The notes below the pieces were generated by a model. That model saw only the letters and a list, made by a program, of their open reading frames with translations. It had not been told where the DNA came from and made no database searches. 64,000 nt of DNA. It comes from Acidobacteriota bacterium (GTDB lineage Bacteria; Acidobacteriota; UBA6911; RPQK01). Where the stretch lies: positions 51,338-115,337 of the forward strand of contig JBHGBF010000001.1 in NCBI GenBank assembly GCA_041946865.1, read 5' to 3'. Below, one piece after another: positions 1 to 64,000 of the stretch. The position numbers and the translations under genes are program-made. How positions within the stretch are numbered: position 1 is the stretch's first letter; each line of letters begins with the position of its first letter.

Positions 1-147
1 CAGATTCCCATCGTCGAGAATCCCGAACTGGCTCGAGCCCTCTACAGCTCGGCTGACATTGGCGAGGAGGTGCCGGTAGAGCTTTACCGTGCGGTCGCCC
101 AGATCCTGGCTTACGTTTACAGCTTGAAAAGGACCGCCTATCGATAG
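1..147 (+). CDS. flhB: Flagellar export apparatus protein FlhB, C-terminal fragment (gene starts upstream of window)
   Basis: Frame 1 translation [48 protein letters not shown] matches the conserved FlhB C-terminus (IPIxENPxLARALY...VPxELYxAVAE[IV]LA[WY]VY). It lies directly upstream of flhA. Confidence 0.8.
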
Positions 148-219
148 GGGATTCCGAGCCCGTCGTCTTTCTTTTCGCGCTTTGTATTCCGGGTACCGGG
201 AACAAGGCGGAACGACTGA

Positions 220-236
220 TTGGCATATCGATTGCT
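220..236 (+). promoter_or_regulatory. Candidate sigma54 (RpoN) promoter for the flhA operon: TGGCAT-ATCGA-TTGCT
   Basis: tggcatatcgattgct at ~221-236 matches -24/-12 consensus TGGCAC-N5-TTGCW (GG and GC correctly spaced). It sits ~50 nt upstream of the flhA ATG at 288. Confidence 0.45.
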
Positions 237-287
237 CATTAGACTTTCAGGGCTCCGGTAGGGGGCAAAAACAGTCAAAGAAGTGAC

Positions 288-2369
288 ATGAGAAGCAGCG
301 CTACTGGACTGGCGATCAGTCAATTCGAGACACCGAAGCGGCTGGACCTTGCGGTAGGTCTGGCAGTCCTGACGATCATCGGGGTGATGTTGGTCCCTGT
401 CCCGCCCTTTGTGCTTGATTTTCTGATCGCCATTAATGTGACAGCCTCCGTCATACTTTTGCTGATTTCCCTGTACGTGACGGAGCCGATCGCTTTCTCG
501 GTGTTCCCCACCGTGCTTCTCCTGATGACCCTTTACAGGCTTTCGCTGAATGTGGCGAGCACTCGTCTGATTCTGCTCGAGGGGGGATCGGGGACGTCGG
601 CGGCAGGACGCGTTATTGAGTCATTCGGACAGTTCGTGGTGGGCGGGAACTACGTGGTCGGCGCCGTGGTTTTTTTGGTGCTGATCGCCATCCAGTACAT
701 CGTGGTGAATCACGGGGCGGTGAGGACATCGGAAGTGACGGCGCGATTCACCCTGGATGCGATGCCGGGCAAGCAGATGAGCATTGACGCCGACCTGAAC
801 GCCGGTCTGATCGATGAAGAGCAGGCCCGGGAGAGGCGGAAGCGAGTGAGCCAGGAGGCCGAGTTTTACGGATCCATGGACGGGGCTGTGAGGTTCACTC
901 AACGGGACGCCGTGGCCAGCATCATCATCGTCGCCATCAACATCATTGCCGGCTTCCTGATCGGAGTCGTCAGCCATGGAATGCCGTTGATGGAAGCGAT
1001 GAAGACCTACACGATCCTGACCATTGGAGATGGACTGGTCACAGCGATCCCCGCCCTGCTGGTTTCTGTCACCGCCGGTATCATGACGACGCGAGCGGCC
1101 TCCGAGTCGGATCTGGGCGAAGAAGTCTCGACACAGATGTTCTCTGACCCGAAACCGATGGCCATCGGCGCCGCTGTGCTGATGCTGATCGCGGTCATCC
1201 CAGGACTCCCCTTTCTATCCTTCTTCCTGCTGGGTGCCAGCACGGGTGCCGTGACCTGGTACATGAGCAGGCGCAGAAAGACCGCAGCCCAGATCGTGCG
1301 AAATGAGGCGATCGCGGAAACCAGGCCACCGGAAGAAAAGATGGAGACCCTGCTGCGAGTCGACCCGCTGGGGCTCGAGCTCGGCTATCAGCTCATTCAC
1401 CTGGTCGAGAACAAACCAGGCACCGACTTCCTGTCGCACATCAAATCGATCCGCCGCCAACTGGCTTCGGAGCTGGGCGTGATAGTTCCGCCCATTCACA
1501 TCACCGACAACCTGCAACTCAAGCCCAAGGAGTATCGGATCTTGCTCAAGGGGGTCGACCTGGTCCACGGGGAACTGAACCCGGGCTTTTTGATGGCGAT
1601 CGACCCGGGCCAGGTGACCAAGGCCGTGGAGGGCATTCCTGCGCGTGAGCCGGCTTTCCAGCTCGACGCGGTCTGGATCAGGCCGGAGGACCGAGAAAAA
1701 GCTCAGCTGGCCGGCTACACGGTGGTCGAAAACACCACCGTTCTGGCCACTCACCTCACGGAGACCATCAAGGGGGTCATGCATGAGCTGCTCAGCCGGC
1801 AAGAAGTGAAAGGCCTCATCGATGCCGTCAACGAGACGCACCCGAAGGTCGTAGAGGAACTGATCCCCTCGGTGATGCGCATCGGCGAAGTCCAAAAGGT
1901 GCTTCAGAACCTCCTGCGCGAACGAGTCTCGATTCGAGACATGGTGACGATCCTGGAAACCTTGGCCGACTTCGCACCACGCACCAAGAACACTGCCTTG
2001 TTGACGGAGTACACCCGCCAGGCCCTCGGCCGGTCGATCTGTCGCCCGTTTATCGATGAGGAAGGGACTCTTCGAGTCCTTACCCTCGCCCATGATCTCG
2101 AAAGGCTTTTCGCGGATTCAATCACCGTGACGGAAGCCGACAATTTTCTGACGCTGGCTCCAGCGCACGCCAAGAACTTCATCGTCAAGCTCCAGAAGGC
2201 CCTGTCAGAAAAGCCGTTTGACGGCTATCCGATTCTGCTCGTCACGAGCAACATCCGCCTCCACGTCAGGCGCTTGGTTGAAGACGTGATCAGCAATCTC
2301 GTTGTGCTCTCTCACAACGAGATTCCTCCACACGTGAAGCTGATCAGCCTGGGAGAAGTTTCCTTATGA
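288..2369 (+). CDS. flhA: Flagellar biosynthesis protein FlhA (type III export gate)
   Basis: 693 aa. N-terminal multi-TM region and the conserved FHIPEP motifs are present. C-terminal cytoplasmic domain is present. Position is flhB-flhA-flhF. Confidence 0.95.
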   Translation: MRSSATGLAISQFETPKRLDLAVGLAVLTIIGVMLVPVPPFVLDFLIAINVTASVILLLISLYVTEPIAFSVFPTVLLLMTLYRLSLNVASTRLILLEGGSGTSAAGRVIESFGQFVVGGNYVVGAVVFLVLIAIQYIVVNHGAVRTSEVTARFTLDAMPGKQMSIDADLNAGLIDEEQARERRKRVSQEAEFYGSMDGAVRFTQRDAVASIIIVAINIIAGFLIGVVSHGMPLMEAMKTYTILTIGDGLVTAIPALLVSVTAGIMTTRAASESDLGEEVSTQMFSDPKPMAIGAAVLMLIAVIPGLPFLSFFLLGASTGAVTWYMSRRRKTAAQIVRNEAIAETRPPEEKMETLLRVDPLGLELGYQLIHLVENKPGTDFLSHIKSIRRQLASELGVIVPPIHITDNLQLKPKEYRILLKGVDLVHGELNPGFLMAIDPGQVTKAVEGIPAREPAFQLDAVWIRPEDREKAQLAGYTVVENTTVLATHLTETIKGVMHELLSRQEVKGLIDAVNETHPKVVEELIPSVMRIGEVQKVLQNLLRERVSIRDMVTILETLADFAPRTKNTALLTEYTRQALGRSICRPFIDEEGTLRVLTLAHDLERLFADSITVTEADNFLTLAPAHAKNFIVKLQKALSEKPFDGYPILLVTSNIRLHVRRLVEDVISNLVVLSHNEIPPHVKLISLGEVSL

Positions 2370-3700
2370 GGATCAAAACCTACAACTCGGATTCAGTGCC
2401 GAAGGCCCTCAAGAAGATTCAGAAGGAACTGGGCCCGGGCGCTGTCATTCTCAAGACGAACCGCACGATCAAGAGGAGATTCCTCGGGCTCGTTCCCTCG
2501 CTGGCCTACGAAATCACGGCAGCTGCCGACACAGAGGCCACCGGCCTCGAAGGGGAGCCACGACCCGTCCCTGATGCGCCGGGTGCAAAGGCTCGGTCGA
2601 CGCCAACTCGAGACGGGCAGCCGGATTCGTTGCGCCCTTCAACTCGCCCGATAGAGACCTATGAGATTGCGCAGACGCCGGTCACCGACCGGAAAAGGGA
2701 CGTCCGGCTGCGAGCGAATCCGGAACGTCCCGCGGGCAAGTCGCAGGACGAAGACTGGATAAAGCAGTTTGACAAGTTAAACCATGAGATCCGGGACTTG
2801 ATCCGGCTGGTCCATCAGCACAACGCTTTCGACGCTATGCGTGCCCTCTTGCTTCGCAACGATCCCGCGTCGGAGCGGCTCCGTGATCTGATATGGGGCG
2901 GAAACCGGAACGAACCGCGCCTGGCTTCCGCTCTGTACTCGGCCTTCGCCTCCCTGGTCGAGCAGGGAGTCGAGGAGGAGTTCGCTCTCCTGCTTGTTCA
3001 GAGGGCCGCTCAGAATCTCCCTTGTGATGAGGACCTTTCCACTCGCATCCGCGTTCGCCTGAGCAGGGCTATCTCCTCGATGGTGAGCCTGGAGCCGTTT
3101 GTCCCTTCTCCCGAGAAAAGCGCCTGTATTCTCCTGGGGCCGACCGGGGTGGGGAAGACGACGACCATCGCGAAGCTGGCGGCCCGCTTTGCCTTACGCG
3201 ACAAAAAGACGGTCCGCCTGCTTACGGTGGACACTTACAGGGTCGCGGCAGTCGAGCAACTCCAGGCCTACGGTGAGATCATCGGGACCCCGGTAAGCGT
3301 GGTCTTTTCTGTCGACGAACTGGACGCTCGCCTGCGAAAACCGGATAGCGCCGAAATCACATTGATCGACACCACGGGACACAGCCATCGGAGAATATCG
3401 GAGTACTCGTCACTGGCCGCCTATCTCTGCGACAACACCCGGCTTGAAAAGCATCTGGTTCTCAGTGCGACGACCCGGCAGAAGGACCTGCGTGACATCG
3501 TGACCTGCTTCGAGGCCTTCCGACCGGACAAGCTGCTGTTTACGAAACTCGACGAGTCTTCGACGTTCGGGGCGCTTTTCAACGAGCTGGTGCGTACCAA
3601 GAAGCCCCTTGCGTATCTGACTGAGGGCCAGGCCGTGGCGAAAGATTTGGTCGTCCCGACCCAATCAACGTTGCCGGATCTGCTCATACCAATTGAATGA
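2366..3700 (+). CDS. flhF: Flagellar biosynthesis GTPase FlhF (SRP-type)
   Basis: 444 aa. P-loop LLGPTGVGKTTTIAKLA, DTxG motif LIDTTGHS and TKLDE motif FTKLDESSTFG are typical of SRP/FtsY-family FlhF. ATGA overlap with the flhA stop. Confidence 0.85.
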   Translation: MRIKTYNSDSVPKALKKIQKELGPGAVILKTNRTIKRRFLGLVPSLAYEITAAADTEATGLEGEPRPVPDAPGAKARSTPTRDGQPDSLRPSTRPIETYEIAQTPVTDRKRDVRLRANPERPAGKSQDEDWIKQFDKLNHEIRDLIRLVHQHNAFDAMRALLLRNDPASERLRDLIWGGNRNEPRLASALYSAFASLVEQGVEEEFALLLVQRAAQNLPCDEDLSTRIRVRLSRAISSMVSLEPFVPSPEKSACILLGPTGVGKTTTIAKLAARFALRDKKTVRLLTVDTYRVAAVEQLQAYGEIIGTPVSVVFSVDELDARLRKPDSAEITLIDTTGHSHRRISEYSSLAAYLCDNTRLEKHLVLSATTRQKDLRDIVTCFEAFRPDKLLFTKLDESSTFGALFNELVRTKKPLAYLTEGQAVAKDLVVPTQSTLPDLLIPIE

Positions 3701-4596
3701 ATAACCAAGAGGCTTGCGTTCAGATGACTGATATTCAAACCACGGGTGAGAGAGGAACCTTGATGCAGCACCTGGGATGCCGGCGCACTGGCGGAAAGCC
3801 CGGGTCGAGCTCCAGTTGTCAACTGCTGGCGGTTACCAGCGGGAAGGGGGGTGTCGGAAAGACCTACGTCGTCGTCAACCTCGCTCTGGCCCTCAGCCGG
3901 GCGGGGAAGAGAGTCGCGATTCTGGATGCCGACTACGGGCTGGCCAACGTGGACGTGGTACTCGGGTTGACTCCTGAGTACCACCTGGGTCACGTGCTCG
4001 AAGGAAAGAAGAGCCTGAGATCGATCATCGTCACGGGGCCCGAAGGAATCCACCTCATCCCTGCCAGCTCGGGAGTTCAGGGCCTCACGGAAATGGGGAA
4101 CCACCGCTTGTCTTTGCTCTGGGAGGAGATCGCAGACCTGCGGCGAGACTACGATTACATCCTGGTTGACACCGCTGCCGGGATTTCAGACAACGTCATC
4201 GGGACTCTGAGCCTCTGTGACCGGGTCATCGTGATGCTGGCGCCTGAACCGACCGCGATCGTTGACGCCTATGCCCTGATCAAAGTCCTGCTTCGAAGGA
4301 ATGCACCCCAGGAAATCCTGCTTTTGGTCAACGCCGCCGAGGATGCCCGTGAAGCGGAAGGAGTGCATCGCCAGCTCGCCTGTGCGGTTGAGCGGTTCCT
4401 GGGCCGCCAGCTCGGTTATCTTGGCTGTATTCCCCGCGACCGGAAGGTCGCAGTCTCCGTGCGCAGGCAACAACCTCTGCTCATCACCCACCCGAAAAAT
4501 CTGGCGGCGCGGTACGTCCTGCGGATCGCCGACCAGTTGATGAAGCGGGATGAAGCTGCAACCGGACGGGCCAGATCAATGCTGGAGGTGAACTAA
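3697..4596 (+). CDS. flhG: MinD/ParA-type ATPase FlhG (FleN/YlxH), flagellar number regulator
   Basis: Deviant Walker A VTSGKGGVGKT followed by ILDADYGLANVDVVLG. Position flhF-flhG-fliA. True start may be an internal Met (M10 or M23); ATGA overlap with flhF. Confidence 0.85.
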   Translation: MNNQEACVQMTDIQTTGERGTLMQHLGCRRTGGKPGSSSSCQLLAVTSGKGGVGKTYVVVNLALALSRAGKRVAILDADYGLANVDVVLGLTPEYHLGHVLEGKKSLRSIIVTGPEGIHLIPASSGVQGLTEMGNHRLSLLWEEIADLRRDYDYILVDTAAGISDNVIGTLSLCDRVIVMLAPEPTAIVDAYALIKVLLRRNAPQEILLLVNAAEDAREAEGVHRQLACAVERFLGRQLGYLGCIPRDRKVAVSVRRQQPLLITHPKNLAARYVLRIADQLMKRDEAATGRARSMLEVN

Positions 4597-4601
4597 GCGG
4601 C

Positions 4602-5378
4602 ATGTTACCCAATCCGTCATCCAAAGCCGAGGCCTACGAAGCCCAGAGCCGAGCCGATCGTGATCAGGTCATCCTGGAGCATCTCCCCCGCGTCAGGTAC
4701 ATCGCCCAGAGAATTGCTGCACGGCTCCCCCGGGGGGTCCAGCTTGATGACCTGGTCAGCTCAGGAATACTCGGACTCCTCGACGCCTACGAGAAGTTCG
4801 ACCCTGAAAAGGGCGTCAGTTTCCGAACGTACGCCAGCCTCCGGATAAAAGGGGCGATACTGGACAGCCTGCGTGGACTCGACTGGGCCCCTCGAGAGCT
4901 GAGAAGCAGGAGCCGTGAGATTGAACAGGCTTACGCGCGCCTGGAACAGAAGCTGAGTCGCGCGGCCACGGACGAGGAAGTGGCCGCCGAGCTGGAGATC
5001 GACCTCAAGACCTTCCATACGCTGCTTGAACGGCTCAACGGTTTGTCTGTCGGCCACTTCAGCAGCGTAGAGGGTGATCCCAGCGCCGTCGACGCCAACA
5101 ACAACGCCTTCTGGTACTCCCCGGTTTCTCCCGGAGACTCTCCCTTCGAGAGTGTCAGCAAGGCGGAACTCAGGAGACTGCTGGCGGGCATCATCGAGCA
5201 ATTGCCCAGACGCGAGCAGTTGCTGCTCAGCCTCTACTACAAAGAGGAACTGACCATGAAGGAAATCGGGCCGATTCTGGGCGTCAAGGAATCCCGTGTG
5301 TCCCAGCTTCATACCCGCGCGGTGCTCAGAATTCGTGCCAGGCTGCAATCGATCCTGAAACGGAAGCATGATTTATGA
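4602..5378 (+). CDS. fliA: RNA polymerase sigma factor FliA (sigma28)
   Basis: 258 aa. Sigma70 region 2 (DLVSSGILGLLDAYEKFDPEKGVSFRTYASLRIKGAILD) and region 4 HTH (LTMKEIGPILGVKESRVSQLHTRAV). Position after flhG. Confidence 0.9.
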   Translation: MLPNPSSKAEAYEAQSRADRDQVILEHLPRVRYIAQRIAARLPRGVQLDDLVSSGILGLLDAYEKFDPEKGVSFRTYASLRIKGAILDSLRGLDWAPRELRSRSREIEQAYARLEQKLSRAATDEEVAAELEIDLKTFHTLLERLNGLSVGHFSSVEGDPSAVDANNNAFWYSPVSPGDSPFESVSKAELRRLLAGIIEQLPRREQLLLSLYYKEELTMKEIGPILGVKESRVSQLHTRAVLRIRARLQSILKRKHDL

Positions 5379-6382
5379 GCGAGAAAGTCCTGTCGCAAGA
5401 AGAGATCAGTGCTCTCCTCGACAGTGTCAACCAGGACACTTTCAGCGAGGAGATGGTTCGAAGGCGCAGAAAGGGCAGAAGGATCCAACTCGTCGGAGAG
5501 GGGGGATACCTGTTCCCCATCTCTAAAACCACTGCGCTCAATCGGGAGGTGGAGTCGGCGCTAGGCCTGATCTTTGACGCTTTTTCCCACAAGGCGGCGG
5601 CAACCCTTTCCACGACGCTGCGAACCCAGGTCAGCTTCAAGCTTCACGACGTGGAGCAGGTGGGCTACGCCGACTACCTGGAAAGTCTGCCCGAACCTTC
5701 GTCCATGTGGTACCTGGAGGTCGAACCACACAAGTTGCATGTGGCCGTCTGTCTGGAGCCGAAACTCGTCCACACTTTGATCTCCGTCATGTTAGGTGGC
5801 GGACACATGACCCCGGCCAAGAACCGGCCATACATCACTGATCTGGAACAGACGGTCATCGAAAGCATCATCGTCTGTTTCTGTAAAGAACTGCGGCACG
5901 CCTGGAGTCGGGTTTCCGAGGTCGATATCAAAATAGATAACCGAGAGACCCGTCCCCGACTGCTCCGGATTTACCCCCCGAGCGAGACCATGGTGGTGGT
6001 AGGGATGTCGATGGAGACTGGATCCACGGAGGCGGACATGTACTGGGGAGTGCCGGGTTCGCTTCTCCGCACCCTGCAACGGGCCGTGAGTCAGCAACGC
6101 CAGGTCGAAAGCCGCGAGAAGCTGGTCGAGGTGGTCCGGCAGATGGCCAGTCTGGCCCTCAGATTCGATACTGCAGTCGAAGTGAACCTCGGCGTAACCA
6201 AGGTTTCCGTCGGAGATCTGCTCAGCCTCAAGCGGGGAGATGTCCTGACGGTCGACCACCCCATCAGAAGACCGGTTCTGGTGACTGTGAACAAGAGTCT
6301 CAAGTACACCGGAGAGCTGGTCGCATCCAACGACCACAAAGCGGTTCGAATCGGCGCCCGCCATGACAGGCGGGTGTGTTGA
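5375..6382 (+). CDS. fliM: Flagellar motor switch protein FliM
   Basis: N-terminal CheY-P binding motif LSQEEISALL. C-terminal SpoA domain (GDLLSLKRGDVLTVDH...VNKSLKYTGELV). 335 aa. Confidence 0.9.
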   Translation: MSEKVLSQEEISALLDSVNQDTFSEEMVRRRRKGRRIQLVGEGGYLFPISKTTALNREVESALGLIFDAFSHKAAATLSTTLRTQVSFKLHDVEQVGYADYLESLPEPSSMWYLEVEPHKLHVAVCLEPKLVHTLISVMLGGGHMTPAKNRPYITDLEQTVIESIIVCFCKELRHAWSRVSEVDIKIDNRETRPRLLRIYPPSETMVVVGMSMETGSTEADMYWGVPGSLLRTLQRAVSQQRQVESREKLVEVVRQMASLALRFDTAVEVNLGVTKVSVGDLLSLKRGDVLTVDHPIRRPVLVTVNKSLKYTGELVASNDHKAVRIGARHDRRVC

Positions 6383-6408
6383 ACGAAGAGCCCGGATGAT
6401 TCCAGCCG

Positions 6409-6828
6409 GTGCAGACAACTATCAGTCGCGGAGCGAACAACATGGAAGAACCAAGACAAGACCAGACAAACGACGAGGATGTGCCGCCTGACCCCGACTG
6501 TACGTCGGATGATGCCTGTTCAGGTCTCGAGACGGACGATCCAGACGATCATTCTTATTCCAGGAACATCCAACGAATTCTGGATATCCATCTGCCTGTG
6601 ACAGTCAGCTTCGGCACGACGACCCTGACCCTGAACGAGGTGTTGAAGCTCGCCCCCGGCAGCCTGCTGGAATTGGACAGGTCGTCGGACGACCCGGTAC
6701 TTCTGAAGGTGAACGACAAGGCCTTCGCATGGGGCCGGGTCGTGGACGTGGACGGCTATTACGGCGTCGAGATAACCGACATTCTCAATCGCAGCGACCG
6801 AATTGCGTCGCTCGGAGGTGAGGTATGA
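6409..6828 (+). CDS. fliN: Flagellar motor switch protein FliN (SpoA domain)
   Basis: C-terminal SpoA/FliN domain LPVTVSFGTTTLTLNEVLKLAPGSLLELDRSSDDPVLLKVNDKAFAWGRVVDVDGYYGVEI. Acidic N-terminus. Start may be the internal ATG ~6442. Confidence 0.85.
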   Translation: MQTTISRGANNMEEPRQDQTNDEDVPPDPDCTSDDACSGLETDDPDDHSYSRNIQRILDIHLPVTVSFGTTTLTLNEVLKLAPGSLLELDRSSDDPVLLKVNDKAFAWGRVVDVDGYYGVEITDILNRSDRIASLGGEV

Positions 6829-7289
6829 CCAGCATCCAGGTTTGGGGATTGCAGGTGCGCTGGTGGTATCTGGTGGCCGCTGGGCTCGGCCTGGCATTTT
6901 TGTCCCAAATGCTCTTAATTTACTGCGCGATGATCTGCCAGCGGAGGTGGATCGTTCGGGAGTGCAAGGCGCTGGAGAAACGGCTGCAGGCCTCGGTGCA
7001 AGCCGCAGCCTCCAGTTTTCCGGAGTGCTCGAAAGAGGTCCACGAAGAGTTGATCAGGAAGCTGGCCCAGTGGGAAATGAGGAAGATGGCAAGCACCGAA
7101 AGGGAGCTGACCGCCAAAGCCGGAAGGTTGGAGAAGAAACACCAGGTGCTGTTGCTGGCCCGCTCGGGCCTGAACAACCATGAGATCTCCAACAAGCTGC
7201 GATTGCCGCGCGGCGAAACAGAGTTGCTTCTCGACCTGGCACGAGCCGAGTCTCAGGTCATGGCGGCAGGAAATGCCGGGACCCGATAG
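6825..7289 (+). CDS. Hypothetical membrane-anchored protein with coiled-coil and C-terminal LuxR/GerE-like HTH
   Basis: 154 aa. ATGA-coupled to the fliN stop. One N-terminal TM helix (WWYLVAAGLGLAFLSQMLLIYCAMI). Central heptad-like region. C-terminal LLLARSGLNNHEISNKLRLPRGETELLLDLA resembles the LuxR-type HTH (G-L-s-n-k-E-I-a..L). No recognised flagellar family. Confidence 0.5.
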   Translation: MTSIQVWGLQVRWWYLVAAGLGLAFLSQMLLIYCAMICQRRWIVRECKALEKRLQASVQAAASSFPECSKEVHEELIRKLAQWEMRKMASTERELTAKAGRLEKKHQVLLLARSGLNNHEISNKLRLPRGETELLLDLARAESQVMAAGNAGTR

Positions 7290-7376
7290 GCAAAGATTGC
7301 CTGCCTCGCCCGCCCCGCCAGGCCTCAAAGTCGCGAGCAGGGGTTGTTTCAAGGGGGCCTCACGAGCGGCGCGAAG

Positions 7377-7392
7377 TGGCATCCAACTTGCT
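7377..7392 (+). promoter_or_regulatory. Candidate sigma54 promoter upstream of flgF: TGGCAT-CCAAC-TTGCT
   Basis: tggcatccaacttgct matches TGGCAC-N5-TTGCW. Same hexamers as the flhA site. The predicted TSS is only a few nt before the flgF ATG (7407), which is unusual. Confidence 0.4.
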
Positions 7393-7406
7393 AAGACCCA
7401 GAGTGT

Positions 7407-8144
7407 ATGAGCCATACGATCTACACCGCCTACGCGGCCTTGCAGAGCAGAGGAGAGGCGCTCGATGTCGTGAGCAACAATCTGGCCAACATCCACACGC
7501 CGGGGTTCAAGGAGAAGCAGTTTCACTTTCGTTCGCTTGTGGGCCGGATGGCGTCAGAGATGAGCGGCCTGGGGAGTGCCATCAGCGCTCAGCAGGTCAA
7601 AACCTTTACCCACAGTGAATTTCAGCCGGGTGTTCTAACGGAGACGGGTAATCCGCTGGATCTGGCGCTGGAAGGTGACGGGTTCTTTGCCGTCAGGACT
7701 CCTGACGGAACGTACTACACCCGCAACGGACACTTCTCTCTCTCGCCGAACGGAACACTCACTACGCCGGACGGTTACCCGGTCGTGTCTGCGGCGGGGC
7801 GGCCGATCGTCTTGCCGGACGGCCGAGTAGAGGTCTCCGAGAACGGCCAGATCAGCGTCGACGGAATCCAGACGGCGCAGCTCCAAATTGTCTCCTTCCC
7901 GGACGTCAGGCAACTGACTCCGGTCGGGGAGTCGCTGTTTTCACCTCCTCAAGGCGTACAGCCTCTGCCTCCCGCCCGCGTGGCCGTCCTCCAGGGCCGG
8001 CTGGAGGAGTCAAACGTCGACCCGCTCAAGAACGTGGCGCGGATGGTGGCCCTGGTAAGGAGTTTCGAAATGTTGACTCAGGCGGTGCGATCTCTGACGA
8101 GGGATATCGACGGGAAACTGATTAACGAAGTGGGAAGGATATAG
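7407..8144 (+). CDS. flgF: Flagellar basal-body rod protein FlgF
   Basis: 245 aa. N-terminal flg_bb_rod motif (ALDVVSNNLANIHTPGFK) and C-terminal rod domain (LQGRLEESNVDPLKNVARMV). Confidence 0.9.
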   Translation: MSHTIYTAYAALQSRGEALDVVSNNLANIHTPGFKEKQFHFRSLVGRMASEMSGLGSAISAQQVKTFTHSEFQPGVLTETGNPLDLALEGDGFFAVRTPDGTYYTRNGHFSLSPNGTLTTPDGYPVVSAAGRPIVLPDGRVEVSENGQISVDGIQTAQLQIVSFPDVRQLTPVGESLFSPPQGVQPLPPARVAVLQGRLEESNVDPLKNVARMVALVRSFEMLTQAVRSLTRDIDGKLINEVGRI

Positions 8145-8153
8145 GAGGTCGCG

Positions 8154-8942
8154 ATGCTCAGGTCACTCTACAGCGCAGCCAGCGGCATGGAAGCCATACA
8201 GCTGAATATCGACAACATTGCCAACAATCTGGCCAACGTTAACACCACGGGCTTCAAACAGCGGAGGACGCAGTTCCAGGATCTGCTCTATCAGAACCTC
8301 GTGTCGCCAGGCAGTAACGCCTCCAGTTCCACCGAAGTTCCCACGGGTCTTCAGATCGGTCTGGGCACGCGCGCGGTGTCTAATGAGATAGTCTTCCTCC
8401 AAGGCGACTACATCGAGACCGGCAACGAGTTGGACGTGGTGATCGAAGGGAGAGGCTTTTTCCAGGTGCGTCTCCCAGACGGCCAAATCGCCTACACCAG
8501 GGGCGGCGCCTTCCATCTGAACCGGGAGGGAAACCTTGTCACCTCGGCTGGCGATCCCCTCGAGCCTCAGATCTCGATTCCTCGTGAGGCCACGAAGATC
8601 AGCATTGCTTCTGACGGAACCATCTCGGTGAACCTGCCTGGCCAGGTGGAACCCCAACAGGTCGGAAGAATTGAGCTCGCGGCCTTTGCGAACCCTGCTG
8701 GTCTGAACAGCATCGGCAGAAACCTGTTTCTGCAGTCCGCTTCGAGCGGGGACCCGGTGACGGGAAGTGCCGGTGAGAACGGCAACGGCACTCTGCTTCA
8801 ATGCTTTCTGGAACAATCCAACGTCAATGTCGTGAAGGAGATGATCAACCTGATCGTCAGCCAACGGGCCTACGAATCGAACTCAAAAGTAGTCAAGACC
8901 GCAGACCAGATGTACCAGCAGGTCGTCAACATGGTGAGGTAG
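8154..8942 (+). CDS. flgG: Flagellar distal rod protein FlgG
   Basis: 262 aa. MLRSLYSAASGMEAIQLNIDNIANNLANVNTTGFK is a typical FlgG N-terminus. C-terminus reads FLEQSNVNVVKEMINLIVSQRAYESNSKVVKTADQM. Confidence 0.9.
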   Translation: MLRSLYSAASGMEAIQLNIDNIANNLANVNTTGFKQRRTQFQDLLYQNLVSPGSNASSSTEVPTGLQIGLGTRAVSNEIVFLQGDYIETGNELDVVIEGRGFFQVRLPDGQIAYTRGGAFHLNREGNLVTSAGDPLEPQISIPREATKISIASDGTISVNLPGQVEPQQVGRIELAAFANPAGLNSIGRNLFLQSASSGDPVTGSAGENGNGTLLQCFLEQSNVNVVKEMINLIVSQRAYESNSKVVKTADQMYQQVVNMVR

Positions 8943-8945
8943 CGC

Positions 8946-9896
8946 ATGAGCCGAGTTCGCACCGCCATCCTGGCTTTGACGACGGTCTGCTCGCTGGGGG
9001 CCTTCCTGTGGGGCCGGACACTTCGAATTCCAGACCGGGTTGAGGTTTGCGCAGACATCCTCGTGCTGCAGGACCTGTGCGGTGAAGCGCTGCCTGAAAC
9101 CCTGGGCTCTGTTTCGCTCGGCTACGCTCCTTACCCGGGTCACTATCGTTGGATCTCTCGGGCTGAACTGAAGCGCGCGCTGCGCAATCAGGGACTCGAC
9201 GAAGGCCTGCACCTCCAGATGAATGACCGGATTCTCTTGACGAGGAAGAACCGGATACTGGAATCCAAGGAGGTTCATGAGGCCGTGCAGGCCTACCTGT
9301 CAAGGCTGTGTCCCGGCTTTGAGATCGAGATTCTGCACCTGACGTTACCTCAAGGGTTGACGGCCCTGCCGGGCAGGATCCGGATCCAGGTGGACGAGAA
9401 GGCTCGCCTGAGCCGGTTGGACAATGCCCCGCTGAAACTCGACGTCGTCAGCGAAGGACGGTCCAGGAGGAGTCATTGGGTCAGGCTGAAGGCCAGAGCC
9501 AAGGGGAGAGTGGCCATTCTTAAGCGAGACATCCGCTGGGGTCAGCCGATCAGCGACTCGGACGTTGAGCTGGAGACGAGGGAGGTCGATGCTCTCGAGG
9601 GGTTCTTTCAAGATCCGAGTCACGTTCAGGATATGGTTGCCAAGAGGGATCTCCGAGCGGGAGCAGTTCTGCATCGGGATGACGTCCGGAAACCGCTGCT
9701 CGTGGACCGGGGTGACATCGTCAAGCTGCTGGCCAGGGGGACGGCTTTCGTCCTGGAGACGGCGGCCAAGGCCCGTGATGCAGGTGCACGAGGAGATGTC
9801 GTGACTGTTCAGAATCTGGACAGCAAGCAGCTGGTGAAGGCCCGCGTCACCCGTCCAGGGACTGTCGAAATTGATCTTCACAGGGGGACACGGTGA
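8946..9896 (+). CDS. flgA: Flagellar P-ring assembly chaperone FlgA (SAF domain)
   Basis: Signal peptide MSRVRTAILALTTVCSLGAF. C-terminal SAF-like region (VKLLARGTAFVLETAAKARDAGARGDVVTVQNLDSKQLVKARV). Position flgG-flgA-flgH. Longer than typical FlgA (316 aa). Confidence 0.7.
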   Translation: MSRVRTAILALTTVCSLGAFLWGRTLRIPDRVEVCADILVLQDLCGEALPETLGSVSLGYAPYPGHYRWISRAELKRALRNQGLDEGLHLQMNDRILLTRKNRILESKEVHEAVQAYLSRLCPGFEIEILHLTLPQGLTALPGRIRIQVDEKARLSRLDNAPLKLDVVSEGRSRRSHWVRLKARAKGRVAILKRDIRWGQPISDSDVELETREVDALEGFFQDPSHVQDMVAKRDLRAGAVLHRDDVRKPLLVDRGDIVKLLARGTAFVLETAAKARDAGARGDVVTVQNLDSKQLVKARVTRPGTVEIDLHRGTR

Positions 9897-10573
9897 GAAA
9901 TCAGTGGTTGCTGGTGCTGGCCGCAGCACTTCTGGCGGGATGTGGGCCGGAAAGAAAAGCGGGGGTCGCACGCGGTCTGGACGAGTATGCCCGCCAGGCA
10001 CGGGCGCTCCAGACAAATCAAGGCGACATGGATGGTTCGCTCTGGACCGAACAGGCAGGGTACGCGGATGGGTTCCGGGACGTGAAGGCGAGACGGCTGG
10101 CAGATATCGTTACCATCGAAGTCCTGGAGTCAACCAGCGCGGTTACGGAGGCGACAACCCAGACCGTCAGGGAATCGGACATCACAAAATCAGCGCCCGC
10201 TCTGTTTGGGTTGGAGAAACGGGTTGCCGAGCTGCCTAATCTGGCGAGCCTCTCCCAGTCATCGACCTTTGCCGGAGACGGCGCGACCAGCCGCACCAGC
10301 GTACTGGCCACCCAGCTGACCGCTCGTGTCATCGAGGTGTTTCCTAATCGAAATCTCCTCATCGAGGCAAACCGGGAAATCACGCTCAATGGCGAGCGAC
10401 AGATCATGATCCTGCGGGGCGTAATTCGCCCCGCGGATATCTCTCCGGCCAACACTGTCAGCTCGTCGCGCATCGCCGAAATGGAGTTGTCGGTGACCGG
10501 ACGGGGGACAATTTCGGACGCCCAAAAACCCGGACTCCTGTTCAAGCTTCTGTCCGGCATCTGGCCATTTTGA
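9893..10573 (+). CDS. flgH: Flagellar L-ring lipoprotein FlgH
   Basis: GTG start overlapping the flgA stop. Lipobox LLAGC. Conserved FlgH core (SLW...RRLADIVTIEV...IMILRGVIRPADIS...ELSVTGRG). Confidence 0.9.
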   Translation: MRNQWLLVLAAALLAGCGPERKAGVARGLDEYARQARALQTNQGDMDGSLWTEQAGYADGFRDVKARRLADIVTIEVLESTSAVTEATTQTVRESDITKSAPALFGLEKRVAELPNLASLSQSSTFAGDGATSRTSVLATQLTARVIEVFPNRNLLIEANREITLNGERQIMILRGVIRPADISPANTVSSSRIAEMELSVTGRGTISDAQKPGLLFKLLSGIWPF

Positions 10574-11751
10574 GAGGCAATATGAGCCTGCTGCAACGAT
10601 CTGACACCGAGGCCGGTCCAGGAGCGCGGCGGCGGTCCTCCCTCCCCGCCGCCCGCGCTTGCCGGGCTTCGGCCTTGCTCCTGCTCTCCCTGCCGGTGCT
10701 GGTTTCAGCCGGCGTCCCCTCGCGGATCAAGGATGTGGCGCGCATTCAAGGCGTTCGCGAGAATCAGCTCATCGGATACGGACTCGTGGTCGGCCTGGAC
10801 GGCTCGGGAGACAGTCGCCAGACGTACTTCACCACCCAGACGCTCGCCAATCTCCTCACACTGGAAGGGATCGTCGTGTCGCCTCGTGCAATCCAGGTCT
10901 CCAACACGGCCGCTGTCATGGTTACCGCCGACCTGCCGGCATTTGCCCGAACCGGTTCACGAATTGATGTCACCGTGTCCTCCATCGGAGATGCCGAAAG
11001 TCTGCAGGGCGGAACCCTGTTGATGACGCCGTTGAAAGCGGCCAACGGCGAGGTCTACGCCGTGGCTCAAGGCCCGGTTTCCATCGGCGGTTTCGCCGCA
11101 CGGTCTTCGACGCAGGCCATCCAGAAGAATCAGCCGACTGCAGGCCGCGTGCCGCAAGGCGCCATCGTGGAGCGGGAAGTCACGTTTCAGCTTCAGGACA
11201 AGCCGAACCTTCGCCTGGTCTTGAATCAGGCGGACTTCACGACGGCGTCCCGGGTGGCATCGGCCATCAACCAGAAAGTAGGAACAAACCTGGCGCAGCC
11301 TCTGGACAATCGGACGGTTGAGGTTCAGGTCCCGGCCACTTTCCGCAACAATGTAGTGGCTTTTATAAGCCAGATAGAGAACCAACCCTTGGAAGTGGAT
11401 CGCCCTGCCAAGGTCGTCCTGAATGAAAAAACAGGGACCATCGTGTTTGGCGGTGACGTCCGGATCGCGCCGGTAACCATCGTTCACGGCTCCCTGACGG
11501 TCCAGATAGGAACTCAGTTTGCCGTTTCCCAGCCTCCTGCCCTTTCTGCCGGGCAGACGGTCGTGGTCCCCGAAGAGACCGTCAGCGTTGAGGAGCCGGT
11601 GACTCGGCCGGTCGCGGTTAAGGATGGAAGCAGCATCGAGTCCGTCGTCCGGGCCCTGAACTCCATCGGGGCAACTCCCCGGGACATTCTCGCCATACTT
11701 CAGGCGATCAAGGCCGCCGGAGCGCTTCAATCTGAGCTGGAGATCATTTAG
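10570..11751 (+). CDS. flgI: Flagellar P-ring protein FlgI
   Basis: Signal peptide followed by RIKDVARIQGVRENQLIGYGLVVGLDGSGDS, the FlgI signature. 393 aa. Start is TTG at 10570 or ATG at 10582. Confidence 0.9.
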   Translation: MRGNMSLLQRSDTEAGPGARRRSSLPAARACRASALLLLSLPVLVSAGVPSRIKDVARIQGVRENQLIGYGLVVGLDGSGDSRQTYFTTQTLANLLTLEGIVVSPRAIQVSNTAAVMVTADLPAFARTGSRIDVTVSSIGDAESLQGGTLLMTPLKAANGEVYAVAQGPVSIGGFAARSSTQAIQKNQPTAGRVPQGAIVEREVTFQLQDKPNLRLVLNQADFTTASRVASAINQKVGTNLAQPLDNRTVEVQVPATFRNNVVAFISQIENQPLEVDRPAKVVLNEKTGTIVFGGDVRIAPVTIVHGSLTVQIGTQFAVSQPPALSAGQTVVVPEETVSVEEPVTRPVAVKDGSSIESVVRALNSIGATPRDILAILQAIKAAGALQSELEII

Positions 11752-11760
11752 GGAGGTTGC

Positions 11761-12555
11761 ATGACAGCGCCCGTCGACCTGGCCGGATCGGCCACACCGT
11801 TGATGAGCCGAAGGGACGTGAGCAGGAACGAGAACCCTTCCATCGAGGAAGTGGCCCAGGAGTTCGAGTCGCTCTTCCTGGCTCAGCTCCTGTCTGCGCT
11901 GCGAGGGGATCCCGATGGTGAGGGTTTCTTTGAGGGGAATACGGGGCAGGAGATCTACACTTCCATGATGGATCAGGCCCTGGCGAGAGCCCTCGCTGCC
12001 AAGGGAGGGATCGGACTGGCTCGACCGATCTCGGACCATCTACAGCGAATCGAGCGCCCCCCGGCCGCCTCCGCCGTTGCCGAGCCAACAATAGGACCTC
12101 AGGGCGATCCCGCTAAAGCGAGCCACCGGGAGGATGGGGGCGGCGCAAAGAATTTTGATAGCTCTCCGCTTGCCGCCGTCCTCTCAGGAGCCGTCGGCAG
12201 TGTTTTCCGTATCAGCTCACGGCCCGGCTGGCGAAACGACCCCTTTTCCGGCAAGTTACAGCACCACAAAGGAATTGACCTGGCAGCCCCGATCGGCACG
12301 GAAGTCTCCTCTCTGACCAGGGGGAGAGTCGTCTTCGCGGGAGCCCAAGGGGGTTACGGCAACACCATCGTTGTCGAGTCAGCAGACGGCCTCCGTGTCC
12401 GGTACGCGCACCTTGGTGAGATCCTGGTGAAGCCTGGAGAAAAGCTGGAAAAAGGTCAGAACATCGGGCTGGTTGGGAGCACGGGACGCTCGACAGGGCC
12501 TCACCTTCATATCGAATGGGAGAAAGCGGGGCGTCTGCTCGACTCCTTCAGCTGA
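11761..12555 (+). CDS. flgJ: FlgJ-like rod-binding domain fused to M23 (LytM) peptidase
   Basis: N-terminal half EVAQEFESLFLAQLLSALRGD...FEGNTGQEIYTSMMDQALARALAAKGGIGLA is the FlgJ Rod-binding domain. C-terminal half HKGIDLAAPIGTEV...GYGNTIVVESADGLRVRYAHLG...GSTGRSTGPHLHIEW is peptidase M23 (HxxxD, HxH). Confidence 0.8.
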   Translation: MTAPVDLAGSATPLMSRRDVSRNENPSIEEVAQEFESLFLAQLLSALRGDPDGEGFFEGNTGQEIYTSMMDQALARALAAKGGIGLARPISDHLQRIERPPAASAVAEPTIGPQGDPAKASHREDGGGAKNFDSSPLAAVLSGAVGSVFRISSRPGWRNDPFSGKLQHHKGIDLAAPIGTEVSSLTRGRVVFAGAQGGYGNTIVVESADGLRVRYAHLGEILVKPGEKLEKGQNIGLVGSTGRSTGPHLHIEWEKAGRLLDSFS

Positions 12556-12580
12556 TACCCCGTGACGTGCGAAAGAAGAC

Positions 12581-12607
12581 TAAAGTTTCGCGAGGATCTG
12601 CCGATGA
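12581..12607 (+). promoter_or_regulatory. Sigma28 (FliA) class-III promoter for flgM operon: TAAAGTTT-N11-GCCGATGA
   Basis: ctaaagttt cgcgaggatct gccgatga. -35 TAAAGTTT (8/8) and -10 GCCGATGA (7/8 to GCCGATAA) with an 11-nt spacer, ~45 nt upstream of the flgM ATG. Confidence 0.6.
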
Positions 12608-12649
12608 GCATTATGACTGGATGATTCCTTTTAAAGACGACGAGGCCCC

Positions 12650-12946
12650 ATGAAGATAGACGGCAATAATCCGTACATAAATTCCGAGGTTCACCTTCGC
12701 CCCCGAGATGTCTCGACCACGCCGGCCTCAGGCCGGCCGGTTGGGCCTCAGGTTGATCGTATTGAGCTCTCTGTTACCGCCAAGGAACTGCAGGCGCTTT
12801 ACCGGGAGAACGGCGAGAGTGAGGAGATTCGCAGTGAACGGGTCGAGGAGATCAGGTCGCAGGTGGAGGCAGGAACCTACGATATTCGGGCTGAAGAGAT
12901 TGCTGAAGCGATTATCACCGGGCATCTGATCGACAAGAGCGCCTAG
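12650..12946 (+). CDS. flgM: Anti-sigma28 factor FlgM
   Basis: 98 aa. C-terminal EEIRSQVEAGTYDIRAEEIAEAIITG matches the FlgM sigma28-binding helix (kvdaLKaaIasGtYkVdaekiAdkLl). Confidence 0.85.
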   Translation: MKIDGNNPYINSEVHLRPRDVSTTPASGRPVGPQVDRIELSVTAKELQALYRENGESEEIRSERVEEIRSQVEAGTYDIRAEEIAEAIITGHLIDKSA

Positions 12947-13010
12947 TGAGGGCGCACCTGGTGCAGCGCCGCGCCGCGGCCCGAACTGCGTTCGGTGTCC
13001 GGTCGTCACC

Positions 13011-13586
13011 GTGCGGGTTTTGGAGATTTCCCGTGAGTCAAGGGATGGCCGGTCCCCTGCGGATTTCGGACGTGCCCGGGTTCTCTTCGCGCCGGGCTGC
13101 GCCGTCCTTGGGTGGGATATGGCGGTCGACCCCAGAAAAGAGTTGGAACCTATCCGCAACTCCCTGGCCGGACTGGTGGATACTTGTCGTACCCTCTTGA
13201 CGGAACAGGGACGAGTGATCGACTGCTATCTGGAGGGCAAGCTCGACGAGGTCGCACATCTGCAATCGCGCCAGGAGCGCTTGCTGAGAGAAGCCCGGGG
13301 CTTCCATGACACCCTGGCCCGCACGCTCGCCGGCGGCCCGCTGTCCGAGGTAGCACGCCTCCTGGAAGCTCCCCAAAGCGAGCAGCTGGAGCAAACCATC
13401 ACCGATCTCCACCGCCTGCTCCGCGAACTTCACCTGGTGAATCTGCGAAATCGGCGGTTCATCCAGAGTTCACTTTGTTACTCGCAGGCCTTACTCCAGG
13501 AGGTCTTTTCGACCCAGGCCGCATACAACGGCGGGGGAGTTATCGGAGTGAGGATGTCGGGCCTGAAAAGGGACTTGAGAGTGTGA
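13011..13586 (+). CDS. Probable FlgN-family export chaperone for hook-associated proteins (start uncertain; in-frame ATG at 13119 gives 156 aa)
   Basis: Position between flgM and flgK is the canonical flgN slot. Helical, Q/L/R-rich (LLREARGFHDTLARTLAG...LHRLLRELHLVNLRNRRFIQSSL). No strong motif, so the call is positional. Confidence 0.4.
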   Translation: MRVLEISRESRDGRSPADFGRARVLFAPGCAVLGWDMAVDPRKELEPIRNSLAGLVDTCRTLLTEQGRVIDCYLEGKLDEVAHLQSRQERLLREARGFHDTLARTLAGGPLSEVARLLEAPQSEQLEQTITDLHRLLRELHLVNLRNRRFIQSSLCYSQALLQEVFSTQAAYNGGGVIGVRMSGLKRDLRV

Positions 13587-13587
13587 T

Positions 13588-14958
13588 ATGGGCGGTATTT
13601 TCGGTGCGCTTCAGATCGGCCTGAAAAACCTGTCGAACATGCGGGAAGGCCTGGCCGTCGTCAACGAGAACGTAGCGAATGTCAACACTCCCGGTTACAG
13701 CCGCAAACGGATGATCCTCCAGAGCGGTCCTGCCGACTATCGACCATACGGCAGCGTGGGCACCGGGGCCGACATTCAGCGGATCGAGTCGGTGCGAGAC
13801 TATTTCCTGGAGAGCCGGCTGCGAGCCGAGTACGAGACCAAGGGCTTTTTCGAAGGGCAGCAGTCGGGTACGGCCCAGCTGGAGTCTCTCCTGTCGACTG
13901 GAGATGAGGCCGGGCTGCCCGAGCAGATGTCCCGCTTCTTCAACTCGTTCCTGGAGCTTTCGGCAAGCCCCTCGTCGATCCCGCTGAGACAGGCGGTGAT
14001 CTCGGAAGGAGAGCAACTCGCTTCCTGGTTTCAACGGACCTCAAGTCAGGTGGACTCGCTGCAGCTGAATAACCATGTCCGGGTCAAGGACTCGGTGGAC
14101 AACATCAACTTCCTTCTGTCACGCATTTCGGTGATCAATTCCAGGCTGGAGCCCCTGCTGGCTAGAGGCCAGGATGGAGGCAGTCTGTTTGACGAACGCC
14201 AGGAATTGCTCAAGGAGCTCTCCACCGAGATTGGAATACAGGTCACCACCGACCAGACGGGCAGCCAGACCATCTCCACCACGAACGGGCGCCTCCTTCT
14301 CGCCGGAAGCGACTACAGACAATTGAGCGCCGAGGAGACATCGTCCGGGATGGTGGTCAGGTCCGGAAGCGCCGACATCACCTCCGAACTGAAGACCGGC
14401 CGGCTGGGCGGCCTGCTCAGTTTTGAAGACACGGTGCTGGCGTCGTTCAGGACATCTTTGAATTCTCTGACCAAACAACTGGCCGAAGCGGTGAACTCGA
14501 CCCATCGCAACGGAGTCGACCTTGACGGGAATGCCGGGCAGGATTTTTTCCAGTTCTCGGCCGGGGCAGAGGCAGGCACCATCTCGGTCGTCATCTCGGA
14601 CCCCAGAGCCATTGCGGCTGCAACCTCCGGAGGAGTCGGCGATGGACGCAATGCCCAGACCCTGGCCGATATTCGGGAGCAGTCCTTCGCGGGGCTGGAG
14701 GGCCAGAGCGTCCACGGCTTTTACTCTCAGATGGCCTTCGAGGTCGGTCTGGCAATGCGGGGCGTGAAGGCTAACGCGGAGCTCCAAGACAAGATACTGC
14801 GCGAGCTGCAGAACCAGCGGGAGGCGGTCTCCGGCGTCTCTCTGGATGAAGAAGCGGTCAACCTTCTTCAGTACCAACGCTCTTACCAGGCCAGTTCCAG
14901 GCTCATCAAGGTTTTGGATCAGCTCCTGGAAGAGACCCTCGGTCTGGTCCGCAGTTGA
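13588..14958 (+). CDS. flgK: Flagellar hook-associated protein 1 FlgK
   Basis: 456 aa. N-terminal LAVVNENVANVNTPGYSRK and C-terminal VSLDEEAVNLLQYQRSYQASSRLIKVLDQLLEETL. Confidence 0.9.
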   Translation: MGGIFGALQIGLKNLSNMREGLAVVNENVANVNTPGYSRKRMILQSGPADYRPYGSVGTGADIQRIESVRDYFLESRLRAEYETKGFFEGQQSGTAQLESLLSTGDEAGLPEQMSRFFNSFLELSASPSSIPLRQAVISEGEQLASWFQRTSSQVDSLQLNNHVRVKDSVDNINFLLSRISVINSRLEPLLARGQDGGSLFDERQELLKELSTEIGIQVTTDQTGSQTISTTNGRLLLAGSDYRQLSAEETSSGMVVRSGSADITSELKTGRLGGLLSFEDTVLASFRTSLNSLTKQLAEAVNSTHRNGVDLDGNAGQDFFQFSAGAEAGTISVVISDPRAIAAATSGGVGDGRNAQTLADIREQSFAGLEGQSVHGFYSQMAFEVGLAMRGVKANAELQDKILRELQNQREAVSGVSLDEEAVNLLQYQRSYQASSRLIKVLDQLLEETLGLVRS

Positions 14959-14969
14959 GGTGCGATGCC

Positions 14970-15857
14970 ATGAGAATATCGGAAAACAGCATGGTCCAGG
15001 ACTTCCTCCGGAACCTGGAAAACACACGCCAGCGCTGGCTGCGCTATAACCAGGAGATAAGCACCGGCAAGCGGCTCCATCGTCCTTCGGACAATCCGGC
15101 TGAAAGCGCCCGGGTCCTGCGGATCAGGGACGAGGTCTCACGGGCCAATCAGTATTTTCGAAACATTACCGCCGCCCGGGCCCGGTTGGGAGCAACCGAC
15201 TCCGCCCTGAACACCCTGAGGAACAGCATTCTGTCGATCGCCGACAGAGTGGCCTTTGCCCTGAACGGAACGACCGACGAACAGGGACGCCGGGCCATAG
15301 CAGGCGATCTCCGCGGGACACTGGACGCCCTCTACCAGACGGCGTCGACCACGGTGGACGGATACTACATTTTCTCAGGCAGTCTGATCGACACGGCGCC
15401 TCTTGTGGTGTCGGGTGGTTCGTATTCCTACCAGGGGGACGACCTGGCCTTGGAGATTGAGGTCATGGACGGCGAGGCGGTGAGGACCAACGTGTCGGGC
15501 CGAGAAGTGTTCGCCGAGCCGGCCTCGGATCTGCTTAATTCGCTGGCCGCCCTCATTGAGCAGCTCGAATCGGGTGATCTGGAGGCGGCGCGGGGTCCCC
15601 TGCAGAAGGTCCAGGACGCGGGCAGAGTAATTGACACCGCCCGTTTCAAGGTGGGTCATAGCATCAAGCGTCTCGAGAACGCCCAATTTCGATTGGAAGA
15701 CCGGCTTTTTCAGTTGACTTCGGAGATCTCCGGGCTGGAGGATGCTAATCTGGCAGAGTCGATTTCGAGGATGGTTCAGGCGGAAACGGCTCTGCGGGCC
15801 GCGGTCGGCGCCGGTTCACGCCTGCGCCAGCCGAACCTGTTCGACATGCTGGGATGA
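14970..15857 (+). CDS. flgL: Flagellar hook-associated protein 3 FlgL
   Basis: MRISENSMVQDFLRNLENTRQRWLRYNQEISTGKRLHRPSDNPAESARVLRIRDE is a flagellin-N-like FlgL start. An in-frame TTG at 14955 is the alternative start. Confidence 0.85.
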   Translation: MRISENSMVQDFLRNLENTRQRWLRYNQEISTGKRLHRPSDNPAESARVLRIRDEVSRANQYFRNITAARARLGATDSALNTLRNSILSIADRVAFALNGTTDEQGRRAIAGDLRGTLDALYQTASTTVDGYYIFSGSLIDTAPLVVSGGSYSYQGDDLALEIEVMDGEAVRTNVSGREVFAEPASDLLNSLAALIEQLESGDLEAARGPLQKVQDAGRVIDTARFKVGHSIKRLENAQFRLEDRLFQLTSEISGLEDANLAESISRMVQAETALRAAVGAGSRLRQPNLFDMLG

Positions 15858-15871
15858 GAGGATCGCAAGCC

Positions 15872-16303
15872 ATGTCCAGAGAGGTCGCCACCGGACGTTT
15901 CGGCAATGTCCGGTATGAAGACCGTGACGTGATCAGGATGGTAGCGGGCATGCCTGGGTTCGAATCTCTCAGGCAGTTTCTGCTCATTGACAGCACGGAG
16001 TATGAGCCGGTCAAGTTCCTGCAGTCCCTGGAGGAACCACGCATCTCTTTCCCGCTCATCGACCCGCGGCTGGTCCGAAGCGATTACCGGGTGTCGCTCG
16101 ATGCCGCCCAGCAGGAGAGCCTCGGATTGGACCATCCCGGGGAGGGACTGGTCTACTCCATTCTGACGCTGGGTGACAACCCCGCGGAGGTGACAGCGAA
16201 TCTGTTTGCTCCGGTGGTGATCAACCTCGCGACGATGAAGGCCGCACAGATCATCTTGTTTGAGAGCGAATACTCGGTCGAGGAGCCCGTGCTGGGAGGC
16301 TAA
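15872..16303 (+). CDS. fliW: Flagellar assembly factor FliW (CsrA antagonist)
   Basis: [31 protein letters not shown]...FLLID aligns to the FliW N-terminus (MIIDTKYHGQMDVKEQDIIVFPNGLPGFE). An upstream in-frame ATG at 15854 is also possible. Confidence 0.85.
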
Positions 16304-17760
16304 TGCTCGTTTTCACCCGAAAGCCCGGCGAGAGTCTGATGGTCGGTGACGCCGTCGAGATCAGGATCTTGTCCGTTGGCCACGATCAGGTTCGGATAGG
16401 GATCAGCGCCCCGCGAGAGGTCCCGGTCCACCGCCGGGAAATCTACGACTCCATCACGCGCCAGAACCGCCTGGCCTCCAGTTCGGCGACTCCTCCCAGA
16501 GAACTGCTGGAAAGACTCAAGAGGAGTTAAGCCCTTCCGGCCGGATCCCGTGACCCATTCCGTAACGCTTGTTGCCCGGATGATCGACTCTTCGCGAGTG
16601 GCGCCGAGCGTGATCACGAATCCGGAACGCTTGGTGTGGTCGGTGACTGCCGGTGCGGCGTTCCCCGGCGCCAGTAACAGCTCGCAGCGATGGATCCAGG
16701 AAAAAGCTGCCAGCTGCCGGGGATCGGGAAGGCGCAAGATCTGCCCGATACGCGGAAAGAAGTACCGGATTGCCACTGCCTTTTCGGCGCGCGGCTGGAT
16801 CTCCCACGGCTCGACCCGGTTGCCGAGCGCCAGGCGGATGGCAATGCCGAGCATGTCCACTCCGGTCGCCAAGGGAATCTGATCGGTGGCAAACCAGCCG
16901 CCGGACAGGCGCGCCGCCATCTCGATGACCTTGGGACCCTGCGCTGTCAAGACCATGTCTCCTTTGGCTGTCCCCCAGTTGATCCCCAGCACGCGAGCCG
17001 CCTTTTCCGCCAAGGCAACAACCTTCTGCCGGGGAGAGGGCCCGAGAACGCTGGGCATTGTTCCGCCGTTCTCCACGATGAAAGGAGAGAAACGCTCCAA
17101 GTACTCGTAGTTGCGGTCGCTGAATCCGGGCGTGGACGCGAGGGCGCCCAAGAATATCGATTCGGTGCTGATCTGCGGTCCGGCGAGATACTCCTCGACC
17201 ATGAGCCGCCCGGAAGGCGAAAACGCCCGGGAATGCCGGATAGCCCACTCCAGGTTCAGGCCGCGTGTGATCCGGAGAACACCTCGGGCGCCGCGGCTGT
17301 CGACCGGTTTGAGCACGACCGGAAGCCCCCATTCGTGAATGGCCGACACCAGATCGGACACGCAGTTGACGGGCTTGAAGCGGGGAATCGGGATGCCGGC
17401 CCTCAGGAAGTGTTCCTTCATCGCCAGCTTGTCGGTTGCCAGCCTGGCGGTCTCCCAGGAAGGACCGGGCAGGTCCAGAGCCTGCGCCACTGCTGCGACA
17501 GTCCTGGGCACATCGGCAGCCACGCAGAGAATTCCGTCAAGCCGCCGGCGCTTGGAAAATTCGCGCGCCGCCTGCAGGTGGCCCTGCTCATCGTAGGTAT
17601 CGAGCACGCAGGCATGGTCGGCAAGCTTCAGACCTGGCGCCTGGGGATTGCCATCACTCACCACCACGTAGAGGCCCATCTCTTTGGCGCGGCGGATGCC
17701 TGGCACAGCCTCAATCCCCCCACTTACGATCCATAGCGTCTTGGGCTTGCGTGCGGTCAT
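16300..17760 (-). CDS. ATP-grasp domain enzyme, terminal gene of the glycosylation operon; 3' ~230 nt runs antisense across csrA
   Basis: Start [15 protein letters not shown] at 17760 (ATGA overlap with the upstream gene). ATP-grasp fold features ([35 protein letters not shown]). No in-frame stop until 16300. Confidence 0.6.
16303..16530 (+). CDS. csrA: Carbon storage regulator CsrA
   Basis: [48 protein letters not shown] is a near-canonical CsrA. The TAATG junction overlaps the fliW stop. Confidence 0.9.
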
Positions 17761-19013
17761 ACAGCCTCTCTTCGAGCGGCCGGGCATCCGGCCAGTTCTG
17801 ACGCCATCCTTCCGTGCTCTGCCGCCTTGCGGCGCAGGCCAGGGAGCGCCGCGAGGATGCCGGCACGGATCGAGCCGCGATCCCCCCAGATCTCTTGGGC
17901 CCGGCGCTGCAAGAGCGGGAGGTCGAAATCCTCGAGTCTCATGAAGCGGTCTCCGATTGACAGCTCGTCCATGGCCGGTCTGATGTGCCACTCTCCGCCG
18001 GAGGCGAACGGCACCACTCCGTGAATCGCGGCAAAAATCAAGGAGTGCCGGCGGTTGGAGAAGTGCATGTCCAGCAGCGGGAACAACGACAGGATCTGGG
18101 GCAGAGTGTACTTCCCCTGAATCCGATGGGCCGCGCGCGCGTTTCGCATCGCGGCTACGATCTCGTCCGCCACCGGACGGTCGTCCTCATACCGATGGTC
18201 GATGTTGTAGGTGCAGTTGGGGATGAAAAGCAGCTCGGCCCCGAACTCCTCGACCATGTAATCGCACAGCCCGGCCAGCAGCCCTCGGTAGTGGTGCCAG
18301 GTCGCCTCGTCCCAGCTCCAGTAGTGATGGCGGAAATTGATCCCGACCCTGCGGCTGGACCGGAATTGAATTCCTTCGCGTTGCAGAATTGCCCATCCCG
18401 GCGCCGTGTCAAGGACCGGATCGAGTCCGAAGGCGGCGTCGGCAAGGACGGCCGTATTAGCCGTAGGAATCCCCATCTGGTCGAGCACGTCTCGCGAAAA
18501 ACCCTCGCGCAGGGTCACGAGGTCCGCGTTAGTGACGCAGAAGCGCGTCAGCTCCCGGCCCAGCGGCGTCTCGAGTCTGCGCCCCATGTGGATGCAGTAG
18601 AGCATGACCGGCTTCTGCAAAAACCTGGCCAGGGTGATGAGCAACGCGGCGTACGGGGCCAGTCCCCGGTTGAAAGCCAGCGAGATCTCCTGGAAAGGAT
18701 CACCCCCGATGATCAGAAGATCGCACTGCTCGATAGCCTTCCAGATCTTCCTCAGATGCTCGGTCGAGTCGTTCGGATTCAGCCCCCAGAACCAGCGGCC
18801 CAGGCTCTGCGCCTTGCTGTCATGCTCGAGGTTCTTGATCGACTCTACCCGGAAGAACTCGTCCAGCTTGGGACCAGGGTGGCGAGCGAGGAGCGTCAGG
18901 TGGACTTCCGGCATAGCCTCATGAAGCTCCCGGCAGAGCACACTGAGCAGCGCCTCGTCGCCTTGATTCTCAATTCCATACACGCTCGTACCGGCAATGA
19001 CCACTCTCTTCAT
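17757..19013 (-). CDS. Polysaccharide pyruvyl transferase-like protein (PS_pyruv_trans family), paralog 1
   Basis: 418 aa. MKRVVIAGTSVYGIENQGDEALL...CDLLIIGGDPF...RHSLIFAAIHGVVPF. ~45% identical by eye to the adjacent paralog. Family assignment from motif memory. Confidence 0.55.
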   Translation of the reverse strand: MKRVVIAGTSVYGIENQGDEALLSVLCRELHEAMPEVHLTLLARHPGPKLDEFFRVESIKNLEHDSKAQSLGRWFWGLNPNDSTEHLRKIWKAIEQCDLLIIGGDPFQEISLAFNRGLAPYAALLITLARFLQKPVMLYCIHMGRRLETPLGRELTRFCVTNADLVTLREGFSRDVLDQMGIPTANTAVLADAAFGLDPVLDTAPGWAILQREGIQFRSSRRVGINFRHHYWSWDEATWHHYRGLLAGLCDYMVEEFGAELLFIPNCTYNIDHRYEDDRPVADEIVAAMRNARAAHRIQGKYTLPQILSLFPLLDMHFSNRRHSLIFAAIHGVVPFASGGEWHIRPAMDELSIGDRFMRLEDFDLPLLQRRAQEIWGDRGSIRAGILAALPGLRRKAAEHGRMASELAGCPAARREAV

Positions 19014-19030
19014 TAGAAACCTCCGTTGAC

Positions 19031-20272
19031 TCAGGATTCCCTCGCTCGTTGAATAACAAGATCGGCCGCGCGGGCCGAGTGTTCGCGTGCTTTTTGCCGC
19101 AAAGCCGGCAGGACGGGGCGGAGCCGGTCCGACAGGGTGGCGCGCTTGACCCAGGCGTCCAGGCAGAGGGATTCCAGCTTTCCAGGGCCGAATTCGTCGT
19201 AAGGGATGAAGAACTCGCTCAATCCCAGTTCATCCATAAACGGGGTCATATGCCACGCCTCCCCGATTCCTACACCGGGAATTCCGTGGATGGCGCCGAA
19301 AATGACCGAGTGCCTGCGATTGGCGATAACCAACGAAAGAAGCGAGAACAGTGAAACCATTGCGTCTACACAATGGCGGCCCTTTATTTGAAAAGCCCGA
19401 TCCTGGCGCCGCATCTGCCGCACAATTTCTTCGGCCGCCGGGCGGTCGTCCTCGTACTTGTGATCCAGATCATAGGTGCAGTGAGGGATGAACAGGATGT
19501 CGGCGCCGGCCTTTTCAACCAGCGCGTCACAGACGGCTGCTATCGTCCGGGAGTGGAAATTCCAGTCGCCCTGGTTCCACTTCCAATACATATGCCGGAA
19601 AGTCACCCCGATCAGAGGCCTGGCAGGAACGGGGATGCTCTCCTTTTCCAAAACCAGAAGCGCTTGTTGCGGTGTTCCGGGCGCCAGACCGAAGGCCGGG
19701 TCCGCCAGGGCGACAATATTCTCGCCGGTCAGCCCCAGCGTCTCCAGCACGCGTTTGGAAAACTCCTCTCTGACCGTTACCAGACTGGCGTTCCCGGCGC
19801 AGAATCTGGCGATCTGTCTTCCGTACTCGGTCTGCAAAGGACGCCCGACATGGATGCCCAGAAACATCACGGGGATTCCCAGGAACTTCGCCAGCGTAAC
19901 GAGGAGCGCCGCATACGGCGCGGGGCCCCGGTATAGATCGAGGGTGACTTCCAAAAACGGGTCCGCCCCGATCACCAGCAGGTCTGAGGAACCGATGGTG
20001 TCGGCAATTCGGCGCAAGTGATCGGTCGAGTCTCCGGCGTTCAACCCTCGAAACCATCTCCCCAGGCTTGACTTCTTGTTGGCGTGATCAAGATTGGGGG
20101 TTGACTTCACTCCGAAGGCCTCATCAACCTCGGGCCCCGGGTGTCTGGCGAGCAGTACGAACTCTGCCTCCGGCACTGCCTCGCGAAGCCCCCGGGTGAA
20201 GACGGTGAGCATGGCATCGTCGCTCAAGTTGTTGAGGCCATACACGCTAGGCCCCGCTATCGTTATTCTCAT
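19031..20272 (-). CDS. Polysaccharide pyruvyl transferase-like protein, paralog 2
   Basis: 413 aa. MRITIAGPSVYGLNNLSDDAMLTVF...SDLLVIGADPF...RHSVIFGAIHGIPGVGI. Tandem duplicate of 17757..19013. Confidence 0.55.
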   Translation of the reverse strand: MRITIAGPSVYGLNNLSDDAMLTVFTRGLREAVPEAEFVLLARHPGPEVDEAFGVKSTPNLDHANKKSSLGRWFRGLNAGDSTDHLRRIADTIGSSDLLVIGADPFLEVTLDLYRGPAPYAALLVTLAKFLGIPVMFLGIHVGRPLQTEYGRQIARFCAGNASLVTVREEFSKRVLETLGLTGENIVALADPAFGLAPGTPQQALLVLEKESIPVPARPLIGVTFRHMYWKWNQGDWNFHSRTIAAVCDALVEKAGADILFIPHCTYDLDHKYEDDRPAAEEIVRQMRRQDRAFQIKGRHCVDAMVSLFSLLSLVIANRRHSVIFGAIHGIPGVGIGEAWHMTPFMDELGLSEFFIPYDEFGPGKLESLCLDAWVKRATLSDRLRPVLPALRQKAREHSARAADLVIQRARES

Positions 20273-21446
20273 GTCGTCTCCGGTTCCCTCTCGCTTGCTT
20301 TTCCCCTTGGCCCCTTTGCTCCTTGACCCCTTTTGTCCCTCGAAAGCAACTTGCAGCTATATCTGCACGGTTGATACCGTACGCGCGCGGCGTGCCCCCG
20401 TGAGAGACCTGATTCCGCACGGCCAGTCGTGACTCTATGCTGCGACGGATCCTTTCCGCCCCTCGTCCGTCAATCAGCCTGCTCGCGCGCGCAGACATGT
20501 CGCGCCGCCTTTTGGAATGGCTGCAGAGCTCGCTGACAAGCCCGACCAGCTTCCCTTCCTCCAGCTCGGAGTACAGTCCTGCCCCCACGGTCGCTCCTGC
20601 CTCCACCATGAACTGCCCCGATATCTGGTGGTCCAGCGACCAGTAAATGTGGATTGCGGGAACTCCGAACGAGGCCAGTTCCAGGGCTGTGACACCGTAT
20701 GAAGCCACCGCCAGGTCGGCGCCCTCCATCAGCTCTGCCGGTTCTTCCGGGGACTCGATGATCCGAGCTGGAAGCGGACAATCCCCTATTGCCCTTCGAA
20801 GCTTTGCATGGTCTCGGAAGCCTGGCCCGATCATCACATCCAAGGCGGCAGAAACCGACAGGCGCGACAGCAAGGCGACGGTGCGGGCGCTCATGCCATA
20901 AGGGTCACTGCCACCCATCGTGATCAGGATCCTGCTCACACGGGTGAAATCCGCTTGCGGTGTGCGAGCCCGGGGGACCAACCCCAACAGCGCGTACTCG
21001 GGGCCTGCGAACAGTTCGCCCCGGTATCCTCCCCACTCGAGGGCGTCAGCCCCGTGATGGGAAGCGTAGAAAGCCAGATCACAATTCAGCCGCCTTGGTG
21101 AAGGGTCATCAATCGTGACCACGAGGATGCCGCGCTCACTGGCCCAGGAAATGATCGAGGCGGGCAAATCGTCGCGAACATCGAGGACCAGGACCCCCGG
21201 TTGGCCTTCGGCCAAGACTCCTTGAAACCAGCCGGAGTACGCGTCGGGGGGTGCCGGGACGACGGGGAGCCCCTTTCTTTGCAGCCACTCCAAGCCCTCG
21301 GCGCTGTCCCGCACGACAAAGGAAATCTCGACTCCAGGCCAGTGTTGCTGCATCTCGCGAGCAAGGGAGGAGCACCGGGTCAGATGCCCCATCCCCAATC
21401 GGAAAGAACCGTCACATCTGAATAGGACCTTCGCCCGAGTGTTCAT
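20247..21446 (-). CDS. pseG: PseG-like UDP-sugar hydrolase (pseudaminic acid pathway, MurG-like fold)
   Basis: N-terminal FRCDGSFRLGMGHLTRCSSLA matches the PseG signature (RADASxxIGxGHxMRCLxLA). C-terminal glycosyltransferase-28 domain. Confidence 0.6.
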   Translation of the reverse strand: MNTRAKVLFRCDGSFRLGMGHLTRCSSLAREMQQHWPGVEISFVVRDSAEGLEWLQRKGLPVVPAPPDAYSGWFQGVLAEGQPGVLVLDVRDDLPASIISWASERGILVVTIDDPSPRRLNCDLAFYASHHGADALEWGGYRGELFAGPEYALLGLVPRARTPQADFTRVSRILITMGGSDPYGMSARTVALLSRLSVSAALDVMIGPGFRDHAKLRRAIGDCPLPARIIESPEEPAELMEGADLAVASYGVTALELASFGVPAIHIYWSLDHQISGQFMVEAGATVGAGLYSELEEGKLVGLVSELCSHSKRRRDMSARASRLIDGRGAERIRRSIESRLAVRNQVSHGGTPRAYGINRADIAASCFRGTKGVKEQRGQGEKQARGNRRRHENNDSGA

Positions 21447-22417
21447 AGCGCCTGCCAGGTTGAGGGATTGACCAGATCCGGGTCATCGACACGAAGAACT
21501 TGTGAGATCTGGGTCGAGAGTGTAAGCGGCCCCTTTCGCAGGGCCGCCAGCGCAGCTCGGAGCTCGCAAACTGTTCTCGGGCCTGCCAGAACGGTGGAAA
21601 TCGACGAGACACCGAGGCAATAGCGGACGGCCACCTCCGGTAGGTCCTTCCATCCGGTCTCCAGCAGCTTCAGAACGCGTTCGACCGCCAGCTGCAGAGG
21701 CCGCAGCTGCGGCCCCAGCCACCGGCCCTTTGGAGAAAGAACCCCCTTGAGAAGCGCCGAGCGGGCCATAATCCCTACGCCGGATTGAAAGGCCCTGGGC
21801 AAGACTCGCTCAGCCATCTGCTGGTCCAACAGATTGAACGCAACCTGCAGGACTCGAATCCGGGGATCGCAGAGAGCGGCGAGCGCGTTGTGCTCGCCGT
21901 AGACTGAGGCCCCGATAAGCCCGATTTTTCCCTGCTCGCTAAGCCGGGAAAGGGTCTCGAGCATGTCCCCGCGCTGAATCACCTCCCCGGTTGCGTTGTG
22001 GATTTGAACGATGTCGAGGAAATCGCGCCGCAGCTTCCTGAGGCTGGATTCTACCGAGCTCTCGAGCGATTTGCGGAGGTCCCGCGGATCGATCCGGCAA
22101 CCGGCCGGGTTCGGGCCAGCGGGTACTGCCACCTTGGTGGCGAAGTGACAGCCCCGGTTGTCCCCCAGGGCTTCACCCAGCAGTTCCTCGCTCATCCCGT
22201 AGGCAGGGGCGGTGTCGAACAGAGTGATCCCCGCGTCAGCGGCGATCTTCAGCAACCGGATCGCCTGTTGGCGCGAGGGTCGCCTCCAGCCGCCCGGCTG
22301 GCGGATTCCATAGTCTAGCCCGAGGGAGACGGTTCCCATCGAAAGGGCGGAAACCATGAGCCCTGTCTCTCCCAGGGGTCGGTACTGTATTGTCGGACCA
22401 GGCGCCGGTGTGTTCAT
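21443..22417 (-). CDS. Aldo/keto reductase family oxidoreductase
   Basis: Start MNTPAPGPTIQYRPLGETGLMVSALSMGT. AKR motifs (GITLFDTAPAYG, IGASVYGE). ATGA-type coupling on both sides. Confidence 0.7.
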   Translation of the reverse strand: MNTPAPGPTIQYRPLGETGLMVSALSMGTVSLGLDYGIRQPGGWRRPSRQQAIRLLKIAADAGITLFDTAPAYGMSEELLGEALGDNRGCHFATKVAVPAGPNPAGCRIDPRDLRKSLESSVESSLRKLRRDFLDIVQIHNATGEVIQRGDMLETLSRLSEQGKIGLIGASVYGEHNALAALCDPRIRVLQVAFNLLDQQMAERVLPRAFQSGVGIMARSALLKGVLSPKGRWLGPQLRPLQLAVERVLKLLETGWKDLPEVAVRYCLGVSSISTVLAGPRTVCELRAALAALRKGPLTLSTQISQVLRVDDPDLVNPSTWQAL

Positions 22418-23736
22418 GTCAGGCGATAGAAACCTCTTTCCGCGGCGGTCTCCGCTGGTTGGAGCTCCCCGGAGGCGAGCAGCAACAAGGCCTCGGCTAC
22501 TGCCTCCACGTATCGGTCCACATCGGCGTCGGTATGGGCGAAACAAGGCTTGAACTGCGAGTACGCCAGGAATCCCCGGTCGAGCATCAGTCTGGTGAAA
22601 AGCGTGCGAAGCACGTGGCTGTTCGGATGACGGAAGCTGAAGTGACTCAGGCTGGGCAGTCCGCCGACCTCGATCTCCAGGCCGGCGGCGGCTGCCGCCC
22701 GTCCCCAGCCCTGCTGGACCCGACGCCCAATCCTCTTCAGGTGCTCCGCGACCTTCTCCCGGCGGTGTTTTCTGATTGTGGCCAGGGCGGCTGCAGGACC
22801 GATCCGTTCCGTCCAGTTGGTACTGCTGATGAAGGTAGTCTTGGCCGCCTCCATGACGTCGGTCCTGCCGATGACTGCGGCCATGGCGTATCCGTTCGCC
22901 ATGGCCTTGGCAAAGACAGCGACGTCGGGCTCGATCCCCAGCAGGAGGTGAATTCCACCCGAGGTCATCCGAAAGCCGGTCGTGATCTCATCGAAGACGA
23001 GCACGGCCCCCACCCTCTGGGCAATCTGGCGGACGCGCTGGATGAAACCATTTTCAGGGGGGTGTTCACGCTGCGGTTCCATGACGATAGCGGCCAGCTC
23101 GGATCCGTGGGCAGCGACGATTTCCTCCAACTCTTCGATCCGGTTGTAGTGGAACGGAAAGGCCGTTCCTTTCAGCGAGCGGGGCACTCCGCGAGGGTCG
23201 AGTCCCGGCAGGAGATGCCCGTCCAGGGCGTCGTGGTCGCCCAGGTTGGCGGCGAGGTACCAGTCGGTCCAGCCGTGGTACCCGCAAAAGGCCACCTTGT
23301 CCCGGCCAGTGGACGCGCGGGCGAGGCGCACGGCGATGGACATCGCCTCCCCGCCGGAGCGGGCAAAACGAACCATTCCGGCCCAGGGGTGGATCTCGCA
23401 CAGCAGCTCCGCCAGCTCCACTTCTTCGGGGGCATTGAGAGTGCAGAGGACGCCGCGGCGAAGGGCAGAGATGGCCGCCTCGTCCACCTCCGGATCGGCG
23501 TAGCCGAGAACGCAAGCCCCGATGCCCATCATGCTCATGTCGGTAAAGACTCGTCCGTCCAGATCGGTGACCCGCACCCCCTGGGCGGACTGATAGTAAG
23601 CCGGCCATCCCTCGGGGAGGTACAGCTCGGGACGCTTGGACAGAAGCTGCGTTCCGCCCGGGATCAACTGCCTGGCGCGCTGGTAGAGTCTTTCTCCCGC
23701 CGTTCCTTTCTGCCGGCCCTCGTTCGTTGACCTCAT
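22414..23736 (-). CDS. Class-III (glutamate-1-semialdehyde aminomutase-like) PLP aminotransferase
   Basis: Start MRSTNEGRQ at 23736. Class-III aminotransferase features (GYHGWTDWY, VFDEITTGFR, VAVFAKAMANGYAMAAVIG). Such GSA-AT homologs are common in flagellin-glycosylation islands. Confidence 0.7.
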   Translation of the reverse strand: MRSTNEGRQKGTAGERLYQRARQLIPGGTQLLSKRPELYLPEGWPAYYQSAQGVRVTDLDGRVFTDMSMMGIGACVLGYADPEVDEAAISALRRGVLCTLNAPEEVELAELLCEIHPWAGMVRFARSGGEAMSIAVRLARASTGRDKVAFCGYHGWTDWYLAANLGDHDALDGHLLPGLDPRGVPRSLKGTAFPFHYNRIEELEEIVAAHGSELAAIVMEPQREHPPENGFIQRVRQIAQRVGAVLVFDEITTGFRMTSGGIHLLLGIEPDVAVFAKAMANGYAMAAVIGRTDVMEAAKTTFISSTNWTERIGPAAALATIRKHRREKVAEHLKRIGRRVQQGWGRAAAAAGLEIEVGGLPSLSHFSFRHPNSHVLRTLFTRLMLDRGFLAYSQFKPCFAHTDADVDRYVEAVAEALLLLASGELQPAETAAERGFYRLT

Positions 23737-23752
23737 CAGTTCCCTCTTCCTG

Positions 23753-24574
23753 TCACCGTGTCGCACCGCCTTCCCACACGCGGTCATAGCCTTCGCGTCC
23801 GATGAACTGAGCGTTTAATGCCGCCAACTCAGGCCGTCGCTCGATCAATTTCAGGATGTCGTGCATGGAAAAGGCTGGGTTCTTGGCGTAAAGCTCGCGA
23901 TAGATCTCCCTCGCCAGGTCCAGATCGGCTCCATTGTCCACCGTCCACCGGTATCGGGAGTAGTCGGCAGGAGCAGTCAAGGCGGCGGTACGAAAGCGTC
24001 CAGGGACGCGCCAGATGTAAGGCGTCACGTGCTCCCGGTCCGAAGGCTCAATAGCCTCTTCCCAGGCGCGACGAAGCGCGTTGAAACTGAAGCATTCGGC
24101 GTCCAATCCGTCCGGATAGCGGCCTGAGTCGAGGAAGACGGCGCCGGCGCCGGTCGCCACTCCCAGGTGTTCCCAATTCCCTTCGCCGTAGAACCGGATC
24201 AACTCAGAAATCAGTGGCCCGTCAACGAAGGGGCAATCCCCCGTGACGCGGATGATCGGGTCTGCGTCGAATATTCGGGCTGCCTGGTAAAAACGATCCA
24301 GGACATCGTCCTCGGACCCCCTGAAAACAGGTATGGTTTCGCGCCGGCAGTAGTCCGCAAGCGGTTGGTTGGCGACATGGGTGGACGTGGCCACGACGAC
24401 CAGTCCCACCTCCGGTACCTGGCGAAGACGCGTTACGATGTGCCAGATCATGGGTTTTCCGAGGATCTCCGCCATGACCTTGCCTTTGAGGCGGGTCGAC
24501 CCCATGCGCGCTTGAACCATGGCTACTGACGGCATCGGGCCTCCCTTTCCCACTGTTGTCGCACTTGACGACAA
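23753..24574 (-). CDS. pseF: Acylneuraminate cytidylyltransferase-family protein (PseF/SpsF-like CMP-sugar synthetase)
   Basis: VAMVQARMGSTRLKGKVMAEILGKPMIWH is the SpsF/NeuA-type nucleotidyltransferase N-terminus. 273 aa. Confidence 0.65.
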   Translation of the reverse strand: MSSSATTVGKGGPMPSVAMVQARMGSTRLKGKVMAEILGKPMIWHIVTRLRQVPEVGLVVVATSTHVANQPLADYCRRETIPVFRGSEDDVLDRFYQAARIFDADPIIRVTGDCPFVDGPLISELIRFYGEGNWEHLGVATGAGAVFLDSGRYPDGLDAECFSFNALRRAWEEAIEPSDREHVTPYIWRVPGRFRTAALTAPADYSRYRWTVDNGADLDLAREIYRELYAKNPAFSMHDILKLIERRPELAALNAQFIGREGYDRVWEGGATR

Positions 24575-25455
24575 GGACGAAGTCCATCGGCTGGATCAGC
24601 ACGCCACTGCCGGTCGGCCAGCTCCGCCCCGGCGGGAGTCTTGGCGCCGCTGCCATCAGCGGCCAGGCCGTCGCGGACCAGTCGAATGGCCTTTTCAGCG
24701 TCCCGGGGCAGCCAGCAGTGACCGTGCGCGTACTCGGGGCCCCTTCCATCCAGATCCAGGTGGAATTCGAGCAGGCTGACCTGCCACCGGTGGACAGCCC
24801 TGAGCCAGACAGCGGTCTGTGCCGTGTGATCCGACCAGCCAACCGGACAACGGTAGCGTTTCCGGAGGGTTTCGATAGCCGAAAGATTCGCTTCCTGGAT
24901 GGGGGTCGGATATCCGGAAACGCAGTGCAGCAGGAGCAGGTCCGAGCAGCCCGCGCAGCGGAGCGCCTGCACCGCGTGGTCGATCTCACCGCAATCCGCC
25001 ATGCCGGTAGAGAGGACCACTGGCTTGCCAGTCCTTGCGCACGTCTCGAGCAGCTCATCCCAGAGGAGTTCGTAGGATGCGATTTTCAGAAAATCGACCC
25101 AGGGGACAAGCTCGGCCACGCCTTCCAGATCGAAGGCCGTGCAGGAGAACAGGAGCCCTCTGCGGCGAGCCAGCTCCGCCAGTTCAGGGATAAACGACAC
25201 CGGGAGCTCCCACTCCCGGCGCTGCCGATGGTCCTTACTCGCTGCGAGGATTTCCGGTGCGAACAGGCGATCCAAGCGGAAGAGCTGGAATTTGACCGCA
25301 TCACAGCCGATCCGCGCGGCCGTCTCGACGAACTCGAGGCAGCGCCCAAGGTCCTGGCGGTGATTGCTGGACACTTCTGCAACGAGCATCGGACCTTTGA
25401 CTGCGTCTATCCAGGATTGGCTGCTATCGAGCACTTCAGTGTGATCGGTAGGCAT
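24523..25455 (-). CDS. pseI: NeuB-family nonulosonate synthase (PseI-like), apparently lacking the C-terminal SAF domain
   Basis: LVAEVSSNHRQDLGRCLEFVETAARIGCDAVKFQLF...KIASYEL...VGWSDHT is the NeuB TIM-barrel domain. 310 aa. No SAF/antifreeze-like tail recognised. Confidence 0.7.
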   Translation of the reverse strand: MPTDHTEVLDSSQSWIDAVKGPMLVAEVSSNHRQDLGRCLEFVETAARIGCDAVKFQLFRLDRLFAPEILAASKDHRQRREWELPVSFIPELAELARRRGLLFSCTAFDLEGVAELVPWVDFLKIASYELLWDELLETCARTGKPVVLSTGMADCGEIDHAVQALRCAGCSDLLLLHCVSGYPTPIQEANLSAIETLRKRYRCPVGWSDHTAQTAVWLRAVHRWQVSLLEFHLDLDGRGPEYAHGHCWLPRDAEKAIRLVRDGLAADGSGAKTPAGAELADRQWRADPADGLRPCRQVRQQWEREARCRQ

Positions 25456-26632
25456 GGGTCACCTTTCGAACGGCTTCGATGACATCGCAGACGTCGCGCT
25501 CGGTCATGGCCGGAAAAATCGGCAGGGAAATGATTTCCGAATACGCTTTTTCGGCTACCGGGCAGTCACCCGGACGCGTGCCAAACCGTTTCTGGTAGTA
25601 GGGATGGAGGTGCACCGGGATATAGTGGACATTCACCCCGATTCCTTCTGCCCTCAGGGCTTTGAAGATCTGGTCCCGGCTCGCTCGGAAGAAATTCGGA
25701 TCCAGGCGGATCACATACAGGTGATGAGCATGATTCGCCCAGGGCGCCCGGCCGGGCAAACGGACCCCCGCAATTTCACGAAAGGCCTCGTCATAGCGGC
25801 CGGCAATCTCGCGTCTTCTCGAAATGTAGGCCGCCGCCCGCTCGAGCTGTACCCGTGCCAAGGCGCACTGAAAGTCGGTAAGCCGGTAGTTGAAACCCAG
25901 ATCCACCATTTCGTAAAACCAGGTGCCGTTCTCCATCCGCTGCCGGTGATCCTGATCGATTCCGTGGTTGCGAAACCGGCGAATCGTTCGGGCCAGATCC
26001 GGTTCATCCGTGGTGACCACTCCGCCCTCGCCCGAAGTGATCAGCTTCACGGGATGCATGCTGAATGCCGTGGCCCGCGCCAGTGTCCCTACGGGGACAT
26101 CGCGATAGCCGGCGCCGAGCGAGTGACAAGCGTCGGCGATGAGAAACAGGGAATGGGACCGGGCCAGGTCGTGTAACACGCCGTAGTCGCAGGGCTGGCC
26201 GGCGTAGTCCACCGGAATCACGGCTTTGGTACGCTGCGTGATGCGCCTCTCGACGTCGCGCGGGTCGATCAGCAAGGTGTCGTCCAACACGTCGGCAAAC
26301 ACCGGTCTTCCTCCTTGGAAGACTACTGCGTTGGCCGTCGCCGCAAACGTCATCGAAGGGACGATCACTTCATCTCCTTCGCCGATTCCAGTTGCCTTGA
26401 CACAGGCGTGAAGCGCCGCCGTTCCGCTGCTGACAGCAACCGCATGCAGGGCCCCCGTCAGCCGCGAAAATTGGGTTTCGAAGGCGTCCACGTCGGGCCC
26501 GGTAGTCAACCATTCCGAGCGCAGCACGCGAGAAACCTGGTCAATCTCACCGTCTCCCAGCCAGGGTCTCCCGTAGGGGAGAAACGCCTCCCGGACCGGT
26601 TTACCTCCCTGCAGAGCTAATCGGGATGACAT
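25436..26632 (-). CDS. pseC: DegT/DnrJ/EryC1-family aminotransferase, PseC-like (UDP-4-keto-6-deoxy-sugar transaminase)
   Basis: Start MSSRLALQGGKPVREAFLPYGRPWLGDGEI at 26632. PLP-lysine region AFSMHPVKLITSGEGG. 398 aa. Immediately downstream of pseB. Confidence 0.8.
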   Translation of the reverse strand: MSSRLALQGGKPVREAFLPYGRPWLGDGEIDQVSRVLRSEWLTTGPDVDAFETQFSRLTGALHAVAVSSGTAALHACVKATGIGEGDEVIVPSMTFAATANAVVFQGGRPVFADVLDDTLLIDPRDVERRITQRTKAVIPVDYAGQPCDYGVLHDLARSHSLFLIADACHSLGAGYRDVPVGTLARATAFSMHPVKLITSGEGGVVTTDEPDLARTIRRFRNHGIDQDHRQRMENGTWFYEMVDLGFNYRLTDFQCALARVQLERAAAYISRRREIAGRYDEAFREIAGVRLPGRAPWANHAHHLYVIRLDPNFFRASRDQIFKALRAEGIGVNVHYIPVHLHPYYQKRFGTRPGDCPVAEKAYSEIISLPIFPAMTERDVCDVIEAVRKVTHAYRSH

Positions 26633-27653
26633 TGGTCTTCTCTCCCACCAGCCGTAACAGTTCGTCTTCCGACAACCACCGCTCGTTGGTGTCACTGGTG
26701 AAGGTGAAACCGGCTGGTGTGGGCTGACCGTGGACTCTCTCGGTCCTTCCCCAGCCGGAATACTGCGGCTCGATCACGAACAGATCGTCGGTGGCGACCG
26801 TGTGCCGAGCCTCGTCGAAAGAAATGAGGACTTCGTGCAGTTTTTCGCCCGGCCGGATGCCCGTGTACTCGATCCGACAGTCAGGTGCGATTGCCCGCAC
26901 GATGTCAATCACGCGCATGCTTGGAATGCGGGGAACAAACACTTCGCCGCCTTTCATCAGCCCCAGGGAGCGCACCACCACGTCCACCGCCTGCTCCAGC
27001 GTCATCCAAAAACGGGTCATCCGGGGATCGGTGACGGTGATCCTGCCGGTCGCCCGTTGCGCCGTGAGCAGGGGAATGAAACTCCCGCGACTCCCGATCA
27101 CGTTTCCGTACCTCACGCAGCTGAACCTGGTAATCTTCCCCCCGGCATAGGCATTCCCCTGGACAAAGAGCTTTTCCGCGCACAGCTTGGTGGCCCCGTA
27201 CAGGTTGACGGGGTTTACCGCCTTGTCGGTACTGAGGGCGATGACCTTGGGAATCCGGCAGTCGATGGCAGCATCGATGATGTTCTGGGCGCCGATGACA
27301 TTCGTCTTCACCGCCTCAAACGGGTTGTACTCGCAGGCGGGCACCTGTTTGAGAGCGGCGGCATGGACGATAACGTCGATTTCTGCCTGAAAGGCACGAT
27401 ACAGGCGGTCCTTGTCCCGGACATCGCCCAGAAAGAAGCTCACCCGGGGGTCCTGCAGCTGCAATGCCAGCTCGTGTTGTTTCAACTCGTCCCGGCTGAA
27501 AACGATGATTCTCTTGGCGCGATGCCTCTCCAAGGCAAGCCGAATGAATTCGCGTCCGAACGATCCGGTCCCCCCCGTCAAGAGCACGGTCTTCCCCCAA
27601 AGGGGCTTTTCTGAAGGGCCATGGACTTTGGTGGTAGTCGTTGCCTTTTTCAT
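26601..27653 (-). CDS. pseB: UDP-GlcNAc 4,6-dehydratase (inverting), PseB-like
   Basis: KTVLLTGGTGSFGREFIRLAL...STDKAVNPVNLYGATKLCAEK is the PseB/FlaA1 SDR signature. 350 aa. Confidence 0.85.
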   Translation of the reverse strand: MKKATTTTKVHGPSEKPLWGKTVLLTGGTGSFGREFIRLALERHRAKRIIVFSRDELKQHELALQLQDPRVSFFLGDVRDKDRLYRAFQAEIDVIVHAAALKQVPACEYNPFEAVKTNVIGAQNIIDAAIDCRIPKVIALSTDKAVNPVNLYGATKLCAEKLFVQGNAYAGGKITRFSCVRYGNVIGSRGSFIPLLTAQRATGRITVTDPRMTRFWMTLEQAVDVVVRSLGLMKGGEVFVPRIPSMRVIDIVRAIAPDCRIEYTGIRPGEKLHEVLISFDEARHTVATDDLFVIEPQYSGWGRTERVHGQPTPAGFTFTSDTNERWLSEDELLRLVGEKTNVIPISSAGR

Positions 27654-27676
27654 CCTGTTCGCTTGGAAACCTCCGG

Positions 27677-29602
27677 CTAAATCCAGGCCTGCCGTGGGCC
27701 CCCTTGCTGTCCCTGCAAAGCGCGAATCGCCTGGTTCAGCAACGGGAGAAACCGGCGCAGGTTCCTGGAGACTTCCAGATAGAACTGGTGTGATTGACGG
27801 CTGGTCTCCGAGTCCGAACCATCCGTCTCCTGGTTGCTCAGGATCCCGTAAATGGTCGAAAGCACGTAATGAAGCGGTTGCTGGTACTCCTTTGAGCGTT
27901 TCAGTGAACGGTCCACGGCGCTGAGCTGGCGGAGAAGGCTCGAAACGTTGCAGGGCTTTTGGTGCTCGACATGTTCGACCAGAACGGAGCTGAGACGGGC
28001 AGCCTTAGTACACTGTCCAGCCAGCCGATTCAGACGCCGCTCGACGTCCTTGAGGAAGTTCACGAGTCCTTCAATGTTGAAGTGATGTCCTGCGAAGAGG
28101 GTTTGCTCCGCTTCCGTGATCCTCGCGGAAATGTCATTGACACAATGCCGGGAGAGTGCCTCCTTCAATGAAAGGAGGAGCGTTCCTTTGATCCGTGCGC
28201 CCCCTTCCGTTGCATCAATGACGGTCCGTTCAGGGCCGATCGCCCGGATCACGCTCTCAAACCAATGCAGAAAAGATAGGAGTTGCCGGTCCGTCAGCAC
28301 CGGATTCCCGTCGATACCCTCAACCCAGGCCTGGTGCCGGCCCGACCAGACGCGCCAGTCCTTCTCGTCGGGATCACTTTCCCCCGACGCCTGTCCGTCA
28401 GTCCATCGGCGGGGGATCTTGTAACGGAAATCTTTCCCGTGGGTCCCGCGCGCGTGGCTGAGCCCCCCTGTGTACGCCAGGTCTTGCCCGATCAGAATGA
28501 TGGGATCACAGCCGAAGCGGTAGGCCAGAGAGAGACACACGTTGGCCACCGAGGGCCCGATCTTCACCAGTCCGACCGCCGTGCTGCTGAAGCGCTCCAG
28601 CCAGAGATTGCCCTCATTGATCAGCATCAGCGCCTTTCGACCCTGATACTCTTCCGCTACCCGGTAATGAACGGCTGGATCGAAAACAAGGACGGGCTCC
28701 CTGACGGTGAGGCCCCGAAAATGCGACTCGTAGTTGGCCTCGTTTCCATCGAGAGTGACGATGAAATCAGGAGCGATCGACTTCTCAGCGAGAAGCCGGG
28801 AAGTCGTTCCGGTGGCGATGATAACCGCCTTGCCTTTGGCCTGGTGCAGCAAATCCACGTTCCTGCTCAGGGAAGGGCCGGCCGAGACGATAATGGCTGG
28901 CAGACCCGCAAAGCAGCCGAAGATCGCACCCACCGGCGCCGCTTCGGCGAGGCGTGGCAGATTCCTGAGCAAGTTGGTCTGCCAGAGCCAGGCTGCGCTC
29001 AGCACCGTCGCCCGGTCTACCAGCAGGCTGTTCAATTCGCGGCTGATCTCCGTCGAAAAAGCCTGGAATTCACCGGCCAGAAGCCTGGTATAAACCGGAA
29101 GCTTGAGATACCGGATGTTTTTCCACCGGCTGCCGTGAACCACGTATTGTTCTTTGAAAGAATCCCAGTCACGGCACAGGACGACGCGCGGATCGGCCAG
29201 GGCACGTTGAGCCACTGGAAGGGCACGGGCCTCCGCCAGGATCTCGTCATCGGGTTCAACGACAAACACTACGTTCCCGGTCCCAGCCTTCCTCAGCAAC
29301 GCCTCGAGGTGGTAGCCTGACCCCAGCCCGAAGAGCACCAGCAGTTCCTTCTCGCCGAAACTCTGGCTCGACGCCCACTGCGATGCTTCCTCTTGGGGAT
29401 CGTAGCTGCTGTTCAGGAAGACCGACTGACCGCCACGGCTGACTCTTAGTACCGGGTCACCATTCCGAGCGCTGACAACTTTGCATGTCCCCGCAAGCAT
29501 CTCAGTTTGTCCCTTTAGCGAATTCGGCCGACCAGCTGTCAAGCAGCGGCCGCAGCTCGTAGCAGACAATGTCGCCGGCCAGGCCATAGTCCTGATGCTC
29601 AA
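27677..29602 (-). CDS. maf: Motility accessory factor (Maf/DUF115) flagellin nonulosonate glycosyltransferase-like protein
   Basis: 641 aa. DUF115/MAF_flag10-like core (GLPAIIVSAGPSLSRNVDLL...AVIIATGT...PDFIVTLDGNEANYE...ILIGQDLAYTGG). Adjacent to pse genes and flagellins. N-terminal ~35 aa may not be translated. Confidence 0.6.
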   Translation of the reverse strand: MSIRTMAWPATLSATSCGRCLTAGRPNSLKGQTEMLAGTCKVVSARNGDPVLRVSRGGQSVFLNSSYDPQEEASQWASSQSFGEKELLVLFGLGSGYHLEALLRKAGTGNVVFVVEPDDEILAEARALPVAQRALADPRVVLCRDWDSFKEQYVVHGSRWKNIRYLKLPVYTRLLAGEFQAFSTEISRELNSLLVDRATVLSAAWLWQTNLLRNLPRLAEAAPVGAIFGCFAGLPAIIVSAGPSLSRNVDLLHQAKGKAVIIATGTTSRLLAEKSIAPDFIVTLDGNEANYESHFRGLTVREPVLVFDPAVHYRVAEEYQGRKALMLINEGNLWLERFSSTAVGLVKIGPSVANVCLSLAYRFGCDPIILIGQDLAYTGGLSHARGTHGKDFRYKIPRRWTDGQASGESDPDEKDWRVWSGRHQAWVEGIDGNPVLTDRQLLSFLHWFESVIRAIGPERTVIDATEGGARIKGTLLLSLKEALSRHCVNDISARITEAEQTLFAGHHFNIEGLVNFLKDVERRLNRLAGQCTKAARLSSVLVEHVEHQKPCNVSSLLRQLSAVDRSLKRSKEYQQPLHYVLSTIYGILSNQETDGSDSETSRQSHQFYLEVSRNLRRFLPLLNQAIRALQGQQGGPRQAWI

Positions 29603-29891
29603 GCGCCTCGACCAGAGGCTTCAAGGTCAGGGGCAACGCGGAGAGATCCAGCGACAATCCCTTTTCAGCCTGCACGGGATGGGTCAGCTGGATGGCCTCT
29701 GACACGGTTCCCAGACCTTCGAGGAGTCGCTTCAGCAGTGCGATTCCTTCATCGAATTGCCCCAACTGGAAGTGGGTGTGAACTTCTACACACGCCCGAC
29801 TCAGCTCCTGGTTGTAAACCTGCGCCTCCGAGATCGCCTGGAGCATCAGTTCTGTATCGTTCTGATTTCCCATCGCCATTGCCCTTCGCAA
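29502..29891 (-). CDS. Hypothetical protein, first ORF of the glycosylation operon (overlaps maf 5' end by ~100 nt in another frame)
   Basis: 129 aa helical ORF with no recognised motif. Coding status uncertain. Confidence 0.35.
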   Translation of the reverse strand: MRRAMAMGNQNDTELMLQAISEAQVYNQELSRACVEVHTHFQLGQFDEGIALLKRLLEGLGTVSEAIQLTHPVQAEKGLSLDLSALPLTLKPLVEALEHQDYGLAGDIVCYELRPLLDSWSAEFAKGTN

Positions 29892-30010
29892 GCCGCGTGC
29901 CAGCTTTACGGCGGACGCTGGTAACCGCGCACTGCCGCCATAAAATCTTCGGAATTAAACATTTGTCGCGGCTCTTTAGGACAGGTGGGAGCTTTGGCTC
30001 GCAATGACAG

Positions 30011-30040
30011 ATTCTTGACGCTTTCGCTGGAGTTCTTGAC
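30011..30040. promoter_or_regulatory. Direct repeat TTCTTGACG x2 (21-nt spacing) in the divergent promoter region between glycosylation operon and Fe-ADH/NeuB operon
   Basis: Reads attcttgacgctttcgctggagttcttgacgatttcatgac. Repeat starts are two helical turns apart. Contains TTGACG -35-like hexamers. Confidence 0.3.
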
Positions 30041-30148
30041 GATTTCATGACCCGACGTGCCTTTAACCGCTTGTGTCTGAGGTGGCCTCCTGGCGGCCAA
30101 TCCTGTGCGGAGGGATTCTAAGCGGGGTGGGGGCGTTGCCTCGGCAAT

Positions 30149-30166
30149 TAGGGCAAGGATTTTGCA
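30149..30166 (+). promoter_or_regulatory. Possible sigma54-type promoter (gGGCAaG-N4-TTGCA) immediately upstream of Fe-ADH gene
   Basis: Reads agggcaaggattttgcat. GG and GC are spaced 12 nt apart as in the TGGCACG-N4-TTGCW consensus. The -24 hexamer is imperfect. Coordinates approximate (+/-2). Confidence 0.3.
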
Positions 30167-30180
30167 TCGTACCATCTCGC

Positions 30181-31356
30181 ATGAGTACACACGACCCTTT
30201 TCGCTCGAATCTTCCCGGCATGCCGGCGTTGTACGTTCCCACCCGGATATACGCGGGGGCCGGGGCATCCGAGGGTCTGACAGCGATCCTTCGCTCCCTG
30301 GGCCGGAGCAGAGTTCTTCTGCTGTCCGGAAAACATTTCTCTCGAAACCTGGCGGAGCAGATCCAGGAGCGCCTGAAGAGTCCGGGCATATCGTGCGAGT
30401 TGCTGTCAGGGATTGATTCGGAGCCGGATTCGGACAGCCTCGACCGAATGTCGAGCGAGGTGAAGGCCCGGTGTCCTGACGCGATGATCGCCGTAGGCGG
30501 GGGCAGTGTCATGGACGCGGGAAAATACCTCGCCGCCTGGACGGCCAACGGCGGCGGGTGTGTCGATTACGAGAAGGGCCGTTCCTTCGATCGACCCGGC
30601 GTCCCTTTGATTACGGTCCCCACCGTGGCGGGAAGCGGCAGTGAAGTGACGCCTTACAGTGTCATCAACTCGAGCGCCACGGGAAGAAAGTTCACTCTGC
30701 GCAGCGCGCGACTCTGGCCCTTCGCCGCCTGGGTAGACGCCGGGCTGACCGCCGGGGCGGGGGCAAACGTGACTATCCCGCCCGCTCTGGATGCCTGGAC
30801 ACATTGCCTTGAATGCCGGCTTAGCCGGGAGTCGACCGGTTTTTCCGACCTGTTCGCGGGTGAGGGTATGGCGCTGATTCAGCAGTGGCTCGGGAAGACG
30901 CTCCATGACGGCGCCGACCTCGAAGGCCGGAGTGCTCTCTCCCGGGCGTCGATCCTCGGAGGGATCGCCATCTCCCACGTCCGTACCGGCATGGTCCACA
31001 CCCTTTCGGTGGCGCTGGCGCCGCATGTAAAGCTGGCGCATGGCTGGTTGAACGCGATCATCCTTCCCCATGTTTTGAACTTCAATAAGGGATGCTACGG
31101 GATGAAGCTGCGGAGAATCGCGGCGGACTTGTCGGGCCAGCCGGCCGGGGACGACGACCGTGCCATTGCGGCCATCCGGGAATGGCTCGACACACTGCAG
31201 GTGCCCAGAGATCTGGCCTCGCATCGGCCACCCGGCCTTTCAGTCGTGAGGGATCGAATCCTCGAGGATCAAGGCCTGCCCGCGGTCAGCATGAGGCCGT
31301 TCACAGCCGGAGACGTCGAAGAGATTGTCAATTCCGTTCTTGGCAGGAGCAGATGA
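30181..31356 (+). CDS. Iron-containing (group III) alcohol dehydrogenase family protein
   Basis: Start MSTHDPFRS. Fe-ADH motifs (AVGGGSVMDAGKYLA, PTVAGSGSEVTPYSVIN) and metal-binding His region HVRTGMVHTLS. The upstream part of the listed ORF (30073) is probably untranslated. Confidence 0.75.
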   Translation: MSTHDPFRSNLPGMPALYVPTRIYAGAGASEGLTAILRSLGRSRVLLLSGKHFSRNLAEQIQERLKSPGISCELLSGIDSEPDSDSLDRMSSEVKARCPDAMIAVGGGSVMDAGKYLAAWTANGGGCVDYEKGRSFDRPGVPLITVPTVAGSGSEVTPYSVINSSATGRKFTLRSARLWPFAAWVDAGLTAGAGANVTIPPALDAWTHCLECRLSRESTGFSDLFAGEGMALIQQWLGKTLHDGADLEGRSALSRASILGGIAISHVRTGMVHTLSVALAPHVKLAHGWLNAIILPHVLNFNKGCYGMKLRRIAADLSGQPAGDDDRAIAAIREWLDTLQVPRDLASHRPPGLSVVRDRILEDQGLPAVSMRPFTAGDVEEIVNSVLGRSR

Positions 31357-31898
31357 ACACAATCGTCAAACCATCAGGAGGCACTGGGCGAACCGATCAG
31401 AAAGGACGCAGGCTGAGACCGTTCATCGGCTCGGCCCGTGAACTCGCCGCCGGACTTGGGCGCTACTGCGACTGGTATTCCGGAGTGCCGGACAGCATGT
31501 TTCGCCGGGTCCTGCCTTCTCTTGTCCCGTACTATCGCGCGGCGAGGGAAAACCATGCTCTGGGCATGGCATTTGGTGCGCGCCTGGGGGGCAGCCGCCC
31601 CTGCGTGCTGATGCAGAACAGCGGGCTGGGGCTGTCTTTGGACGTGGCTTTGGGGCTGTTCGGGCTCTACCGCCTCGGTGCCCTCGTCGTGGTGGCTCAG
31701 CGTGGCGAACTCGAATGGGAAGAGCCTCAGCATAAAGATTGGGGCGAAAAGACAGTCCCCGTATTGAGGGCCATGGATATACCCGTGTATGACTTCGAAC
31801 AGGGTAGACTTGACGCCCTGGCTCTGGCTGCCGGGACTGCGTTTGAGGATGACCGGATAGCGGTGCTTCTGATTCACAGGGGAAACATCGATGAATAG
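31353..31898 (+). CDS. TPP-dependent decarboxylase, alpha (N-terminal PYR-domain) subunit; sulfopyruvate/phosphonopyruvate decarboxylase-like
   Basis: Start MNTIVKPSGG, overlapping the Fe-ADH stop (ATGA). 181 aa. Has the split-decarboxylase architecture (ALGMAFGARLGGSRPCVLMQNSGLGLSLDVALGLFG). Confidence 0.6.
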   Translation: MNTIVKPSGGTGRTDQKGRRLRPFIGSARELAAGLGRYCDWYSGVPDSMFRRVLPSLVPYYRAARENHALGMAFGARLGGSRPCVLMQNSGLGLSLDVALGLFGLYRLGALVVVAQRGELEWEEPQHKDWGEKTVPVLRAMDIPVYDFEQGRLDALALAAGTAFEDDRIAVLLIHRGNIDE

Positions 31899-32367
31899 GA
31901 TGGAAGCAATCCGCTACATCCTGGCCAGGCACCCCGGTGCAGCAGTGATTTTCTGTAACGGGCTGAACTCGAGAGAAGCGAGTCATCTAGCCCACCGGCC
32001 AGGGAACTTCTATCTGTTGCACGGGATGGGCGAAGCCTTGTCAGTGGGATTGGGCCTTCGCCAATCCCGGCCGGATCTCGAGGTCGTGGTTGTTGACGGA
32101 GACGGGAATGCGGCCATGGGGCTGGGTGCATGGACGAGCCTTCCCTGCGACGGCGTCCATTACTACGTGCTGAAGAACTCGTGCTACGAGACCACTGGCG
32201 GCCAGGCCGTCCCCGATCTTCCTTTCAGTCACGATGCGGTCCAGGTCATGGTGGTCGACCCGGGGATCACTGGGACCCCTAATCCACCACCCGCAGCACA
32301 GATCAAACTTGAGTTCCAACAATGGCTGGCCGATAGAGGCCGGCAGGAGAAGGGAATCAATGAGTGA
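31891..32367 (+). CDS. TPP-dependent decarboxylase, beta (TPP-binding) subunit
   Basis: 158 aa. TPP-binding motif GDGNAAMGLG and LHGMGEALSVGLG. 8-nt overlap with the alpha subunit. Confidence 0.6.
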   Translation: MNRMEAIRYILARHPGAAVIFCNGLNSREASHLAHRPGNFYLLHGMGEALSVGLGLRQSRPDLEVVVVDGDGNAAMGLGAWTSLPCDGVHYYVLKNSCYETTGGQAVPDLPFSHDAVQVMVVDPGITGTPNPPPAAQIKLEFQQWLADRGRQEKGINE

Positions 32368-33508
32368 AAAGCGTTTCACGGTCGGCCACGTGGAGATCGG
32401 GGAAGGACTTCCCTGTCTGTTGGTGGCAGAGATCGGCCTGAATCATAACGGCAGCCTGTCGCTGGCGCATCAACACATCAGTGCCGCCGCCCTCGCGGGC
32501 GCCAGCATGGTGAAGTTCCAGAAAAGGTGTCCTTCCGAACTGGCCACCGCGCCGTTTCTGGACGCCCCCTTCCCCAAATCACCGCTCTTCGGCAGGACCC
32601 AGCGGGAAGTACGCCAGCGACTGGAGTTTTCGGAGGTGCAACTGAAAGAATTGCAGGAGCATGCTGCCGAGCTGGGGCTGATGTTCTCCATGTCGGTCTT
32701 CGACATGCCGAGTCTTCAGGCGGCACTGAACCTGAAGCTTCCAGTCCTTAAAATCGCCAGCCACAGTATAACCAACGCTCCTTTGCTGGAAGCGGCTGCC
32801 CGGTCGGGTGTGCCGATCATTCTGAGCATGGGGGCTGCCACCTGGGAAGAAAGGGACCAGGCCTTCGAAGTACTCAGGGATTGCGAGTTGGCTCTTCTCC
32901 ATTGTGTCAGCGCTTATCCTTGCCCAGACTCGCTGGTGAAGCTGGACACGATCGCGGAGCTGAAACGGCGGTACGGAAGGGTGACCGGCTACAGCGGTCA
33001 TGAGACCGGCGTCGATGTGTCTGTCGCGGCGGCACTCCTGGGTGCGTCGCTGATCGAGCGACACTTCACGCTGAACCGGTCCATGGTTGGGCTGGACCAC
33101 GGAATGAGCGTGGAACCGGCCGAATTCGCCGAGATGGCACGCCGGATCAGGCGAGTCGAGAAAGTCCGCGGAGTGTCGGAGGGCATCGTTTATGAAGAGC
33201 TGGCCTCGCGGAGGAACTACCACGTCTCGATCTGTACGCGTCGCGCGCTTTCGAGCGGACGCGTGCTGCGGCCTTCGGATCTCGTTTGCAAGCAGCCTCT
33301 GATCGACGACCGACAGTATTTCACAGGGCTCGAAATCAAGCACGTGGTCGGTCGGCGGCTCACCCGGAATCTGCCTGCCGATACGCCAATCCCCCGGGAC
33401 GCAGTCGCTGATGGGGATGAGATGGCGCCCCTTGACCGAATCGGCGCATACCCCGTCACGGCAATGCGGGCCAATGGAGAAGGGCTGCGGGCTCGGGGCG
33501 CCAAGTAA
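32360..33508 (+). CDS. neuB: NeuB-family nonulosonic acid synthase with C-terminal SAF domain (second paralog in window)
   Basis: Start MSEKRFTVGHVEIGEGLPCLLVAEIGLNHNGSLSLAHQHISAAALAGASMVKFQKR, the NeuB signature. Also KIASHSITN and GYSGHETG. C-terminal ~70 aa is SAF-like. 8-nt overlap with the upstream gene. Confidence 0.75.
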   Translation: MSEKRFTVGHVEIGEGLPCLLVAEIGLNHNGSLSLAHQHISAAALAGASMVKFQKRCPSELATAPFLDAPFPKSPLFGRTQREVRQRLEFSEVQLKELQEHAAELGLMFSMSVFDMPSLQAALNLKLPVLKIASHSITNAPLLEAAARSGVPIILSMGAATWEERDQAFEVLRDCELALLHCVSAYPCPDSLVKLDTIAELKRRYGRVTGYSGHETGVDVSVAAALLGASLIERHFTLNRSMVGLDHGMSVEPAEFAEMARRIRRVEKVRGVSEGIVYEELASRRNYHVSICTRRALSSGRVLRPSDLVCKQPLIDDRQYFTGLEIKHVVGRRLTRNLPADTPIPRDAVADGDEMAPLDRIGAYPVTAMRANGEGLRARGAK

Positions 33509-33513
33509 CCTGG

Positions 33514-33870
33514 TCAGGCGGAATGGTTGACCCGGGGAGAGGGCGGCTCGCTCTTGACGAGCGCGGCGATGTAGTGCCTTCCGCGTTGGAGCTTCTGGCT
33601 TTCGCGGCCTGTCTCATCCAAGATCGCCTGCCATTCCTGGCGCACCGCGTCGGCTTGCTGGTTGAGATCTTGAAGGAGCCTGGCCAGCCTGCTGCTGTCG
33701 GCGGTGCTGAGCGAGGCGAGATCGGCCGGCGGGCGGGAAATCACAGCAGACAGCGCTCGGACTTGCCGTTGGAGGCGATGGGCTTCCTCCAGAGACCTCT
33801 CCTCCAGAGCGACCCGCAGCTGCGCCAACGTCTGGTAAAGCCTTTCATAGTTTGCGAACATGGCCCTCAT
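33514..33870 (-). CDS. Hypothetical helical protein downstream of fliS (possible FliT-like export chaperone)
   Basis: 118 aa, all-helical, Q/R/L-rich. Occupies the fliD-fliS-fliT position. No motif-level support. Confidence 0.3.
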   Translation of the reverse strand: MRAMFANYERLYQTLAQLRVALEERSLEEAHRLQRQVRALSAVISRPPADLASLSTADSSRLARLLQDLNQQADAVRQEWQAILDETGRESQKLQRGRHYIAALVKSEPPSPRVNHSA

Positions 33871-33873
33871 CTC

Positions 33874-34332
33874 TCAACGCATCGATAGTGTGGACTGGTG
33901 AACGCTGAGGGTGTCTGGATAAGCCGAGGGGACTCTCGGGGCTTTCTGGGTCATCCGATAGGTCTGACGCGCTTCTTCCCAGCCGGAAAGGAGTGTCGAG
34001 AGCAGTCGCACGACTTCCTCGACTGGTTGTGGGTCCTGCTGTGCGTTGGCCTGCGAGATGCGCCGCAGCATATAGGTATAGAGCCGATCAAGCGAGGCTG
34101 CAATCTCTCCGCCCTTCTCAAAATTCAGCGAAGTCTGAAGCTCCGAGATCATAGCGATCGCCTTGTTGATTCGGGCCACGCGTTTTTCAATGTCACCACT
34201 GGCGAAATAAGCGCTTGCCTGACCCAGTTCGCGAATTGCGCCTTTGTAAAGGATCAGGATCAGGTCGAAGGGATCGGCCGTATGGACCTCCATTTCCTGG
34301 TAGCGCAGCGCGTAGTTGTTTGTCAGACCCAT
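33874..34332 (-). CDS. fliS: Flagellin-specific export chaperone FliS
   Basis: NYALRYQEMEVHTADPFDLILILYKGAIRELGQA...RVARINKAIAMISELQTSLNFEKGGEIAASLDRLYTYM is a typical FliS. Confidence 0.9.
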   Translation of the reverse strand: MGLTNNYALRYQEMEVHTADPFDLILILYKGAIRELGQASAYFASGDIEKRVARINKAIAMISELQTSLNFEKGGEIAASLDRLYTYMLRRISQANAQQDPQPVEEVVRLLSTLLSGWEEARQTYRMTQKAPRVPSAYPDTLSVHQSTLSMR

Positions 34333-34363
34333 TGCCTTCTGCTCCTTTCAACTCGGTACGTAA

Positions 34364-36304
34364 TTAGCTTCGGAAAGCGGTCAACTGGCTCAACTGCAGG
34401 GCCAGGCTTGCCTGCAGGGAGTTCAGCTCCTGGAGAGCCTGGCTAGCCCTCGAAAATTGTTCGGTCAGATATTGTTCCCGCAGGGAGAGTCGGTTTTCAA
34501 TTTCATCGATATCGTGCCGGAAAGAACGGATTGTTCCTTCCAGGTTCGTGATGGTGCCGTTGATGGGTCCCTCCAGCGAATCCGTAAAACCGTCAACAAG
34601 GCGCGCCAGCTGCTCCGTGTAACCCAGGGTCACATCAACACTGCCAAAAGTCCCCGTGCCGGCGCCGGTGAACTGCACTCGCAGTCCCTTGACCGGTCCT
34701 TGATCTCCGGTGAGGACGTCGCCGGTTCCCGTTGCGGCGTAGGAGATCGAGGTGACTGTATCCGTGAAGCTGCCCGCTATGTCGAGGCCGCTATCGGAAA
34801 GTCCGGCAGTGCCAATCCCTGTCCCCGCGCCGTCCAGGCTCGAAGTCACGGAAAAGGCCGCGGCCGATCCCTTTTCAACTGAGGTGATGACGAGGTTGTT
34901 CGAGGCTTTCGAGGCGCTTAAGGCCAATCCATCGGCGGCAAGCTGATCGTTGAGGGCCTCGACGACGGCGTCCAGATCCATATCACTGGTGAGATGGACC
35001 ACCGAAGAGCTGGCGCCCCTGGTGAAGGTCAGTGTCTCATCGACGCCGAGGGTTGGACCGATGGCGTTGGGCGAGCTGATACGGGCGGCTTCGGGGGCGG
35101 TCGTGATGTTGACTTGATAGTTGCCCGCCTCGGTGTCGCCGGTCAGACCCAGAAAGCTGACCATGGCATGACTGGTTTCGCCGTTGGCGAGGAACAGCTG
35201 CCTTATCTCGCCGAAGCGCTCATCCAGGTTCTCGTCCAGCGTGGCGGAGTCGATCGTCAGCGTTCCGTCGTTTTCGAGCTTGATGCCGGCGGCGGCGAGA
35301 TTCGTAAGATCACCGGAGAGACCACTGACGGCGCCGCTGACAATGCGGGACATCTGAATCTGAATTGATCGCAGGAGGCTCTCACCCGCCAAGGGTCCGG
35401 CAGCTTTGGCCGCTTCGTTGTATTCGAACTGGCCGTTAATTAAGGTGTAGGCTTTGTTGTAGGCTTCAACGAATTGGGTGATGCTCTCCCGGACACGATC
35501 GGCATCGTTCTCGACGGTGAGGATGACTGGGCCGGTCGTGGTGTCGTGCAGGTCGATCTGGACTCCTTCAATCACGTCCTGGACCTGGTTGCTGCTGCTT
35601 GTAACGGTGAGCCCGTTCACGGTCAGGAGGGCATCCAGTTCGCTGGTTGACCCGATCAGATGCGTCCTCGACAGGGAGAAAGGAGTCAAGCCATCCGACA
35701 GGGTGAGAGTGTTGTTCGAGATCGACAGGGCGTTCGCGGCGCCGGACTCGGAACTGGTGATGGTCAGGCGGTAGCCTGTTCCATCGTTGACGATGGCCGC
35801 CGTCGCCTGTGCCCCGGAGGTGTTGATTGCTCTCTTCAGACCCTCGAGAGTATTGTTGGAGCTGTCTATGGTAATGGTAGTGGTGACATCTCCGACGGTC
35901 AGATCAAAACTGCCGACTCCGATGGCGCTGCTGGAAGAGGCGAAACTCGATGCCGAGGCGAAGTTGTCAAACAAGGCCAGGCGCGTGATCTGCAACTGGT
36001 AGGTCCCCGGTTGCGACTCGCTGGAAGCCGTTGCCGTCAGTTTGGCCTCGTCCGAAGAGATCGCCTTCATGGCTGAGAAGCTCTCCGGGTCATTCAGCCC
36101 ATCCAGGGCGGAAGCCAGTGAACTCAGCTCGGAGTTGAGCTTGTTGAAAGCCTCGATCTTGGCCTGGTAGGTGTTGATCTTCTGGTCGAGCCGGCGGATG
36201 GGCTCGCGCTCCACGTACATGATCTGCTGGACCAGTCCATAGACGTCCAGACCGCCGGCTCCTCCAAGAATCGAGCTGATTCCTCCCACAGTGTCCTCCT
36301 TCAA
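34364..36304 (-). CDS. fliD: Flagellar filament cap protein FliD (hook-associated protein 2)
   Basis: 646 aa. N-terminal GISSILGGAGGLDVYGLVQQIMYVEREPIRRLDQKINTYQAKIEAFNKL and C-terminal QELNSLQASLALQLSQLTAF coiled-coil. T/S-rich central region. Confidence 0.85.
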   Translation of the reverse strand: MKEDTVGGISSILGGAGGLDVYGLVQQIMYVEREPIRRLDQKINTYQAKIEAFNKLNSELSSLASALDGLNDPESFSAMKAISSDEAKLTATASSESQPGTYQLQITRLALFDNFASASSFASSSSAIGVGSFDLTVGDVTTTITIDSSNNTLEGLKRAINTSGAQATAAIVNDGTGYRLTITSSESGAANALSISNNTLTLSDGLTPFSLSRTHLIGSTSELDALLTVNGLTVTSSSNQVQDVIEGVQIDLHDTTTGPVILTVENDADRVRESITQFVEAYNKAYTLINGQFEYNEAAKAAGPLAGESLLRSIQIQMSRIVSGAVSGLSGDLTNLAAAGIKLENDGTLTIDSATLDENLDERFGEIRQLFLANGETSHAMVSFLGLTGDTEAGNYQVNITTAPEAARISSPNAIGPTLGVDETLTFTRGASSSVVHLTSDMDLDAVVEALNDQLAADGLALSASKASNNLVITSVEKGSAAAFSVTSSLDGAGTGIGTAGLSDSGLDIAGSFTDTVTSISYAATGTGDVLTGDQGPVKGLRVQFTGAGTGTFGSVDVTLGYTEQLARLVDGFTDSLEGPINGTITNLEGTIRSFRHDIDEIENRLSLREQYLTEQFSRASQALQELNSLQASLALQLSQLTAFRS

Positions 36305-36639
36305 GCGATCGTGTCAAGGACTCGGCCGTTAAGTTGTTCCACCAACTCACGAAGTTTGCGAAGCTCCTCAGGAGGGATTTCACGCAGCACTTCTCCGGTC
36401 TCGCGGTCGACTACCTGGACGTACAAGCGGTTGGTTTTCTCATCTATCACGACCTGGAGAAGCTCCTTCAACTGAACCGGCTCGACCGGCTTGCGTGCCT
36501 GTTTCGCCCGTTCCGGCATGCCCGGCCAGGCCTTAGGTTCGTCCTCCTGCCTGGATCGCTCCGGCGCGCTCAGACCGACAACACGCCGGGCATCGACCGT
36601 CGAGAACCGTTCAATGTCAAGCTTTACGGGTTCAGACAT
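36301..36639 (-). CDS. flaG: Flagellar protein FlaG
   Basis: 112 aa. C-terminal QVVIDEKTNRLYVQVVDRETGEVLREIPPEELRKL matches the FlaG family. ATGA-coupled to fliD. Confidence 0.8.
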   Translation of the reverse strand: MSEPVKLDIERFSTVDARRVVGLSAPERSRQEDEPKAWPGMPERAKQARKPVEPVQLKELLQVVIDEKTNRLYVQVVDRETGEVLREIPPEELRKLRELVEQLNGRVLDTIA

Positions 36640-36777
36640 GTTCGTATCTCTCGAAATCTTTGAGGGGTCTCAGGGGAAGGATGAAGGGGTCCCAGCCGGC
36701 ATCCGCCCGTTCCCGGCTCGATCCGGCTGGTCGTCACCTTCGTCCTTCCTCCCTCATTCCTCGTGGCTAAGCTGTCG

Positions 36778-37641
36778 CTAACGCAGGAGCGACAGGATCC
36801 CCTGCGGAACGGAATTGGCCTGTGCCATGGCAGCCGTACCAACCTGCGACAGGATCTGGAATTTGGTCAGGTTGGCGATTTCGGCAGCCATGTCTGCGTC
36901 CCGGATCTGAGACTCGGCTGCCGTCAGGTTCTGGATCTGAGACTGCATGATCGAGACGGAATTCTCCAGGCGGTTCATCCGCGCACCCAGCCGGCCGCGA
37001 CGAGTGGCGACCTCATCGATCGCCGCCTCGACGTCGGCAAGCATCTTGGCGGCGGAAGCGGCCCCTGAGGGGTTGATGTTCACCGTGATAGACGAACCGC
37101 TGCTGGTGACGCCGTCGGATAGACCCAGGTCACTGACGTTCAGTGCGCTGGTGTCGAAGCTGATCTGGGCGTTGGCCGGACTCAGGTTCTGAGTGTCTCC
37201 GACGAAGATGTCCCGGGCGCCGGACGAAAAGACCGCGACACCGTTGTACTGCGTGGCCGTGCCGATCCGGTCAATTTCCTGGTAAATCTGAGCCAGCTCC
37301 GTCTCGATCGCCGACTCGCTGCTGCTGTTCGTCGACGATGCGGCCTGAGTCAGAAGCGAGGCGGCACGAGTGAGCAGATTGGACACCTGCCCCAGGGCGC
37401 TGTCAGCGACCTGGATGAAGCCGATGCCGTCGTTGGCATTCCTGACGGACTGCTGCAAAGTCCGGATCTGGCCCCTCAAGCCGTCAGCGATGGCCAGGCC
37501 GGCTGCGTCATCTCCCCCGCGATTGACGCGAGAGCCCGACGACAAACGAAACAGTGTCTTCTGCAGGCTCAGCTGGTTCGCGCTGGATTGCTGTTGCGCC
37601 ACCAGGCTCGATAAGTTGTTGAGAACGCTAAATGCACCCAT
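36778..37641 (-). CDS. fliC: Flagellin (FliC/FlaA paralog 1)
   Basis: 287 aa. N-terminal MGAFSVLNNLSSLVAQQQSSANQLSLQKTLFRLSSGSRVNRGGDDAAGLAIADGLRGQIRTLQQSVRNANDGI and C-terminal QILSQVGTAAMAQANSVPQGILSLLR. S/T-rich variable middle. Confidence 0.95.
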   Translation of the reverse strand: MGAFSVLNNLSSLVAQQQSSANQLSLQKTLFRLSSGSRVNRGGDDAAGLAIADGLRGQIRTLQQSVRNANDGIGFIQVADSALGQVSNLLTRAASLLTQAASSTNSSSESAIETELAQIYQEIDRIGTATQYNGVAVFSSGARDIFVGDTQNLSPANAQISFDTSALNVSDLGLSDGVTSSGSSITVNINPSGAASAAKMLADVEAAIDEVATRRGRLGARMNRLENSVSIMQSQIQNLTAAESQIRDADMAAEIANLTKFQILSQVGTAAMAQANSVPQGILSLLR

Positions 37642-37680
37642 TTTCTTCCTCCTTGAAAGACTCTGGCTTCCTTGCCTGAA
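37642..37680 (-). promoter_or_regulatory. Flagellin-1 5'UTR: GGCAAGGAAGCC hairpin plus GGA-containing SD (CsrA-site architecture)
   Basis: mRNA sense reads CAGGCAAGGAAGCCAGAGUCUUUCAAGGAGGAAGAAA-AUG. Identical GGCAAGGAAGCC element in all three flagellin leaders. Confidence 0.5.
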
Positions 37681-37782
37681 TCGTGTCGACCCGACAATGG
37701 TGATTTACGATCCATGATCCAGGTGCCCCAGCCCCAAGCCCAAGCCGATCATCAATCACCAGCGTCAGGCCAGGGCCCGCGC

Positions 37783-38640
37783 CTACCCGAGCAGAGACAA
37801 GATGCTCTGAGGCACGGAATTGGCCTGGGCCATGGCCGCCGTCCCTACTTGTGAGAGAATCTGGAACTTGGTCAGGTTGGCGATCTCCTCCGCCATGTCG
37901 GCGTCCCGGATCTGTGACTCTGCCGCCGTCAGATTCTGGATCTGGGCCTGCATAATCGAGACGGAATTCTCCAACCGGTTCATACGGGCACCCAGCCGGC
38001 CGCGCCTGGTGGCGACATCGTCGATGGCCGCCTCGACCTCGGTCAGCATGGCGGTGGCGGTCTGCGAGGCGCTGATGGCCACGGTAATGCTGGTTCCGCT
38101 TCCCCCGATTCCGGCCGAGATGCTCAGATTGGCCACACTAAGAGTGCTGGTCGTAAAGCTGATCTCGGCGTTTGCCGCCGTGAGGTTCTGCGTGTCCCCG
38201 ACGAAAATGTTCATCGCCGTGTCGGAGAAGACAGAAACTCCGTTGTACTTGGTGGCCGAACCGATCCGGTTGATCTCGGAGTAGATCTGCCCGAGCTCTG
38301 TCTCGATGGCCGCTTCGCTGCTGCTGTTCGTTGACGAAGCCGCCTGCGTCAGGAGCGAAGCGGCGCGCGTGAGCAGGTTCGAGACCTGGCCCAAGGCGCT
38401 GTCCGCCACCTGGATGAAGCCGATACCGTCGTTGGCATTCCTGACGGATTGCTGCAGAGTGCGAATCTGACCCTTCAACCCGTCGGCGATGGCCAGCCCA
38501 GCCGCATCGTCTCCGCCGCGATTGACCCGAGAGCCTGAAGACAACCGGAACAACGTTTTCTGCAGGCTCAGTTGGTTGGTGCTGGATTGCTGCTGGGCAA
38601 CCAGGCTCGCCAGATTGTTGAGAACGCTAAATCCTCCCAT
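37783..38640 (-). CDS. fliC: Flagellin (paralog 2)
   Basis: 285 aa. Termini nearly identical to paralog 1. Divergent central domain. Confidence 0.95.
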   Translation of the reverse strand: MGGFSVLNNLASLVAQQQSSTNQLSLQKTLFRLSSGSRVNRGGDDAAGLAIADGLKGQIRTLQQSVRNANDGIGFIQVADSALGQVSNLLTRAASLLTQAASSTNSSSEAAIETELGQIYSEINRIGSATKYNGVSVFSDTAMNIFVGDTQNLTAANAEISFTTSTLSVANLSISAGIGGSGTSITVAISASQTATAMLTEVEAAIDDVATRRGRLGARMNRLENSVSIMQAQIQNLTAAESQIRDADMAEEIANLTKFQILSQVGTAAMAQANSVPQSILSLLG

Positions 38641-38680
38641 AGTTTTTTCCTCCTTGAATGAGATAGGCTTCCTTGCCTTC
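38641..38680 (-). promoter_or_regulatory. Flagellin-2 5'UTR: GGCAAGGAAGCC hairpin plus GGA-containing SD
   Basis: mRNA sense reads GAAGGCAAGGAAGCCUAUCUCAUUCAAGGAGGAAAAAACU-AUG. Confidence 0.5.
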
Positions 38681-38714
38681 TATCAGCACGTTAGTCAGAC
38701 GATTCTGCTAACGG

Positions 38715-39572
38715 TTACTGCCCGAGCAACGACAGGATCCCCTGGGGCACGCTGTTGGCTTGCGCCATCGCGGCAGTGCCCACCTGGGAAAGGATCTGGA
38801 ATTTCGTCAGGTTGGCGATCTCGGCCGCCATGTCGGCGTCTCGAATCTGCGATTCCGCCGCAGTGAGGTTCTGAATCTGCGCCTGCATGATCGAGACCGA
38901 ATTCTCGAGGCGGTTCATACGGGCACCGAGGCTTCCGCGCGTCTCTGCCACTTTATCGATGGCGGCTTCGACCTCGACCAGTTGGGCCGCGGGCGAGGCG
39001 GCGCTGAGGCTGACGGCGATGGTCGAACCCGAGCCTGAGACTCCGCTGGCCACGTTCAAGGCGCTCATGCTCAGAACTCCGGTCGTGAAGCTGATTTGAG
39101 CCGTCGAGGCCGCAAGGTTCTGAGTGTCCCCCAGAAAGATGGTCTGTGCCGTGGTCGAAAACACCGCCACCCCGTTGTACTTCGTGGCTGAGCCGATCCG
39201 GTCAATTTCCTGGTAGATCTGGCCCAGTTCCGTCTCAATCGCGGTGGTGCTGCTGCTGTTGGTCGACGAAGCCGCCTGTGTAAGCAGCGAGGCGGCCCGG
39301 GTCAGGAGATTGGAAACCTGCCCCAACGCACTGTCGGCCACCTGAATGAAGCCGATGCCGTCGTTGGCGTTTCTGACCGACTGCTGAAGCGTGCCAATCT
39401 GTCCTTTCAATCCGTCGGCAATGGCCAGCCCCGCCGCGTCGTCCCCACCGCGGTTGACGCGAGAACCGGAGGAGAGCCGGAACAACGTCTTCTGCAGGTT
39501 CAACTGATTGGTGCTCGACTGCTGCTGAGCCACGATACTGGCGAGATTGTTGAGAACGCTGAATCCACCCAT
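38715..39572 (-). CDS. fliC: Flagellin (paralog 3); start taken at the internal Met preceded by AGGGAGGAAAAGACA
   Basis: Begins MGGFSVLNNLASIVAQQQSSTNQL. The listed ORF has a 17-aa N-terminal extension (MKPRARKPEVIFREEKT) that covers the Shine-Dalgarno sequence and is rejected. Confidence 0.9.
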   Translation of the reverse strand: MGGFSVLNNLASIVAQQQSSTNQLNLQKTLFRLSSGSRVNRGGDDAAGLAIADGLKGQIGTLQQSVRNANDGIGFIQVADSALGQVSNLLTRAASLLTQAASSTNSSSTTAIETELGQIYQEIDRIGSATKYNGVAVFSTTAQTIFLGDTQNLAASTAQISFTTGVLSMSALNVASGVSGSGSTIAVSLSAASPAAQLVEVEAAIDKVAETRGSLGARMNRLENSVSIMQAQIQNLTAAESQIRDADMAAEIANLTKFQILSQVGTAAMAQANSVPQGILSLLGQ

Positions 39573-39615
39573 TGTCTTTTCCTCCCTGAAGATCACCTCA
39601 GGCTTCCTTGCCCTC
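39573..39615 (-). promoter_or_regulatory. Flagellin-3 5'UTR: GGCAAGGAAGCC hairpin plus GGA-containing SD
   Basis: mRNA sense reads GAGGGCAAGGAAGCCUGAGGUGAUCUUCAGGGAGGAAAAGACA-AUG. Confidence 0.5.
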
Positions 39616-39648
39616 GGTTTCACTGCCGGTGAATTTCACACACCTTTC

Positions 39649-39656
39649 TTATCGGC
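39649..39656 (-). promoter_or_regulatory. Sigma28-type -10 element GCCGATAA upstream of flagellin 3 (-35 not convincing)
   Basis: Minus-strand CACCGGCCGATAAGAAAGG is a perfect match to the sigma28 -10 consensus, ~75 nt upstream of the flagellin-3 ATG. The upstream -35 (ACAGAATC) is poor. Confidence 0.4.
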
Positions 39657-39775
39657 CGGTGTCCCAGGATTCTGTAGAGGAAAATGCGCAGCAACGGGAA
39701 AAACACCCTCCCTGCTTGTGCTTACTTCTCGCAAAACTCTTCCAAAAGAGAATCACGAGTCGTTGAGAAATCGGC

Positions 39776-39802
39776 TAAATATTCCCACCGATCCTCCGAT
39801 AT
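39776..39802 (+). promoter_or_regulatory. Sigma28 promoter for response-regulator/cheX operon: TAAATATT-N11-TCCGATAT
   Basis: Reads ctaaatatt cccaccgatcc tccgatat. -35 is 6/8 and -10 is 7/8 relative to TAAAGTTT-N11-GCCGATAA. Also fits the Bacillus-type TAAA-N15-GCCGATAT. ~30 nt upstream of the ATG at 39835. Confidence 0.55.
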
Positions 39803-39834
39803 AGGAAAAGGGTATGTATGCGCAGGGAGGGTGT

Positions 39835-40590
39835 ATGAAAGTCCTTACGGTTGATGACAGTCGCATGATTCGCACTCTGGTCAGAAAGTACCTGTCATCT
39901 TTCCCCCTAAACATCATTGAAGCTGCGGATGGAAAGCAAGCGCTCGAGCAGGTGAGGGCGGAGCGGCCTGATCTCGTCATCCTGGACATCAACATGCCGG
40001 TCATGGACGGCGCGGCGGTCCTCAGAGAACTGCGACGCGATCCGGAGTTGAAGGAAGTCCGTGTCCTGATGCTGACAGCAGAATCCTCCGAAAGAATGGT
40101 GCTGGAGGTGATCAAACTGGGCATCTCCGACTACATCGTCAAGCCCTTTCAGCAGGAACTCCTTCTGAGGAAAGTCGCTAAAATCCTGCAGCTCTCACCG
40201 ACCGGAAGGCCGCAGGTCGCATCCCCGGTGACAAACACGCGGCGCGTACTGGTGGTCGACGACAATGAGAGCATCCTGCTGGTGGCCCGGAGGTTTCTCA
40301 CCGGAATTGCTGAGGTGGTGACGACAACCCGGCCGGAAAAAGCCCTTCAGCTCGCCTGTCAGCACGCGCCTCAGGTGGTTTTGCTGGATCTGAAAGCGGA
40401 CGGCCTCAGCGTGCTGCGCACTCTACAGAAGGAATCCGGGCTGTCCTCTTCCCGCTTTGTGGGGCTGGCCACCACGTCGATGGCGGAACAGGCCGACAAG
40501 GCCCGAATGGCGGGCTTTTCCGACGTTCTCTTTAAGCCGTTCGACAGGGAATCCCTGACTCGAGTGGTCATAGGCGAGTCAGCCGCATGA
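39835..40590 (+). CDS. Response regulator with two tandem receiver (CheY-like) domains, no output domain
   Basis: Start MKVLTVDDS preceded by AGGGAGGG. REC1 DLVILDINMP...KP; REC2 RVLVVDDNE...VVLLDLKADG...KP. An upstream ATG at 39814 lacks an RBS. Confidence 0.8.
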   Translation: MKVLTVDDSRMIRTLVRKYLSSFPLNIIEAADGKQALEQVRAERPDLVILDINMPVMDGAAVLRELRRDPELKEVRVLMLTAESSERMVLEVIKLGISDYIVKPFQQELLLRKVAKILQLSPTGRPQVASPVTNTRRVLVVDDNESILLVARRFLTGIAEVVTTTRPEKALQLACQHAPQVVLLDLKADGLSVLRTLQKESGLSSSRFVGLATTSMAEQADKARMAGFSDVLFKPFDRESLTRVVIGESAA

Positions 40591-40641
40591 CGGCAAAGTC
40601 GGCCAGGCCAGGCTTCTGACTTCTGCTCGCGAGGACCGAAA

Positions 40642-41115
40642 ATGAGCGATGAAAAAACCGAGGCAATTACCCGGGCCATTCAACAAGTCTTCAAATCTAT
40701 GCTCAGACTCGAGCTCGTTGGGGCAAACGGCCACGGCTTGCCCGATTTCCCTCCCGGGCGAAGAGTGTCCGCCGCTGTCGGAATCAGTGGAGACTGGAAC
40801 GGAGCTGTGATCTTCGAGTGTGGAGCTCCTACGGCCTGCTTCCTCACCGCAACCATGCTCGGCCAGGAACCTCCCGAGACGGTCGACGAAGTCGTGAAAG
40901 ACGTCATCGGCGAAATCACCAACATGGTGGCCGGCAACTTCAAAAACAGCCTGCCCGGGAATTCCTCGCTGACACTGCCCTGCCTCATCGAGGGATCGGA
41001 CTACTCGATGGATATCGTGCAGGGGCGCCGAGTGGTCAGTCAGCCCCTCATCTGCGGCGGCAGAGGGATTCTCTTGTCCGTAGTCCAGGCCAATACTCAA
41101 CCGCGGAGGAGCTAG
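40642..41115 (+). CDS. cheX: CheX/CheC-family CheY-P phosphatase
   Basis: 157 aa. Signature GEITNMVAGNF (CheC/CheX/FliY E-x-x-N motif). Confidence 0.8.
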   Translation: MSDEKTEAITRAIQQVFKSMLRLELVGANGHGLPDFPPGRRVSAAVGISGDWNGAVIFECGAPTACFLTATMLGQEPPETVDEVVKDVIGEITNMVAGNFKNSLPGNSSLTLPCLIEGSDYSMDIVQGRRVVSQPLICGGRGILLSVVQANTQPRRS

Positions 41116-41195
41116 TGCTTAAGGACAGAGGGTGCTCAGGCCAAAACAACAGCGGACTGAAGGTCGCCAGTTCCGAACTGAGTGACACTTCACCG

Positions 41196-41528
41196 ATGAA
41201 CGGCCCCATGTCCTCCCCAGGAGGAAGCCGCTGGCTGAATCCGGCCGGACGCTCGAAGCTGGAAGATCTAGCGGCGCGTTTCTTTCAGATCCCACTAGGC
41301 CATATCGGAGACCTCGAGGAGCTTCGAAAGACTTTTTTCGAGCTGGCCAGTGCAACGACGCAGCCGGACGCCGTCCGGAGCCTGATCGCAGAGGCACTCT
41401 TGCGCCTGGACGACTATCTTTACCGCGGTTCCACCGAAGCCGAACCGATTCTGGAGGAGGTAGCGACTTTTATCGTGGAGGCGAGTCATCTCTCAGCAAA
41501 CCATCCGGTCAGTCCGAAGCTCCCGTAA
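41196..41528 (+). CDS. Hypothetical protein
   Basis: 110-aa ORF (MNGPMSSPGG...) downstream of cheX in the same orientation. No motif. Coding status uncertain. Confidence 0.3.
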   Translation: MNGPMSSPGGSRWLNPAGRSKLEDLAARFFQIPLGHIGDLEELRKTFFELASATTQPDAVRSLIAEALLRLDDYLYRGSTEAEPILEEVATFIVEASHLSANHPVSPKLP

Positions 41529-41647
41529 GGCGTCAGGCGAGTCACGAAGGTCCGCACTTCTTCCCGCTTCTTCGAAAGGTATCGTGAAGGCTCCCCGCGA
41601 GGCTTGGCCTGCTCGGAAGGAGCTGCTTTGCCTGGTGCCGTACGCGG

Positions 41648-42889
41648 CTAACAAAACACAGCCTGAGCCGACTTCACCGATGCCACGTAAAGAGCGGTGA
41701 TCATGGCAAGTGGGATCCCGTTCAGCGACGCCTGAATGGCCACGTTGTTCCAGTCGCCCCTTTCGTGGGCGAGGATCAGGTCCAGGATGCCCCTGAGCGG
41801 GTTAGGCTCTCCGCACAGGGCCGCTTTAACATCCGCCGGCAGTGCGATCTGAGACAGGGCTTCCTCCAGAGGCAAGTCGAGCAGAGCATCGATCAGAGAG
41901 AACATACCGAGGAGAAACAGGTCGAGCTGACGATGACTGAGGCTGCCCTGTCCCGCCAGGCTCTCCGCAAAACGGGCCCGAACTACCGAAGCCAGCGCCA
42001 ATTCCGGCGGTTTGTCCTGCACCAAACCCGACAGGGCAATCAGTGAGAGCAGACGCCTGACGTCGTCCTCGCCGAGCAGCACCAACGCGTGGCGAATGGA
42101 ATCGATTTGGTCCGTCCAAGCGTGAGCGGCTGAATTGACGAACCTCAGCAGTTTGTACGACAGCGAGAGGTCGCACTTGACGATCTGTTCTACAGCGCGA
42201 AAGTCCAACTCCGGTTCTCGAAGGATCTTGGTCATTTCCAGGTGACGGAGTCTCGATCCGGGAATGGCGCGCCCTCGGGCAATCGCCGGGCGGGCAAAAA
42301 AATAGCCTTGCAGGTAGGAATATCCCGAGTCAAGTGCCTCCGCGGCTTGTTCAGGGGTTTCCACCTTCTCCGCCAGCATCTTCTTACCCTGCGCTGCGAG
42401 GGCACGACCCAGTTCTCGTCGCTGACGCGGAGTTGTGGCGAGGAAATCGACCTTGATGAAATCCGCGATCTCAACCAGGGGCTGATTGCCTTCAATTTCC
42501 ACGAAGTCATCGAGCGCAAGCAAATATCCCTGTTTTCTGAGACCACGACAGGCGTCGATGACCGCCTGGTCAGGCGCGATCCCCTCCAGAACCTCGATGA
42601 CTGTCTGTTCCCTCGGAAGCAGAGCGGCAGCGCCGCTTACGAGCAGATCGTGCGTAAGATTGACGAAAACCCTCTTGCCGCCGGAGAGCGTATCCAAGCC
42701 GAAGTTGACCAGAGCGCCGACGATGACGTTCGCCGCAGCCAGATTGCGCTCGATGTCGCGGCTGCAGAAGTTGTCCATGCTCGAGCGAAAGAGGAGTTCG
42801 TAACCGAAGACCTTCTGCAGCCTCGTGAAAATTGGTTGACGGGCAACAAAAACATCCATGCGGTCTCTCTGCTTGTCCCTCGCCCAGGT
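41648..42889 (-). CDS. EAL-domain (c-di-GMP phosphodiesterase-like) plus HDOD domain protein
   Basis: Start MDVFVARQPIFTRLQKVFGYELLFRS (EAL start). EAL motifs EVLE, ALDDFV, KVD. C-terminal HDOD (LSYKLLRFVNSAAH...ALVLLGEDDVRRLLSLIAL). The listed ORF has an R-rich 47-aa N-extension that is rejected. Confidence 0.75.
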   Translation of the reverse strand, partial: TWARDKQRDRMDVFVARQPIFTRLQKVFGYELLFRSSMDNFCSRDIERNLAAANVIVGALVNFGLDTLSGGKRVFVNLTHDLLVSGAAALLPREQTVIEVLEGIAPDQAVIDACRGLRKQGYLLALDDFVEIEGNQPLVEIADFIKVDFLATTPRQRRELGRALAAQGKKMLAEKVETPEQAAEALDSGYSYLQGYFFARPAIARGRAIPGSRLRHLEMTKILREPELDFRAVEQIVKCDLSLSYKLLRFVNSAAHAWTDQIDSIRHALVLLGEDDVRRLLSLIALSGLVQDKPPELALASVVRARFAESLAGQGSLSHRQLDLFLLGMFSLIDALLDLPLEEALSQIALPADVKAALCGEPNPLRGILDLILAHERGDWNNVAIQASLNGIPLAMITALYVASVKSAQAVFC

Positions 42890-42890
42890 C

Positions 42891-43706
42891 TCAGGGCTCG
42901 TCCCTCGCAGCCGCCTGATTGAGCACGACGATATCGACGCGGCGGTTGAGCGCCCGGCCTTCTGCGGTGCTGTTGTCTGCGACCGGGTGGAATTGCCCGT
43001 AGCCGGCGGCGGAGAGCAGGGCCGGGTCAAAATCGTATCTGCTCAGCAGATAAGCGATGACCTGAGTCGCGCGGGCCGTGGACAGCTCCCAGTTGGACGG
43101 AAACCTCGCGTTGTGAATCGGCACGTCGTCGGTGTGTCCTTCCACTCTCACGTGATTCCTGATTTTGCGAATTTCCTCGGCAATCGTATCCAGGATCACG
43201 AGCGAGTCCGGTCGTAGTTCGGCTGATCCGGAGTCGAAAAAAGCCGCCTCAGCCAGGCTGATCACCAATCCCCTGCGATCATTCCCGATACGGACCTTGT
43301 GCAGCACGTTCTCCCGCCGGAGCCTTTCCAGAATGCGTTCCCCGGTAGCCCGCAGCACGTCCTCGCCTGCCATCACGCCGATCGGCTCCACAAACCGATA
43401 CGTTTCCTCCGGAGAGGCGGCCTTGTCGGAAACCGCCATCGCGTGCGAGCCGAGTTCGAACAACCCCAGGTGTTCGATAGCCGCTCGAAAGGACTCTGAA
43501 AACCGTTCGACCTTGCGCTGGTCGACGTGAGAGGACGCGAACATCACGACAAAAAAGGCGAACAGCAGGGTGATGAAGTCAGCGTAAGACACCAGCCATC
43601 GCTCATGGCTGGGATGCCCTTCCTTTTTGCGTTTTCTGACCGGTGCCTCAAGCCGCCTCGCTCTCCTCCTCGCTGCTCGGCTCGGTTCTATCTTGGGACT
43701 GTTCAT
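42891..43706 (-). CDS. motB: Flagellar stator protein MotB (OmpA-like C-terminal domain)
   Basis: TM plus plug region WLVSYADFITLLFAFFVVMFA. OmpA-family C-terminus (VEGHTDDVPI...NWELSTARATQVIAYL...NRRVDIVVL). Confidence 0.85.
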   Translation of the reverse strand: MNSPKIEPSRAARRRARRLEAPVRKRKKEGHPSHERWLVSYADFITLLFAFFVVMFASSHVDQRKVERFSESFRAAIEHLGLFELGSHAMAVSDKAASPEETYRFVEPIGVMAGEDVLRATGERILERLRRENVLHKVRIGNDRRGLVISLAEAAFFDSGSAELRPDSLVILDTIAEEIRKIRNHVRVEGHTDDVPIHNARFPSNWELSTARATQVIAYLLSRYDFDPALLSAAGYGQFHPVADNSTAEGRALNRRVDIVVLNQAAARDEP

Positions 43707-44442
43707 CTAAGAACGCTCGCAGTTTGGTCTCGATGAGGCGTGGATTCATGCCTTCCAGGATGGAGATGACGCCCTCCAGCATGAGTTGTCTGAGGATCGT
43801 GCCGGACCGGTTGATCAGCTTCATCTTGGCGGCGGCGGGGAGGAAGAAGACATTGGCGGAGCCGACCCCGTAAATCGTGGCCACAAATGCGACCGCAATC
43901 CCTTTGCCGACCTCCTCAATATCGTCCAGATGCTGCATGACCTGGATCAGTCCCAAGACAGCCCCGATAATGCCGATCGTGGGGGCAAATCCCCCCGCTG
44001 CCTCCCACACCTGCGGGAGGCGATCCTGGCGCTCCTCATCGCAGGCCAGTTTGAGTTCCATGGTCTCCCGCAAGTCGGCCGGGTCGGTGCCGTCCACCGC
44101 CATCTGCAGTGCCTGTTTCAGGAACGGGTCTTGCACCTGATCCGCATCGGATTCCAGCGAAATGATCCCTTTTCGCCTGGCCTTTTGCGCAAAAGCGACA
44201 ATTTGCGCGATCACCTCGCCCGGGTCTGTCTTGGAGCGAATAAAAACTCCGATGAGGCCCTTGGACGCACTAAGGAACACCGGCAAAGGGAAGGCGATAA
44301 GGGTGGCGCCCAGAGTGCCTCCGAACACGATCAGCGCGGCGGTTGGCTGAAGGATCTGGCTGATACTCCCTCCCTCCAGCGTCAACCCCAGGCCGATTCC
44401 GGCGAGGGCGATCAGAATTCCGACAAGAGTCCCGAGATCCAT
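43648..44442 (-). CDS. motA: Flagellar stator protein MotA
   Basis: Start MDLGTLVGILIALAGIGL. 4 TM helices with a conserved cytoplasmic loop. ATGA-coupled to flbD. 3' end overlaps the annotated motB start by ~59 nt. Confidence 0.85.
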   Translation of the reverse strand: MDLGTLVGILIALAGIGLGLTLEGGSISQILQPTAALIVFGGTLGATLIAFPLPVFLSASKGLIGVFIRSKTDPGEVIAQIVAFAQKARRKGIISLESDADQVQDPFLKQALQMAVDGTDPADLRETMELKLACDEERQDRLPQVWEAAGGFAPTIGIIGAVLGLIQVMQHLDDIEEVGKGIAVAFVATIYGVGSANVFFLPAAAKMKLINRSGTILRQLMLEGVISILEGMNPRLIETKLRAFLDEQSQDRTEPSSEEESEAA

Positions 44443-44444
44443 GA

Positions 44445-44735
44445 TCACTCCACCAGCGACCCTGGAGGCTGCGGCCCGGCAGCCGCCGGGCATGGCTGTG
44501 TGAGCAACGGCCGTTCCTCTATCACAGCCGACTGTGAATGCACGATCCGGAAGTAGGGAAAAATCCTTCGACGGAACTCTACTACCTTGTCGATGACGTC
44601 GTCGGCCGCCTCGGCTACGATGATCTTCTGGCCTGTCGTCAACGTCAGCACCGTATCAGGCGTGGTCTCAATAAACTCGATCAAATCCGAGTTCACCACC
44701 ACCTGTGTCTCGTTCAACCGCCGCAATTTGATCAT
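44445..44735 (-). CDS. flbD: Flagellar protein FlbD
   Basis: MIKLRRLNETQVVVNSDLIEFIETTPDTVLTLTTGQKIIVAEAADDVIDKVVEFRRRI matches the FlbD family (MIKLTRLNG..NPDLIEFIE.TPDTVITL.NG.K..V.ES..EVI.KI). The listed ORF is extended N-terminally by 29 aa. Confidence 0.7.
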   Translation of the reverse strand: MIKLRRLNETQVVVNSDLIEFIETTPDTVLTLTTGQKIIVAEAADDVIDKVVEFRRRIFPYFRIVHSQSAVIEERPLLTQPCPAAAGPQPPGSLVE

Positions 44736-44863
44736 AGGATCTCTATCCGGTCTTCTTATCGGCGGGAGGTGAGAAGGACTTGAGGGTTTTTCGAAGGCTA
44801 CGTCAACGCTGCTGTCAGACAACTTCGAAAGACCAGACGTCAGCGTCGCTCTTGCATCCTTCC

Positions 44864-46639
44864 TCAGCTGTCTTTCGAGTCAAGATGGTCGCGGATGGCC
44901 CTGGCCAGGACTTTCGCCGTGAAGGGCTTGGACAGATAGGCGACACCGCGGTGAGCATGACGAACAAGTTCGGGGTTGTACCCGCTCATGAGCATGACTT
45001 TCAGATTCCGGTTTTCGCGACACAACTGCTCAGCCAGCTCCAGGCCGGTCATCCCCTCGGGCATAACCATATCGGTGAGCAGCAGGTCGATGCGTCCTTG
45101 TCGCTGTCGCCACATTCCAAGCGCCATCTGGCCGTTTGCCGCCTCCATGACGTGATAGCCACAACGGTGCAGCGCTCGGGCAATGACAGATCTCACAGAC
45201 GGCTCGTCCTCGACAACCAGGATGGTCTCCCGCCCCCCCGTGCAGGGCTCGTTTGCCTCGTCTGCTTCCAGTTTGGCCGCCTGCGGGTGTTCCGGGAGGA
45301 AGACCCGAAAGGTGCTTCCTTTTCCGACTGTGCTCTCCGCTTCTACCCATCCCCCGTGCTGCCTGAGGATTCCGTACACGGTGGCTAAACCCAGGCCGGT
45401 TCCCCTGCCCGGCTCTTTGGTCGTGAAGAACGGTTCAAAGATGTGCTTGACGGTTGCCTCATCCATCCCGACTCCCGTGTCGGCCACGGAGAGGCAGACA
45501 AAACGGCCGCCGCGACCTTCCGGATTTTGCTTTGAGTAGCTCTCATCCAGAACGACGCTTCTGGTTGCCAGGGTCAGGCGACCGCCATGGGGCATTGCAT
45601 CGCGCGCGTTTACAACCAGGTTCATCACGACCTGCTCGAGCATGCCCGGATCAGCTTCCACCCAAAGCGCCGCTGCTTCGCCCTTGAATTCGAGACCGAT
45701 GTCTTCACCGATCAAACGGCGCAGCATCTTGAGGAGGTTACCGAGCAGCGAGTTCAGATCGAACACCTGCGTCTGCATCACCTGTCGCCGGCTGAACATC
45801 AGCAACTGCCGGGTCAGGCCGGCGGCGCGGTTTGCCTGGGTCTCCAAGTCCCCCAGCACGCTACGCATTTCCGAGTTGATATCAGGCTCGGCCTGCAACA
45901 GGCCCAGATACATTAGAATCGCGGCCAAAATGTTGTTGAAGTCGTGGGCCACCCCACTCGCGAGTTGTCCTACGGCCTCCATTTTCTGAGCTTGGACGAG
46001 CTGGGCCTGAAGCCGCTGCCTCTCATCCTCGGCCTGCCTCAGCTCAGCCATCTGCTGCTCCAGTCGAGCGGCGTAGGCCCGAGTCCGCTCCAGCAGTCGC
46101 GCATTGGATATGCCAACCGCCAGGTGATCACCGGCTGTCTCCAGGAATCGCGCCCTTCGCGCAAAATCGCGCTCGTTCACCGATGCCAGGCCGAGGACCC
46201 CAATCAATTCGTCAGCCAGGATCATCGGAACCGCGACGAACGAGCGGAAGCCGAATTCCTGGCATTGCGTTTCAGCGCATGAGCCATAGGATATGATGTC
46301 GCCTGAATAGACGGGGCGCCGCTCGCGTGCCGCCCGCCCACAGATACAGTCACCAGGCCGAACCCCCGGCATCGCCTGAACCTCAGCACTGGCGACGGTC
46401 TCTGCGCGCCGTGCACAGCCTCTCAAGACAAGAGCCTCGCCGTCTTTGACATAAAGCACGGCCATATCCAACTCCAGTGCGCTTAGCAGTTCGTGTACGG
46501 CCGCATCGCAGGCGTCCGCGAGGGATTGTTGAGCCGTGACTTTTTGCGTCAGGCCATTCAAAACCGACAGTTCTTTGTCACGCCGGCTCAGGTACTCCTC
46601 GACCAACGTGCCGCGAGTGGAGTGACCGGCCATGTTCAT
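44864..46639 (-). CDS. Hybrid sensor histidine kinase (GAF - HisKA - HATPase_c - REC)
   Basis: Start taken at MNMAGHST (46639). GAF region, then coiled-coil, H-box SGVAHDFNNILAAI, ATPase G-boxes (DTGVGM, GTGLGL), C-terminal receiver (ILVVEDEPSVR...LLLTDMVMP...KP). The 90-aa R-rich N-extension of the listed ORF is not credible. Confidence 0.75.
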   Translation of the reverse strand: MNMAGHSTRGTLVEEYLSRRDKELSVLNGLTQKVTAQQSLADACDAAVHELLSALELDMAVLYVKDGEALVLRGCARRAETVASAEVQAMPGVRPGDCICGRAARERRPVYSGDIISYGSCAETQCQEFGFRSFVAVPMILADELIGVLGLASVNERDFARRARFLETAGDHLAVGISNARLLERTRAYAARLEQQMAELRQAEDERQRLQAQLVQAQKMEAVGQLASGVAHDFNNILAAILMYLGLLQAEPDINSEMRSVLGDLETQANRAAGLTRQLLMFSRRQVMQTQVFDLNSLLGNLLKMLRRLIGEDIGLEFKGEAAALWVEADPGMLEQVVMNLVVNARDAMPHGGRLTLATRSVVLDESYSKQNPEGRGGRFVCLSVADTGVGMDEATVKHIFEPFFTTKEPGRGTGLGLATVYGILRQHGGWVEAESTVGKGSTFRVFLPEHPQAAKLEADEANEPCTGGRETILVVEDEPSVRSVIARALHRCGYHVMEAANGQMALGMWRQRQGRIDLLLTDMVMPEGMTGLELAEQLCRENRNLKVMLMSGYNPELVRHAHRGVAYLSKPFTAKVLARAIRDHLDSKDS

Positions 46640-47388
46640 GGTGGGCTGTCCGCCAGTACCTCGCAGCACAAGAACCCGGTTCCCCAACCACTTTCTGCCA
46701 TCCGGCAGTCTAGGCGCCTCTTCTTCGCGACCATCCTCACCGGTGGAATTCACGCAGGGTATCTGCTCCAGACGGCGCCCAGGAATTCCCGCCTGGGACC
46801 GCTCTTCCTGGCGCCTTTCAGCAGGGGCCAATTGGCTTCTTGCCGAAGGGCGGCGCTCCGAACACCTCGCCTTGCCGAGCACCCGCTGAGCGAACTCGGG
46901 ACGAATCATAGGGCTCTACCTCTCGGACCTGACAATCCACAGTGTTCAATCGGCAGATTGGTCTGGAAACTTAAGAGGAAAATCGAATCCTCTTCAAGAA
47001 CAACCGTCGAGGTACAATAGCTATAGGGCAGCGCTTCACGCTCCGGACCAAAGTGCTCACCTGATTGATCCTGAACACTTCTTTCGGCTTACGGCGAATC
47101 GGGAGACCGCGTGTGAGTCAGGGATTGTGAGCTCCTAATGCGTATGCTCTCTCACGACAGGATCTCATTCCTGCCGTATCGTTCTCACGCTTGGCTTGCG
47201 GACAGGGACCTGGTCGAAAGCTACGGTCCGACAGTTAGCTACGGGCGGCGGGAAAGTCACACGCTCACGAAAGGAAGCGGTGAAGAAAGCGAAAGAAGCC
47301 AAAGAGGAGTACAGCAGGTCTCGGATCAAAGGCAAGAGCCGGCGCCCTGCCAAAGCGTGAGACATCTGAAAAGGGGGGATAAAAGCAT

Positions 47389-48735
47389 ATGCCCGAGGTC
47401 GGGGAACAGGCTGTCATAAAGGCGCTCAACAACTCTGCGCTGCCGCTCAGGCACGGAGCTGAAGAGCATGACATCCTGATCGACCGGATGGCTGAAGCTT
47501 CCTTTGTTTTTATTGGGGAAGCCAGCCATGGGACGCACGAGTTCTACCAGCAGCGTGCGGAAATCACGAAGCGCTTGATCAAAGAAAAGGGCTTTCAGGG
47601 AGTTGCCATTGAGGCCGATTGGCCGGACGCGTATCGGGTCCATCGCTACGTCACGAACATGGATGCCATGCCAAGCACGACGGCCTCGCTCAGCCGTTTC
47701 AGACACTTCCCAACGTGGATGTGGCGTAACCGGGTCGTCGAGGCTTTTGTCGAGTGGCTTCGGGCACACAACAACTCGCTCCCGCCCGATCGGCCAAAAG
47801 TCGGGGTCTTCGGCCTGGACCTCTATGGTCTCTACGGGTCGATCAAAAGCGTCCTCGAGTACCTGCAGAAAGTCGATCCTAAGGCGGAGGCCAGGGCGCG
47901 CTTTCGATACTCCTGCTTCGACCATTTCGGCGAGAACACGGAAGCTTACGGTTACGCGGCCAGTTTTGACCTGGAGGAGTCCTGCGAGAAAGAAGTGATC
48001 AAGCAACTCGTCGATCTGCGCAAGAACGCTCTCGACTACCTGCGCCGTGACGGACAGGTTGCCGAAGAGGAGTATTTCCAGATCGTGCAAAACGCGCGCC
48101 TCGTGAAAAACGCCGAGAAATACTATCGGGAAATGTTCACAGGGAGGGTGTCGTCCTGGAACATACGCGATACGCACATGGCGGAGACCCTGGAAGAGCT
48201 GGAAGCACATCTCAGACAGCAGCGGGGCGCTCCGCCAAAACTGGTGATTTGGGCGCACAACTCTCACATCGGCGACGCCTCAGCGACCGAGCTCGGCCAG
48301 CAGGGGGAGATCAATGTCGGTCAGCTGATCCGGCAGAAGTACCCAAACGACTGCTTCCTCCTCGGTTTTACCACCTACGAGGGGGAGGTCACTGCTGCCT
48401 CTGACTGGGGAGGGCCGGCGGAGACCAAACGCGTCCGGCCAGCCCTGCGTGCAAGCTACGAAGAGCTGTTCCACCGAACCGGGATTCCCCGCTTCCTGAT
48501 AACCCTCTGGGATTACGAGGCGGCCACCGGCGAGCTGAAGCAGGCCCGTTTGGAGCGGGGGATCGGAGTCATCTACCGACCGGAGAGCGAGCGAATCAGC
48601 CACTACTTCTACGCGAGGCTCTCGGATCAGTTCGACGCCGTGATCCACCTCGACCGAACCACCGCCGTCCAGCCCCTCGACAAAACTGCTGACACGCTCG
48701 TAACAAGCGTGCAATTGATTGAAAATAAAGGATAG
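47389..48735 (+). CDS. Erythromycin esterase (Ere/ChaN-like) family protein
   Basis: 448 aa. VFIGEASHGTHEFYQQRAEITKRLIKEKGFQGVAIEADWPDA and WAHNSHIGD are characteristic of PF05139 erythromycin-esterase homologs. Confidence 0.75.
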   Translation: MPEVGEQAVIKALNNSALPLRHGAEEHDILIDRMAEASFVFIGEASHGTHEFYQQRAEITKRLIKEKGFQGVAIEADWPDAYRVHRYVTNMDAMPSTTASLSRFRHFPTWMWRNRVVEAFVEWLRAHNNSLPPDRPKVGVFGLDLYGLYGSIKSVLEYLQKVDPKAEARARFRYSCFDHFGENTEAYGYAASFDLEESCEKEVIKQLVDLRKNALDYLRRDGQVAEEEYFQIVQNARLVKNAEKYYREMFTGRVSSWNIRDTHMAETLEELEAHLRQQRGAPPKLVIWAHNSHIGDASATELGQQGEINVGQLIRQKYPNDCFLLGFTTYEGEVTAASDWGGPAETKRVRPALRASYEELFHRTGIPRFLITLWDYEAATGELKQARLERGIGVIYRPESERISHYFYARLSDQFDAVIHLDRTTAVQPLDKTADTLVTSVQLIENKG

Positions 48736-48918
48736 AAAAGCAGGTCTGAGCACCTTTTTAGTTTTGCCTGTTGCCTCGATCAACCTAACGCTCGGCAACG
48801 GGTGGAACGGCGCGCACCAACGGGGTGCGCCATGCGGAAGAATTTGTCCTTTTTTGATGCCCTTCCATCAAAGTCGGTCAGCTGCCGAAACATAGAGCCA
48901 AGCTGCGTAAATAATTAG

Positions 48919-49063
48919 CCATTTTGCGAACAATCGCGGGCCCGCGACCAGCGATCAGCCATTTCCGGGCACATTCGTCAGGATCATACAGAGAACACGG
49001 ATTCGCAAAATGGGTACTGCATTCCGCAAATTGGTGATACTCTGGCTCCAAAGCGGCTATAAT
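48919..49063 (+). promoter_or_regulatory. Promoter/operator upstream of the AraC-family regulator: inverted copy CCATTTTGCGAA (48919), direct repeats TTCGCAAAATGG (49002) and TCCGCAAATTGG (49023), -10 TATAAT (49058)
   Basis: The two direct half-sites start 21 nt apart. The downstream one abuts the -35 position of a TATAAT promoter. The same motif pair recurs at 52365-52427. Confidence 0.45.
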
Positions 49064-49142
49064 CAGGCTTCCGAGAGATGGAGGGCATGCACTACGACGC
49101 GCCGCATCCCGGCACGTCCTTGAGTTGCATCGAGGAGCTCCT

Positions 49143-50276
49143 ATGCGCATCCTGCTTCATATCGAATCCTCGCGTGCTTCGGGGCGGGACTTGCTGAAGG
49201 GAATTGCCGGTTACTCCAGGCTTCACGGCGATGTGACCTTCCATTGGGAACCGAGAGGGCTTCAGCCGACTCCGCTGCATCTCACGTCCTGGAAACCGGA
49301 CGGCATCATCACGCGCGATCCGGACATCGGCGAGATGATGGGTTATGGTGTTCCTCTCATAGTCGTTGGCCACAGGTACACCGCGATACCGGGCGTGGTA
49401 AATATCATCACCGACTCGGCGAGTATCGGCCGAATGGCGGCAGAGCACTTGCTTGCCTGCGGTTTGAAGCGCTTTGCGTTCTGTGGATTTCAGGACAAGC
49501 CGTGGTCGGGAGAACGGCTGGCCAGCTTTTCGGGCACGGTCGCCAAGGCCGGTTATGAGACCAGCTGCTACGAATCGCCGGAACCTACCGAGTCGGCTCT
49601 GCTCGAGACTGGTCTTACTGAACTGGCCCAGTGGCTGTTAACCCTTCCGAAGCCGGTCGGCGTTATGGCCTGTAATGATGACCGTGCGCAACAGGTGAGC
49701 GAGGCCTGCCAGATGGCCGGAATTCGGGTCCCCGAGCAGGTCGCACTCGTCGGGGCGGACAACGATGAATTGATTTGCGAGTTCTCTGCGCCTCCTATAT
49801 CCAGCGTTGCGATCAATTTCGAACGCGCCGGTTATGAGGCGGCCGAAGTGATGAGACAACTTGTGGCGGGCGAGAGAGCGGCGCGGGAAGTCATTTTCGT
49901 CCCCCCAACCCACCTTGTCACTCGGCAGTCGACGGATATCGTAGCGGTCGGCGATGAGGCCGTCGCCAAGGGTCTGCGGTTTATAAGAAGTCGTTACCGG
50001 GACGGTATCCGAGTCGAGGATGTCGCCCGCGCCGCCGGCGTATCCCGGCGGGTTCTCGAAAAGCGCTTTCAAAGCGTCCTGGGCCGCTCGGTCCTGAAGG
50101 AAATTCGCAGAGTACGGGTGGATCATATCAGCCGCCTCCTCGCGGAAAAGGAGATGTCGATCCTGCAGATTGCCCTTACGAGCGGGTTTGACGGTGTGGG
50201 CCATTTCGCGCGCTACTTCCGGGAAGAAAAAGGCATGAGCCCGCTGGCCTATCGCCGCCTCTACACGGCTCGGTGA
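49143..50276 (+). CDS. AraC/XylR-family transcriptional regulator (periplasmic-binding-protein-like sensor domain plus AraC HTH)
   Basis: Start MRILLHIESS after GAGGAG. The N-terminal ~270 aa resembles an LacI/PBP-type sugar-binding fold. C-terminal AraC HTH pair (VEDVARAAGVSRRVLEKRFQSVLG...ILQIALTSGFDGVGHFARYFREEKGMSPLAYRR). Confidence 0.8.
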   Translation: MRILLHIESSRASGRDLLKGIAGYSRLHGDVTFHWEPRGLQPTPLHLTSWKPDGIITRDPDIGEMMGYGVPLIVVGHRYTAIPGVVNIITDSASIGRMAAEHLLACGLKRFAFCGFQDKPWSGERLASFSGTVAKAGYETSCYESPEPTESALLETGLTELAQWLLTLPKPVGVMACNDDRAQQVSEACQMAGIRVPEQVALVGADNDELICEFSAPPISSVAINFERAGYEAAEVMRQLVAGERAAREVIFVPPTHLVTRQSTDIVAVGDEAVAKGLRFIRSRYRDGIRVEDVARAAGVSRRVLEKRFQSVLGRSVLKEIRRVRVDHISRLLAEKEMSILQIALTSGFDGVGHFARYFREEKGMSPLAYRRLYTAR

Positions 50277-50333
50277 TACCTCGGCGGGTTTGACGTGGCT
50301 CACAGACCTGCGAAACGTGCAGCGGAGGACTCC

Positions 50334-52337
50334 ATGAAACAAGCTGCTTTCTGTCTCCTCTTTTCCCTCTTCCTGACTTCGGCTTACGTGGCGGCTCAGG
50401 ATTACGATGTCGTTGTTTACGGAGCGACCGGCGGCGGGGTCGTGGCCTCCGTCGCCGCCGCCCGAGAGGGGAGCACTGTCCTGCTACTCGAGCCGGGCCG
50501 GCATGTGGGCGGGATGGTCACTGGCGGTTTGTCGCACACCGACTACGGAGACAGGACGGTGATCGGCGGACTGGCCATGGAGTTCTACAAGAAAGTCGCC
50601 GATCACTACAAGACACACGTGTTCTACTGGAGAGGACCAGAGCCGCACGTCGGGGAGAAGACCCTGAAGGACTGGCTTCAGGAGTCCAAGGTGGTAGTAC
50701 GGTTCGCAAGCCGCGTGGACCGCGTCGTCAAGCAAGAGCGGACGATCAGGAAAATCATTCTGGTAGATGGGACGGAGGTGTCAGGCAAGGTCTTTGTTGA
50801 CGCGGGATATGAGGGCGACCTGATGGCCCGAGCCGGGGTCAGCTACACCTGCGGTCGAGAAGGGAAAAAAGACTACAACGAGTCGTGGGCCGGGCGGCAA
50901 CCGATCATGCAGACGAGCCACCAGATTGATGCCAGGCTCAATCCCTTCACAAACGATAAAGAAAAAAAGCTGTTGCCGTTGATCAACCCCAGGCCCATGG
51001 TGGAGATCGGCGAAGGTGACAAGGGAATTCAGGCCTACTGCTTTCGGATGATCACCACCAATCGACCCGAAAATATGGTTCCCTGGCCGAAACCCGCTAA
51101 CTACGACCCCTCTGTTTTCGAGCTGGCGAGAAGATATTACCAGGCCCGCCCGGACGCCGGCCCGCTGATTCACTACTGGCCCACTCTTCCAAACGGGAAA
51201 TCGGACATCAATTCCTCAGCAGGCATCTCCACTAATCTCCTGGATGGCTCCAGTTGGGACTATCCGGAAGCGGACTACGCAGAGCGTGATCGAATCTGGC
51301 AGTGGCATAAGGACTACACCCTCGGCCTGGCCTGGTTCCTGGCCCACGACCCGGCGGTTCCTCAGAAGGTCAGGGAGGAAATGAAGACCTTCGGGCTCTG
51401 CAAGGACGAGTATGTAGACAACGATCATTTTCCACATCAACTCTACGTCCGAGTGGCGAGAAGGATGAAAGGCGAGTACTTTCTGACCCAGCATGACCTC
51501 ATCGAACAAACGGAAAAATACGATTCTATCGGCATGGGCTCCTACAACATCGACGTGCGTGAGATGCAGCGTGTCCACATTCCGATCAGCAGATTTCCCG
51601 ACTTGAAGTATGAGGTGTACAACGAAGGGTATCTGTCGATACCGGTCGAACTGTACCAGATACCCTATCGCTCGCTTGTACCGAGGTATTCAGAATGCCA
51701 GAACCTGCTGGTTCCAGTCTGCGTTTCGGGGACACACCTCGCTGTCGCATCCATCCGAATGGAACCGCAGTACATGATCATGGGCCACTCGGCCGGGGTC
51801 GCCGCCGCCGTGGCCGCGAAGACCGGGAGGCCGGTCCAGAAGATCGACACCTATGAGCTCCAGGAGAAGCTGAAAGGCCAGCGGCAGATTCTGTCACTTA
51901 GAGAAAACCCTTACGGGCTGTGGAGCAACGAAAAGGAAATCGTCATCGACAATAACATGAAGGGATTTGTGTCCTTTACCGGCGACTGGTTGGAAGAGGA
52001 GACGGTTCACGCCGGGCGTTACGAGATGAATTTTCGAGTGAAGCGGCCAGGCAGGAGCGGGACCTTCGAATACACTCCCTACTTTTTCAAGTCGGGTAAT
52101 TACAAGGTCTACTCCTGGCATCCCGCTTCAAAAGAGTACGCCGCAGATGTAAGCGTGCAGATCCATCACGCCGGAGGCACGCAAAAGATCAAGCTGAACC
52201 AGCAACAAGGCGGCGGGCGATGGCAGGAAGTGGGCGTATTCAGGTTTGAGCAGGGGCGACGTCTGGCGGTCGAGATCGAGGCGGGAGAGGACCAGCAAGT
52301 CGTCGCCGACGCCTTCAAGTTCCAATTGCTCCAGTAA
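50334..52337 (+). CDS. Secreted FAD-dependent oxidoreductase family protein (FAD_oxidored/PF12831-like)
   Basis: Signal peptide MKQAAFCLLFSLFLTSAYVAAQ. Dinucleotide-binding motif DVVVYGATGGGVVASVAAAREG and GGMVTGGL. 668 aa. Confidence 0.65.
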   Translation: MKQAAFCLLFSLFLTSAYVAAQDYDVVVYGATGGGVVASVAAAREGSTVLLLEPGRHVGGMVTGGLSHTDYGDRTVIGGLAMEFYKKVADHYKTHVFYWRGPEPHVGEKTLKDWLQESKVVVRFASRVDRVVKQERTIRKIILVDGTEVSGKVFVDAGYEGDLMARAGVSYTCGREGKKDYNESWAGRQPIMQTSHQIDARLNPFTNDKEKKLLPLINPRPMVEIGEGDKGIQAYCFRMITTNRPENMVPWPKPANYDPSVFELARRYYQARPDAGPLIHYWPTLPNGKSDINSSAGISTNLLDGSSWDYPEADYAERDRIWQWHKDYTLGLAWFLAHDPAVPQKVREEMKTFGLCKDEYVDNDHFPHQLYVRVARRMKGEYFLTQHDLIEQTEKYDSIGMGSYNIDVREMQRVHIPISRFPDLKYEVYNEGYLSIPVELYQIPYRSLVPRYSECQNLLVPVCVSGTHLAVASIRMEPQYMIMGHSAGVAAAVAAKTGRPVQKIDTYELQEKLKGQRQILSLRENPYGLWSNEKEIVIDNNMKGFVSFTGDWLEEETVHAGRYEMNFRVKRPGRSGTFEYTPYFFKSGNYKVYSWHPASKEYAADVSVQIHHAGGTQKIKLNQQQGGGRWQEVGVFRFEQGRRLAVEIEAGEDQQVVADAFKFQLLQ

Positions 52338-52364
52338 GAAATCGCCCTTCGGCGAAAGAGCGTG

Positions 52365-52427
52365 TTCGCAAAATGGTTACAAATTTACGCAAAATGGTGC
52401 TCTTTTTTCAAGCCTGCCGCCTATAAT
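52365..52427 (+). promoter_or_regulatory. Second copy of the AraC-type operator/promoter: TTCGCAAAATGG (52365), TACGCAAAATGG (52386), TATAAT (52422), upstream of the TonB-dependent receptor gene
   Basis: Same 21-nt-spaced direct repeats and same distance to a TATAAT -10 as at 49002-49063. Confidence 0.45.
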
Positions 52428-52664
52428 CAGCTTATCCAAGCTCTCGACAGGTATGTTGCCTCTAGGCCGAAGCGCAATAGCCGGGACCACTGTCCAAATT
52501 CAAATCGGCGAGGGAGAACCTGTCTCTATGGCGCACTTTCATTCCGCCTTCGGGACGACTGGGAGTCTTGTTCGATGGGGCGATTTTCGCGGTGCAGCCC
52601 GCTTCAGGTTGTCAACGGCCTCCTGGTCTGCCCCATGGTGCACTTACCGCGGAGGAGGATACGT

Positions 52665-55600
52665 ATGAAAAGTCCGTCTTTGAGTCTACTGCTCCTATGC
52701 CTGCTGGGAGCTGGAACTCTTCTTTGCCCGTTACCCCTGCATGCGCAGGGAGTGTTCGGGACGATCAGCGGCACCATTCAAGACTCCAAAGGAGCGGCAA
52801 TTCCGGGTGCAGGCGTGACCGTCACGAACGTGAACACTGGCGTAGTGCGCCAGGTGACGACCAATGAAGTAGGGATCTACACCGCAACCAGTTTGATTCC
52901 CGGCGTGTACAGGGTGGAGGCAGAAATGCCCGGCTTCAAGAAGGCGGTTGTCTCCGATGTCACGCTCGAAGTGAACGCCAACCTGAAGATCAACCTGGTC
53001 ATGGAGTTGGGTGAAGTGACGGAGGTCGTCAACGTCACGTCGGAGGCGCCTCTTCTGACCACCCAGCAATCCAATCTTGGTCAGACCGTGACGCAACGGC
53101 AGATCGAGCAGTTGCCCACGGGACGCGACCTGTTCAACCTGCTTCCGCTCTCAGCAGGGGTATCTCAGCAAGCCGGTTGTGACGGGTGTGGGAACAACGG
53201 CAACATGCGCATCAACGGCGACCGGCCACGTACCCAGGATTACATCCTGGATGGCACCACGATCAACGCGCCGGTGTTCGGGGGCCAGGCGCTCAATCCG
53301 GCGATCGATTCCGTTGCCGAATTCAGAGTCGAGACGAACAGCATGTCCGCCGAATACGGCAAAGCCGGCGGCGGTATCATTATCGCCGTGACTAGGTCGG
53401 GCACGAACGAGTTCCACGGGTCCGGCTACTGGTACCATCGCAACGAAAGCCTCAACGCCCGCAACTTCTTCGAAGATCCGACACAACCCAAGAACCCTTT
53501 TAGCCAGCACGAATTCGGTGGAACAATAGGCGGGCCAATCCTGAGGGACAAGCTGTTCTTCTTTACCGACCTCCAGGTATTACGCCTTGACGGGAGCAGC
53601 CCCAGCGTTGATCACGTCGTGCCGAATTCGGCCTTCCGCAGCGGCGACCTTTCCGCTTTGTGTACGGCCGGTTTCGATGCCGCGGGGATTTGTGCGGACC
53701 CCAGCCAGCAGTTCCGGTTCCCGGGGACGGACCAGTTCGTTCCTTTCAATCGAATCCCCGCCTCGCAGATTAACCCCATTTCGCAGCGGGTCATCGACGT
53801 GTGGCCGTCGTCTACGGTCGCTGGGACTGTGCCCGGAACCAATTTGTTCAGCTTCACGAGGGATAACGATAACAGGACGACCCGGTTTAATCCCCGGGTA
53901 GACTACCACCTGTCGGCGTCGGATCTTTTCTTTGGCGTCTTTCACCGGCAAACCGGCCGCCAGACCTCGCATCCGGGCATTATTCCCGGGCCTGCAGGCG
54001 AACAGATCCACCGGCAGAACGACTATGCACTCACGACGGGGTGGACTCACAGCTTCAGCTCAGTATCCCTGAACGATTTTCGGTTTGGGTATATGCACCG
54101 AATCGGTGACCGCAGCAACCACGGCCAGGGTTCCACTTCGCCGTCGGACTTCGGGCTGCAGGGAATCCCGGATTGTCTGTCCACTATTCCCAACACGGAG
54201 AGTGGCAAGAAGTGCGGCACACCCTCGATCAGCGTTGTCGGATTTCAAGGGCTTGGCGGTGCAGGACTTCTCTATGAGCCGGCAGATACGCTCCAGATCA
54301 ACGACACTTTTTCCCGGCTCTTCGGCCGGCACAACCTGAAGATCGGCGGTGAAGCCCGCCGCTATTCCATCGACAACTACCAGCCGGATGCCGTCGCCAG
54401 CTTCAATTTCACCGGCTCACAAACCGACAATGCCTTTGCCGATTTCCTGTTCGGAACCATTCACAGCGGCTCGGCCGGGCTGCAAAACGCCATGCTTTCG
54501 ACACGGGCCTGGAGTTACTCGCTGTTCATTCAGGATGACTTCAAGCTGACTCCAAGACTAACGCTCAACCTGGGACTGCGGTACCAGTATGATCAGTCGT
54601 TCAGTGAAGTGAACGATGGGCTTGCCTTCTTTAATCCGTTCACGGCGGAGTGGGAACAGTTTGGAGTGAACGCCCCGGACACTCCGTTTGATCCGTCACG
54701 GAAAATGTTCGGGCCGCGTCTCGGGTTTGCGTGGAGTCCGATCAGCGATTTCGTCGTCCGCGCCGGTTACGGCATCACGTATCCGGGTGTGGTCGGTCAC
54801 GGCCGCGGAGGGGACGGCGAGCCCAGTCCCAACCTGAAGGCCACCACGCAGTTTCCGAGGGGAACAAACTGGTCCAGTCTGCCCCCGATCACCAACCCGG
54901 ATCCGTCCGCCATCAGGGCGCCCATAGCCGTGGGAAGCAACGTTTCGTTTTCCGCCTGGGCGCCACGCAAGCAAACGCCGACGTATATCCAGAGCTGGAA
55001 TCTGACGGTCGAGAAGCAACTTACAGGCAGCACCCTGGGGCAGCTGGCGTATGTCGGCACCCGCGGCACGCACTTGCCCATCAATTACGCGTACAACATC
55101 TGCCAGCAGACACGGGAAAGCACGGCGCAATTCGGCTATGACGCTACCACCAGCCCGTTTTGTCCGCTGGCCGCCGAAAAGGTGCTGGCGGCAGGCGGCT
55201 CGCTTTATGATCTGATAGTCACTCCAGGCTATTGGGGCCTCTCCAACTCGATTTATCACGCCATGCAGGCGAAGGTCGAGCGTCGCTTCTCGAGGGGCTT
55301 CTCGCTGCTGGGGACCTTCACCTGGAGCAAGCTGATCGACGATTCGTCCTCGGACTGGGGCGGATTCTGGTCTCTTGACACCCTCGGACAGGACTTCTAC
55401 AACCGGAGGGGGGACCGCTCGGTAAGCGCCGGCGACATTCCGGCTCGCCTCTCGGTGGCCTCCATTGTGGAACTCCCGTTCGGCCCCGGAAAAAAGTGGC
55501 TGAACAAGGGGATTGTTGCTCAGGCACTCGGGGGTTGGCATGTGAGCGCAATCTATTCGCTCAGCAGCGGCACTCCCTTTGGAATCCTGGACAACTGTTA

Positions 55601-56039
55601 CGGGTACTGCAATGCCGCGCACACTCTGAGCAATCGTCCGATGATGCTCGGCGATCCGCTTCCGCCGGGCTTCGATCAGACCATCGAGCACTGGTTTGAT
55701 ACTCAGGCCTTTGATTTCTCCGGGAATTTCCCGGCGCCGGGGCTGTTGACTCCCACCGGTCCGGGAGACCCCAACAAGGCGTTCGGCGATGCGCCCCGCT
55801 ACTTCTCAGACATTCGGAATCCAAGGGTGAACAACCTCGATTTCTCGGTGCAGAAAGACGTTGCGCTGCCCATGGGAGAAGAGACGCGCCTGAGGTTCCG
55901 AGGGGATTTCTTCAACTTGCCGAATCATCCGCAATTTGCAGAGTCCAATGGTGACCTGACCAACTCCAACTTCGGAAGGATCACGCGCACCGCCATAAAC
56001 AACCGGACTGTGCAGTTAGGGCTGCATCTTTTCTTCTAG
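52665..56039 (+). CDS. TonB-dependent outer-membrane receptor with N-terminal carboxypeptidase-regulatory-like (CarbopepD_reg) domain
   Basis: Start MKSPSLSLLLLCLLGAGTLLCPLPLHAQG (signal peptide). GTISGTIQDSKGAAIPGAGVTVTNVNTG...YRVEAEMPGFKK is CarbopepD_reg. Plug and beta-barrel follow. C-terminal aromatic residue (...GLHLFF). 1124 aa. The first ~100 codons of the listed ORF overlap the operator and are rejected. Confidence 0.8.
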   Translation: MKSPSLSLLLLCLLGAGTLLCPLPLHAQGVFGTISGTIQDSKGAAIPGAGVTVTNVNTGVVRQVTTNEVGIYTATSLIPGVYRVEAEMPGFKKAVVSDVTLEVNANLKINLVMELGEVTEVVNVTSEAPLLTTQQSNLGQTVTQRQIEQLPTGRDLFNLLPLSAGVSQQAGCDGCGNNGNMRINGDRPRTQDYILDGTTINAPVFGGQALNPAIDSVAEFRVETNSMSAEYGKAGGGIIIAVTRSGTNEFHGSGYWYHRNESLNARNFFEDPTQPKNPFSQHEFGGTIGGPILRDKLFFFTDLQVLRLDGSSPSVDHVVPNSAFRSGDLSALCTAGFDAAGICADPSQQFRFPGTDQFVPFNRIPASQINPISQRVIDVWPSSTVAGTVPGTNLFSFTRDNDNRTTRFNPRVDYHLSASDLFFGVFHRQTGRQTSHPGIIPGPAGEQIHRQNDYALTTGWTHSFSSVSLNDFRFGYMHRIGDRSNHGQGSTSPSDFGLQGIPDCLSTIPNTESGKKCGTPSISVVGFQGLGGAGLLYEPADTLQINDTFSRLFGRHNLKIGGEARRYSIDNYQPDAVASFNFTGSQTDNAFADFLFGTIHSGSAGLQNAMLSTRAWSYSLFIQDDFKLTPRLTLNLGLRYQYDQSFSEVNDGLAFFNPFTAEWEQFGVNAPDTPFDPSRKMFGPRLGFAWSPISDFVVRAGYGITYPGVVGHGRGGDGEPSPNLKATTQFPRGTNWSSLPPITNPDPSAIRAPIAVGSNVSFSAWAPRKQTPTYIQSWNLTVEKQLTGSTLGQLAYVGTRGTHLPINYAYNICQQTRESTAQFGYDATTSPFCPLAAEKVLAAGGSLYDLIVTPGYWGLSNSIYHAMQAKVERRFSRGFSLLGTFTWSKLIDDSSSDWGGFWSLDTLGQDFYNRRGDRSVSAGDIPARLSVASIVELPFGPGKKWLNKGIVAQALGGWHVSAIYSLSSGTPFGILDNCYGYCNAAHTLSNRPMMLGDPLPPGFDQTIEHWFDTQAFDFSGNFPAPGLLTPTGPGDPNKAFGDAPRYFSDIRNPRVNNLDFSVQKDVALPMGEETRLRFRGDFFNLPNHPQFAESNGDLTNSNFGRITRTAINNRTVQLGLHLFF

Positions 56040-56079
56040 GCCGGCAACTGAGAATAAGCATCGGTGGCCTCCTCATCGT

Positions 56080-56110
56080 GGCCGGGCTCCTCGTTCAACG
56101 GAGCCCGGCC
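56080..56110. terminator. Perfect 11-bp stem hairpin (GGCCGGGCTCC-tcgttcaac-GGAGCCCGGCC) between convergent genes; likely bidirectional terminator (no U-tract)
   Basis: Inverted repeat read directly. Located between the TonB-receptor stop (56039) and the regulator stop (56155). Confidence 0.4.
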
Positions 56111-56154
56111 GCCGTGAGTCCGAATCAGAAATAGGGGGACACCCCAGCGGGATC

Positions 56155-58266
56155 TCAGCGGAAATCCTCTACGAGCACGATGTCCGATCCCTCTCTTGGA
56201 TCAGAACCCGAGCAGAGAAACCAGCGGCCGTCGAGGCTGACTCTGAACGTCGCGGGATTCGGTACATTTAGCGTCAGGACTTTTCGTGTCCTCCCGTCTT
56301 CGAAACCGAGAAAGTAGACGTTACGCTCGCGCCTGAAGTAGATCCCCGTTGAGCTCAAGTCCCATTGGGTAAAGGAAAGGTCTTTTTCGAGAATCCGGGT
56401 TTCTGCTCCTCCGCCGGTCGGCATGACCATGATCTGTCCAGGAAAGCCAGTCGCGTAGTACAACTGTGTGCCGTCGACCGATTCCAACCCGCGGAAACCG
56501 CCTTGCCTTGTCACCTGGCGGAGCTCGCTTCCTGCCACAGTTGTCTTCCAGATTTCATATCTTCCAGACCGATTAGAGGAGAAATAGACCCATCGCCCAT
56601 CTCGCGACCAGGTGGGCGTGACATCCGCGGCGGGATGAGTTGTCAGTCGGCGTGGAGTGCCCCCTTCGGCGTTCACCACATAGATCTCTGCATCGTGGTT
56701 CCAACTGTCAAAGCAAATCTGCCGGCCATCCGGCGACCATGTCGGCGAGCCGCTTTCGGCCTTCAGCCAGGTAACCTGCCTCAACCGTGAGCCGTCGCTA
56801 TTGCAGACAAAGATCTCAAAATACCCGGTCCTGTTCGAGGCAAACGCAATCCTGGTTCCATCGGGGGAGAATTGAGGATTGTCATCCGAACGTGTTGAAG
56901 AGATGATGCGCTCGGCTCGTGCTTGACTGCTATCTTGCGTAAGTGGACCAGCGAGTCGCCAGATATCGCGCTGGAAAGGCGGGCCGCCCTGGGTGTAGGC
57001 CATAGGCCTGCCTTTCCTCGACACCGACGGGTATTCCCTTGCGAGATTCTCTCCAGATCCGGTCAAAGGTACCGGGCCATCCCCGGCGATAGTGACCCGC
57101 CAGAGGCGATCTTCGGCGGCGAAGACAATCTGCCTGCCGTCTGGCATCCAGGCCAGTCCGTGCACGCTGCGGAAGCTCTCGAACGTCAACTGCTGCACGG
57201 GACCCTTTGGCAGAGATTGCTGATACAAGTCCCAGACTGCCCAACCCCTGCGTCGAAAGAACCCAATCGTCCCACCGGCGGGTGAAAACTGACCGAAGTA
57301 ATCACCTAGAGTTCCCCCTGGCGGTGAAGTGCATGCCTCCAAATGGCCGGAATCGACATCCAGGAGGTGGCAGCGCGCTTCAATCGCCCCATGAGGGCGA
57401 AACGAAACAGCCAGGTGTCTTCCATCGGGTGACCAGGACAGGTCAGTCAGGCCCTGATCGTAGAGCGCGTCAGTGCGGAGCTCAGCCAGTGTCCGTTCAG
57501 ATCCACCCAGGGCAGGCACCTCGACTATGGCTACTTTGTCTGCAAGCGAGCGCGCGAAAACTATGCGTTGCCCATCAGGAGACCATCGTGGGCACCACTC
57601 CGGGTTCGAGTCCGACGTCAGCCTGAGAGGCTCCCCGAGGCCGATCTGCTTGACGTAGATGTCCGAGTTCCCGTTCTTGTCGTCTTTTGCCGTCCACTGA
57701 TAGGCGATGCGGTCTCCCTGAGGCGAAAAGTCCGGGCGCTCCTCAGACCCGGGGTAGCTGGTGAACGGAACGGCCCGGAGTGTTGGAGCTTCAGTTGGGG
57801 CCAGCGTCGTTCGCGGAAACCAGATGGCGATGGCCAGGACTACGCCAAGCAGGACAAAGCCCACTGCGAGGCCCAGGGCCCGGCGACGCGCTCGCGGCTG
57901 GATGGCTGCCTTTCGGACGTTGGATCCATCTCGATGCTCTGAAGCGACACCAGGGAATTCAACCGGCGCGATCAACCTGTACCCACGTCGCGGGAGCGTT
58001 TCGATATAGCTCGGATGCCTGGAGTCATCGCCCAACGCCTTGCGGAGCAGCCAGATAGCGTTAGAAAGCACCTCGTCTGTGACGAAGGTATCCGGCCAGA
58101 TGGCTTGGATCAAGCGCTCTTTGGGAAGGACTTTCCCGGCGTGCTCTGCGAGGTAAACCAGAAGGTCCATGACCTTCGGTTCGAGCTGGACCTGCTTCTC
58201 GCCGCGGCTCAGCTTTCCTATGTCCGGCTCGACCCGCCACTCGCCGATTCGCAGCTCATCCCTCAT
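56155..58266 (-). CDS. Winged-helix (CadC/OmpR-like) transcriptional regulator with TM segment and TolB-like WD40 beta-propeller
   Basis: N-terminal trans_reg_C-like region (VQLEPKVMDLLVYLAEHAGKVLPKERLIQAIWPDTFVTDEVLSNAIWLLRKAL...PRRGYRL). TM helix LGLAVGFVLLGVVLAIAIW. Repeated SPDG[QR]..[FA] propeller blades. Confidence 0.75.
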   Translation of the reverse strand: MRDELRIGEWRVEPDIGKLSRGEKQVQLEPKVMDLLVYLAEHAGKVLPKERLIQAIWPDTFVTDEVLSNAIWLLRKALGDDSRHPSYIETLPRRGYRLIAPVEFPGVASEHRDGSNVRKAAIQPRARRRALGLAVGFVLLGVVLAIAIWFPRTTLAPTEAPTLRAVPFTSYPGSEERPDFSPQGDRIAYQWTAKDDKNGNSDIYVKQIGLGEPLRLTSDSNPEWCPRWSPDGQRIVFARSLADKVAIVEVPALGGSERTLAELRTDALYDQGLTDLSWSPDGRHLAVSFRPHGAIEARCHLLDVDSGHLEACTSPPGGTLGDYFGQFSPAGGTIGFFRRRGWAVWDLYQQSLPKGPVQQLTFESFRSVHGLAWMPDGRQIVFAAEDRLWRVTIAGDGPVPLTGSGENLAREYPSVSRKGRPMAYTQGGPPFQRDIWRLAGPLTQDSSQARAERIISSTRSDDNPQFSPDGTRIAFASNRTGYFEIFVCNSDGSRLRQVTWLKAESGSPTWSPDGRQICFDSWNHDAEIYVVNAEGGTPRRLTTHPAADVTPTWSRDGRWVYFSSNRSGRYEIWKTTVAGSELRQVTRQGGFRGLESVDGTQLYYATGFPGQIMVMPTGGGAETRILEKDLSFTQWDLSSTGIYFRRERNVYFLGFEDGRTRKVLTLNVPNPATFRVSLDGRWFLCSGSDPREGSDIVLVEDFR

Positions 58267-58584
58267 GGCTTAGACGTCTCTCGGAAGGTGACCCAGAGTA
58301 TAACGCCGGCCGCTGATCCGCTCAATATCGTCCTCAGGTCCTAATGACTATGTAAGAAAGGGATCAAGCCCGTGACCGGTTGGTGCGTGGATCAATGGGT
58401 ATGTCTGAAGCCCCCGATCTCGCAGCCACGTAAAAGCATCGTGACGATTTCTTGAGGAGAAGCTGAATCAAACCAGAGGCCGCCCTGAAGACTCCCTGAG
58501 CTCCGGACTGCCATGCTGGCCCTGCGAATCGACGTGGCACAAGCAGGCAGGATGCCTCCGCTCCCAGGGGGAATGGGACCGACT

Positions 58585-59856
58585 ATGGGATTCTTCGGGC
58601 ATTTGGTTGAGATTGTACGCCAGGGTGTTGGCGAGCTGATGCGCCACAAGCTGCGCAGCTTGCTGACGATGTTCGGCATCGGCTGGGGGGTTGTCGCTCT
58701 GGCTCTCGTTTCCGCCTCCGGCAATGGTTTCGAACAGGGGCAGCGCGAGAATTGGAAGCAGCTGGGCGATCGCATCGTCATGATATTCTCCGGCCGGACC
58801 GAAATGCAGGCGGGCGGCCGGCGTGCCGGGCGTGAGATCCGGCTCTACGAGTCAGATGTGAAAGCTATTCGTGAGCAATGTCCGGCGGTCGAGCTGGCAG
58901 CGGCCGAAATCAAGAGGTTTGCCGTTCCTGTCGCCAGCGGTTGGAACGCCGGCCGCTTCCTGGTTCTCGGCGTTGATCCGGACTATTTGCGCATGCGCAA
59001 CCTGCCAGTCAGCGGGGGACGCGCCATCAACTGGAGCGACTTGAACAATCGGTCACGCGTGTGCGTCCTGGGTGACTCTGTCCGCAAACAGCTATTTGAG
59101 AATCGCCGCGACCCGATCGGCAACACAGTATCAATCTGCGGCTACCGCTACATAGTTGTTGGCGTGATGCCCGAGAAGAATCAAAACTCGAATTACGATG
59201 GGTTTGACAACGACAAAGTCGTAATCCCGGGCCCTCTGGTCCGCTCCGACTGCCCGCCGAATCCAGGGGTGGCAAAGGAGGGCCGGGTGAGCGCAATCAT
59301 TTATCGGCCGAGGTCGGTTCACGAGTGGAGACTGGCGCAGGAACAGGTGCGCCGCACCCTCGGCCGAATTCATGGTTTTGATCCTCGCGATGAAGCCGCT
59401 GCTCCGATGTGGGACACGATTGAGACGGCTGCCTTGTTCGATGATACTTTCCGCGCCCTGGGGGTCTTTCTTGGGTCCGTCGCCATCATCACGCTGTCTC
59501 TGGGCGGTATTGGCGTCATGAACACGATGATGACGTCGGTGACAGAGCGAACGGCTGAGATCGGGTTGCGCAAAGCTCTCGGCGCGACTCGGCGCCGGGT
59601 GCTGCTCGAAATCCTGGCGGAGGGCCTGGTGCTGGCCTTGATCAGCGGGACATGCGGCTTGATGCTGGTAGCGCTCCTGGCGGGTATCGTAAATTCGCTC
59701 CCGATGCCGGCCTTCTTCTCAGGGTTGCCGATCGAGCTCGAAACGGTCCGGCTCGTCATCCTTCTGCTTGGCGCAGTAGCGGTCCTGTCTGCTCTTCCCC
59801 CGGCTTGGCGAGCGGCCCGGATGACGCCCGTCCAGGCACTGCGTTTTGAGAAATAA
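58585..59856 (+). CDS. ABC transporter permease, MacB/FtsX family (MacB_PCD + FtsX)
   Basis: Start MGFFGHLVEIVRQGVGELMRHKLRSLLTMFGIGWGV. 4-TM FtsX C-terminus (GIGVMNTMMTSVTERTAEIGLRKALGATRRRVL). No ATPase gene adjacent. Confidence 0.75.
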   Translation: MGFFGHLVEIVRQGVGELMRHKLRSLLTMFGIGWGVVALALVSASGNGFEQGQRENWKQLGDRIVMIFSGRTEMQAGGRRAGREIRLYESDVKAIREQCPAVELAAAEIKRFAVPVASGWNAGRFLVLGVDPDYLRMRNLPVSGGRAINWSDLNNRSRVCVLGDSVRKQLFENRRDPIGNTVSICGYRYIVVGVMPEKNQNSNYDGFDNDKVVIPGPLVRSDCPPNPGVAKEGRVSAIIYRPRSVHEWRLAQEQVRRTLGRIHGFDPRDEAAAPMWDTIETAALFDDTFRALGVFLGSVAIITLSLGGIGVMNTMMTSVTERTAEIGLRKALGATRRRVLLEILAEGLVLALISGTCGLMLVALLAGIVNSLPMPAFFSGLPIELETVRLVILLLGAVAVLSALPPAWRAARMTPVQALRFEK

Positions 59857-59858
59857 CC

Positions 59859-61121
59859 ATGGTCGTGAAAGCCGTTTTCGAAAATGCTCTGGCTGCGCTG
59901 CGCTTTTATAAGCGGAGGTCGATCATCACTATGATCAGTCTCGCCTGGGCGGTGGCCTCGTTTCTCATCCTGATGAGCTATGGTGAAGGCTTCCACAAGG
60001 CCATGACGCTTGCCTTCCGCGCGGTCGGCCAGGAACTCATTATCATGGATGATGGGCAAACCAGCCTTCAGGCGGGAGGCATGCGATCCGGACGGGCCAT
60101 TCGGCTGGAAGAGAAGGACGCATATATCATTCGCGAAAACGTGCCGCTCGTCGCCGCCATCTCCCCGGAGGTGATGCGCAACGTCTCCGTTGTCCGGGGA
60201 AGCCGTGAAAAGCAGTACCTGGCCCGGGCCGTAGTCCCCGAGTACGAACGTGTCCGCAACATGAAACTCGATGGCGGGCGTTGGCTGAACGACGACGACA
60301 ACCGGTATCGACGCCGGGTGGCCGTCATAGGTGCAAGCGTCTACCGCGAGTTGTTTAAGGGACGGCCGTTCCTGGACGAGGTAATCACTCTGAACGGAGT
60401 CACTTTTACCGTTATCGGACGGTTAGCGACCAAGGTGGAGATTGCCAACTATAACCGCCCCGACAACGAGTGTGTCTTCATTCCTTACCAAACCGGTTCG
60501 TTGTTTGGACAACTCCGTTACCCTAACCTGATTGTTTGGGCGCCGCTTGTGCCCACCATGACGGAAAAAGCCATCGAGCAGGTTCGCGAAACCTTGGCTG
60601 GAACCCACCGTTTTTCGCCTAAAGATGAGAAGGCGGTTTTCATCCTCCCCTTTAGCAAGTTCACAAGCCTGGCCGATGGGATATCTATGGCTCTCAAGAT
60701 GCTGCTCGCCTTCATCGGGACGGTGACACTTGCGGTTGGCGGAGTGGGCCTGGCGAACATCATGTACACGTCGGTCCTGGAGCGGACTACGGAGATCGGG
60801 ATGCAGAAAGCGCTGGGAGCGAGGCGCAGCACGGTCCTGTTTCAATTCCTTTCCGAGGCGGTTGTCATCGTGTTGCTCGGCGCGATCTGCGGCGTCACGC
60901 TTGGAGTAGGGATAGCCTCAGCGGTCGGTTCGCTTCCGTTTCTGGGCGCTCTGATGGGGGAAGAGGTTGCCAAGGAATACGGGCGGCTATACTTCGAAAT
61001 TTCTGCTTCTTCTATCGTTGTCTCGGTCGGCGTCCTGTTCCTGATCGGCTTGGTTGCCGGCATGCTGCCCGCGCTGCGTGCTTCGCGCCTTGATCCGATC
61101 AAAGCGCTTCACTACGAGTAG
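59859..61121 (+). CDS. ABC transporter permease, MacB/FtsX family (second paralog)
   Basis: MVVKAVFENALAALRFYKRRSIITMISLAWAVASF...GLANIMYTSVLERTTEIGMQKALGARRSTVL. Paralog of the preceding gene. Confidence 0.75.
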   Translation: MVVKAVFENALAALRFYKRRSIITMISLAWAVASFLILMSYGEGFHKAMTLAFRAVGQELIIMDDGQTSLQAGGMRSGRAIRLEEKDAYIIRENVPLVAAISPEVMRNVSVVRGSREKQYLARAVVPEYERVRNMKLDGGRWLNDDDNRYRRRVAVIGASVYRELFKGRPFLDEVITLNGVTFTVIGRLATKVEIANYNRPDNECVFIPYQTGSLFGQLRYPNLIVWAPLVPTMTEKAIEQVRETLAGTHRFSPKDEKAVFILPFSKFTSLADGISMALKMLLAFIGTVTLAVGGVGLANIMYTSVLERTTEIGMQKALGARRSTVLFQFLSEAVVIVLLGAICGVTLGVGIASAVGSLPFLGALMGEEVAKEYGRLYFEISASSIVVSVGVLFLIGLVAGMLPALRASRLDPIKALHYE

Positions 61122-61271
61122 TCCACCAGCCAGGTCGCTTCCTATCCACGGAAATAGGGGACGACCCTGCTCTGGCTACCGTGTTGCGGCTGCTCAAGCA
61201 GGAGGTGTGGGCTGAAACCTGGGCCCGGTCTGCAGAGGAATCGAAAGCAGCCACGCCGGCCTGGTATCGGT

Positions 61272-61317
61272 TGGTGGGCCTAAGTGGAGTTGAACCACTG
61301 ACCTCACGCTTATCAGG
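61272..61317 (-). tRNA. Truncated 3' portion (anticodon loop to CCA) of tRNA-Ile(GAU); no 5' half present (putative integrase attachment-site remnant)
   Basis: Minus strand reads CTGATAA-GCGTG-AGGTC-AGTGG-TTCAACT-CCACT-TAGGCCC-A-CCA. This aligns base-for-base in architecture with E. coli tRNA-Ile GAU 3' half (CUGAUAA GGGUG AGGUC GGUGG UUCAAGU CCACU CAGGCCU A CCA). The sequence upstream (AAAGAC) cannot form the anticodon stem, D-arm or acceptor 5' strand. Confidence 0.6.
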
Positions 61318-61426
61318 TCTTTCCCAAGTGTTGATAGTATTGGATTTAAATGACTTGTGGGTGCGTATTCCGGCAAATTAGGGGCATTTTGAAACACTTT
61401 CCGCACCCTGGGCGCACCCTGGTTTT

Positions 61427-61624
61427 CTACCGGGTTCGGCCTTTCCAGATCCTTTCTTCCACTGCATCCAAGATGCCTTCGAAATCTTCTAGCCGCTTAC
61501 GGACATCATCCATTGCCAGCTGTGCCACGCTTTCGGGTGACGCCTCGCTGAGAGTAGTCCCTTGTTCGAGGTATTTCTGAATTTCTGGCATCCGGAGCTT
61601 GACCGTGTTGAAAAGAGCATTCAA
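61427..61624 (-). CDS. Hypothetical small protein
   Basis: 65-aa ORF in the element-proximal region. No motif. Confidence 0.25.
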   Translation of the reverse strand: MNALFNTVKLRMPEIQKYLEQGTTLSEASPESVAQLAMDDVRKRLEDFEGILDAVEERIWKGRTR

Positions 61625-61933
61625 GGCTGGCTCCCAATACTCGAAAAACGTTGTAATCCTGCTTCATGGTTCCTTCCTTTCGGCTTAATCGCCGGTTCCT
61701 TCTTCCGCTGTCCGGGAATCAGCGGGCATCGTCTGACGGTAGTATACGAGTCCGTACCGACACCCCGGATTTGTTCCCGGCAAAACGATCAGTTTTTGTC
61801 AGACCGGTCATGATAGAAGCATGGGCCGAAAGACGGGAATCGGCCTAGTGTTCGCGACACGAAAAGGCCCACTCCGAAGCCCTGGCTGATTTCCCCTTCT
61901 CCGGAGATTGCTTGTTGAACGGGGGACAAGGCC

Positions 61934-62614
61934 ATGACCGATGATCAGCTGATAGAACAGGTGGACCAGGAGCTTCGGCGATATGCCGAGGAGTGCCGAA
62001 AATCTGAAATCAAAAAACAGGCACCAGACCCACTCGGGTTTGTTGGCGAGACGGAGGCCGCAGTCCGGAAAATGGCGGACAGTCTCGGCTTCAGCTTCAC
62101 CCGGCAAAGAGTGGAGTTGGCCGCAAGGAGCGATCCGCGATGGGACAGCATAAAGGGCTTCCATGAAAGCCGGAAGGGGCGGAAAGTGCCGCTTCTCCGG
62201 GCTGAGGAGTATTTTCAGCAGGCATCCCAATACCAGGAGCATGAAGCCCAGGCTGATCCGGGACGCGAATCGATGCGAAAGAGGTTTACGGACATTCTGA
62301 ACCGGGATGGCTGCCAGGGTATCTTCCAGGCCTTTGAAAAGGCTGGCCGGAACTGTGCTAAGGGCGAGAAGCCGACTGCAAAGGCGGTAGCGTTCGAACT
62401 GGACGAGGACCTGAACTTCCGGAGCGGCCAGACGTTCCGAGACTGGCAAGAGGAATTCCCGAAAATCACGAAGCCGAGCGACCTGGCGACCATGAAGGGG
62501 AACAATCCGGCAGAGACACAGGCCATGCGGAAGAAGCTGACCAATTTCGTCCACTATTGCAGGAAGAAGATGGTCAAGGCGGATGTCCTGGAACAGTCTC
62601 GGAAATTGTCTTAA
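61934..62614 (+). CDS. Hypothetical protein (charged, helical)
   Basis: 226-aa ORF with protein-like composition (K/E/R-rich). No recognised domain. Confidence 0.45.
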   Translation: MTDDQLIEQVDQELRRYAEECRKSEIKKQAPDPLGFVGETEAAVRKMADSLGFSFTRQRVELAARSDPRWDSIKGFHESRKGRKVPLLRAEEYFQQASQYQEHEAQADPGRESMRKRFTDILNRDGCQGIFQAFEKAGRNCAKGEKPTAKAVAFELDEDLNFRSGQTFRDWQEEFPKITKPSDLATMKGNNPAETQAMRKKLTNFVHYCRKKMVKADVLEQSRKLS

Positions 62615-62710
62615 AATTCCTGTCTTAATCTTAATGCTGTCTTAAAACGCTTTTTGCAAACCCGCGTCTTTCCTGCCTTTCGAAAGATTTTTGTCTTACT
62701 GCTGTCTTAC
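62607..62710. repeat. Five direct copies of (C/T)TGTCTTA(A/C) within ~100 nt (iteron-like array)
   Basis: TGTCTTA at 62607, 62621, 62638, 62692 and 62704. AT-rich context (ttgtcttaaaattcctgtcttaatcttaatgctgtcttaaaac...ttgtcttactgctgtcttac) immediately upstream of the excisionase-like gene. Confidence 0.5.
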
Positions 62711-62751
62711 TTCCGAACCAGGGGCCTGAACCTGCGACACAATTCCCCGCG

Positions 62752-63048
62752 ATGGCAGGCGAAAGGCCGAAAGGCGTCATCGACATCCAAGACGTTTTGC
62801 AATACCTGGAAAGGGATGCCTGGCTTGATAAGCGCGGCGCCTGCGATTACCTGAAGGTCAAGGAAAGAACCCTTCAGGAGTACATGCACGAGGGCCTTCC
62901 CTATTACCGCCTCAGTCCCAAGCTGCTCCGGTTCAAACGTTCCGAACTAGACCGCTGGATGACTCAATTCCGCTGCCAGGCAGGCGGGACCAGGCGGATT
63001 GTCGAGGACGTTGTGAGCCAGTTCAAGAAAAGGAGAGTCCGCCAATGA
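62752..63048 (+). CDS. Excisionase-family helix-turn-helix DNA-binding protein (HTH_17/AlpA-like)
   Basis: DYLKVKERTLQEYMHEGLPYYRLSPKLLRFKRSELDRWM matches the excisionase-type HTH pattern (sequence, then stv.rwi..g.lP..rig.r.irf....l..wl). Confidence 0.5.
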   Translation: MAGERPKGVIDIQDVLQYLERDAWLDKRGACDYLKVKERTLQEYMHEGLPYYRLSPKLLRFKRSELDRWMTQFRCQAGGTRRIVEDVVSQFKKRRVRQ

Positions 63049-63272
63049 GAGCAAGCCAGGCTAAAACCGTGAAGCTGGACCTCTCGGCTCATTTTGTCGA
63101 ACGTTACGGGGCTGACGCACACCGAATTGCTGAGATTGTCCGCGAACTTGCAGCCCAAGGGGACCGTCGCGGCCTGGAGGATCTGATTGAAGTGTTTTCG
63201 GCTGCCCTGGCCGGAGCGAATCAGGTTCTCAGGATGAGTAACCGACGCACCTTGGACCTGGAGGTTCTGTAA
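63045..63272 (+). CDS. Hypothetical small protein (translationally coupled to preceding gene)
   Basis: 75-aa ORF with ATGA overlap to the excisionase-like gene. No motif. Confidence 0.35.
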   Translation: MRASQAKTVKLDLSAHFVERYGADAHRIAEIVRELAAQGDRRGLEDLIEVFSAALAGANQVLRMSNRRTLDLEVL

Positions 63273-63334
63273 GCAAAGGGAGAAAAAGGCCCGGCAGCCA
63301 GCCAGGACAACCGGGCCAAAACACGGGAGTTGTT

Positions 63335-63715
63335 ATGGGCAAGCGCAAGAGTAGCACATTGATGCCGTTCGGTCGATACAAAGGCCGTCCGCTCTCGAAG
63401 CTGCCCGAGCCTTATTTCCGATGGCTCTTAACCATCGACCTTCGCCCGCCACTTGTTGATGCTGTTTGGAAAGAAGCCGAACGCCGCAATCAGAAGGCCC
63501 TGACCTGCGACTCACCCGGCATCCCGCCTGACCTGGCACCTGCCCTGACCGAAATGGTCACTCGCGGGTTCAGAGCGGCAGCCCGCGAACATCATCCCGA
63601 TGTCGGCGGCGACAGCGAGCTTATGCGCGTCTTCAATGCAGCGCGGGAGTGGTGGGAAAAGCATGTACCCACGGGGAGGGACAGTGGCAGGACTGACCAG
63701 GACGACGCCTCTTGA
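63335..63715 (+). CDS. DUF3820-like protein (MPFGRYKGRPLS...YFRWL motif) with C-terminal J-domain-like HPD segment
   Basis: N-terminus MPFGRYKGRPLSKLPEPYFRWLL resembles the DUF3820 signature (MPFGKYKGk.l.e.p..YL.WL) common in phage/plasmid genes. The C-terminus AAREHHPDVGGDSELMRVFNAAREW resembles the DnaJ helix II-III KYHPDxNxG..eA.ekFkei.eAYevL. Confidence 0.45.
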   Translation: MGKRKSSTLMPFGRYKGRPLSKLPEPYFRWLLTIDLRPPLVDAVWKEAERRNQKALTCDSPGIPPDLAPALTEMVTRGFRAAAREHHPDVGGDSELMRVFNAAREWWEKHVPTGRDSGRTDQDDAS

Positions 63716-63740
63716 GAAACTCCGTCGTTTGGAGGATCTG

Positions 63741-64000
63741 ATGAAGCGGTGGGCAAAATCCAATCGGACCAGTGCCGAACTCCGTATCCTGATCTTGGTG
63801 GGACTCGCGACTGTCCCTTACGGGAAAGATCGCTTCCCGCTTTCGGTTGGGAAGCTGTCGCGGGACAGCGGATTAACCCGACGAACCGTTGAAAAGGCCC
63901 TGAACTCACTGCTCGGAACCGGCTGGCTGGTCAAGCACGGGGTCACCACCGTCAAAGTGGGGAATCAAAATTACAGAGTCTCCGTTTTGAGCATAGGCAC
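63741..64000 (+). CDS. Partial ORF (runs off window), winged-helix-like DNA-binding protein; possible replication/regulatory protein of the element
   Basis: ATG at 63741 preceded by GGAGGA. MKRWAKSNRTSAELRILILVGLATVPYGKDRFPLSVGKLSRDSGLTRRTVEKALNSLLGTGWLVKHG has an HTH-like LSRDSGLTRRTVEKAL. No stop within the window. Confidence 0.4.
   Translation, partial: MKRWAKSNRTSAELRILILVGLATVPYGKDRFPLSVGKLSRDSGLTRRTVEKALNSLLGTGWLVKHGVTTVKVGNQNYRVSVLSIG

Follow-up and report, generated by a model that had tools for sequence, protein, structure and literature searches.

So far, how the soluble SRP-type GTPase FlhF finds the membrane site at which a flagellum is built has been explained for a few gamma-proteobacteria. 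In Vibrio parahaemolyticus (VP2224), Pseudomonas putida (PP_4331), and Shewanella putrefaciens, a DUF2802 protein named FlhF interaction partner A (FipA) has been described (Arroyo-Perez et al., eLife 2024, PMC11620751). According to that study, FipA is a protein of 163 aa, with a periplasmic stretch (residues 1–5), a TM helix (6–28), a coiled region (31–58) and a C-terminal DUF2802 domain, and its gene closes the operon encoding FlhA, FlhF, FlhG, and FliA. FipA was found only in genomes with FlhF and FlhG. Residues G110, E126, and L129 of the V. parahaemolyticus protein (VpFipA) are 100% conserved across FipA homologues; in V. parahaemolyticus, FlhF is no longer bound when either G110A or L129A is introduced, and the self-interaction of FipA is mediated by a region outside the conserved motif. 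The family was regarded by the authors as gamma-proteobacterial, and as absent from Bacillus, epsilon-proteobacteria, and spirochaetes; neither HTH nor AlphaFold is mentioned in the paper (PMC11620751).

The window analysed here is a stretch of 64,000 nucleotides from an Acidobacteriota bacterium (contig JBHGBF010000001.1, positions 51,338 to 115,337 of the forward strand). It contains the flagellar genes flhA (288–2369), flhF (2366–3700), flhG (3697–4596), fliA (4602–5378), fliM (5375–6382), and fliN (6409–6828), followed by an ORF of 154 codons (ORF154, 6825–7289), which lies on the plus strand, as do fliN, flhF, and flhG. The fliN gene was recognized by its Pfam FliMN_C domain (E-value, 9e-23). 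Its stop codon TGA (6826–6828) overlaps the ATG of ORF154 (6825–6827), as was claimed in an earlier, sequence-only reading of this DNA, and a GGAGG Shine–Dalgarno sequence (6814–6818) is found 6 nt 5′ of that ATG, so that the whole junction spans 6814–6828. The junction is tight in the relatives as well: a gap of 1 nt separates fliN from the homologue in Acidobacteriota locus L010, and the tblastn matches to the two genes nearly abut in locus L011. When 1.84 billion cluster representatives were searched exhaustively with phmmer, 48 proteins were retrieved at E ≤ 1e-3, i.e., the query and 47 others, and ORF154 is, because of these relatives, a real gene beyond a chance ORF. The codon-position composition of ORF154 (GC1 0.57, GC2 0.43, GC3 0.77) is like that of the adjoining flagellar genes; its conservation, this composition, and a confident structure model rule out a spurious ORF. 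The 203-aa minus-strand ORF (6915–7526) that overlaps ORF154 was treated as a presumed GC-rich shadow frame.

On the 3′ side, a spacer of 117 nt separates ORF154 from flgF (7407–8144), which is followed by flgG, flgA, flgH, flgI, flgJ, flgM, flgN, and flgK. A pattern search revealed a sigma-54-like −24/−12 element, TGGCATCCAACTTGC (TGGCAT-N5-TTGC; 7377–7391, plus strand), which begins 88 nt past the ORF154 stop and ends 16 nt short of the flgF ATG. Thus, a promoter-like element does precede flgF, as proposed earlier, but the 117 nt previously given as its distance from the ORF is the distance from the stop codon to the flgF start codon. In total, three TGGCA-N6-TTGC elements were found in the window by the pattern search (0.49 expected): one before flhA (221–235), the one before flgF, and a third on the minus strand (29888–29902). 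Elements of the sigma-54 type are also present in the relatives, both before flhA (L010, 1290–1304; L012, 1173–1187; L014, 1307–1321) and before flgF (L010, 9301–9315; L006, 3109–3123). Based on the flhA and flgF elements of the window, the transcription unit that starts with flhA most likely ends with ORF154. With no more than 16 nt between the flgF element and the ATG, the transcript leader would be just a few nt long; either flgF is nearly leaderless, or the match at 7377–7391 is not the true start site. The Rfam scan of the window produced no match, the spacer folds no better than its shuffled versions (z = 0.35), and no convincing intrinsic terminator was found after ORF154, the terminator-like matches being located within coding sequence.

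Analysis of the ORF154 product revealed a single hydrophobic segment with a Kyte–Doolittle maximum of 1.98 at residues 16–34, which supports the earlier claim of one N-terminal TM helix. The helix is placed at about residues 13–38 (6861–6938, plus strand), which are helical in the AlphaFold2 (AF2) model, with pLDDT values of 96–98. The hydrophobic segment is directly followed by the basic sequence QRRWIVRECK, which, by the positive-inside rule, fits an N-out/C-in topology with the basic residues on the cytoplasmic side. Residues 39–98 (6939–7118, plus strand) make up a long linker that is helical in the AF2 model, falls in variable columns of a 43-sequence family alignment, and is possibly a coiled coil or a self-association region. 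It is followed by a conserved three-helix HTH-like domain (residues 101–140; 7125–7244, plus strand), the module homologous to DUF2802, which reads L-E-K-K-H...G115...I121...L125...G-E131-T-E-L134-L-L-x-L in ORF154. The full-length model, built with a 39-sequence alignment, has a pLDDT of 90.9 and is composed of helices at 3–64 and 66–98 and a three-helix module at 101–113, 118–125, and 129–152. When the C-terminal 58 residues were modelled alone with cropped homologues, three helices were obtained again (pLDDT, 89.7; pTM, 0.68).

The sequence-only reading called ORF154 unannotatable and was not aware of a described family that fits it, but such a family exists. The protein matches Pfam DUF6115 (PF19610) at 29.4 bits, above the curated cut-off of 27 (E-value, 1.2e-6), over residues 37–138 (profile positions 32–133 of 134), and 41 out of 43 relatives match this family as well. 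NCBI lists the exact ORF154 protein under the same name, as a DUF6115 domain-containing protein; the entry comes from an Acidobacteriota MAG. The relatives surfaced by phmmer, nearly all of which are 123–166 aa long and most of which align across most of their length, were not seen in a word-indexed protein search with ORF154 alone, where only the ORF154 protein itself was found. In the library that was searched, no paper naming DUF6115, PF19610, or SpiroCoCo was found. In the 43-sequence alignment, the N-terminal two thirds are variable and the C-terminal motif, L-[DE]-[KR]-[KR]-H-x-V-x-x-L-A-x-x-G-x-x-x-x-[DE]-I-[SA]-x-x-L-x-[LMI]-P-x-G-E-x-E-L-[ILV]-[LV]-x-L, shows strong conservation, with no variation at G115, I121, L125, and E131 and with 90% or more of the sequences agreeing at V108, L111, G130, L134, and L138.

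The same C-terminal region leads to DUF2802 (PF10975). ORF154 itself scores below the gathering threshold of that family (16.1 bits vs. 33.5; E-value, 0.013), with a match of residues 109–140 to profile positions 37–68 of 68, and DUF2802 is matched at E ≤ 0.01 by 29 of the 43 relatives (best E-value, 3e-8). Many homologues carry both DUF6115 and DUF2802 in precomputed Pfam annotation. A comparison by hhalign of the 43-sequence family profile with a profile built from 17 canonical DUF2802 proteins of beta-proteobacteria (Sulfuricella and its relatives) gave a probability of 98.1% and an E-value of 1.1e-13 over 42 columns. Judged by these profile matches, the C-terminal domain of ORF154 is homologous to DUF2802. 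Apart from this, residues 74–136 have a weak NCBIfam match (E-value, 1.2e-4; 21 bits, cut-off 125) to a spirochaete family, the 'SpiroCoCo family coiled-coil protein', at its C-terminal end; coiled-coil proteins of spirochaetes may carry this HTH-like module at their terminus as well.

For a direct comparison with FipA, residues 103–137 of VpFipA were pieced together from the primers published for its site-directed mutagenesis, giving ATKMVQLGADINELI(R)ECELPKAEAELMLSLQKKL. This segment aligns without gaps to ORF154 residues 108–142, VLLLARSGLNNHEISNKLRLPRGETELLLDLARAE, with 9/35 identical positions and a common core LP[KR]xExEL[ML]LxL. In the alignment, G110, E126, and L129 of VpFipA correspond to G115, E131, and L134 of ORF154 (codons 7167–7169, 7215–7217, and 7224–7226, plus strand), which are retained in 43/43, 43/43, and 42/43 (98%) of the relatives, respectively. 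Similar to FipA, the ORF154 product is a protein of comparable size (154 vs. 163 aa) with a predicted layout of a short N-terminus, a single TM helix (about 13–38, and 6–28 in FipA), a helical or coiled region and one C-terminal domain; its gene is likewise the last in a unit with flhA, flhF, flhG, and fliA, and co-occurs with FlhF and FlhG. In contrast to FipA, which is known from gamma-proteobacteria, the host belongs to the Acidobacteriota, the gene is found between fliN and flgF, whereas fipA follows che genes, and the protein, which does not reach the gathering score of DUF2802, falls into the sister Pfam family DUF6115. It also differs from FipA and the proteobacterial DUF2802 proteins by an L-[DE]-[KR]-[KR]-H motif, specific to its clade, that precedes helix 1. 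Thus, based on the DUF6115/DUF2802 homology, the FipA-like architecture, the shared FipA residues, and the operon linkage to flhF and flhG, ORF154 is probably a FipA-like bitopic inner-membrane protein that would bind FlhF via its HTH-like module and hold it at the membrane.

The genomic setting of the homologues was found to be stable. The sequence-only reading had made conservation in related flagellar loci decisive for its proposal, and on this point it stands, as the homologue is kept after fliN: wherever the upstream genes are visible, it lies directly 3′ of fliN, closing the flhA-flhF-flhG-fliA-fliM-fliN string, and is followed by flgF-flgG-flgA-flgH-flgI, except in L006/L007 and L015. 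This order is seen in the window (identical to locus L001, on whose genes the Pfam SRP54 and ParA/CbiA domains of the proposed partner system, flhF and flhG at 2366–4596, were identified), in L002, L003, L004, L008, L016, and L018, and in the Acidobacteriota MAG loci L010, L012, and L014; flhF and flhG are found in one gene string with the homologue in the window and in all nine of these other loci. The partial contigs L005, L009, L011, L013, and L017 are concordant as far as their sequence extends. A locus search that started from a 10-sequence alignment returned five loci, all of them from Acidobacteriota MAGs. In L006/L007, an HDOD gene is located 5′ and an MshEN-domain gene 3′ of the homologue, which still sits just upstream of flgF. 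In the beta-proteobacterial, Sulfuricella-like locus L015, a canonical DUF2802 gene (5209–5592) is found between fliT and fliK (flaG-fliD-fliS-fliT-x-DUF2802-fliK) and not at the end of an flhF operon; therefore, the family has moved within flagellar regulons. Searches of the PLSDB plasmids by tblastn with ORF154 and with a canonical DUF2802 protein gave no matches. The ORF154 protein shares about 39% identity with its homologues in L010, L011, and L012, 31% with that in L013 and 36% with that in L014; in the same comparison, the identities of its neighbours are about 75% for FlhA, 85–87% for FlgG, and 65–69% for FliN. The FipA-like gene evolves much faster than its neighbours, and nearly all of the conservation of its product is confined to the last ~40 residues.

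Several other features of these clusters were recorded. A gene for a protein of about 290 aa is located between the FipA-like gene and flgF in L010 (8413–9273, overlapping the FipA-like gene by ~20 nt), L012 (8284–9132), L014 (8266–9117), L006 (2096–2980), and L007 (942–1826). In the L006/L007 copy, Pfam identifies an MshEN (T2SSE_N-type) domain, a domain type that makes it a candidate c-di-GMP binder, and the copies in L010, L012, and L014 are tied to it by tblastn only (29% identity; E-value, 2e-18). No copy of this protein was found in the window at E ≤ 1, and in the genomes that have it, the FipA-like and MshEN proteins may form a functional unit. HDOD signalling proteins are recurrently associated with these flagellar clusters: HDOD/HD genes adjoin flhA in L003 (1–372) and L004 (1–542) or the FipA-like gene in L006 (756–1643), and an EAL-HDOD protein is encoded in the window at 41651–43030 (minus strand). 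Past flgK, flgL, and fliW, the window also contains a block (~16300–34000) with genes for an ATP-grasp enzyme (16300–17991, minus strand), a class-III aminotransferase (22417–23787, minus strand), an Fe-alcohol dehydrogenase-like protein (30073–31353, plus strand), and NeuB (32234–33505, plus strand), which is probably a nonulosonic-acid (flagellin glycosylation) island.

The alternative that survives best, an unlikely one that nevertheless deserves consideration, is that ORF154 is an accessory protein of the flagellum and that its HTH-like domain has, instead of FlhF, another binding partner, such as FlhG, FliM/FliN, the FlhA/FlhB export gate in the manner of SwrB, sigma-28, or FlgM. The functional transfer from FipA to ORF154 spans phyla, the region of FipA–DUF2802 homology in ORF154 comprises only ~42 residues, and G115 and L134 may have no role beyond the structure of the fold, all of which counts against FlhF as the partner. 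Bacillus subtilis SwrB is described in published work as a monotopic activator of flagellar type III secretion. It resembles ORF154 in topology and operon position: by that description, SwrB likewise has one N-terminal TM helix, followed by a cytoplasmic C-terminal domain of ~120 aa, and its gene likewise stands at the 3′ end of an operon with flhA, flhF, flhG, and the sigma-28 gene. However, according to the same published work, the cytoplasmic domain of SwrB is poorly conserved and its critical residues are found at the TM junction, whereas the ORF154 family is conserved in the C-terminal HTH-like module.

A second alternative, put forward in the sequence-only reading, is that ORF154 is a membrane-tethered transcription factor with a LuxR/GerE-type HTH, which would act on DNA, e.g., at the sigma-54 promoters of flgF or flhA, as an assembly checkpoint regulator. 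The HTH fold is indeed there: in the AF2 model, the C-terminal segment adopts a tri-helical HTH fold, and Foldseek on the C-terminal domain returned HTH-fold hits with probabilities of 0.95–0.99 and weak E-values. The sequence profile of the domain has weak matches to the Sleeping Beauty PAI subdomain (1.2e-3), Pax5 (2.9e-3), and NarL entries of the PDB (0.14–0.6), and HTH_23 is matched by 7/43 family members. Some features would also be compatible with DNA binding: positions 104/105 are always basic, and the mean net charge of the C-terminal domain is +2.5.

The assignment to the LuxR/GerE type does not stand. Domains of this type have four helices, including a recognition helix with polar or basic residues that contact DNA, as seen in NarL–DNA complexes (e.g., 1JE8). 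Only three helices are predicted for the ORF154 domain, which has no fourth helix and in which the recognition helix is replaced by the acidic/hydrophobic sequence G-E-x-E-L-[ILV]-[LV]; moreover, the domain is joined to a TM helix and not to a receiver or ligand-binding domain. GerE (PF00196) was not matched by ORF154 at E ≤ 1, and is absent from the 18 families matched at E ≤ 0.01 by the 43 members. The matches extend no further than profile position 31 for NarL and StyR and position 35 for DesR, and so end at the GE.EL motif of helix 3 or shortly before it. Within this helix, E131 is invariant, position 133 is acidic in 88% of the sequences, and positions 134–136 and 138 are hydrophobic; positions 130–138 have essentially no basic residue (a single K or R at two positions) and a mean net charge of −0.7. 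The homologous domain of FipA, in turn, is documented as an FlhF-binding module (PMC11620751). A DNA-binding checkpoint regulator is therefore improbable, and the C-terminal domain is best read as an HTH fold that was recruited for protein binding, since its strictly conserved surface carries the FipA residues needed for FlhF binding.

Automatic annotation of the homologues varies: one of them (P0067) is labelled by JGI as 'DNA-binding NarL/FixJ family response regulator', and others bear labels such as EnvC, FtsB, precorrin methylase, or RNase H-like nuclease. Automated pipelines draw the same HTH inference as the earlier reading, and the family is prone to misannotation. Elsewhere in the window, a 703-aa protein (56158–58266, minus strand) has an N-terminal OmpR/PhoB-type winged-helix DNA-binding domain (Trans_reg_C, 24–98) followed by PD40/WD40 beta-propeller repeats. 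Judged by these domains, this protein resembles the membrane-tethered transcription factors ToxR and CadC and, as a putative membrane-anchored DNA-binder, would be a stronger candidate than ORF154.

FliO is a poorly conserved bitopic chaperone of the export apparatus, whose gene comes after fliN in enterobacterial operons. ORF154 would suit it in position, directly behind fliN, in size, and in having one N-terminal TM helix, but FliO (PF04347) is not matched in Pfam at E ≤ 1, the genes downstream are flgF, flgG, flgA, flgH, and flgI instead of fliP, fliQ, and fliR, and FliO lacks the DUF2802-like HTH module that is the conserved part of ORF154, which leaves this identity hardly credible, in agreement with its dismissal in the sequence-only reading. 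An anti-sigma factor was also set aside, as the topology is reversed compared to the classical membrane anti-sigma factors and no supporting match was found.

If ORF154 acts as a FipA-like FlhF anchor, it would be made from one transcript with FlhA, FlhF, FlhG, sigma-28 (FliA), FliM, and FliN, and would be inserted into the membrane by its single TM helix, with only a very short N-terminus in the periplasm and the C-terminus in the cytoplasm. The long, fast-evolving cytoplasmic helical stalk may self-associate, and the three-helix domain, presumably an HTH by descent, would serve as a protein-binding module, whose surface formed by G115 and G-E131-x-E-L134 most likely binds the SRP-type GTPase FlhF. 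In this way FlhF would be held at the membrane, presumably at the pole, as with FipA in Vibrio, Pseudomonas, and Shewanella. There, FlhF would capture FliG and FliF, thereby nucleating the MS-ring and C-ring, and FlhG would limit the flagellar number; the roles of FlhF and FlhG in these processes have been reviewed (PMC12826062). For the Acidobacteriota, we infer FlhF as the partner, the membrane topology, and an effect on flagellar placement and number.

The DUF6115 label in GenBank and FipA, the closest characterised relative, published in 2024, are already known. Compared to the literature that was searched, the link between DUF6115 and DUF2802, the HTH fold of the domain, and the finding that Acidobacteriota and other uncultured lineages have FipA-type genes fixed in their flhF operons are new. 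On a broader and more tentative reading, which we consider possible though somewhat doubtful, DUF6115 and DUF2802 constitute one ancient HTH-derived superfamily of FlhF membrane anchors that extends well beyond the gamma-proteobacteria. Such a superfamily would reach the Acidobacteriota, several uncultured lineages sharing the order flhA-flhF-flhG-fliA-fliM-fliN-X-flgF, and the beta-proteobacteria, and SwrB is possibly its functional analogue in Firmicutes. The case also calls for caution in annotation, as the domain resembles a LuxR/NarL HTH, yet probably does not bind DNA. With the FipA-like assignment, DUF6115 gains a testable function, and FipA-type anchoring of FlhF is suggested to be older and wider than reported. 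If the broader reading is true, the published account, in which FipA is an invention of the gamma-proteobacteria, would need revising, and a dedicated, widely conserved membrane receptor would exist for FlhF, as for its SRP relatives Ffh and FtsY.

Follow-up and report, generated by a model that had tools for sequence, protein, structure and literature searches.

A flagellin-glycosylation gene cluster in an Acidobacteriota genome as one variant of a widespread cassette for a pseudaminic-acid-like sugar

Introduction

In Shewanella oneidensis, flagellin modification requires the sfmABCDE genes, and the flagellin glycan consists of two parts that together amount to 510-538 Da: a pseudaminic-acid-like (Pse-like) nonulosonate unit of 274 Da, which carries a single N-acetyl group and acts as if it bore a basic group, and an outer moiety of 236-264 Da, which has O-methyl groups and is easily lost in mass spectrometry (MS) (PMC3765264). 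Mutants in the NeuB, TPP, SDR and MT genes of this system lose the whole modification, whereas the ATP-grasp (sfmE) mutant retains part of it. Here we describe a gene cluster for flagellin glycosylation from an Acidobacteriota genome, located in a 64-kb stretch of DNA that was analysed as a whole (the window). The locus represents one form of a widespread cassette that would build a Pse-like sugar in the absence of the usual acetyltransferase and decorate it by means of a conserved ATP-grasp ligase. With somewhat better than even confidence, we favour the reading that it directs an sfm-type, Maf-dependent O-glycosylation of flagellins, in which a CMP-activated Pse-like nonulosonate would be made without PseH and then elaborated.

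Organisation of the locus

Profile scans (Pfam and NCBIfam) delineate a minus-strand operon of 12 tightly coupled genes (16300-29873; Table 1), and the locus is flanked by flgK, flgL, fliW and csrA on one side and by fliS, fliD and three flagellin genes on the other. With the likeliest starts, seven junctions are overlaps (pseB/pseC, 32 nt; pseC/neuB, 20 nt; neuB/cyt, 13 nt; aminotransferase/AKR, 4 nt, ATGA; AKR/pseG, 4 nt; pseG/pyr1, 26 nt; pyr2/ATP-grasp, 4 nt) and four are gaps of 1 (DUF8042 stop to Maf start), 23, 16 and 17 nt. The scans bear out all 12 genes, their order and their family names as given in the original prediction, whose description of them as abutting or overlapping is essentially right (overlaps of 4-32 nt, gaps of 1-23 nt).

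The boundary of the locus, however, had been drawn too narrowly. A divergent operon of four genes, overlooked at first together with the antisense csrA, belongs on comparative sequence grounds to the same system, because a metagenomic contig (L087) joins orthologs of the biosynthetic genes of both operons in one. This contig carries orthologs of 12 of the 16 genes of the two operons in a single collinear operon, 32-58% identical (Fe-ADH, 38%; decA, 51%), in which the aminotransferase, AKR, Maf and DUF8042 are missing and the NeuB2 ortholog sits between decB and ATP-grasp. Likewise, Fe-ADH, decB and NeuB2 lie just upstream of ATP-grasp in three further loci (L009, L049 and L074), where the NeuB2 ortholog directly precedes ATP-grasp, and in the same cassette in a fourth (L032); in all four, NeuB2 follows close behind decB.

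Table 1. Features of the locus and its surroundings (window coordinates)
Feature	Coordinates	Strand	Remarks
ATP-grasp	16300-17760	-	
csrA	16303-16530	+	Within the ATP-grasp ORF at its 3' end, antisense
PyrT2	17757-19013	-	
PyrT1	19031-20272	-	
PseG-like	20247-21446	-	
AKR	21443-22417	-	
Aminotran_3 (class-III aminotransferase)	22414-23736	-	
Cytidylyltransferase (Cyt)	23753-24535	-	
NeuB-short	24523-25455	-	
pseC	25436-26632	-	
pseB	26601-27653	-	
Maf	27677-29500	-	
DUF8042/hypothetical	29502-29846 or 29502-29873	-	First gene of the minus-strand operon
Candidate sigma54-type -24/-12 element TGGCACGCGGCTTGC	29888-29902	-	Divergent intergenic region, pointing toward the minus-strand operon
Fe-ADH	30181-31356	+	First gene of the divergent operon; Fe-ADH (135 bits) and ADH_Fe_C (Pfam)
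decA	31353-31898	+	Alpha subunit of split TPP-dependent 2-oxoacid decarboxylase (ComD/Ppd-like)
decB	31891-32367	+	Beta subunit of split TPP-dependent decarboxylase (ComE/Ppd-like)
NeuB2	32360-33508	+	Second NeuB-family synthase; NeuB (224.6 bits) and SAF domain (Pfam)
Three tandem flagellin genes	36778-37641, 37783-38640, 38715-39575 (span 36778-39575)	-	Flagellin_N and Flagellin_C

The nonulosonate core and the absence of PseH

PseB scores 461.5 bits against TIGR03589 (cut-off, 407.75) and PseC, a DegT-family protein, 430 bits against TIGR03588 (cut-off, 423.5), far above the LegB and LegC models (44.8 and 226 bits; NCBIfam). These scores identify them as an inverting UDP-GlcNAc 4,6-dehydratase and a C4 aminotransferase, respectively. 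NeuB-short matches PF03102 with 187 bits and has both metal-site motifs, GWSDHT and EFHLD; it shows no SAF domain in the Pfam scan, scores lower than the NeuB and PseI equivalogs of NCBIfam require, and has SpsE (1vli) and the 290-aa 6ncs as top PDB matches. Orthologs from other phyla are 54-62% identical, some being fused to CTP_transf_3, and the protein is presumed to be the core nonulosonate synthase, of an SfmA/SpsE-like type. Cyt, a CTP_transf_3 protein (PF02348, 99.7 bits; Pfam), has NCBIfam matches only to the KdsB subfamily, weak ones (65 bits, below cut-offs), and none to a PseF model, and its orthologs in related cassettes are fused to NeuB or, in 17 loci, to PseG-like proteins; it is, judged by these profiles, an SpsF-type cytidylyltransferase and not a PseF equivalog. 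The PseG-like protein reaches 103.3 bits against TIGR03590 (cut-off, 153.55), shows a weak match to the MurG C-terminus that runs to residue 335 (NCBIfam) and none in the Pfam scan, and is a GT-B protein and putative UDP-sugar hydrolase. The "Pse core" originally proposed thus stands for PseB and PseC, but not for NeuB, Cyt and the PseG-like protein, which fall below the PseI, PseF and PseG cut-offs and are SpsE/F/G-like, the NeuB being devoid of SAF.

The predicted lack of PseH holds throughout the sequence scanned. No acetyltransferase family was matched in the 16 called genes of the two operons, and no GNAT in the 149 stop-to-stop segments (60 aa or longer) of alternative frames between 16000 and 34000, where CsrA was the sole match, or in 30 other window proteins (the bulk of the other called ORFs, but not every one). 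As a positive control, the same approach recovers the GNAT of a canonical Pse locus (L090). In related loci, no recurrent GNAT was found among 149 non-core small ORFs from ~80 loci, and none among the annotated recurrent gene clusters. PseH could be encoded elsewhere in the genome, beyond the window.

The ATP-grasp ligase and its recurrent cassette

The ATP-grasp protein combines ATP-grasp_3, LAL_C2 and ATPgrasp_N domains (Pfam), and its top structural match is the L-amino-acid ligase 3vot; its domains mark it as a carboxylate-amine ligase of the LAL type, and it is the enzyme that characterises the cassette. The best 120 homologs listed are 54-62% identical; 120 alignment columns are invariant, and homologs stop near residue 410; the protein of the window has a 76-aa C-terminal extension, which runs antisense through csrA. 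Relatives numbered 207 among GTDB species genomes, and 80 loci were kept (45-62% identical), covering many phyla and including archaeal MAGs. The usual cassette comprises PseB/PseC, a short NeuB, Cyt/PseG-like proteins, a TPP enzyme, a dehydrogenase, methyltransferases and a GH57-like protein. Across the 80 loci, ATP-grasp co-occurs with GH57-like (60), SDR (50), PseG-like (46), a class-I methyltransferase cluster (40), short NeuB (32), PseB (28) and PseC (27), and a TPP enzyme lies at most four genes upstream in 43 of the 56 loci with enough upstream sequence. The accessory genes, previously viewed as a peculiar assembly, are instead modules of this recurrent cassette. Compared with its usual form, the window adds the pyruvyl-transferase pair and the aminotransferase/AKR genes, and the common partners SDR, methyltransferases and GH57-like protein are absent from it. 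Because these are missing and the 3' end of the ATP-grasp ORF is abnormal, the system may be trimmed or partly defective.

The families assigned to the extra enzymes also stand. PyrT1 and PyrT2, 47% identical in alignment, match PF04230 (PS_pyruv_trans) with 103.6 and 72.3 bits (cut-off, 25.3; Pfam); PyrT1 lies below the CsaB and WcaK cut-offs (NCBIfam), and its AlphaFold model (pLDDT, 92.7) has a GT-B-like fold. Their orthologs, all within an ATP-grasp cassette, are paired in the polysaccharide loci L086 and L087, whose second copies are 58-61% identical to PyrT2, and single in L088 and the flagellin-linked L089. The original prediction named aminoacyl (from ATP-grasp) and ketal-pyruvate groups as possible decorations. 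On chemical grounds, Pse5Ac7Ac lacks both a vicinal and a 1,3-diol that could carry a ketal, so pyruvate, if added, would more probably sit on a side chain than on Pse itself. The class-III (omega-type) aminotransferase (PF00202, 139 bits; top NCBIfam match below its cut-off) is GSA-aminomutase-like, and its nearest structures are 6k8h, the GenB C-6' sugar aminotransferases 7lm0/7lld and GSAM; it is never found where Cyt and PseG are fused. AKR (PF00248, 121 bits; Pfam) has orthologs in 11 related loci, and a Cyt-AKR fusion has been reported for a Moritella Pse cluster (PMC7371886).

Transfer to flagellins

In agreement with the initial reading of a Maf-type flagellin-glycosylation locus with a Pse-type front end, the Maf protein matches MptE-like PF01973 (147 bits), weakly Maf_flag10_N (19.6 bits; Pfam) and partially PseD (87 bits; NCBIfam), and is a putative flagellin nonulosonate transferase. 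The small helical DUF8042 product (123 aa from start 29873, the public-data call; 114 aa from start 29846) gave no match in our Pfam scan; an identical public protein (P0190) carries PF26154, 100 cluster representatives were found at E<=1e-3, and the gene is coupled to Maf genes in two Firmicutes loci (L090 and L091). The three predicted flagellins were found with both terminal domains; they are mutually 82-85% identical, have Ser/Thr-rich centres (24-33% Ser+Thr) and are the presumed targets. TGGCACGCGGCTTGC is the only perfect TGGCAC-N5-TTGC match of the window, and two 1-mismatch matches lie just upstream of flagellar operons; because matches across the window are no more numerous than expected by chance, this possible sigma54-type promoter is a lead only.

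Proposed pathway and alternatives

From their HMM scores, PseB and PseC would convert UDP-GlcNAc into UDP-4-amino-4,6-dideoxy-L-AltNAc. To our knowledge, PseB/PseC homologs are the only enzymes of the cassette that have been characterised biochemically, so all later steps are ones that we infer. Family membership and the NeuB-Cyt and Cyt-PseG fusions of orthologous cassettes suggest that UDP is cleaved off by the PseG-like protein, that the SAF-less NeuB joins the sugar to PEP in a condensation, and that Cyt yields the CMP-sugar. Conserved linkage suggests that ATP-grasp forms an amide, most likely by joining a small polyhydroxy acid to the C4 amine that has stayed un-acetylated (N7 of the nonulosonate). 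The divergent operon may supply this acid in this genome, NeuB2, the split TPP decarboxylase and Fe-ADH standing in for the TPP enzyme and SDR of most cassettes. A speculative, chemically consistent route would lead from PEP and glyoxylate through 4-hydroxy-2-oxoglutarate and malate semialdehyde to 2,4-dihydroxybutanoate. By linkage, too, the two PEP-dependent pyruvyl transferases may cap side-chain diols, and the aminotransferase and AKR may form an optional sub-module between the Cyt and PseG-like genes. Maf and its DUF8042 partner would then attach the completed sugar to Ser/Thr residues in the three flagellins, with expression possibly from the sigma54-type promoter.

Alternatively, ATP-grasp might not acylate a sugar amine, but amidate a carboxylate (nonulosonate C1 or pyruvate-ketal) with an amine from the class-III aminotransferase, or build the outer moiety, leaving the C7 amine free. 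The apparent basic group of the S. oneidensis 274-Da unit, the partly modified sfmE mutant, the resemblance of the aminotransferase to aldehyde-aminating sugar aminotransferases such as GenB, and the aldehyde that a TPP decarboxylase would give are consistent with this possibility, which we nevertheless consider rather unlikely: the aminotransferase occurs in 17 of 71 cassettes, is missing from L087 despite the Fe-ADH/decAB/NeuB2/ATP-grasp block there, and in 12 of its 17 occurrences is placed immediately behind Cyt or NeuB-Cyt, with AKR or PseG-like following it, not beside ATP-grasp.

It is improbable that the product is canonical Pse5Ac7Ac, acetylated by a PseH-type or other N-acetyltransferase from outside the window, with the extra enzymes making a separate second sugar or substituent added to Pse on flagellin. 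PseB and PseC are canonical, the analysis spans 64 kb of the genome, and the outer moiety of S. oneidensis is lost in MS like a separate glycosyl unit; however, no GNAT recurs across the ~80 orthologous cassettes, in most of which PseC is followed, directly or one gene on, by NeuB or PseG-like, the S. oneidensis nonulosonate has one acetyl, and none of NeuB, Cyt and PseG-like is canonical.

The PseB (inverting, 5-epimerising) and PseC scores, set against those of LegB and LegC, also make it doubtful that SpsE/F/G-like enzymes build a legionaminic-type (Leg) or other stereoisomer instead of the Pse configuration. This would fit the SpsF-type cytidylyltransferase and NeuB-short, whose closest solved relative is Bacillus subtilis SpsE of the legionaminic acid pathway, a likeness that makes the Pse stereochemistry of the product tentative; the sps genes build Leg from UDP-linked precursors (PMC7439481).

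The divergent operon bears on a last alternative. Fe-ADH is below every NCBIfam equivalog cut-off (ErcA, PsrA and lactaldehyde reductase, ~150-175 bits), as are decA, which overlaps the Fe-ADH stop by ATGA (TIGR03297, 76 bits; TIGR03845, 56 bits; PDB 9iz3_A, 6.8e-12), and decB, which overlaps decA by 8 nt (TIGR03846, 62.6 bits; TIGR03297, 61.5 bits; 9iz3_B, 6.9e-16); NeuB2 is below the NeuB and PseI cut-offs, and its orthologs (51-57% identical) cluster apart from NeuB-short. A head group of phosphonate or sulfonate type (2-hydroxyethylphosphonate or isethionate with Fe-ADH, 2-aminoethylphosphonate or taurine with the aminotransferase), activated by Cyt for attachment to the glycan, is very improbable: the top decA/decB matches in NCBIfam and the PDB are phosphonopyruvate and sulfopyruvate decarboxylases and Fe-ADH scores 162 bits against the phosphonate-cluster ADH PsrA and 140 against sulfoacetaldehyde reductase, but all these scores are far below cut-off, no PEP mutase or sulfolactate/cysteate enzyme was found in the scanned window genes or the 16-34 kb alternative frames, and a phosphonate route leaves unexplained why the block always comes with a NeuB-family aldolase and beside ATP-grasp.

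Comparison with the sfm system

The favoured reading, a Pse-like nonulosonate made without PseH and then elaborated, can be set beside S. oneidensis sfmABCDE, whose domains and sizes match the ATP-grasp cassette, the two being likened by domain architecture. Because the S. oneidensis ATP-grasp mutant keeps part of the modification, ATP-grasp may have a peripheral role instead of replacing PseH. A glycosidic or ester bond would explain the easy loss of the outer moiety better than an amide would. The heavily derivatised nonulosonate foreseen in the original prediction is a reasonable expectation, given that the architecturally equivalent sfmABCDE yields a two-part glycan of 510-538 Da (PMC3765264).

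Gene content and flagellar setting

The window is a large flagellar regulon. One flank of the glycosylation locus carries flhF, flhG, fliA, fliM, fliN, flgF/G, a flgA-like gene, flgH, flgI, flgJ, flgM, flgN, flgK, flgL, fliW and csrA, and the opposite flank carries fliS, fliD, three flagellin genes and the genes for a response regulator, CheX, MotA and FlbD, the locus itself sitting between flgK/flgL/fliW/csrA and fliS/fliD plus the flagellins. The three flagellins (~285 aa) are 82-85% mutually identical and have a central Ser+Thr content of 24-33%. Directly downstream of fliS, a 118-aa ORF gave no family match; a FliT-like chaperone is possible from its position. Outside the flagellar region, a plus-strand stretch includes an erythromycin-esterase-family gene, a regulator of the AraC/periplasmic-binding type, a FAD oxidoreductase with a Golvesin_C domain and a 1225-aa ORF.

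Twelve consecutive ORFs of high third-position GC (0.69-0.78) form the minus-strand operon. Pfam and NCBIfam searches confirmed the gene order and families of the original prediction: a DUF8042 protein (first read as hypothetical), Maf, PseB, PseC, a NeuB-family synthase lacking a SAF domain (NeuB-short), an SpsF-type cytidylyltransferase (Cyt), a class-III aminotransferase, an aldo-keto reductase (AKR), a PseG-like protein, two PS_pyruv_trans paralogs (PyrT1 and PyrT2) and an ATP-grasp enzyme. The aminotransferase had been called GSA-type, and its top matches are indeed glutamate-1-semialdehyde aminomutases; domain searches bore out the AKR, and HMMs upheld the pyruvyl-transferase family (full-length PF04230 matches of 103.6 and 72.3 bits for PyrT1 and PyrT2, cut-off 25.3) and the ATP-grasp family (LAL_C2 and ATPgrasp_N domains). 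With gene starts chosen from Shine-Dalgarno context and the onset of homology, the proposed translational coupling also holds: seven overlaps measure 4-32 nt (three of them ATGA), and the remaining four junctions are gaps of 1-23 nt.

Maf carries the MptE-like central domain (PF01973, 147.1 bits, cut-off 34.6) and a weak match to the N-terminal domain Maf_flag10_N (19.6 bits, cut-off 23.5). PseB, the inverting UDP-GlcNAc 4,6-dehydratase, and PseC, the C4 aminotransferase, both score above their equivalog cut-offs (TIGR03589, 461.5 against 407.75 bits; TIGR03588, 430 against 423.5 bits), in a locus set among Maf and flagellin genes.

Positions of the features discussed, in the window or in the related locus named
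Feature	Where	Positions	Strand	Remarks
sigma54-type match	window	221-235	+	one mismatch
sigma54-type match	window	7377-7391	+	one mismatch
Twelve-gene operon	window	16300 to ~29873	-	DUF8042 gene to ATP-grasp gene
csrA	window	16303-16530	+	75 aa
DUF8042 gene	window	29502-29873	-	first gene of operon
sigma54-type match	window	29888-29902	-	perfect
Fe-ADH	window	30181-31356	+	iron-containing alcohol dehydrogenase
decA	window	31353-31898	+	half of split TPP-dependent 2-oxoacid decarboxylase; resembles sulfopyruvate/phosphonopyruvate decarboxylases
decB	window	31891-32367	+	other half of the same decarboxylase; same resemblance
NeuB2	window	32360-33508	+	second NeuB-family synthase, with SAF domain
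118-aa ORF	window	33514-33870	-	downstream of fliS
Stretch outside flagellar region	window	47389-56039	+	
1225-aa ORF	window	52362-56039	+	
GH57-like gene	L009	2672-4684		downstream of ATP-grasp gene
Decoration-gene region	L088	4236-5852		
DUF8042 gene	L090	2614-2964		between Maf genes
DUF8042 gene	L091	3309-3665		between Maf genes

A divergent operon in the same system

Across an intergenic region of ~300 bp from the minus-strand operon, four translationally coupled plus-strand genes encode Fe-ADH, the two decarboxylase halves and NeuB2. The locus boundary first drawn (16300-29891) left these genes out and needed correction (30181-33508 to be added). Gene neighborhoods indicate that this divergent operon belongs to the same system, because a related metagenomic locus (L087) has orthologs of genes from both operons collinear in one operon, and because the Fe-ADH/decB/NeuB2 block keeps company with the ATP-grasp gene elsewhere: it lies just upstream of that gene in three GTDB loci (L009, L049 and L074) and farther upstream, within the same cassette, in L032. 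NeuB-short and NeuB2 are distinct orthologous groups (54-62% and 51-57% identity within, ~30% between), and each keeps both His-containing metal-site motifs.

A non-canonical core lacking PseH

The absence of PseH from the locus, part of the original prediction, survived the HMM check: none of the system's 16 genes matched an acetyltransferase family. Pfam searches of 149 stop-to-stop segments (minimum 60 aa) from all other frames of positions 16000-34000 revealed no GNAT, CsrA being the sole family found, and acetyltransferase families were likewise missing from 30 other window proteins, which make up most, not all, of the remaining ORFs. In a canonical Pse locus from Firmicutes (L090), which served as positive control, a GNAT of 149 aa stood out clearly between the cytidylyltransferase gene and a NeuB+SAF gene. 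A GNAT fused to the C-terminus of the PseG-like protein was considered and rejected: the match to the MurG-type C-domain reaches residue 335 of 399, leaving only ~64 aa and therefore no space for it.

As to the "Pse core" label, the PseB and PseC equivalogs stand and those of PseI and PseF do not. PseI is recognized by a NeuB TIM barrel plus a SAF domain; NeuB-short is SAF-less and scores 155.6 bits against the PseI model (TIGR03586, cut-off 340.25), of which NeuB2 also falls short at 177.9 bits. Cyt has a CTP_transf_3 domain only; its NCBIfam matches are to KdsB subfamilies and do not exceed 65 bits, and the PseF model is not among them at E<=1e-3. The PseG-like protein, a possible PseG, reaches 103.3 bits with TIGR03590 (cut-off 153.55) and has 399 aa, against about 280 aa for PseG. 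By its gene families, the locus is a Maf/Pse-like flagellin glycosylation island, yet one outside the canonical six-enzyme pathway. The earlier interpretation, a flagellin-glycosylation locus with a derivatised nonulosonate, thus keeps its direction and loses its boundary, its context and its canonical label.

A recurrent cassette around the ATP-grasp family

The correction of context is that the gene set is a recurrent cassette around the ATP-grasp enzyme. When each GTDB species was represented by one genome, scanning gave 207 ATP-grasp relatives; 80 of their loci were kept, their ORFs were clustered and the cluster representatives annotated. Conservation of the ATP-grasp enzyme is unusually high: the best 120 homologs listed share 54-62% identity, and an alignment of 18 sequences has 120 invariant columns. 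The kept loci come from Acidobacteriota, Desulfobacterota and Geobacter relatives, Gammaproteobacteria, Chloroflexota, Actinomycetota, Planctomycetota, Gemmatimonadota and Syntrophomonadaceae, and also include two MAGs labelled as archaea, one from Methanothrix (L022) and one from a Marine Group I thaumarchaeote (L031). Of these, L022 holds a full PseB/PseC/NeuB/Cyt/PseG/methyltransferase/SDR/TPP/ATP-grasp/GH57 cassette.

The partners of the ATP-grasp gene encode a GH57-like protein of ~670 aa, usually immediately downstream (60 loci), a dehydrogenase of the SDR family (50), the PseG-like protein (46), a SAM methyltransferase cluster of ~405 aa (40), NeuB-short (32), PseB (28), PseC (27) and a TPP enzyme, which may be ALS-like (~571 aa; 28 loci), a split transketolase (24) or a split decarboxylase (4). 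Where at least four upstream genes are available, a TPP enzyme is encoded no more than four genes from the ATP-grasp (43 of 56 loci). NeuB-Cyt and Cyt-PseG fusions tie together the NeuB, Cyt and PseG-like steps. GNAT is not among the recurrent clusters of the cassette loci, and none recurs among their 149 leftover small ORFs.

Several further features of these loci were observed. The GH57-like protein, the most constant neighbor of the ATP-grasp (about 60 loci), has only a partial GH57 match (residues 34-145), and its gene, of which L009 holds one example, often overlaps the ATP-grasp stop. A second ATP-grasp paralog lies upstream of the main one in four loci (L010, L012, L036 and L059); followed by two conserved proteins (~341 and ~353 aa) without a Pfam family, it forms another recurrent sub-module. 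Sulfotransferase/arylsulfotransferase genes occur in some cassettes (three sulfotransferase matches among the small ORFs of related loci), and in others an asparagine-synthase-like amidotransferase gene adjoins a PyrT gene, the decoration-gene region of L088 being one noted. These sulfotransferase and amidotransferase genes are hints of further decoration types.

The window has its own version of the cassette. SDR, ALS-like or transketolase TPP enzyme, methyltransferase and GH57-like protein are all missing from its 64 kb, and tblastn of the cassette SDR and methyltransferase clusters against the whole window gave no credible match, Fe-ADH being present instead. In their place are the divergent Fe-ADH/decAB/NeuB2 block, the PyrT pair, the aminotransferase/AKR insert, and Cyt and PseG-like genes that are separate from each other. 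A 76-aa C-terminal extension of the ATP-grasp ORF, not found in homologs, runs antisense through the entire csrA gene; the homologs stop where csrA ends. Three syntenic loci of Acidobacteriota (L004, L005 and L014) have the gene order ATP-grasp, GH57-like, (Dus), CsrA, FliW, FlgL, FlgK. Because these loci keep GH57-like and Dus genes between ATP-grasp and csrA, the simplest account suggested by the comparison is that loss of both fused the end of the ATP-grasp gene to the end of csrA. The extension was also considered as a GH57-like remnant, which was rejected: tblastn found no GH57-like similarity in the window, and two apparent matches were mis-called ORFs fused to ATP-grasp sequence.

Pyruvyl transferases and the aminotransferase insert

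PyrT1 and PyrT2 resemble the CsaB and WcaK ketal-pyruvyl transferases in their full-length PF04230 match and in the GT-B-like fold predicted for PyrT1 (pLDDT 92.7), but they are equivalogs of neither, scoring far under both cut-offs (85 bits against 213 for CsaB; 38 or 25 bits against 399 for WcaK). A PDB sequence search with PyrT1 gave nothing at E<=0.01, and Foldseek, run on the confident model, matched it to generic GT-B enzymes only (UDP-GlcNAc 2-epimerases and heptosyltransferases), with no functional discrimination. PyrT genes recur inside the cassette: L086 and L087, whose context is that of a polysaccharide locus with a Wzx-type flippase, have pairs, and the gene is single in L088 and in a flagellin-linked Desulfolithobacter locus (L089). 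We know of no diol in unmodified Pse5Ac7Ac that is suited to a pyruvate ketal, and the pyruvyl transferases are therefore more likely to act on a side chain than on Pse5Ac7Ac itself.

The aminotransferase gene is a discrete optional insert. It is found in none of the 17 loci with fused Cyt and PseG-like genes, and in 12 of its 17 occurrences it follows Cyt or NeuB-Cyt directly and precedes AKR or PseG-like. The nearest solved relatives of its product include the GenB C-6' sugar aminotransferases.

DUF8042 and candidate promoters

The first gene of the minus-strand operon encodes a member of DUF8042, a conserved helical family of ~120 aa with 100 cluster representatives. PF26154 is recorded on an identical public protein; the window's own Pfam scan gave no DUF8042 match. 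Because DUF8042 genes are translationally coupled between Maf genes in Firmicutes flagellin-glycosylation islands (L090 and L091), the protein is probably a Maf partner. A PDB profile search with DUF8042 returned only designed helical proteins, at E>0.01.

Upstream of the operon lies a perfect match to the sigma54 -24/-12 consensus, TGGCACGCGGCTTGC, and matches with one mismatch occur upstream of other flagellar operons. All three are correctly oriented and closely precede an operon of flagellar or glycosylation genes. The number of such matches across the window is not higher than in shuffles, and the promoter match is therefore a lead only. Matches to the sigma28 consensus were no commoner than chance, with none in the divergent intergenic region.

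Proposed pathway and alternatives

Judged by their families and fusions, the PseG-like protein would remove UDP, NeuB-short would condense the sugar with PEP, and Cyt would activate the product with CMP. The ATP-grasp enzyme, going by linkage only, could join a carboxylate to an amine as an amide; the most economical amine would be the one that PseH normally acetylates, and the acid would be supplied by the module of TPP enzyme and dehydrogenase. For the window, a chemically coherent though unproven route to this acid would begin with aldol condensation of PEP and glyoxylate by NeuB2, continue with TPP-dependent decarboxylation to malate semialdehyde and end with reduction by Fe-ADH to 2,4-dihydroxybutanoate. 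In the O1 O-antigen of Vibrio cholerae, it is this acid that N-acylates the 4-amino-4,6-dideoxy sugar. The acid contains a 1,3-diol, which could accept a pyruvate ketal. A putative Maf-type transfer would carry the CMP-nonulosonate to flagellin Ser/Thr. With a rather low probability, the conserved ATP-grasp/TPP pairing may define a PseH-independent nonulosonate branch in which the C4/N7 amine of a Pse-type sugar would be ATP-dependently acylated by a polyhydroxy acid. This acid would be built via thiamine-dependent C-C chemistry, in the window by the NeuB-type aldolase, the decarboxylase and Fe-ADH, and then capped by methyl ethers or, in the window, pyruvate ketals.

Alternatively, the role of the ATP-grasp enzyme may be peripheral. 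In Shewanella oneidensis MR-1, the sfmABCDE operon is required for flagellin modification, and the glycan is made up of a serine-linked Pse-like unit (274 Da, mono-N-acetyl) and a further moiety of 236/250/264 Da with O-methyl groups; sfmA-D mutants lose the modification and the sfmE (ATP-grasp) mutant retains part of it (Bubendorfer et al. 2013, PMC3765264). A peripheral role is considered because this phenotype is partial and the outer moiety labile. Glyceroyl or dihydroxybutanoyl groups were rejected as the 236-264 Da moiety, whose C9-C11 formulae mismatch simple C3-C4 acyls; the acid proposed for the window therefore draws no support from those data. A phosphonate or sulfonate pathway, suggested for the divergent operon by the decarboxylase and Fe-ADH family matches, has a low probability, in that no PEP mutase family was found in the scanned window genes or in other frames of 16-34 kb, the decarboxylase reaches 76 and 61.5 bits with TIGR03297 (cut-off 312.5), and all family scores are far under their cut-offs.

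Where they decorate flagella, capsules and S-layers, nonulosonic acids shape motility as well as recognition by phages and by the immune system, and surveys record many derivatives without a solved structure. To our knowledge, S. oneidensis is the only organism in which genetic work on the cassette has been done. The comparison makes a testable biosynthetic scheme of what looked like an isolated case: the ATP-grasp is almost always accompanied by a TPP enzyme and a dehydrogenase, no PseH recurs in the cassette, and modules can stand in for one another (an ALS-like enzyme, a transketolase, or a decarboxylase with NeuB2; methyltransferases in some cassettes, pyruvyl transferases in others). For heterologous reconstitution, the two operons of the window or the single one of L087 offer a compact gene set. 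If the PseH-independent acylation branch is real, it would define a new class of nonulosonate derivatives and give ATP-grasp ligases a new role; the branch would then span more than 200 genomes at species level, drawn from many bacterial phyla and including two archaea-labelled MAGs.

Comparison with known systems

With the canonical CMP-Pse5Ac7Ac pathway (PseB, C, H, G, I and F of Campylobacter and Helicobacter, with Maf/PseD/E transferases), the window shares PseB and PseC equivalogs, a Maf-family protein, the flagellar setting, a NeuB-family synthase and a CTP_transf_3 cytidylyltransferase. It differs in having no PseH, a SAF-less synthase under the PseI cut-off, a Cyt that is not a PseF equivalog, a PseG-like protein that is under its cut-off and 120 aa longer, and nine extra enzymes. 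The features of Maf-type systems found in the window are an MptE-like Maf and linkage to flagellin and nonulosonate biosynthesis genes.

The legionaminic acid pathway of B. subtilis (SpsC-G/SpsM) has in common with the window an SpsE-like synthase (best PDB match 1vli), an SpsF-type Cyt, an SpsG/PseG-like protein and UDP-linked precursors; unlike the window, it has an acetyltransferase (SpsD), a SAF domain in SpsE, a product (Leg) on spores rather than flagellin, and no ATP-grasp or TPP module (PMC7439481). The polysaccharide-type locus L087 (ENA ERZ27267505 k141_345998, metagenomic) encodes orthologs, 32-58% identical, of PseB, PseC, NeuB-short, Cyt, the PseG-like protein, both PyrTs, Fe-ADH, decA, decB, NeuB2 and ATP-grasp, all in one operon. 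In contrast to the window, its Cyt and PseG-like proteins are fused, it encodes a GH57-like protein and a methyltransferase in a setting with Wzz and a Wzx-type flippase, and it lacks Maf, DUF8042, flagellin, aminotransferase and AKR.

For the combination of ATP-grasp, TPP enzyme and nonulosonate genes, literature searches yielded the S. oneidensis paper only. There, sfmABCDE encodes a 290-aa NeuB, a 581-aa IlvB-like TPP enzyme, a 255-aa SDR, a 395-aa SAM methyltransferase and a 412-aa ATP-grasp, and clear PseH, PseG, PseI and PseF orthologs are missing (PMC3765264). The cassette medians (291, 571, 251, 405 and 412 aa) nearly equal these sizes, and the domains are the same. The shared set is a SAF-less NeuB of ~290 aa, a TPP enzyme, a dehydrogenase and an ATP-grasp of ~410 aa, adjoining maf, pseB/pseC and small flagellins (~270-290 aa). 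In the window, NeuB-short has 310 aa and a NeuB domain only, and is 54-62% identical to cassette orthologs of 284-291 aa (SfmA, 290 aa); the ATP-grasp belongs to a family with a median of 412 aa, the length of SfmE, found in cassettes with the Sfm domain set, a likeness of architecture. The TPP enzyme is the split, ComDE/Ppd-like decA/decB of the divergent operon, which replaces the IlvB-like SfmB, and Fe-ADH replaces the SDR (SfmC). The window also lacks the methyltransferase (SfmD) and adds the SAF-containing NeuB2, two pyruvyl transferases, the class-III aminotransferase and AKR. The proposed equivalence of the window cassette to the sfm module rests on architecture, not on alignment to SfmA-E, and the most fitting place for the locus is among the variants of the sfm-type cassette, already known from genetics.

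Follow-up and report, generated by a model that had tools for sequence, protein, structure and literature searches.

In the O1 antigen of Vibrio cholerae, perosamine is N-acylated with a 3-deoxy-L-glycero-tetronyl group, and the tetronate is supplied by a route of ACP, acyl-ligase and reductase-type Rfb proteins. In another setting, 2-oxoglutarate is converted by 2-oxoglutarate decarboxylase to succinate semialdehyde, which the iron-containing alcohol dehydrogenase (Fe-ADH) 4-hydroxybutyrate dehydrogenase reduces to 4-hydroxybutyrate.

The early phosphonate route comprises PepM, the TPP decarboxylase Ppd, which is split into two subunits in RhiE/RhiF (PDB 9IZ3), and an Fe-ADH of the PhpC/FomC/PsrA type. 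Its logic is the conversion of a 3-substituted pyruvate to an aldehyde and then to an alcohol. ComDE, from the coenzyme M and sulfolactate pathways, has the same alpha/beta split. In two known pairings, Ppd with PhpC and ComDE with SarD, the decarboxylase acts first and the Fe-ADH second (RhiEF review, PMC12141560). The nonulosonate synthases NeuB, PseI and LegI, such as Neisseria meningitidis NeuB (PDB 1XUU) and Campylobacter jejuni PseI (PDB 8H2C), consist of a TIM-barrel NeuB domain with PEP- and Mn-binding residues and a C-terminal SAF domain.

The four-gene cassette described here resembles each of these enzyme systems in part. With the phosphonate route it shares a PEP-consuming enzyme, a Ppd-type TPP decarboxylase and a group III Fe-ADH; with ComDE and SarD, a split decarboxylase with subunits of similar size and, as in some sulfonate pathways, an Fe-ADH partner; with the nonulosonate synthases, the NeuB and SAF domains and the PEP- and Mn-binding residues. 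The likeness to the 4-hydroxybutyrate route would lie in the sequence of steps, in which a dicarboxylic 2-oxo acid undergoes TPP-dependent alpha-decarboxylation and an Fe-ADH then reduces the omega-carboxy aldehyde.

The cassette and its flagellar surroundings

The cassette was found in a stretch of 64,000 nucleotides from an Acidobacteriota bacterium, referred to in the following as the window:

29874..30180: intergenic region from which the DUF8042/Maf/Pse operon and the cassette diverge
30181..31356, plus strand: Fe-ADH, first cassette gene, 391 aa (alternative in-frame ATG start at 30220)
31353..31898, plus strand: TPP enzyme alpha subunit (PYR domain), 181 aa
31891..32367, plus strand: TPP enzyme beta subunit (PP domain), 158 aa
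32360..33508, plus strand: NeuB with SAF domain, called lNeuB, 382 aa

Pfam and NCBIfam matches agree with the four gene identities proposed in an earlier, sequence-only reading of this DNA, which had also suggested translational coupling through overlaps of 4–8 nt. As read from the sequence, the overlaps are 4 nt (ATGA) between Fe-ADH and alpha, 8 nt (ATGAATAG) between alpha and beta, and 8 nt (ATGAGTGA) between beta and lNeuB. Coordinates and strands likewise uphold the divergent arrangement: the cassette is divergent from the PseB/PseC/Maf operon and convergent with the fliT-fliS-fliD-flaG-flagellin genes. A sigma-54-like -24/-12 motif, GGCAAGGATTTTGCA, lies upstream of the cassette at 30152..30166 (plus strand). 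It is the sole match to GGCAMG-N4-TTGCW in the window, where 0.21 are expected, and at least one match occurred in 19 of 100 shuffles, so that it is a weak candidate. No sigma-70-like site, terminator or Rfam match was found in 29874..30180.

The surrounding genes suggest flagellin glycosylation with pseudaminic acid (Pse):

16300..17760, minus strand: ATP-grasp amide ligase (LAL_C2 type; Pfam ATP-grasp_3 and LAL_C2)
17757..19013 and 19031..20272, minus strand: two polysaccharide pyruvyl-transferase paralogs (PF04230)
20247..21446, minus strand: PseG-like hydrolase (PseG 103 bits, cutoff 154)
21443..about 22390, minus strand: aldo-keto reductase, start uncertain
22414..23736, minus strand: HemL-like class III aminotransferase (family match)
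23753..24535, minus strand: CTP_transf_3 cytidylyltransferase (family match)
24523..25455, minus strand: short NeuB paralog, called sNeuB, 310 aa
25436..26632, minus strand: PseC (TIGR03588, 430 bits, cutoff 423.5)
26601..27587, minus strand: PseB (TIGR03589, 457 bits, cutoff 408)
27677..29500, minus strand: Maf-type flagellin nonulosonate glycosyltransferase (PF01973, MptE-like; FlagModPseD domain 87 bits)
29502..29873, minus strand: DUF8042 protein (Pfam)
33514..39572, minus strand: fliT, fliS, fliD, flaG and three tandem flagellin genes (Pfam families)

The three flagellin paralogs are 82–85% identical to each other. The gene set at 20247..24535 is also present in three related loci (L006, L018, L027). 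The pyruvyl-transferase pair (CsaB about 85 bits against a cutoff of 213) is specific to the window; in its place, most related loci have a GH57-like protein of 650–750 aa, and a methyltransferase gene is found in many of them as well. The ATP-grasp ligase has weak NCBIfam matches to the BacD, PylC and DdaF ligases.

sNeuB has a NeuB domain and no SAF domain, as the earlier reading had supposed. It scored 160 bits with NeuB_NnaB and 156 bits with PseI, and it retains Glu134 but not Asp247. It always adjoins PseC or CTP_transf_3 and is the second NeuB beside the cassette in nine loci; its place is occupied in L016 by a PseI that exceeds the trusted cutoff (471 bits against 340), and in L029 and L110 by a near-canonical NeuB. 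From this, sNeuB is probably the nonulosonate synthase of the Pse pathway.

Relation to phosphonate and sulfonate enzymes

The first gene product can be assigned to the group III iron-containing alcohol dehydrogenases: its translation matches the Pfam families Fe-ADH (1.6e-39) and ADH_Fe_C (1.1e-23) and contains the motifs GGGSVMD, TVAGSGSE, DAWTH and H..(x)..AHG. NCBIfam gave 176 bits for ErcA, 165 for GbsB, 162 for Phn_Fe-ADH (cutoff 424), 146 for 4-hydroxybutyrate dehydrogenase and 140 for SarD; none of the models reached its equivalog cutoff. The 4-hydroxybutyrate route differs from the cassette in that its TPP enzyme is of the SucA/Kgd/MenD type rather than the Ppd type, it has no PEP-aldol step, and it serves central or fermentative metabolism and no glycan decoration.

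The alpha subunit gave no match in the Pfam scan. NCBIfam yielded 77.6 bits with Ppyr-DeCO2ase (cutoff 312.5) and 57.4 bits with sulfopyru_alph (cutoff 148), and the closest solved structure was RhiE (9IZ3, 50 bits). Its family is small, with only nine clusters at E ≤ 1e-30 among 1.84 billion representatives, and forms a separate clade with the invariant motifs VPDS, RENH, QNSGLG and WEExQHxxWG. These contain many acidic residues (WEE, VPDS) and differ from PepM-linked Ppd at conserved positions. The beta subunit matched Pfam TPP_enzyme_C (2.5e-6), sulfopy_beta (62.6 bits, cutoff 221.5), Ppyr-DeCO2ase (61.5 bits) and RhiF (9IZ3_B, 63.7 bits). It carries the TPP motif GDGN-x24-KN and has a family-specific HGMGE in place of the GSMGxA of PepM-linked Ppd. 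Judged by these matches, alpha is a Ppd/ComD-like TPP subunit in a small family of its own, and beta is a Ppd/ComE-like TPP subunit.

The earlier reading had taken alpha/beta and the Fe-ADH to be the classic phosphonoacetaldehyde/2-hydroxyethylphosphonate or sulfoacetaldehyde/isethionate pair. Alpha/beta would then be a phosphonopyruvate or sulfopyruvate decarboxylase, the Fe-ADH would form 2-hydroxyethylphosphonate or isethionate for the glycan, and PepM or the enzymes that form sulfopyruvate would be encoded at another site in the genome. The top NCBIfam matches (Ppyr-DeCO2ase, sulfopyruvate decarboxylase, Phn_Fe-ADH) point in this direction, as do the cytidylyltransferases that are frequent in cassette loci and a B12-radical SAM gene found 5' of Fe-ADH in L012, L014 and L034, the one in L012 having the Sden_1168/PhpK P-methyltransferase family as its best named relative (247 bits, cutoff 575). 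However, all scores fall 3- to 5-fold under the equivalog cutoffs: alpha/beta reach just 61–78 bits with TIGR03297 (cutoff 312), and 57 and 63 bits with the ComDE models (cutoffs 148 and 221). With RhiE/RhiF they reach just 50–64 bits.

The search for PEP mutase also argues against this explanation. As the earlier reading had remarked, none is visible in the window: no called gene matches the Pfam PEP_mutase family, and the PepM motif ED[KQR]x5NS does not occur in any of the six frames. The same expression recovers PepM beside distant Ppd genes in control loci. In an identical scan, PepM adjoined the cassette in 0 of 33 loci, compared with 34 of 74 ordinary Ppd-like loci, and no ComA/B/C or cysteate genes were seen in any annotated cassette locus. 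In place of PepM, the PEP-consuming enzyme of the cassette is a NeuB-family aldol-type synthase, an invariant partner for which a phosphonate or sulfonate pathway leaves no role. The cassette further differs from ComDE in its flagellar glycosylation context and in having no sulfopyruvate-forming genes nearby. With the equivalog scores, the alpha clade motifs and the PepM counts all against it, the phosphonate or sulfonate explanation is unsupported, and we regard it as very improbable.

Conservation of the cassette and divergence of its NeuB

The cassette is rare but recurs with identical gene order in about 33 loci from at least seven phyla; its carriers include Acidobacteriota, Desulfobulbia, Desulfuromonadales, Maridesulfovibrio, Kordiimonas, Rhodothermales, Gammaproteobacteria, Clostridium and a Bacteroidota-like contig, and the arrangement is therefore not due to chance. 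In every one of the 26 family loci whose downstream sequence is long enough, lNeuB comes after alpha/beta, whereas none of the 74 ordinary Ppd-like loci has a NeuB. Fe-ADH homologs (32–42% identity) lie upstream of alpha/beta in all loci with enough upstream DNA except L015, L020 and L031. Only about half of the loci link lNeuB to PseB/PseC, and in six Acidobacteriota genomes the cassette stands on its own, without Pse genes, which suggests common metabolites as starting material. We found no paper linking a Ppd/ComDE-like enzyme to NeuB, Pse, Leg or flagellin, in keeping with the earlier remark that the combination falls outside the described Pse/Leg/Neu pathways.

lNeuB matches Pfam NeuB (1.2e-66) and SAF (24.9 bits, cutoff 21), but misses both equivalog cutoffs, scoring 246 bits with NeuB_NnaB (cutoff 400) and 178 bits with PseI (cutoff 340). 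The PEP and metal residues are conserved, and E25, K53, Q55, K129, S132, S154, Y186, S213, H215, E234 (part of an ERH motif), H236 and D247 are all kept. In contrast, Ser replaces Glu134 in 108 of the 110 clade members that could be scored, and Gln replaces Arg314 in all 110 (KRPG to KQPL in the SAF domain). The clade has gained KFQKR, SHS and GLDH motifs, with the specific residues K56/R57, H133 and H248, as well as a conserved loop, FLDAPFxKCPxxGxTQ, and lNeuB carries a unique tail of ~30 aa. In large surveys, position 134 is only E or D and R314 is essential (PMC8208679), and the C. crescentus Pse synthase requires the equivalent R322 (PMC7591256). Because both residues are replaced clade-wide while the PEP and metal residues are retained, lNeuB is most likely an atypical PEP-dependent aldol-type synthase of the NeuB family and no normal nonulosonate synthase. 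With K56/R57, H133 and H248, the enzyme may be adapted to an aldehyde that is smaller and anionic.

Another explanation is that lNeuB is a true synthase for a hexosamine with an unusual N-acyl group, the changes at 134 and 314 giving space, and that alpha/beta and the Fe-ADH build the substituent or act elsewhere, so that each cell makes two nonulosonates. lNeuB does have the complete NeuB+SAF architecture and every PEP/metal residue, Arg314 is missing from eukaryotic NanS enzymes as well (PMC8208679), and sNeuB is itself atypical. In L109 (Maridesulfovibrio hydrothermalis), PseB, PseC and a cytidylyltransferase are present with no other NeuB within 10 kb, and lNeuB could be the only synthase. 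Against this, loss of the catalytic Glu134 was not seen among the surveyed synthases (PMC8208679), lNeuB is coupled to alpha/beta far more consistently than to PseB/PseC, L016 has a bona fide PseI alongside it, and the six Acidobacteriota genomes have no hexose-modifying genes near the cassette. We consider this explanation unlikely. The earlier reading had offered two alternatives: that of two different nonulosonates is weakened by the altered lNeuB residues and by the solitary cassettes, while that of a keto-acid-derived unit on the sugar fits best.

A possible side chain of flagellar pseudaminic acid

We tentatively favor, as the most likely single explanation, that the cassette makes an unusual side chain for flagellar Pse and no phosphonate. 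lNeuB would join PEP not to a hexose but to a small aldehyde, probably an anionic one, with release of phosphate, giving a 4-hydroxy-2-oxo (3-deoxy-2-ulosonic) acid. Alpha/beta would then strip C1 as CO2, and the resulting 3-hydroxy aldehyde would be reduced by the Fe-ADH, for a net two-carbon extension with a terminal 1,3-diol. If the aldehyde were glyoxylate, the sequence would run from 4-hydroxy-2-oxoglutarate via malate semialdehyde to 2,4-dihydroxybutanoate (3-deoxytetronate). The chemistry fits, since a NeuB-type product is a C3-substituted 2-oxo acid, the substrate class of Ppd and ComDE relatives, and the presence of a separate NeuB (sNeuB, PseI or near-canonical) for Pse supports the scheme. 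At glycosylation loci, the ATP-grasp ligase would amide-link the acid to the free 4-amino group left by PseB/PseC, which becomes N7 of Pse, thereby filling the role of the missing PseH; sNeuB, the PseG-like protein and CTP_transf_3 would complete CMP-Pse, and Maf would transfer Pse onto flagellin. We infer the step order, the aldehyde and the attachment point, the first two from family chemistry only.

Most cassette loci also have an ATP-grasp amide ligase, which speaks for this scheme. ATP-grasp homologs with 35–54% identity to the window ligase adjoin lNeuB, mostly directly downstream, in 13 loci (L005, L006, L012, L014, L016, L018, L027, L028, L029, L033, L034, L036 and L110, the last placed from the Pfam table only) and lie within about 9 kb of it in L013, L015, L020 and L109. 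In all, an LAL-type ligase either adjoins lNeuB or is encoded no more than about 10 kb from alpha in 17 loci (16 plus L110). No GNAT/PseH acetyltransferase was found in the seven Pfam-annotated loci (window, L005, L006, L027, L028, L109, L110), and the window Pse operon has no gap large enough for a PseH gene. Other observations count against the scheme. In the window, 13.6 kb separate the ligase gene from the cassette, and the six Acidobacteriota loci have no ligase within 10 kb. L109 lacks a second NeuB over the same distance, sNeuB is non-canonical, and L015 has no Fe-ADH. The acidic alpha motifs are not obviously suited to dianionic 4-hydroxy-2-oxoglutarate. Finally, the ATP-grasp step needs a carboxylate, so either the aldehyde itself carries one or the step order differs.

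In a different order, alpha/beta would act first, turning a common 3-substituted pyruvate (oxaloacetate, hydroxypyruvate, 3-phosphohydroxypyruvate or sulfopyruvate) into an aldehyde to which lNeuB adds PEP. The Fe-ADH would reduce the 2-oxo group of the short 3-deoxy-2-ulosonic acid or buffer the aldehyde, and the 3-deoxy-aldonic acid, O-methylated in many loci, would be amide-linked to Pse by the ATP-grasp ligase. This order retains the PEP-derived carboxylate and so provides a substrate for the ligase; Ppd and ComDE, the nearest relatives, yield small anionic aldehydes (PMC12141560), and basic residues have been gained near the lNeuB aldehyde pocket. The flagellin Pse glycan of T. denticola bears a 2-methoxy-4,5,6-trihydroxyhexanoyl group (PMC13439194), whose 2-methoxy would be matched by the class I methyltransferases that L006, L027, L028 and L109 carry directly 5' of Fe-ADH and L005, L013, L020 and L110 at other places in the locus. 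However, group III Fe-ADHs normally use aldehyde/alcohol pairs and not 2-oxo acids, which leaves the most conserved accessory gene without a clear role; the cassette contains no maker of sulfopyruvate or phosphonopyruvate, and the acidic alpha motifs give no hint of a 3-substituent that is anionic. A decarboxylase-first order is possible, if doubtful.

For the favored, lNeuB-first scheme, a precedent is the T. denticola acyl group, a 3-deoxy-aldonic N-acyl substituent of Pse, although none of the 47 closest alpha homologs, most of them without an organism name, was source-assigned to Treponema. As in the V. cholerae O1 antigen, a short hydroxylated 3-deoxy acid would be amide-linked to a sugar amine, adjacent methyltransferases are common, and the predicted 2,4-dihydroxybutanoate would be the V. 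cholerae tetronate itself, made there by a known route without NeuB or a TPP enzyme. The link of the cassette to such systems is drawn by analogy. The conserved arrangement is best explained by a self-contained, PepM-independent module, whose invariant core would be an atypical NeuB and a split TPP decarboxylase.

The cassette and its enzyme families

The window, part of an Acidobacteriota MAG, covers a flagellar region, in which flhA to fliW lie upstream of a Pse operon of 12 genes on the minus strand. The cassette is transcribed divergently from this operon and convergently with fliT-fliS-fliD-flaG and three flagellin genes. The four plus-strand genes that the sequence-only reading had placed here were recovered at exactly the same positions in the gene calls, and Pfam confirmed the Fe-ADH, the TPP_enzyme_C domain and the NeuB with its SAF domain:

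Genes of the cassette and their family matches
30181..31356, plus strand, Fe-ADH (Pfam Fe-ADH, 1.6e-39)
31353..31898, plus strand, TPP alpha (no Pfam match; NCBIfam Ppd/sulfopyruvate decarboxylase-like, below cutoffs)
31891..32367, plus strand, TPP beta (Pfam TPP_enzyme_C, 2.5e-6)
32360..33508, plus strand, NeuB+SAF, hereafter lNeuB (Pfam NeuB, 1.2e-66; SAF, 24.9 bits, cutoff 21)

Successive genes overlap by ATGA, ATGAATAG and ATGAGTGA, in that order. The lNeuB of the window ends in a C-terminal tail of ≈30 residues (...GDEMAPLDRIGAYPVTAMRANGEGLRARGAK; 33415..33508, plus strand), which is absent from its homologs of 338–361 residues. The stop codons of lNeuB and the convergent fliT are 5 nt apart, with no terminator in between. 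The three tandem flagellin genes (36778..39572, minus strand) are 82–85% identical to one another; upstream of the Pse operon there is a fourth flagellin-like gene, of flgL type, close to fliW.

A sigma-54-like -24/-12 element, GGCAAGGATTTTGCA, was detected at 30152..30166 on the plus strand; the annotated Fe-ADH ATG follows 15 nt downstream. No second such match occurred in the 64-kb window, where 0.21 matches would be expected by chance. If the element is real, translation of Fe-ADH probably begins at the in-frame ATG at position 30220. Scans for sigma-70 promoters and terminators gave background levels, and no Rfam match, TPP riboswitch included, was obtained in 29000–34500.

The cassette ADH has the N- and C-terminal domains of a group III Fe-ADH by Pfam, and its translation carries the GGGSxxD nucleotide motif and the Asp/His metal ligands. 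Against the Phn_Fe-ADH model TIGR03405, it scored 162 bits (cutoff 423.7), and it was about equidistant from many other NCBIfam Fe-ADH equivalogs, none of which it reached. In alpha, the invariant Glu of an RE(N)H motif, the predicted catalytic Glu of the PYR domain, aligns with the RED of RhiE, from the split phosphonopyruvate decarboxylase (Ppd) RhiE/RhiF (PDB 9IZ3), while beta has GDGN...KN, the diphosphate/Mg motif of the PP domain (GDG-x24-27-N), together with its TPP_enzyme_C match, as expected for a split PYR/PP TPP-decarboxylase. By these motifs, alpha/beta is a member of the TPP-dependent 2-oxo acid decarboxylase superfamily, with a predicted activity of that kind.

Distribution of the cassette and residues of its NeuB

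The family is rare. Among 5.8 billion proteins, alpha had 45 close homologs (42–60% identity), and among 1.84 billion representatives only nine clusters matched at E<=1e-30; in the latter search, ≈1,000 more distant Ppd/ComD-like proteins followed beneath a sharp score gap. Thirteen close loci came from 185,579 species genomes and 11 further ones from a metagenome scan, which also supplied ≈70 ordinary Ppd-like loci as controls (74 control loci in the final comparison). The gene order Fe-ADH, alpha, beta, NeuB was common to 33 family loci. A NeuB paralog was present in all 26 family loci with enough downstream DNA and in none of the 74 controls. The Fe-ADH was missing only from L015, L020 and L031, so that the invariant core consists of alpha/beta and NeuB.

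The carriers include Acidobacteriota, Desulfobulbia, Desulfuromonadales, Rhodothermales, Gammaproteobacteria, a Bacteroidota-like contig and a Clostridium sp., as well as Kordiimonas, Maridesulfovibrio hydrothermalis and Desulfuromonas acetexigens, the last three being cultured. In two Acidobacteriota loci the cassette was disturbed: a DDE transposase splits the cassette NeuB gene in L004 (10996..13637), and in L017 (11150..13612) this gene is displaced by ≈3 kb through an insertion sequence or foreign genes. The L020 locus of Kordiimonas lipolytica has a truncated alpha gene, in addition to lacking the Fe-ADH. These interrupted or truncated cassettes suggest that the module is dispensable and decaying in some lineages.

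The leading idea of the sequence-only reading was that the decarboxylase and the Fe-ADH form a phosphonate or sulfonate pair. The nearest NCBIfam models of alpha and beta are indeed those of phosphonopyruvate and sulfopyruvate decarboxylase, but the scores were 57–78 bits against cutoffs of 148–312. For the Ppd equivalog TIGR03297 (cutoff 312.5), alpha scored 77.6 and beta 61.5 bits, and for the sulfopyruvate decarboxylase (ComDE) equivalogs the scores were 57.4 bits against a cutoff of 148 (TIGR03845) and 62.6 against 221.5 (TIGR03846). The motifs differ as well: cassette alpha has VPDS/RENH/WEExQH where Ppd linked to PEP mutase (PepM) has VPCS/REDxA/DAPEH, and beta has HGMGE where the latter has GSMGxA.

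The same reading had seen no PEP mutase, and this was borne out. No called gene had a PEP_mutase match in the Pfam listings, which extended over most of the window, and the PepM motif (EDKx5NS) was absent from all six frames of the window, while the same regular expression found PepM in positive controls. A tblastn search of 107 loci with two PepM ORFs detected a PepM homolog in none of the 33 cassette loci, compared to 34 of the 74 control loci (27/50 of those at least 5 kb long). The sole match among the cassette loci, at 30% in M. hydrothermalis (L109), was rejected as spurious, since the query, a fused ORF, had hit an NTP_transf_3 gene through its N-terminal nucleotidyltransferase-like domain. 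That ORF, in control locus L024 (519..2186, 555 aa), joins PepM to the nucleotidyltransferase-like domain in a Fom1-like architecture. Pfam listings of seven loci contained no ComA/B/C-like or cysteate-related families. Of the readings, the least supported is consequently that of a genuine phosphonate or sulfonate pathway whose missing genes lie elsewhere in the genome, and we consider it very improbable.

Residues of lNeuB were numbered by alignment to NeuB of N. meningitidis. The protein has the TIM-barrel and SAF domains of the nonulosonic acid synthase fold and the PEP/Mn-binding residues K53, K129, S132, S154, S213, H215 and H236; E25, Q55, Y186, E234 (in an ERH motif) and D247 are also retained. 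Two positions are changed: Glu134 is Ser, and the KRPG of the SAF domain is KQPL, replacing Arg314 by Gln. Both losses were seen in all 16 aligned cassette members. In the wider lNeuB clade, comprising at least 120 sequence clusters, 110 members could be scored for both positions; Ser134 (KxxSHS) was found in 108 and Gln314 (KQP) in all 110. The clade is further marked by KFQKR, by SHS replacing SGE, by GLDH replacing GPDI, and by a conserved inserted loop. Both Glu134 and Arg314 are intact in the canonical PseI of L016. The lNeuB scores fell below the NCBIfam equivalogs NeuB_NnaB (246 bits, cutoff 399.65) and PseI (178 bits, cutoff 340.25). According to a large survey, E25, E134 and E234 are catalytic in NeuB-type synthases, E134 is replaced by Asp alone among the synthases surveyed, and R314 is the single conserved, essential SAF residue (PMC8208679, which cites Joseph et al. 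2013). In Caulobacter, the Pse synthase requires the equivalent residue, R322 (PMC7591256). Judged by its residues, lNeuB is a NeuB-family protein in fold and PEP site, yet lacks two defining catalytic residues.

The Pse operon and companion genes

The operon opposite the cassette contains the following genes:

Genes of the 12-gene operon, in transcription order
minus strand: DUF8042, Maf-type glycosyltransferase, PseB, PseC, 310-aa NeuB, CTP_transf_3, HemL-like aminotransferase, aldo-keto reductase, PseG-like, two pyruvyl-transferase-family proteins, ATP-grasp ligase

PseB (457 bits, cutoff 408) and PseC (430 bits, cutoff 423.5) scored above cutoff, the PseG-like protein reached 103 bits (cutoff 154), and the cytidylyltransferase is weakly KdsB-like. 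The 310-aa NeuB has no SAF domain, in agreement with the sequence-only reading. The window thus has an incomplete version of the canonical six-enzyme CMP-Pse set (PseB, C, H, G, I, F), with a non-canonical synthase and with an ATP-grasp ligase instead of PseH. Neither PseH nor another acetyltransferase was found in the operon of the window, which has no gap able to hold one, and none of seven Pfam-annotated loci had a GNAT/PseH gene.

A second NeuB is normal in loci with PseB/PseC-type genes. It is the short SAF-less form in nine of them, a PseI above trusted cutoff in L016 (471 bits), and near-canonical in L029 and the Clostridium locus L110; only the M. hydrothermalis locus had none within 10 kb. 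Conversely, the cassette stands alone, without sugar-modifying genes, in six Acidobacteriota genomes. Because of the second NeuB and the stand-alone cassettes, lNeuB appears to be functionally tied to the decarboxylase and not to the Pse pathway. That lNeuB is the PseI of its locus was rejected as a main reading on three grounds: two residues are lost, some cassettes stand alone, and a trusted PseI co-occurs with it. That lNeuB, with its fold and PEP site kept, is a second nonulosonate synthase seems to us rather improbable.

A frequent companion is a LAL-type ATP-grasp ligase, orthologous (35–54% identity) to the window gene at 16300..17760. In 16 tabulated loci and L110, it adjoins lNeuB, mostly directly downstream, or lies within ≈10 kb of alpha. 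Next to it there is usually a GH57-like protein of 650–750 aa, found right after or close to the ligase in 13 loci (L005, L006, L012, L014, L015, L018, L020, L027, L028, L029, L034, L109 and L110); the example in L006 (13253..15262) matched Pfam PF03065 at 51 bits and no NCBIfam model. This putative de-N-acetylase or hydrolase, absent from the window, may free an amine for re-acylation.

Directly upstream of Fe-ADH, L006, L027, L028 and L109 encode a class I methyltransferase (≈300–400 aa), and a related one occurs elsewhere in L005, L013, L020 and L110. In three loci of Desulfuromonadales/Desulfobulbales type, its place is taken by a B12-binding radical SAM enzyme (L012, 7368..8882; L014, 7354..8883; L034, ≈6360..7574). 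In L012, the Sden_1168 P-methyltransferase family is its best named NCBIfam relative, at 247 bits (cutoff 575). In those organisms, the cassette product may accordingly be methylated at an unactivated centre.

Within the Pse operon, the PseG-like gene is separated from the ATP-grasp ligase by two paralogous polysaccharide pyruvyl-transferase-family genes (17757..20272, minus strand; CsaB-like, ≈85 bits, below cutoff). Most related loci have the GH57-like gene beside the ligase in place of this pair, and often a methyltransferase at another place. The window's organism and its relatives probably differ in their decoration.

CTP_transf_3 (KdsB-like), the HemL-like class III aminotransferase and the aldo-keto reductase (21443..24535, minus strand) form a recurring sub-module, also present in L006, L018 and L027 beside a short NeuB and a PseG-like gene. 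To our knowledge, the canonical Pse pathway does not include this sub-module. One possibility is that it aminates or reduces an aldehyde intermediate.

Proposed chemistry and its meaning

NeuB-family enzymes join PEP and an aldehyde into 3-deoxy-2-oxo acids, Ppd/ComDE-type enzymes decarboxylate 3-substituted pyruvates, and Fe-ADHs reduce the resulting aldehydes. In the cassette, lNeuB would convert PEP and an aldehyde to a 4-hydroxy-2-oxo acid, alpha/beta would decarboxylate this to a 3-hydroxy aldehyde, and Fe-ADH would reduce the latter to a 1,3-diol. Among linear routes, this is the simplest in which all three of the invariant or near-invariant genes have a part, and we propose it tentatively, as a scheme whose chemistry we infer throughout. 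The decarboxylase might also act first, making the aldehyde for lNeuB, but we consider that order unlikely.

With lNeuB acting first, the product would keep a carboxylate and be amide-linked to the PseC-generated amine, because an amide ligase is the usual next enzyme and PseH is missing. Were the aldehyde glyoxylate, 2,4-dihydroxybutanoate would result, and malonate semialdehyde or succinate semialdehyde would lead to its homologues; we are far less sure of the aldehyde than of the general scheme. The flagellar Pse of T. denticola provides a precedent for a 3-deoxy-aldonic acyl group (PMC13439194).

With some doubt, we suggest that the NeuB-like and Ppd-like enzymes could constitute a previously unrecognised PEP-driven two-carbon homologation, parallel to PepM-Ppd-ADH and leading to C-C instead of C-P products, which would supply a new class of nonulosonic acid substituent and a free metabolite in Acidobacteriota. 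In a still stranger variant, the decarboxylase might act on a nonulosonate itself and yield a 2-deoxy-octose or octitol. The cassette is proposed to work like the PepM-Ppd-PhpC trio, but it lies outside that system, because PepM is absent and the equivalog cutoffs are not reached.

We view the module, which brings known enzyme superfamilies together in an undescribed way, as a decoration unit for a system of nonulosonic-acid glycosylation. The sequence-only reading did not recognise this combination from described pathways, and the searchable literature likewise yielded no paper linking Ppd/ComDE-like enzymes with NeuB, Pse, Leg or flagellin. The current automatic name of the TPP subunits is "phosphonopyruvate/sulfopyruvate decarboxylase", and the NeuB-like proteins are labelled "sialic acid synthase" or "N-acetylneuraminate synthase family protein"; in genome mining, such names would lead to false phosphonate-cluster and false sialic-acid calls. 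If the proposal is true, it would provide the first function for a subfamily of NeuB, at least 120 clusters in size, without two residues deemed essential in sialic-acid-type synthases, and for a Ppd/ComDE sister family working without PEP mutase. Two predictions follow: that flagellar pseudaminic acid bears a new acyl decoration, and that the Pse precursor is N-acylated in a PseH-independent, ATP-grasp-dependent manner.
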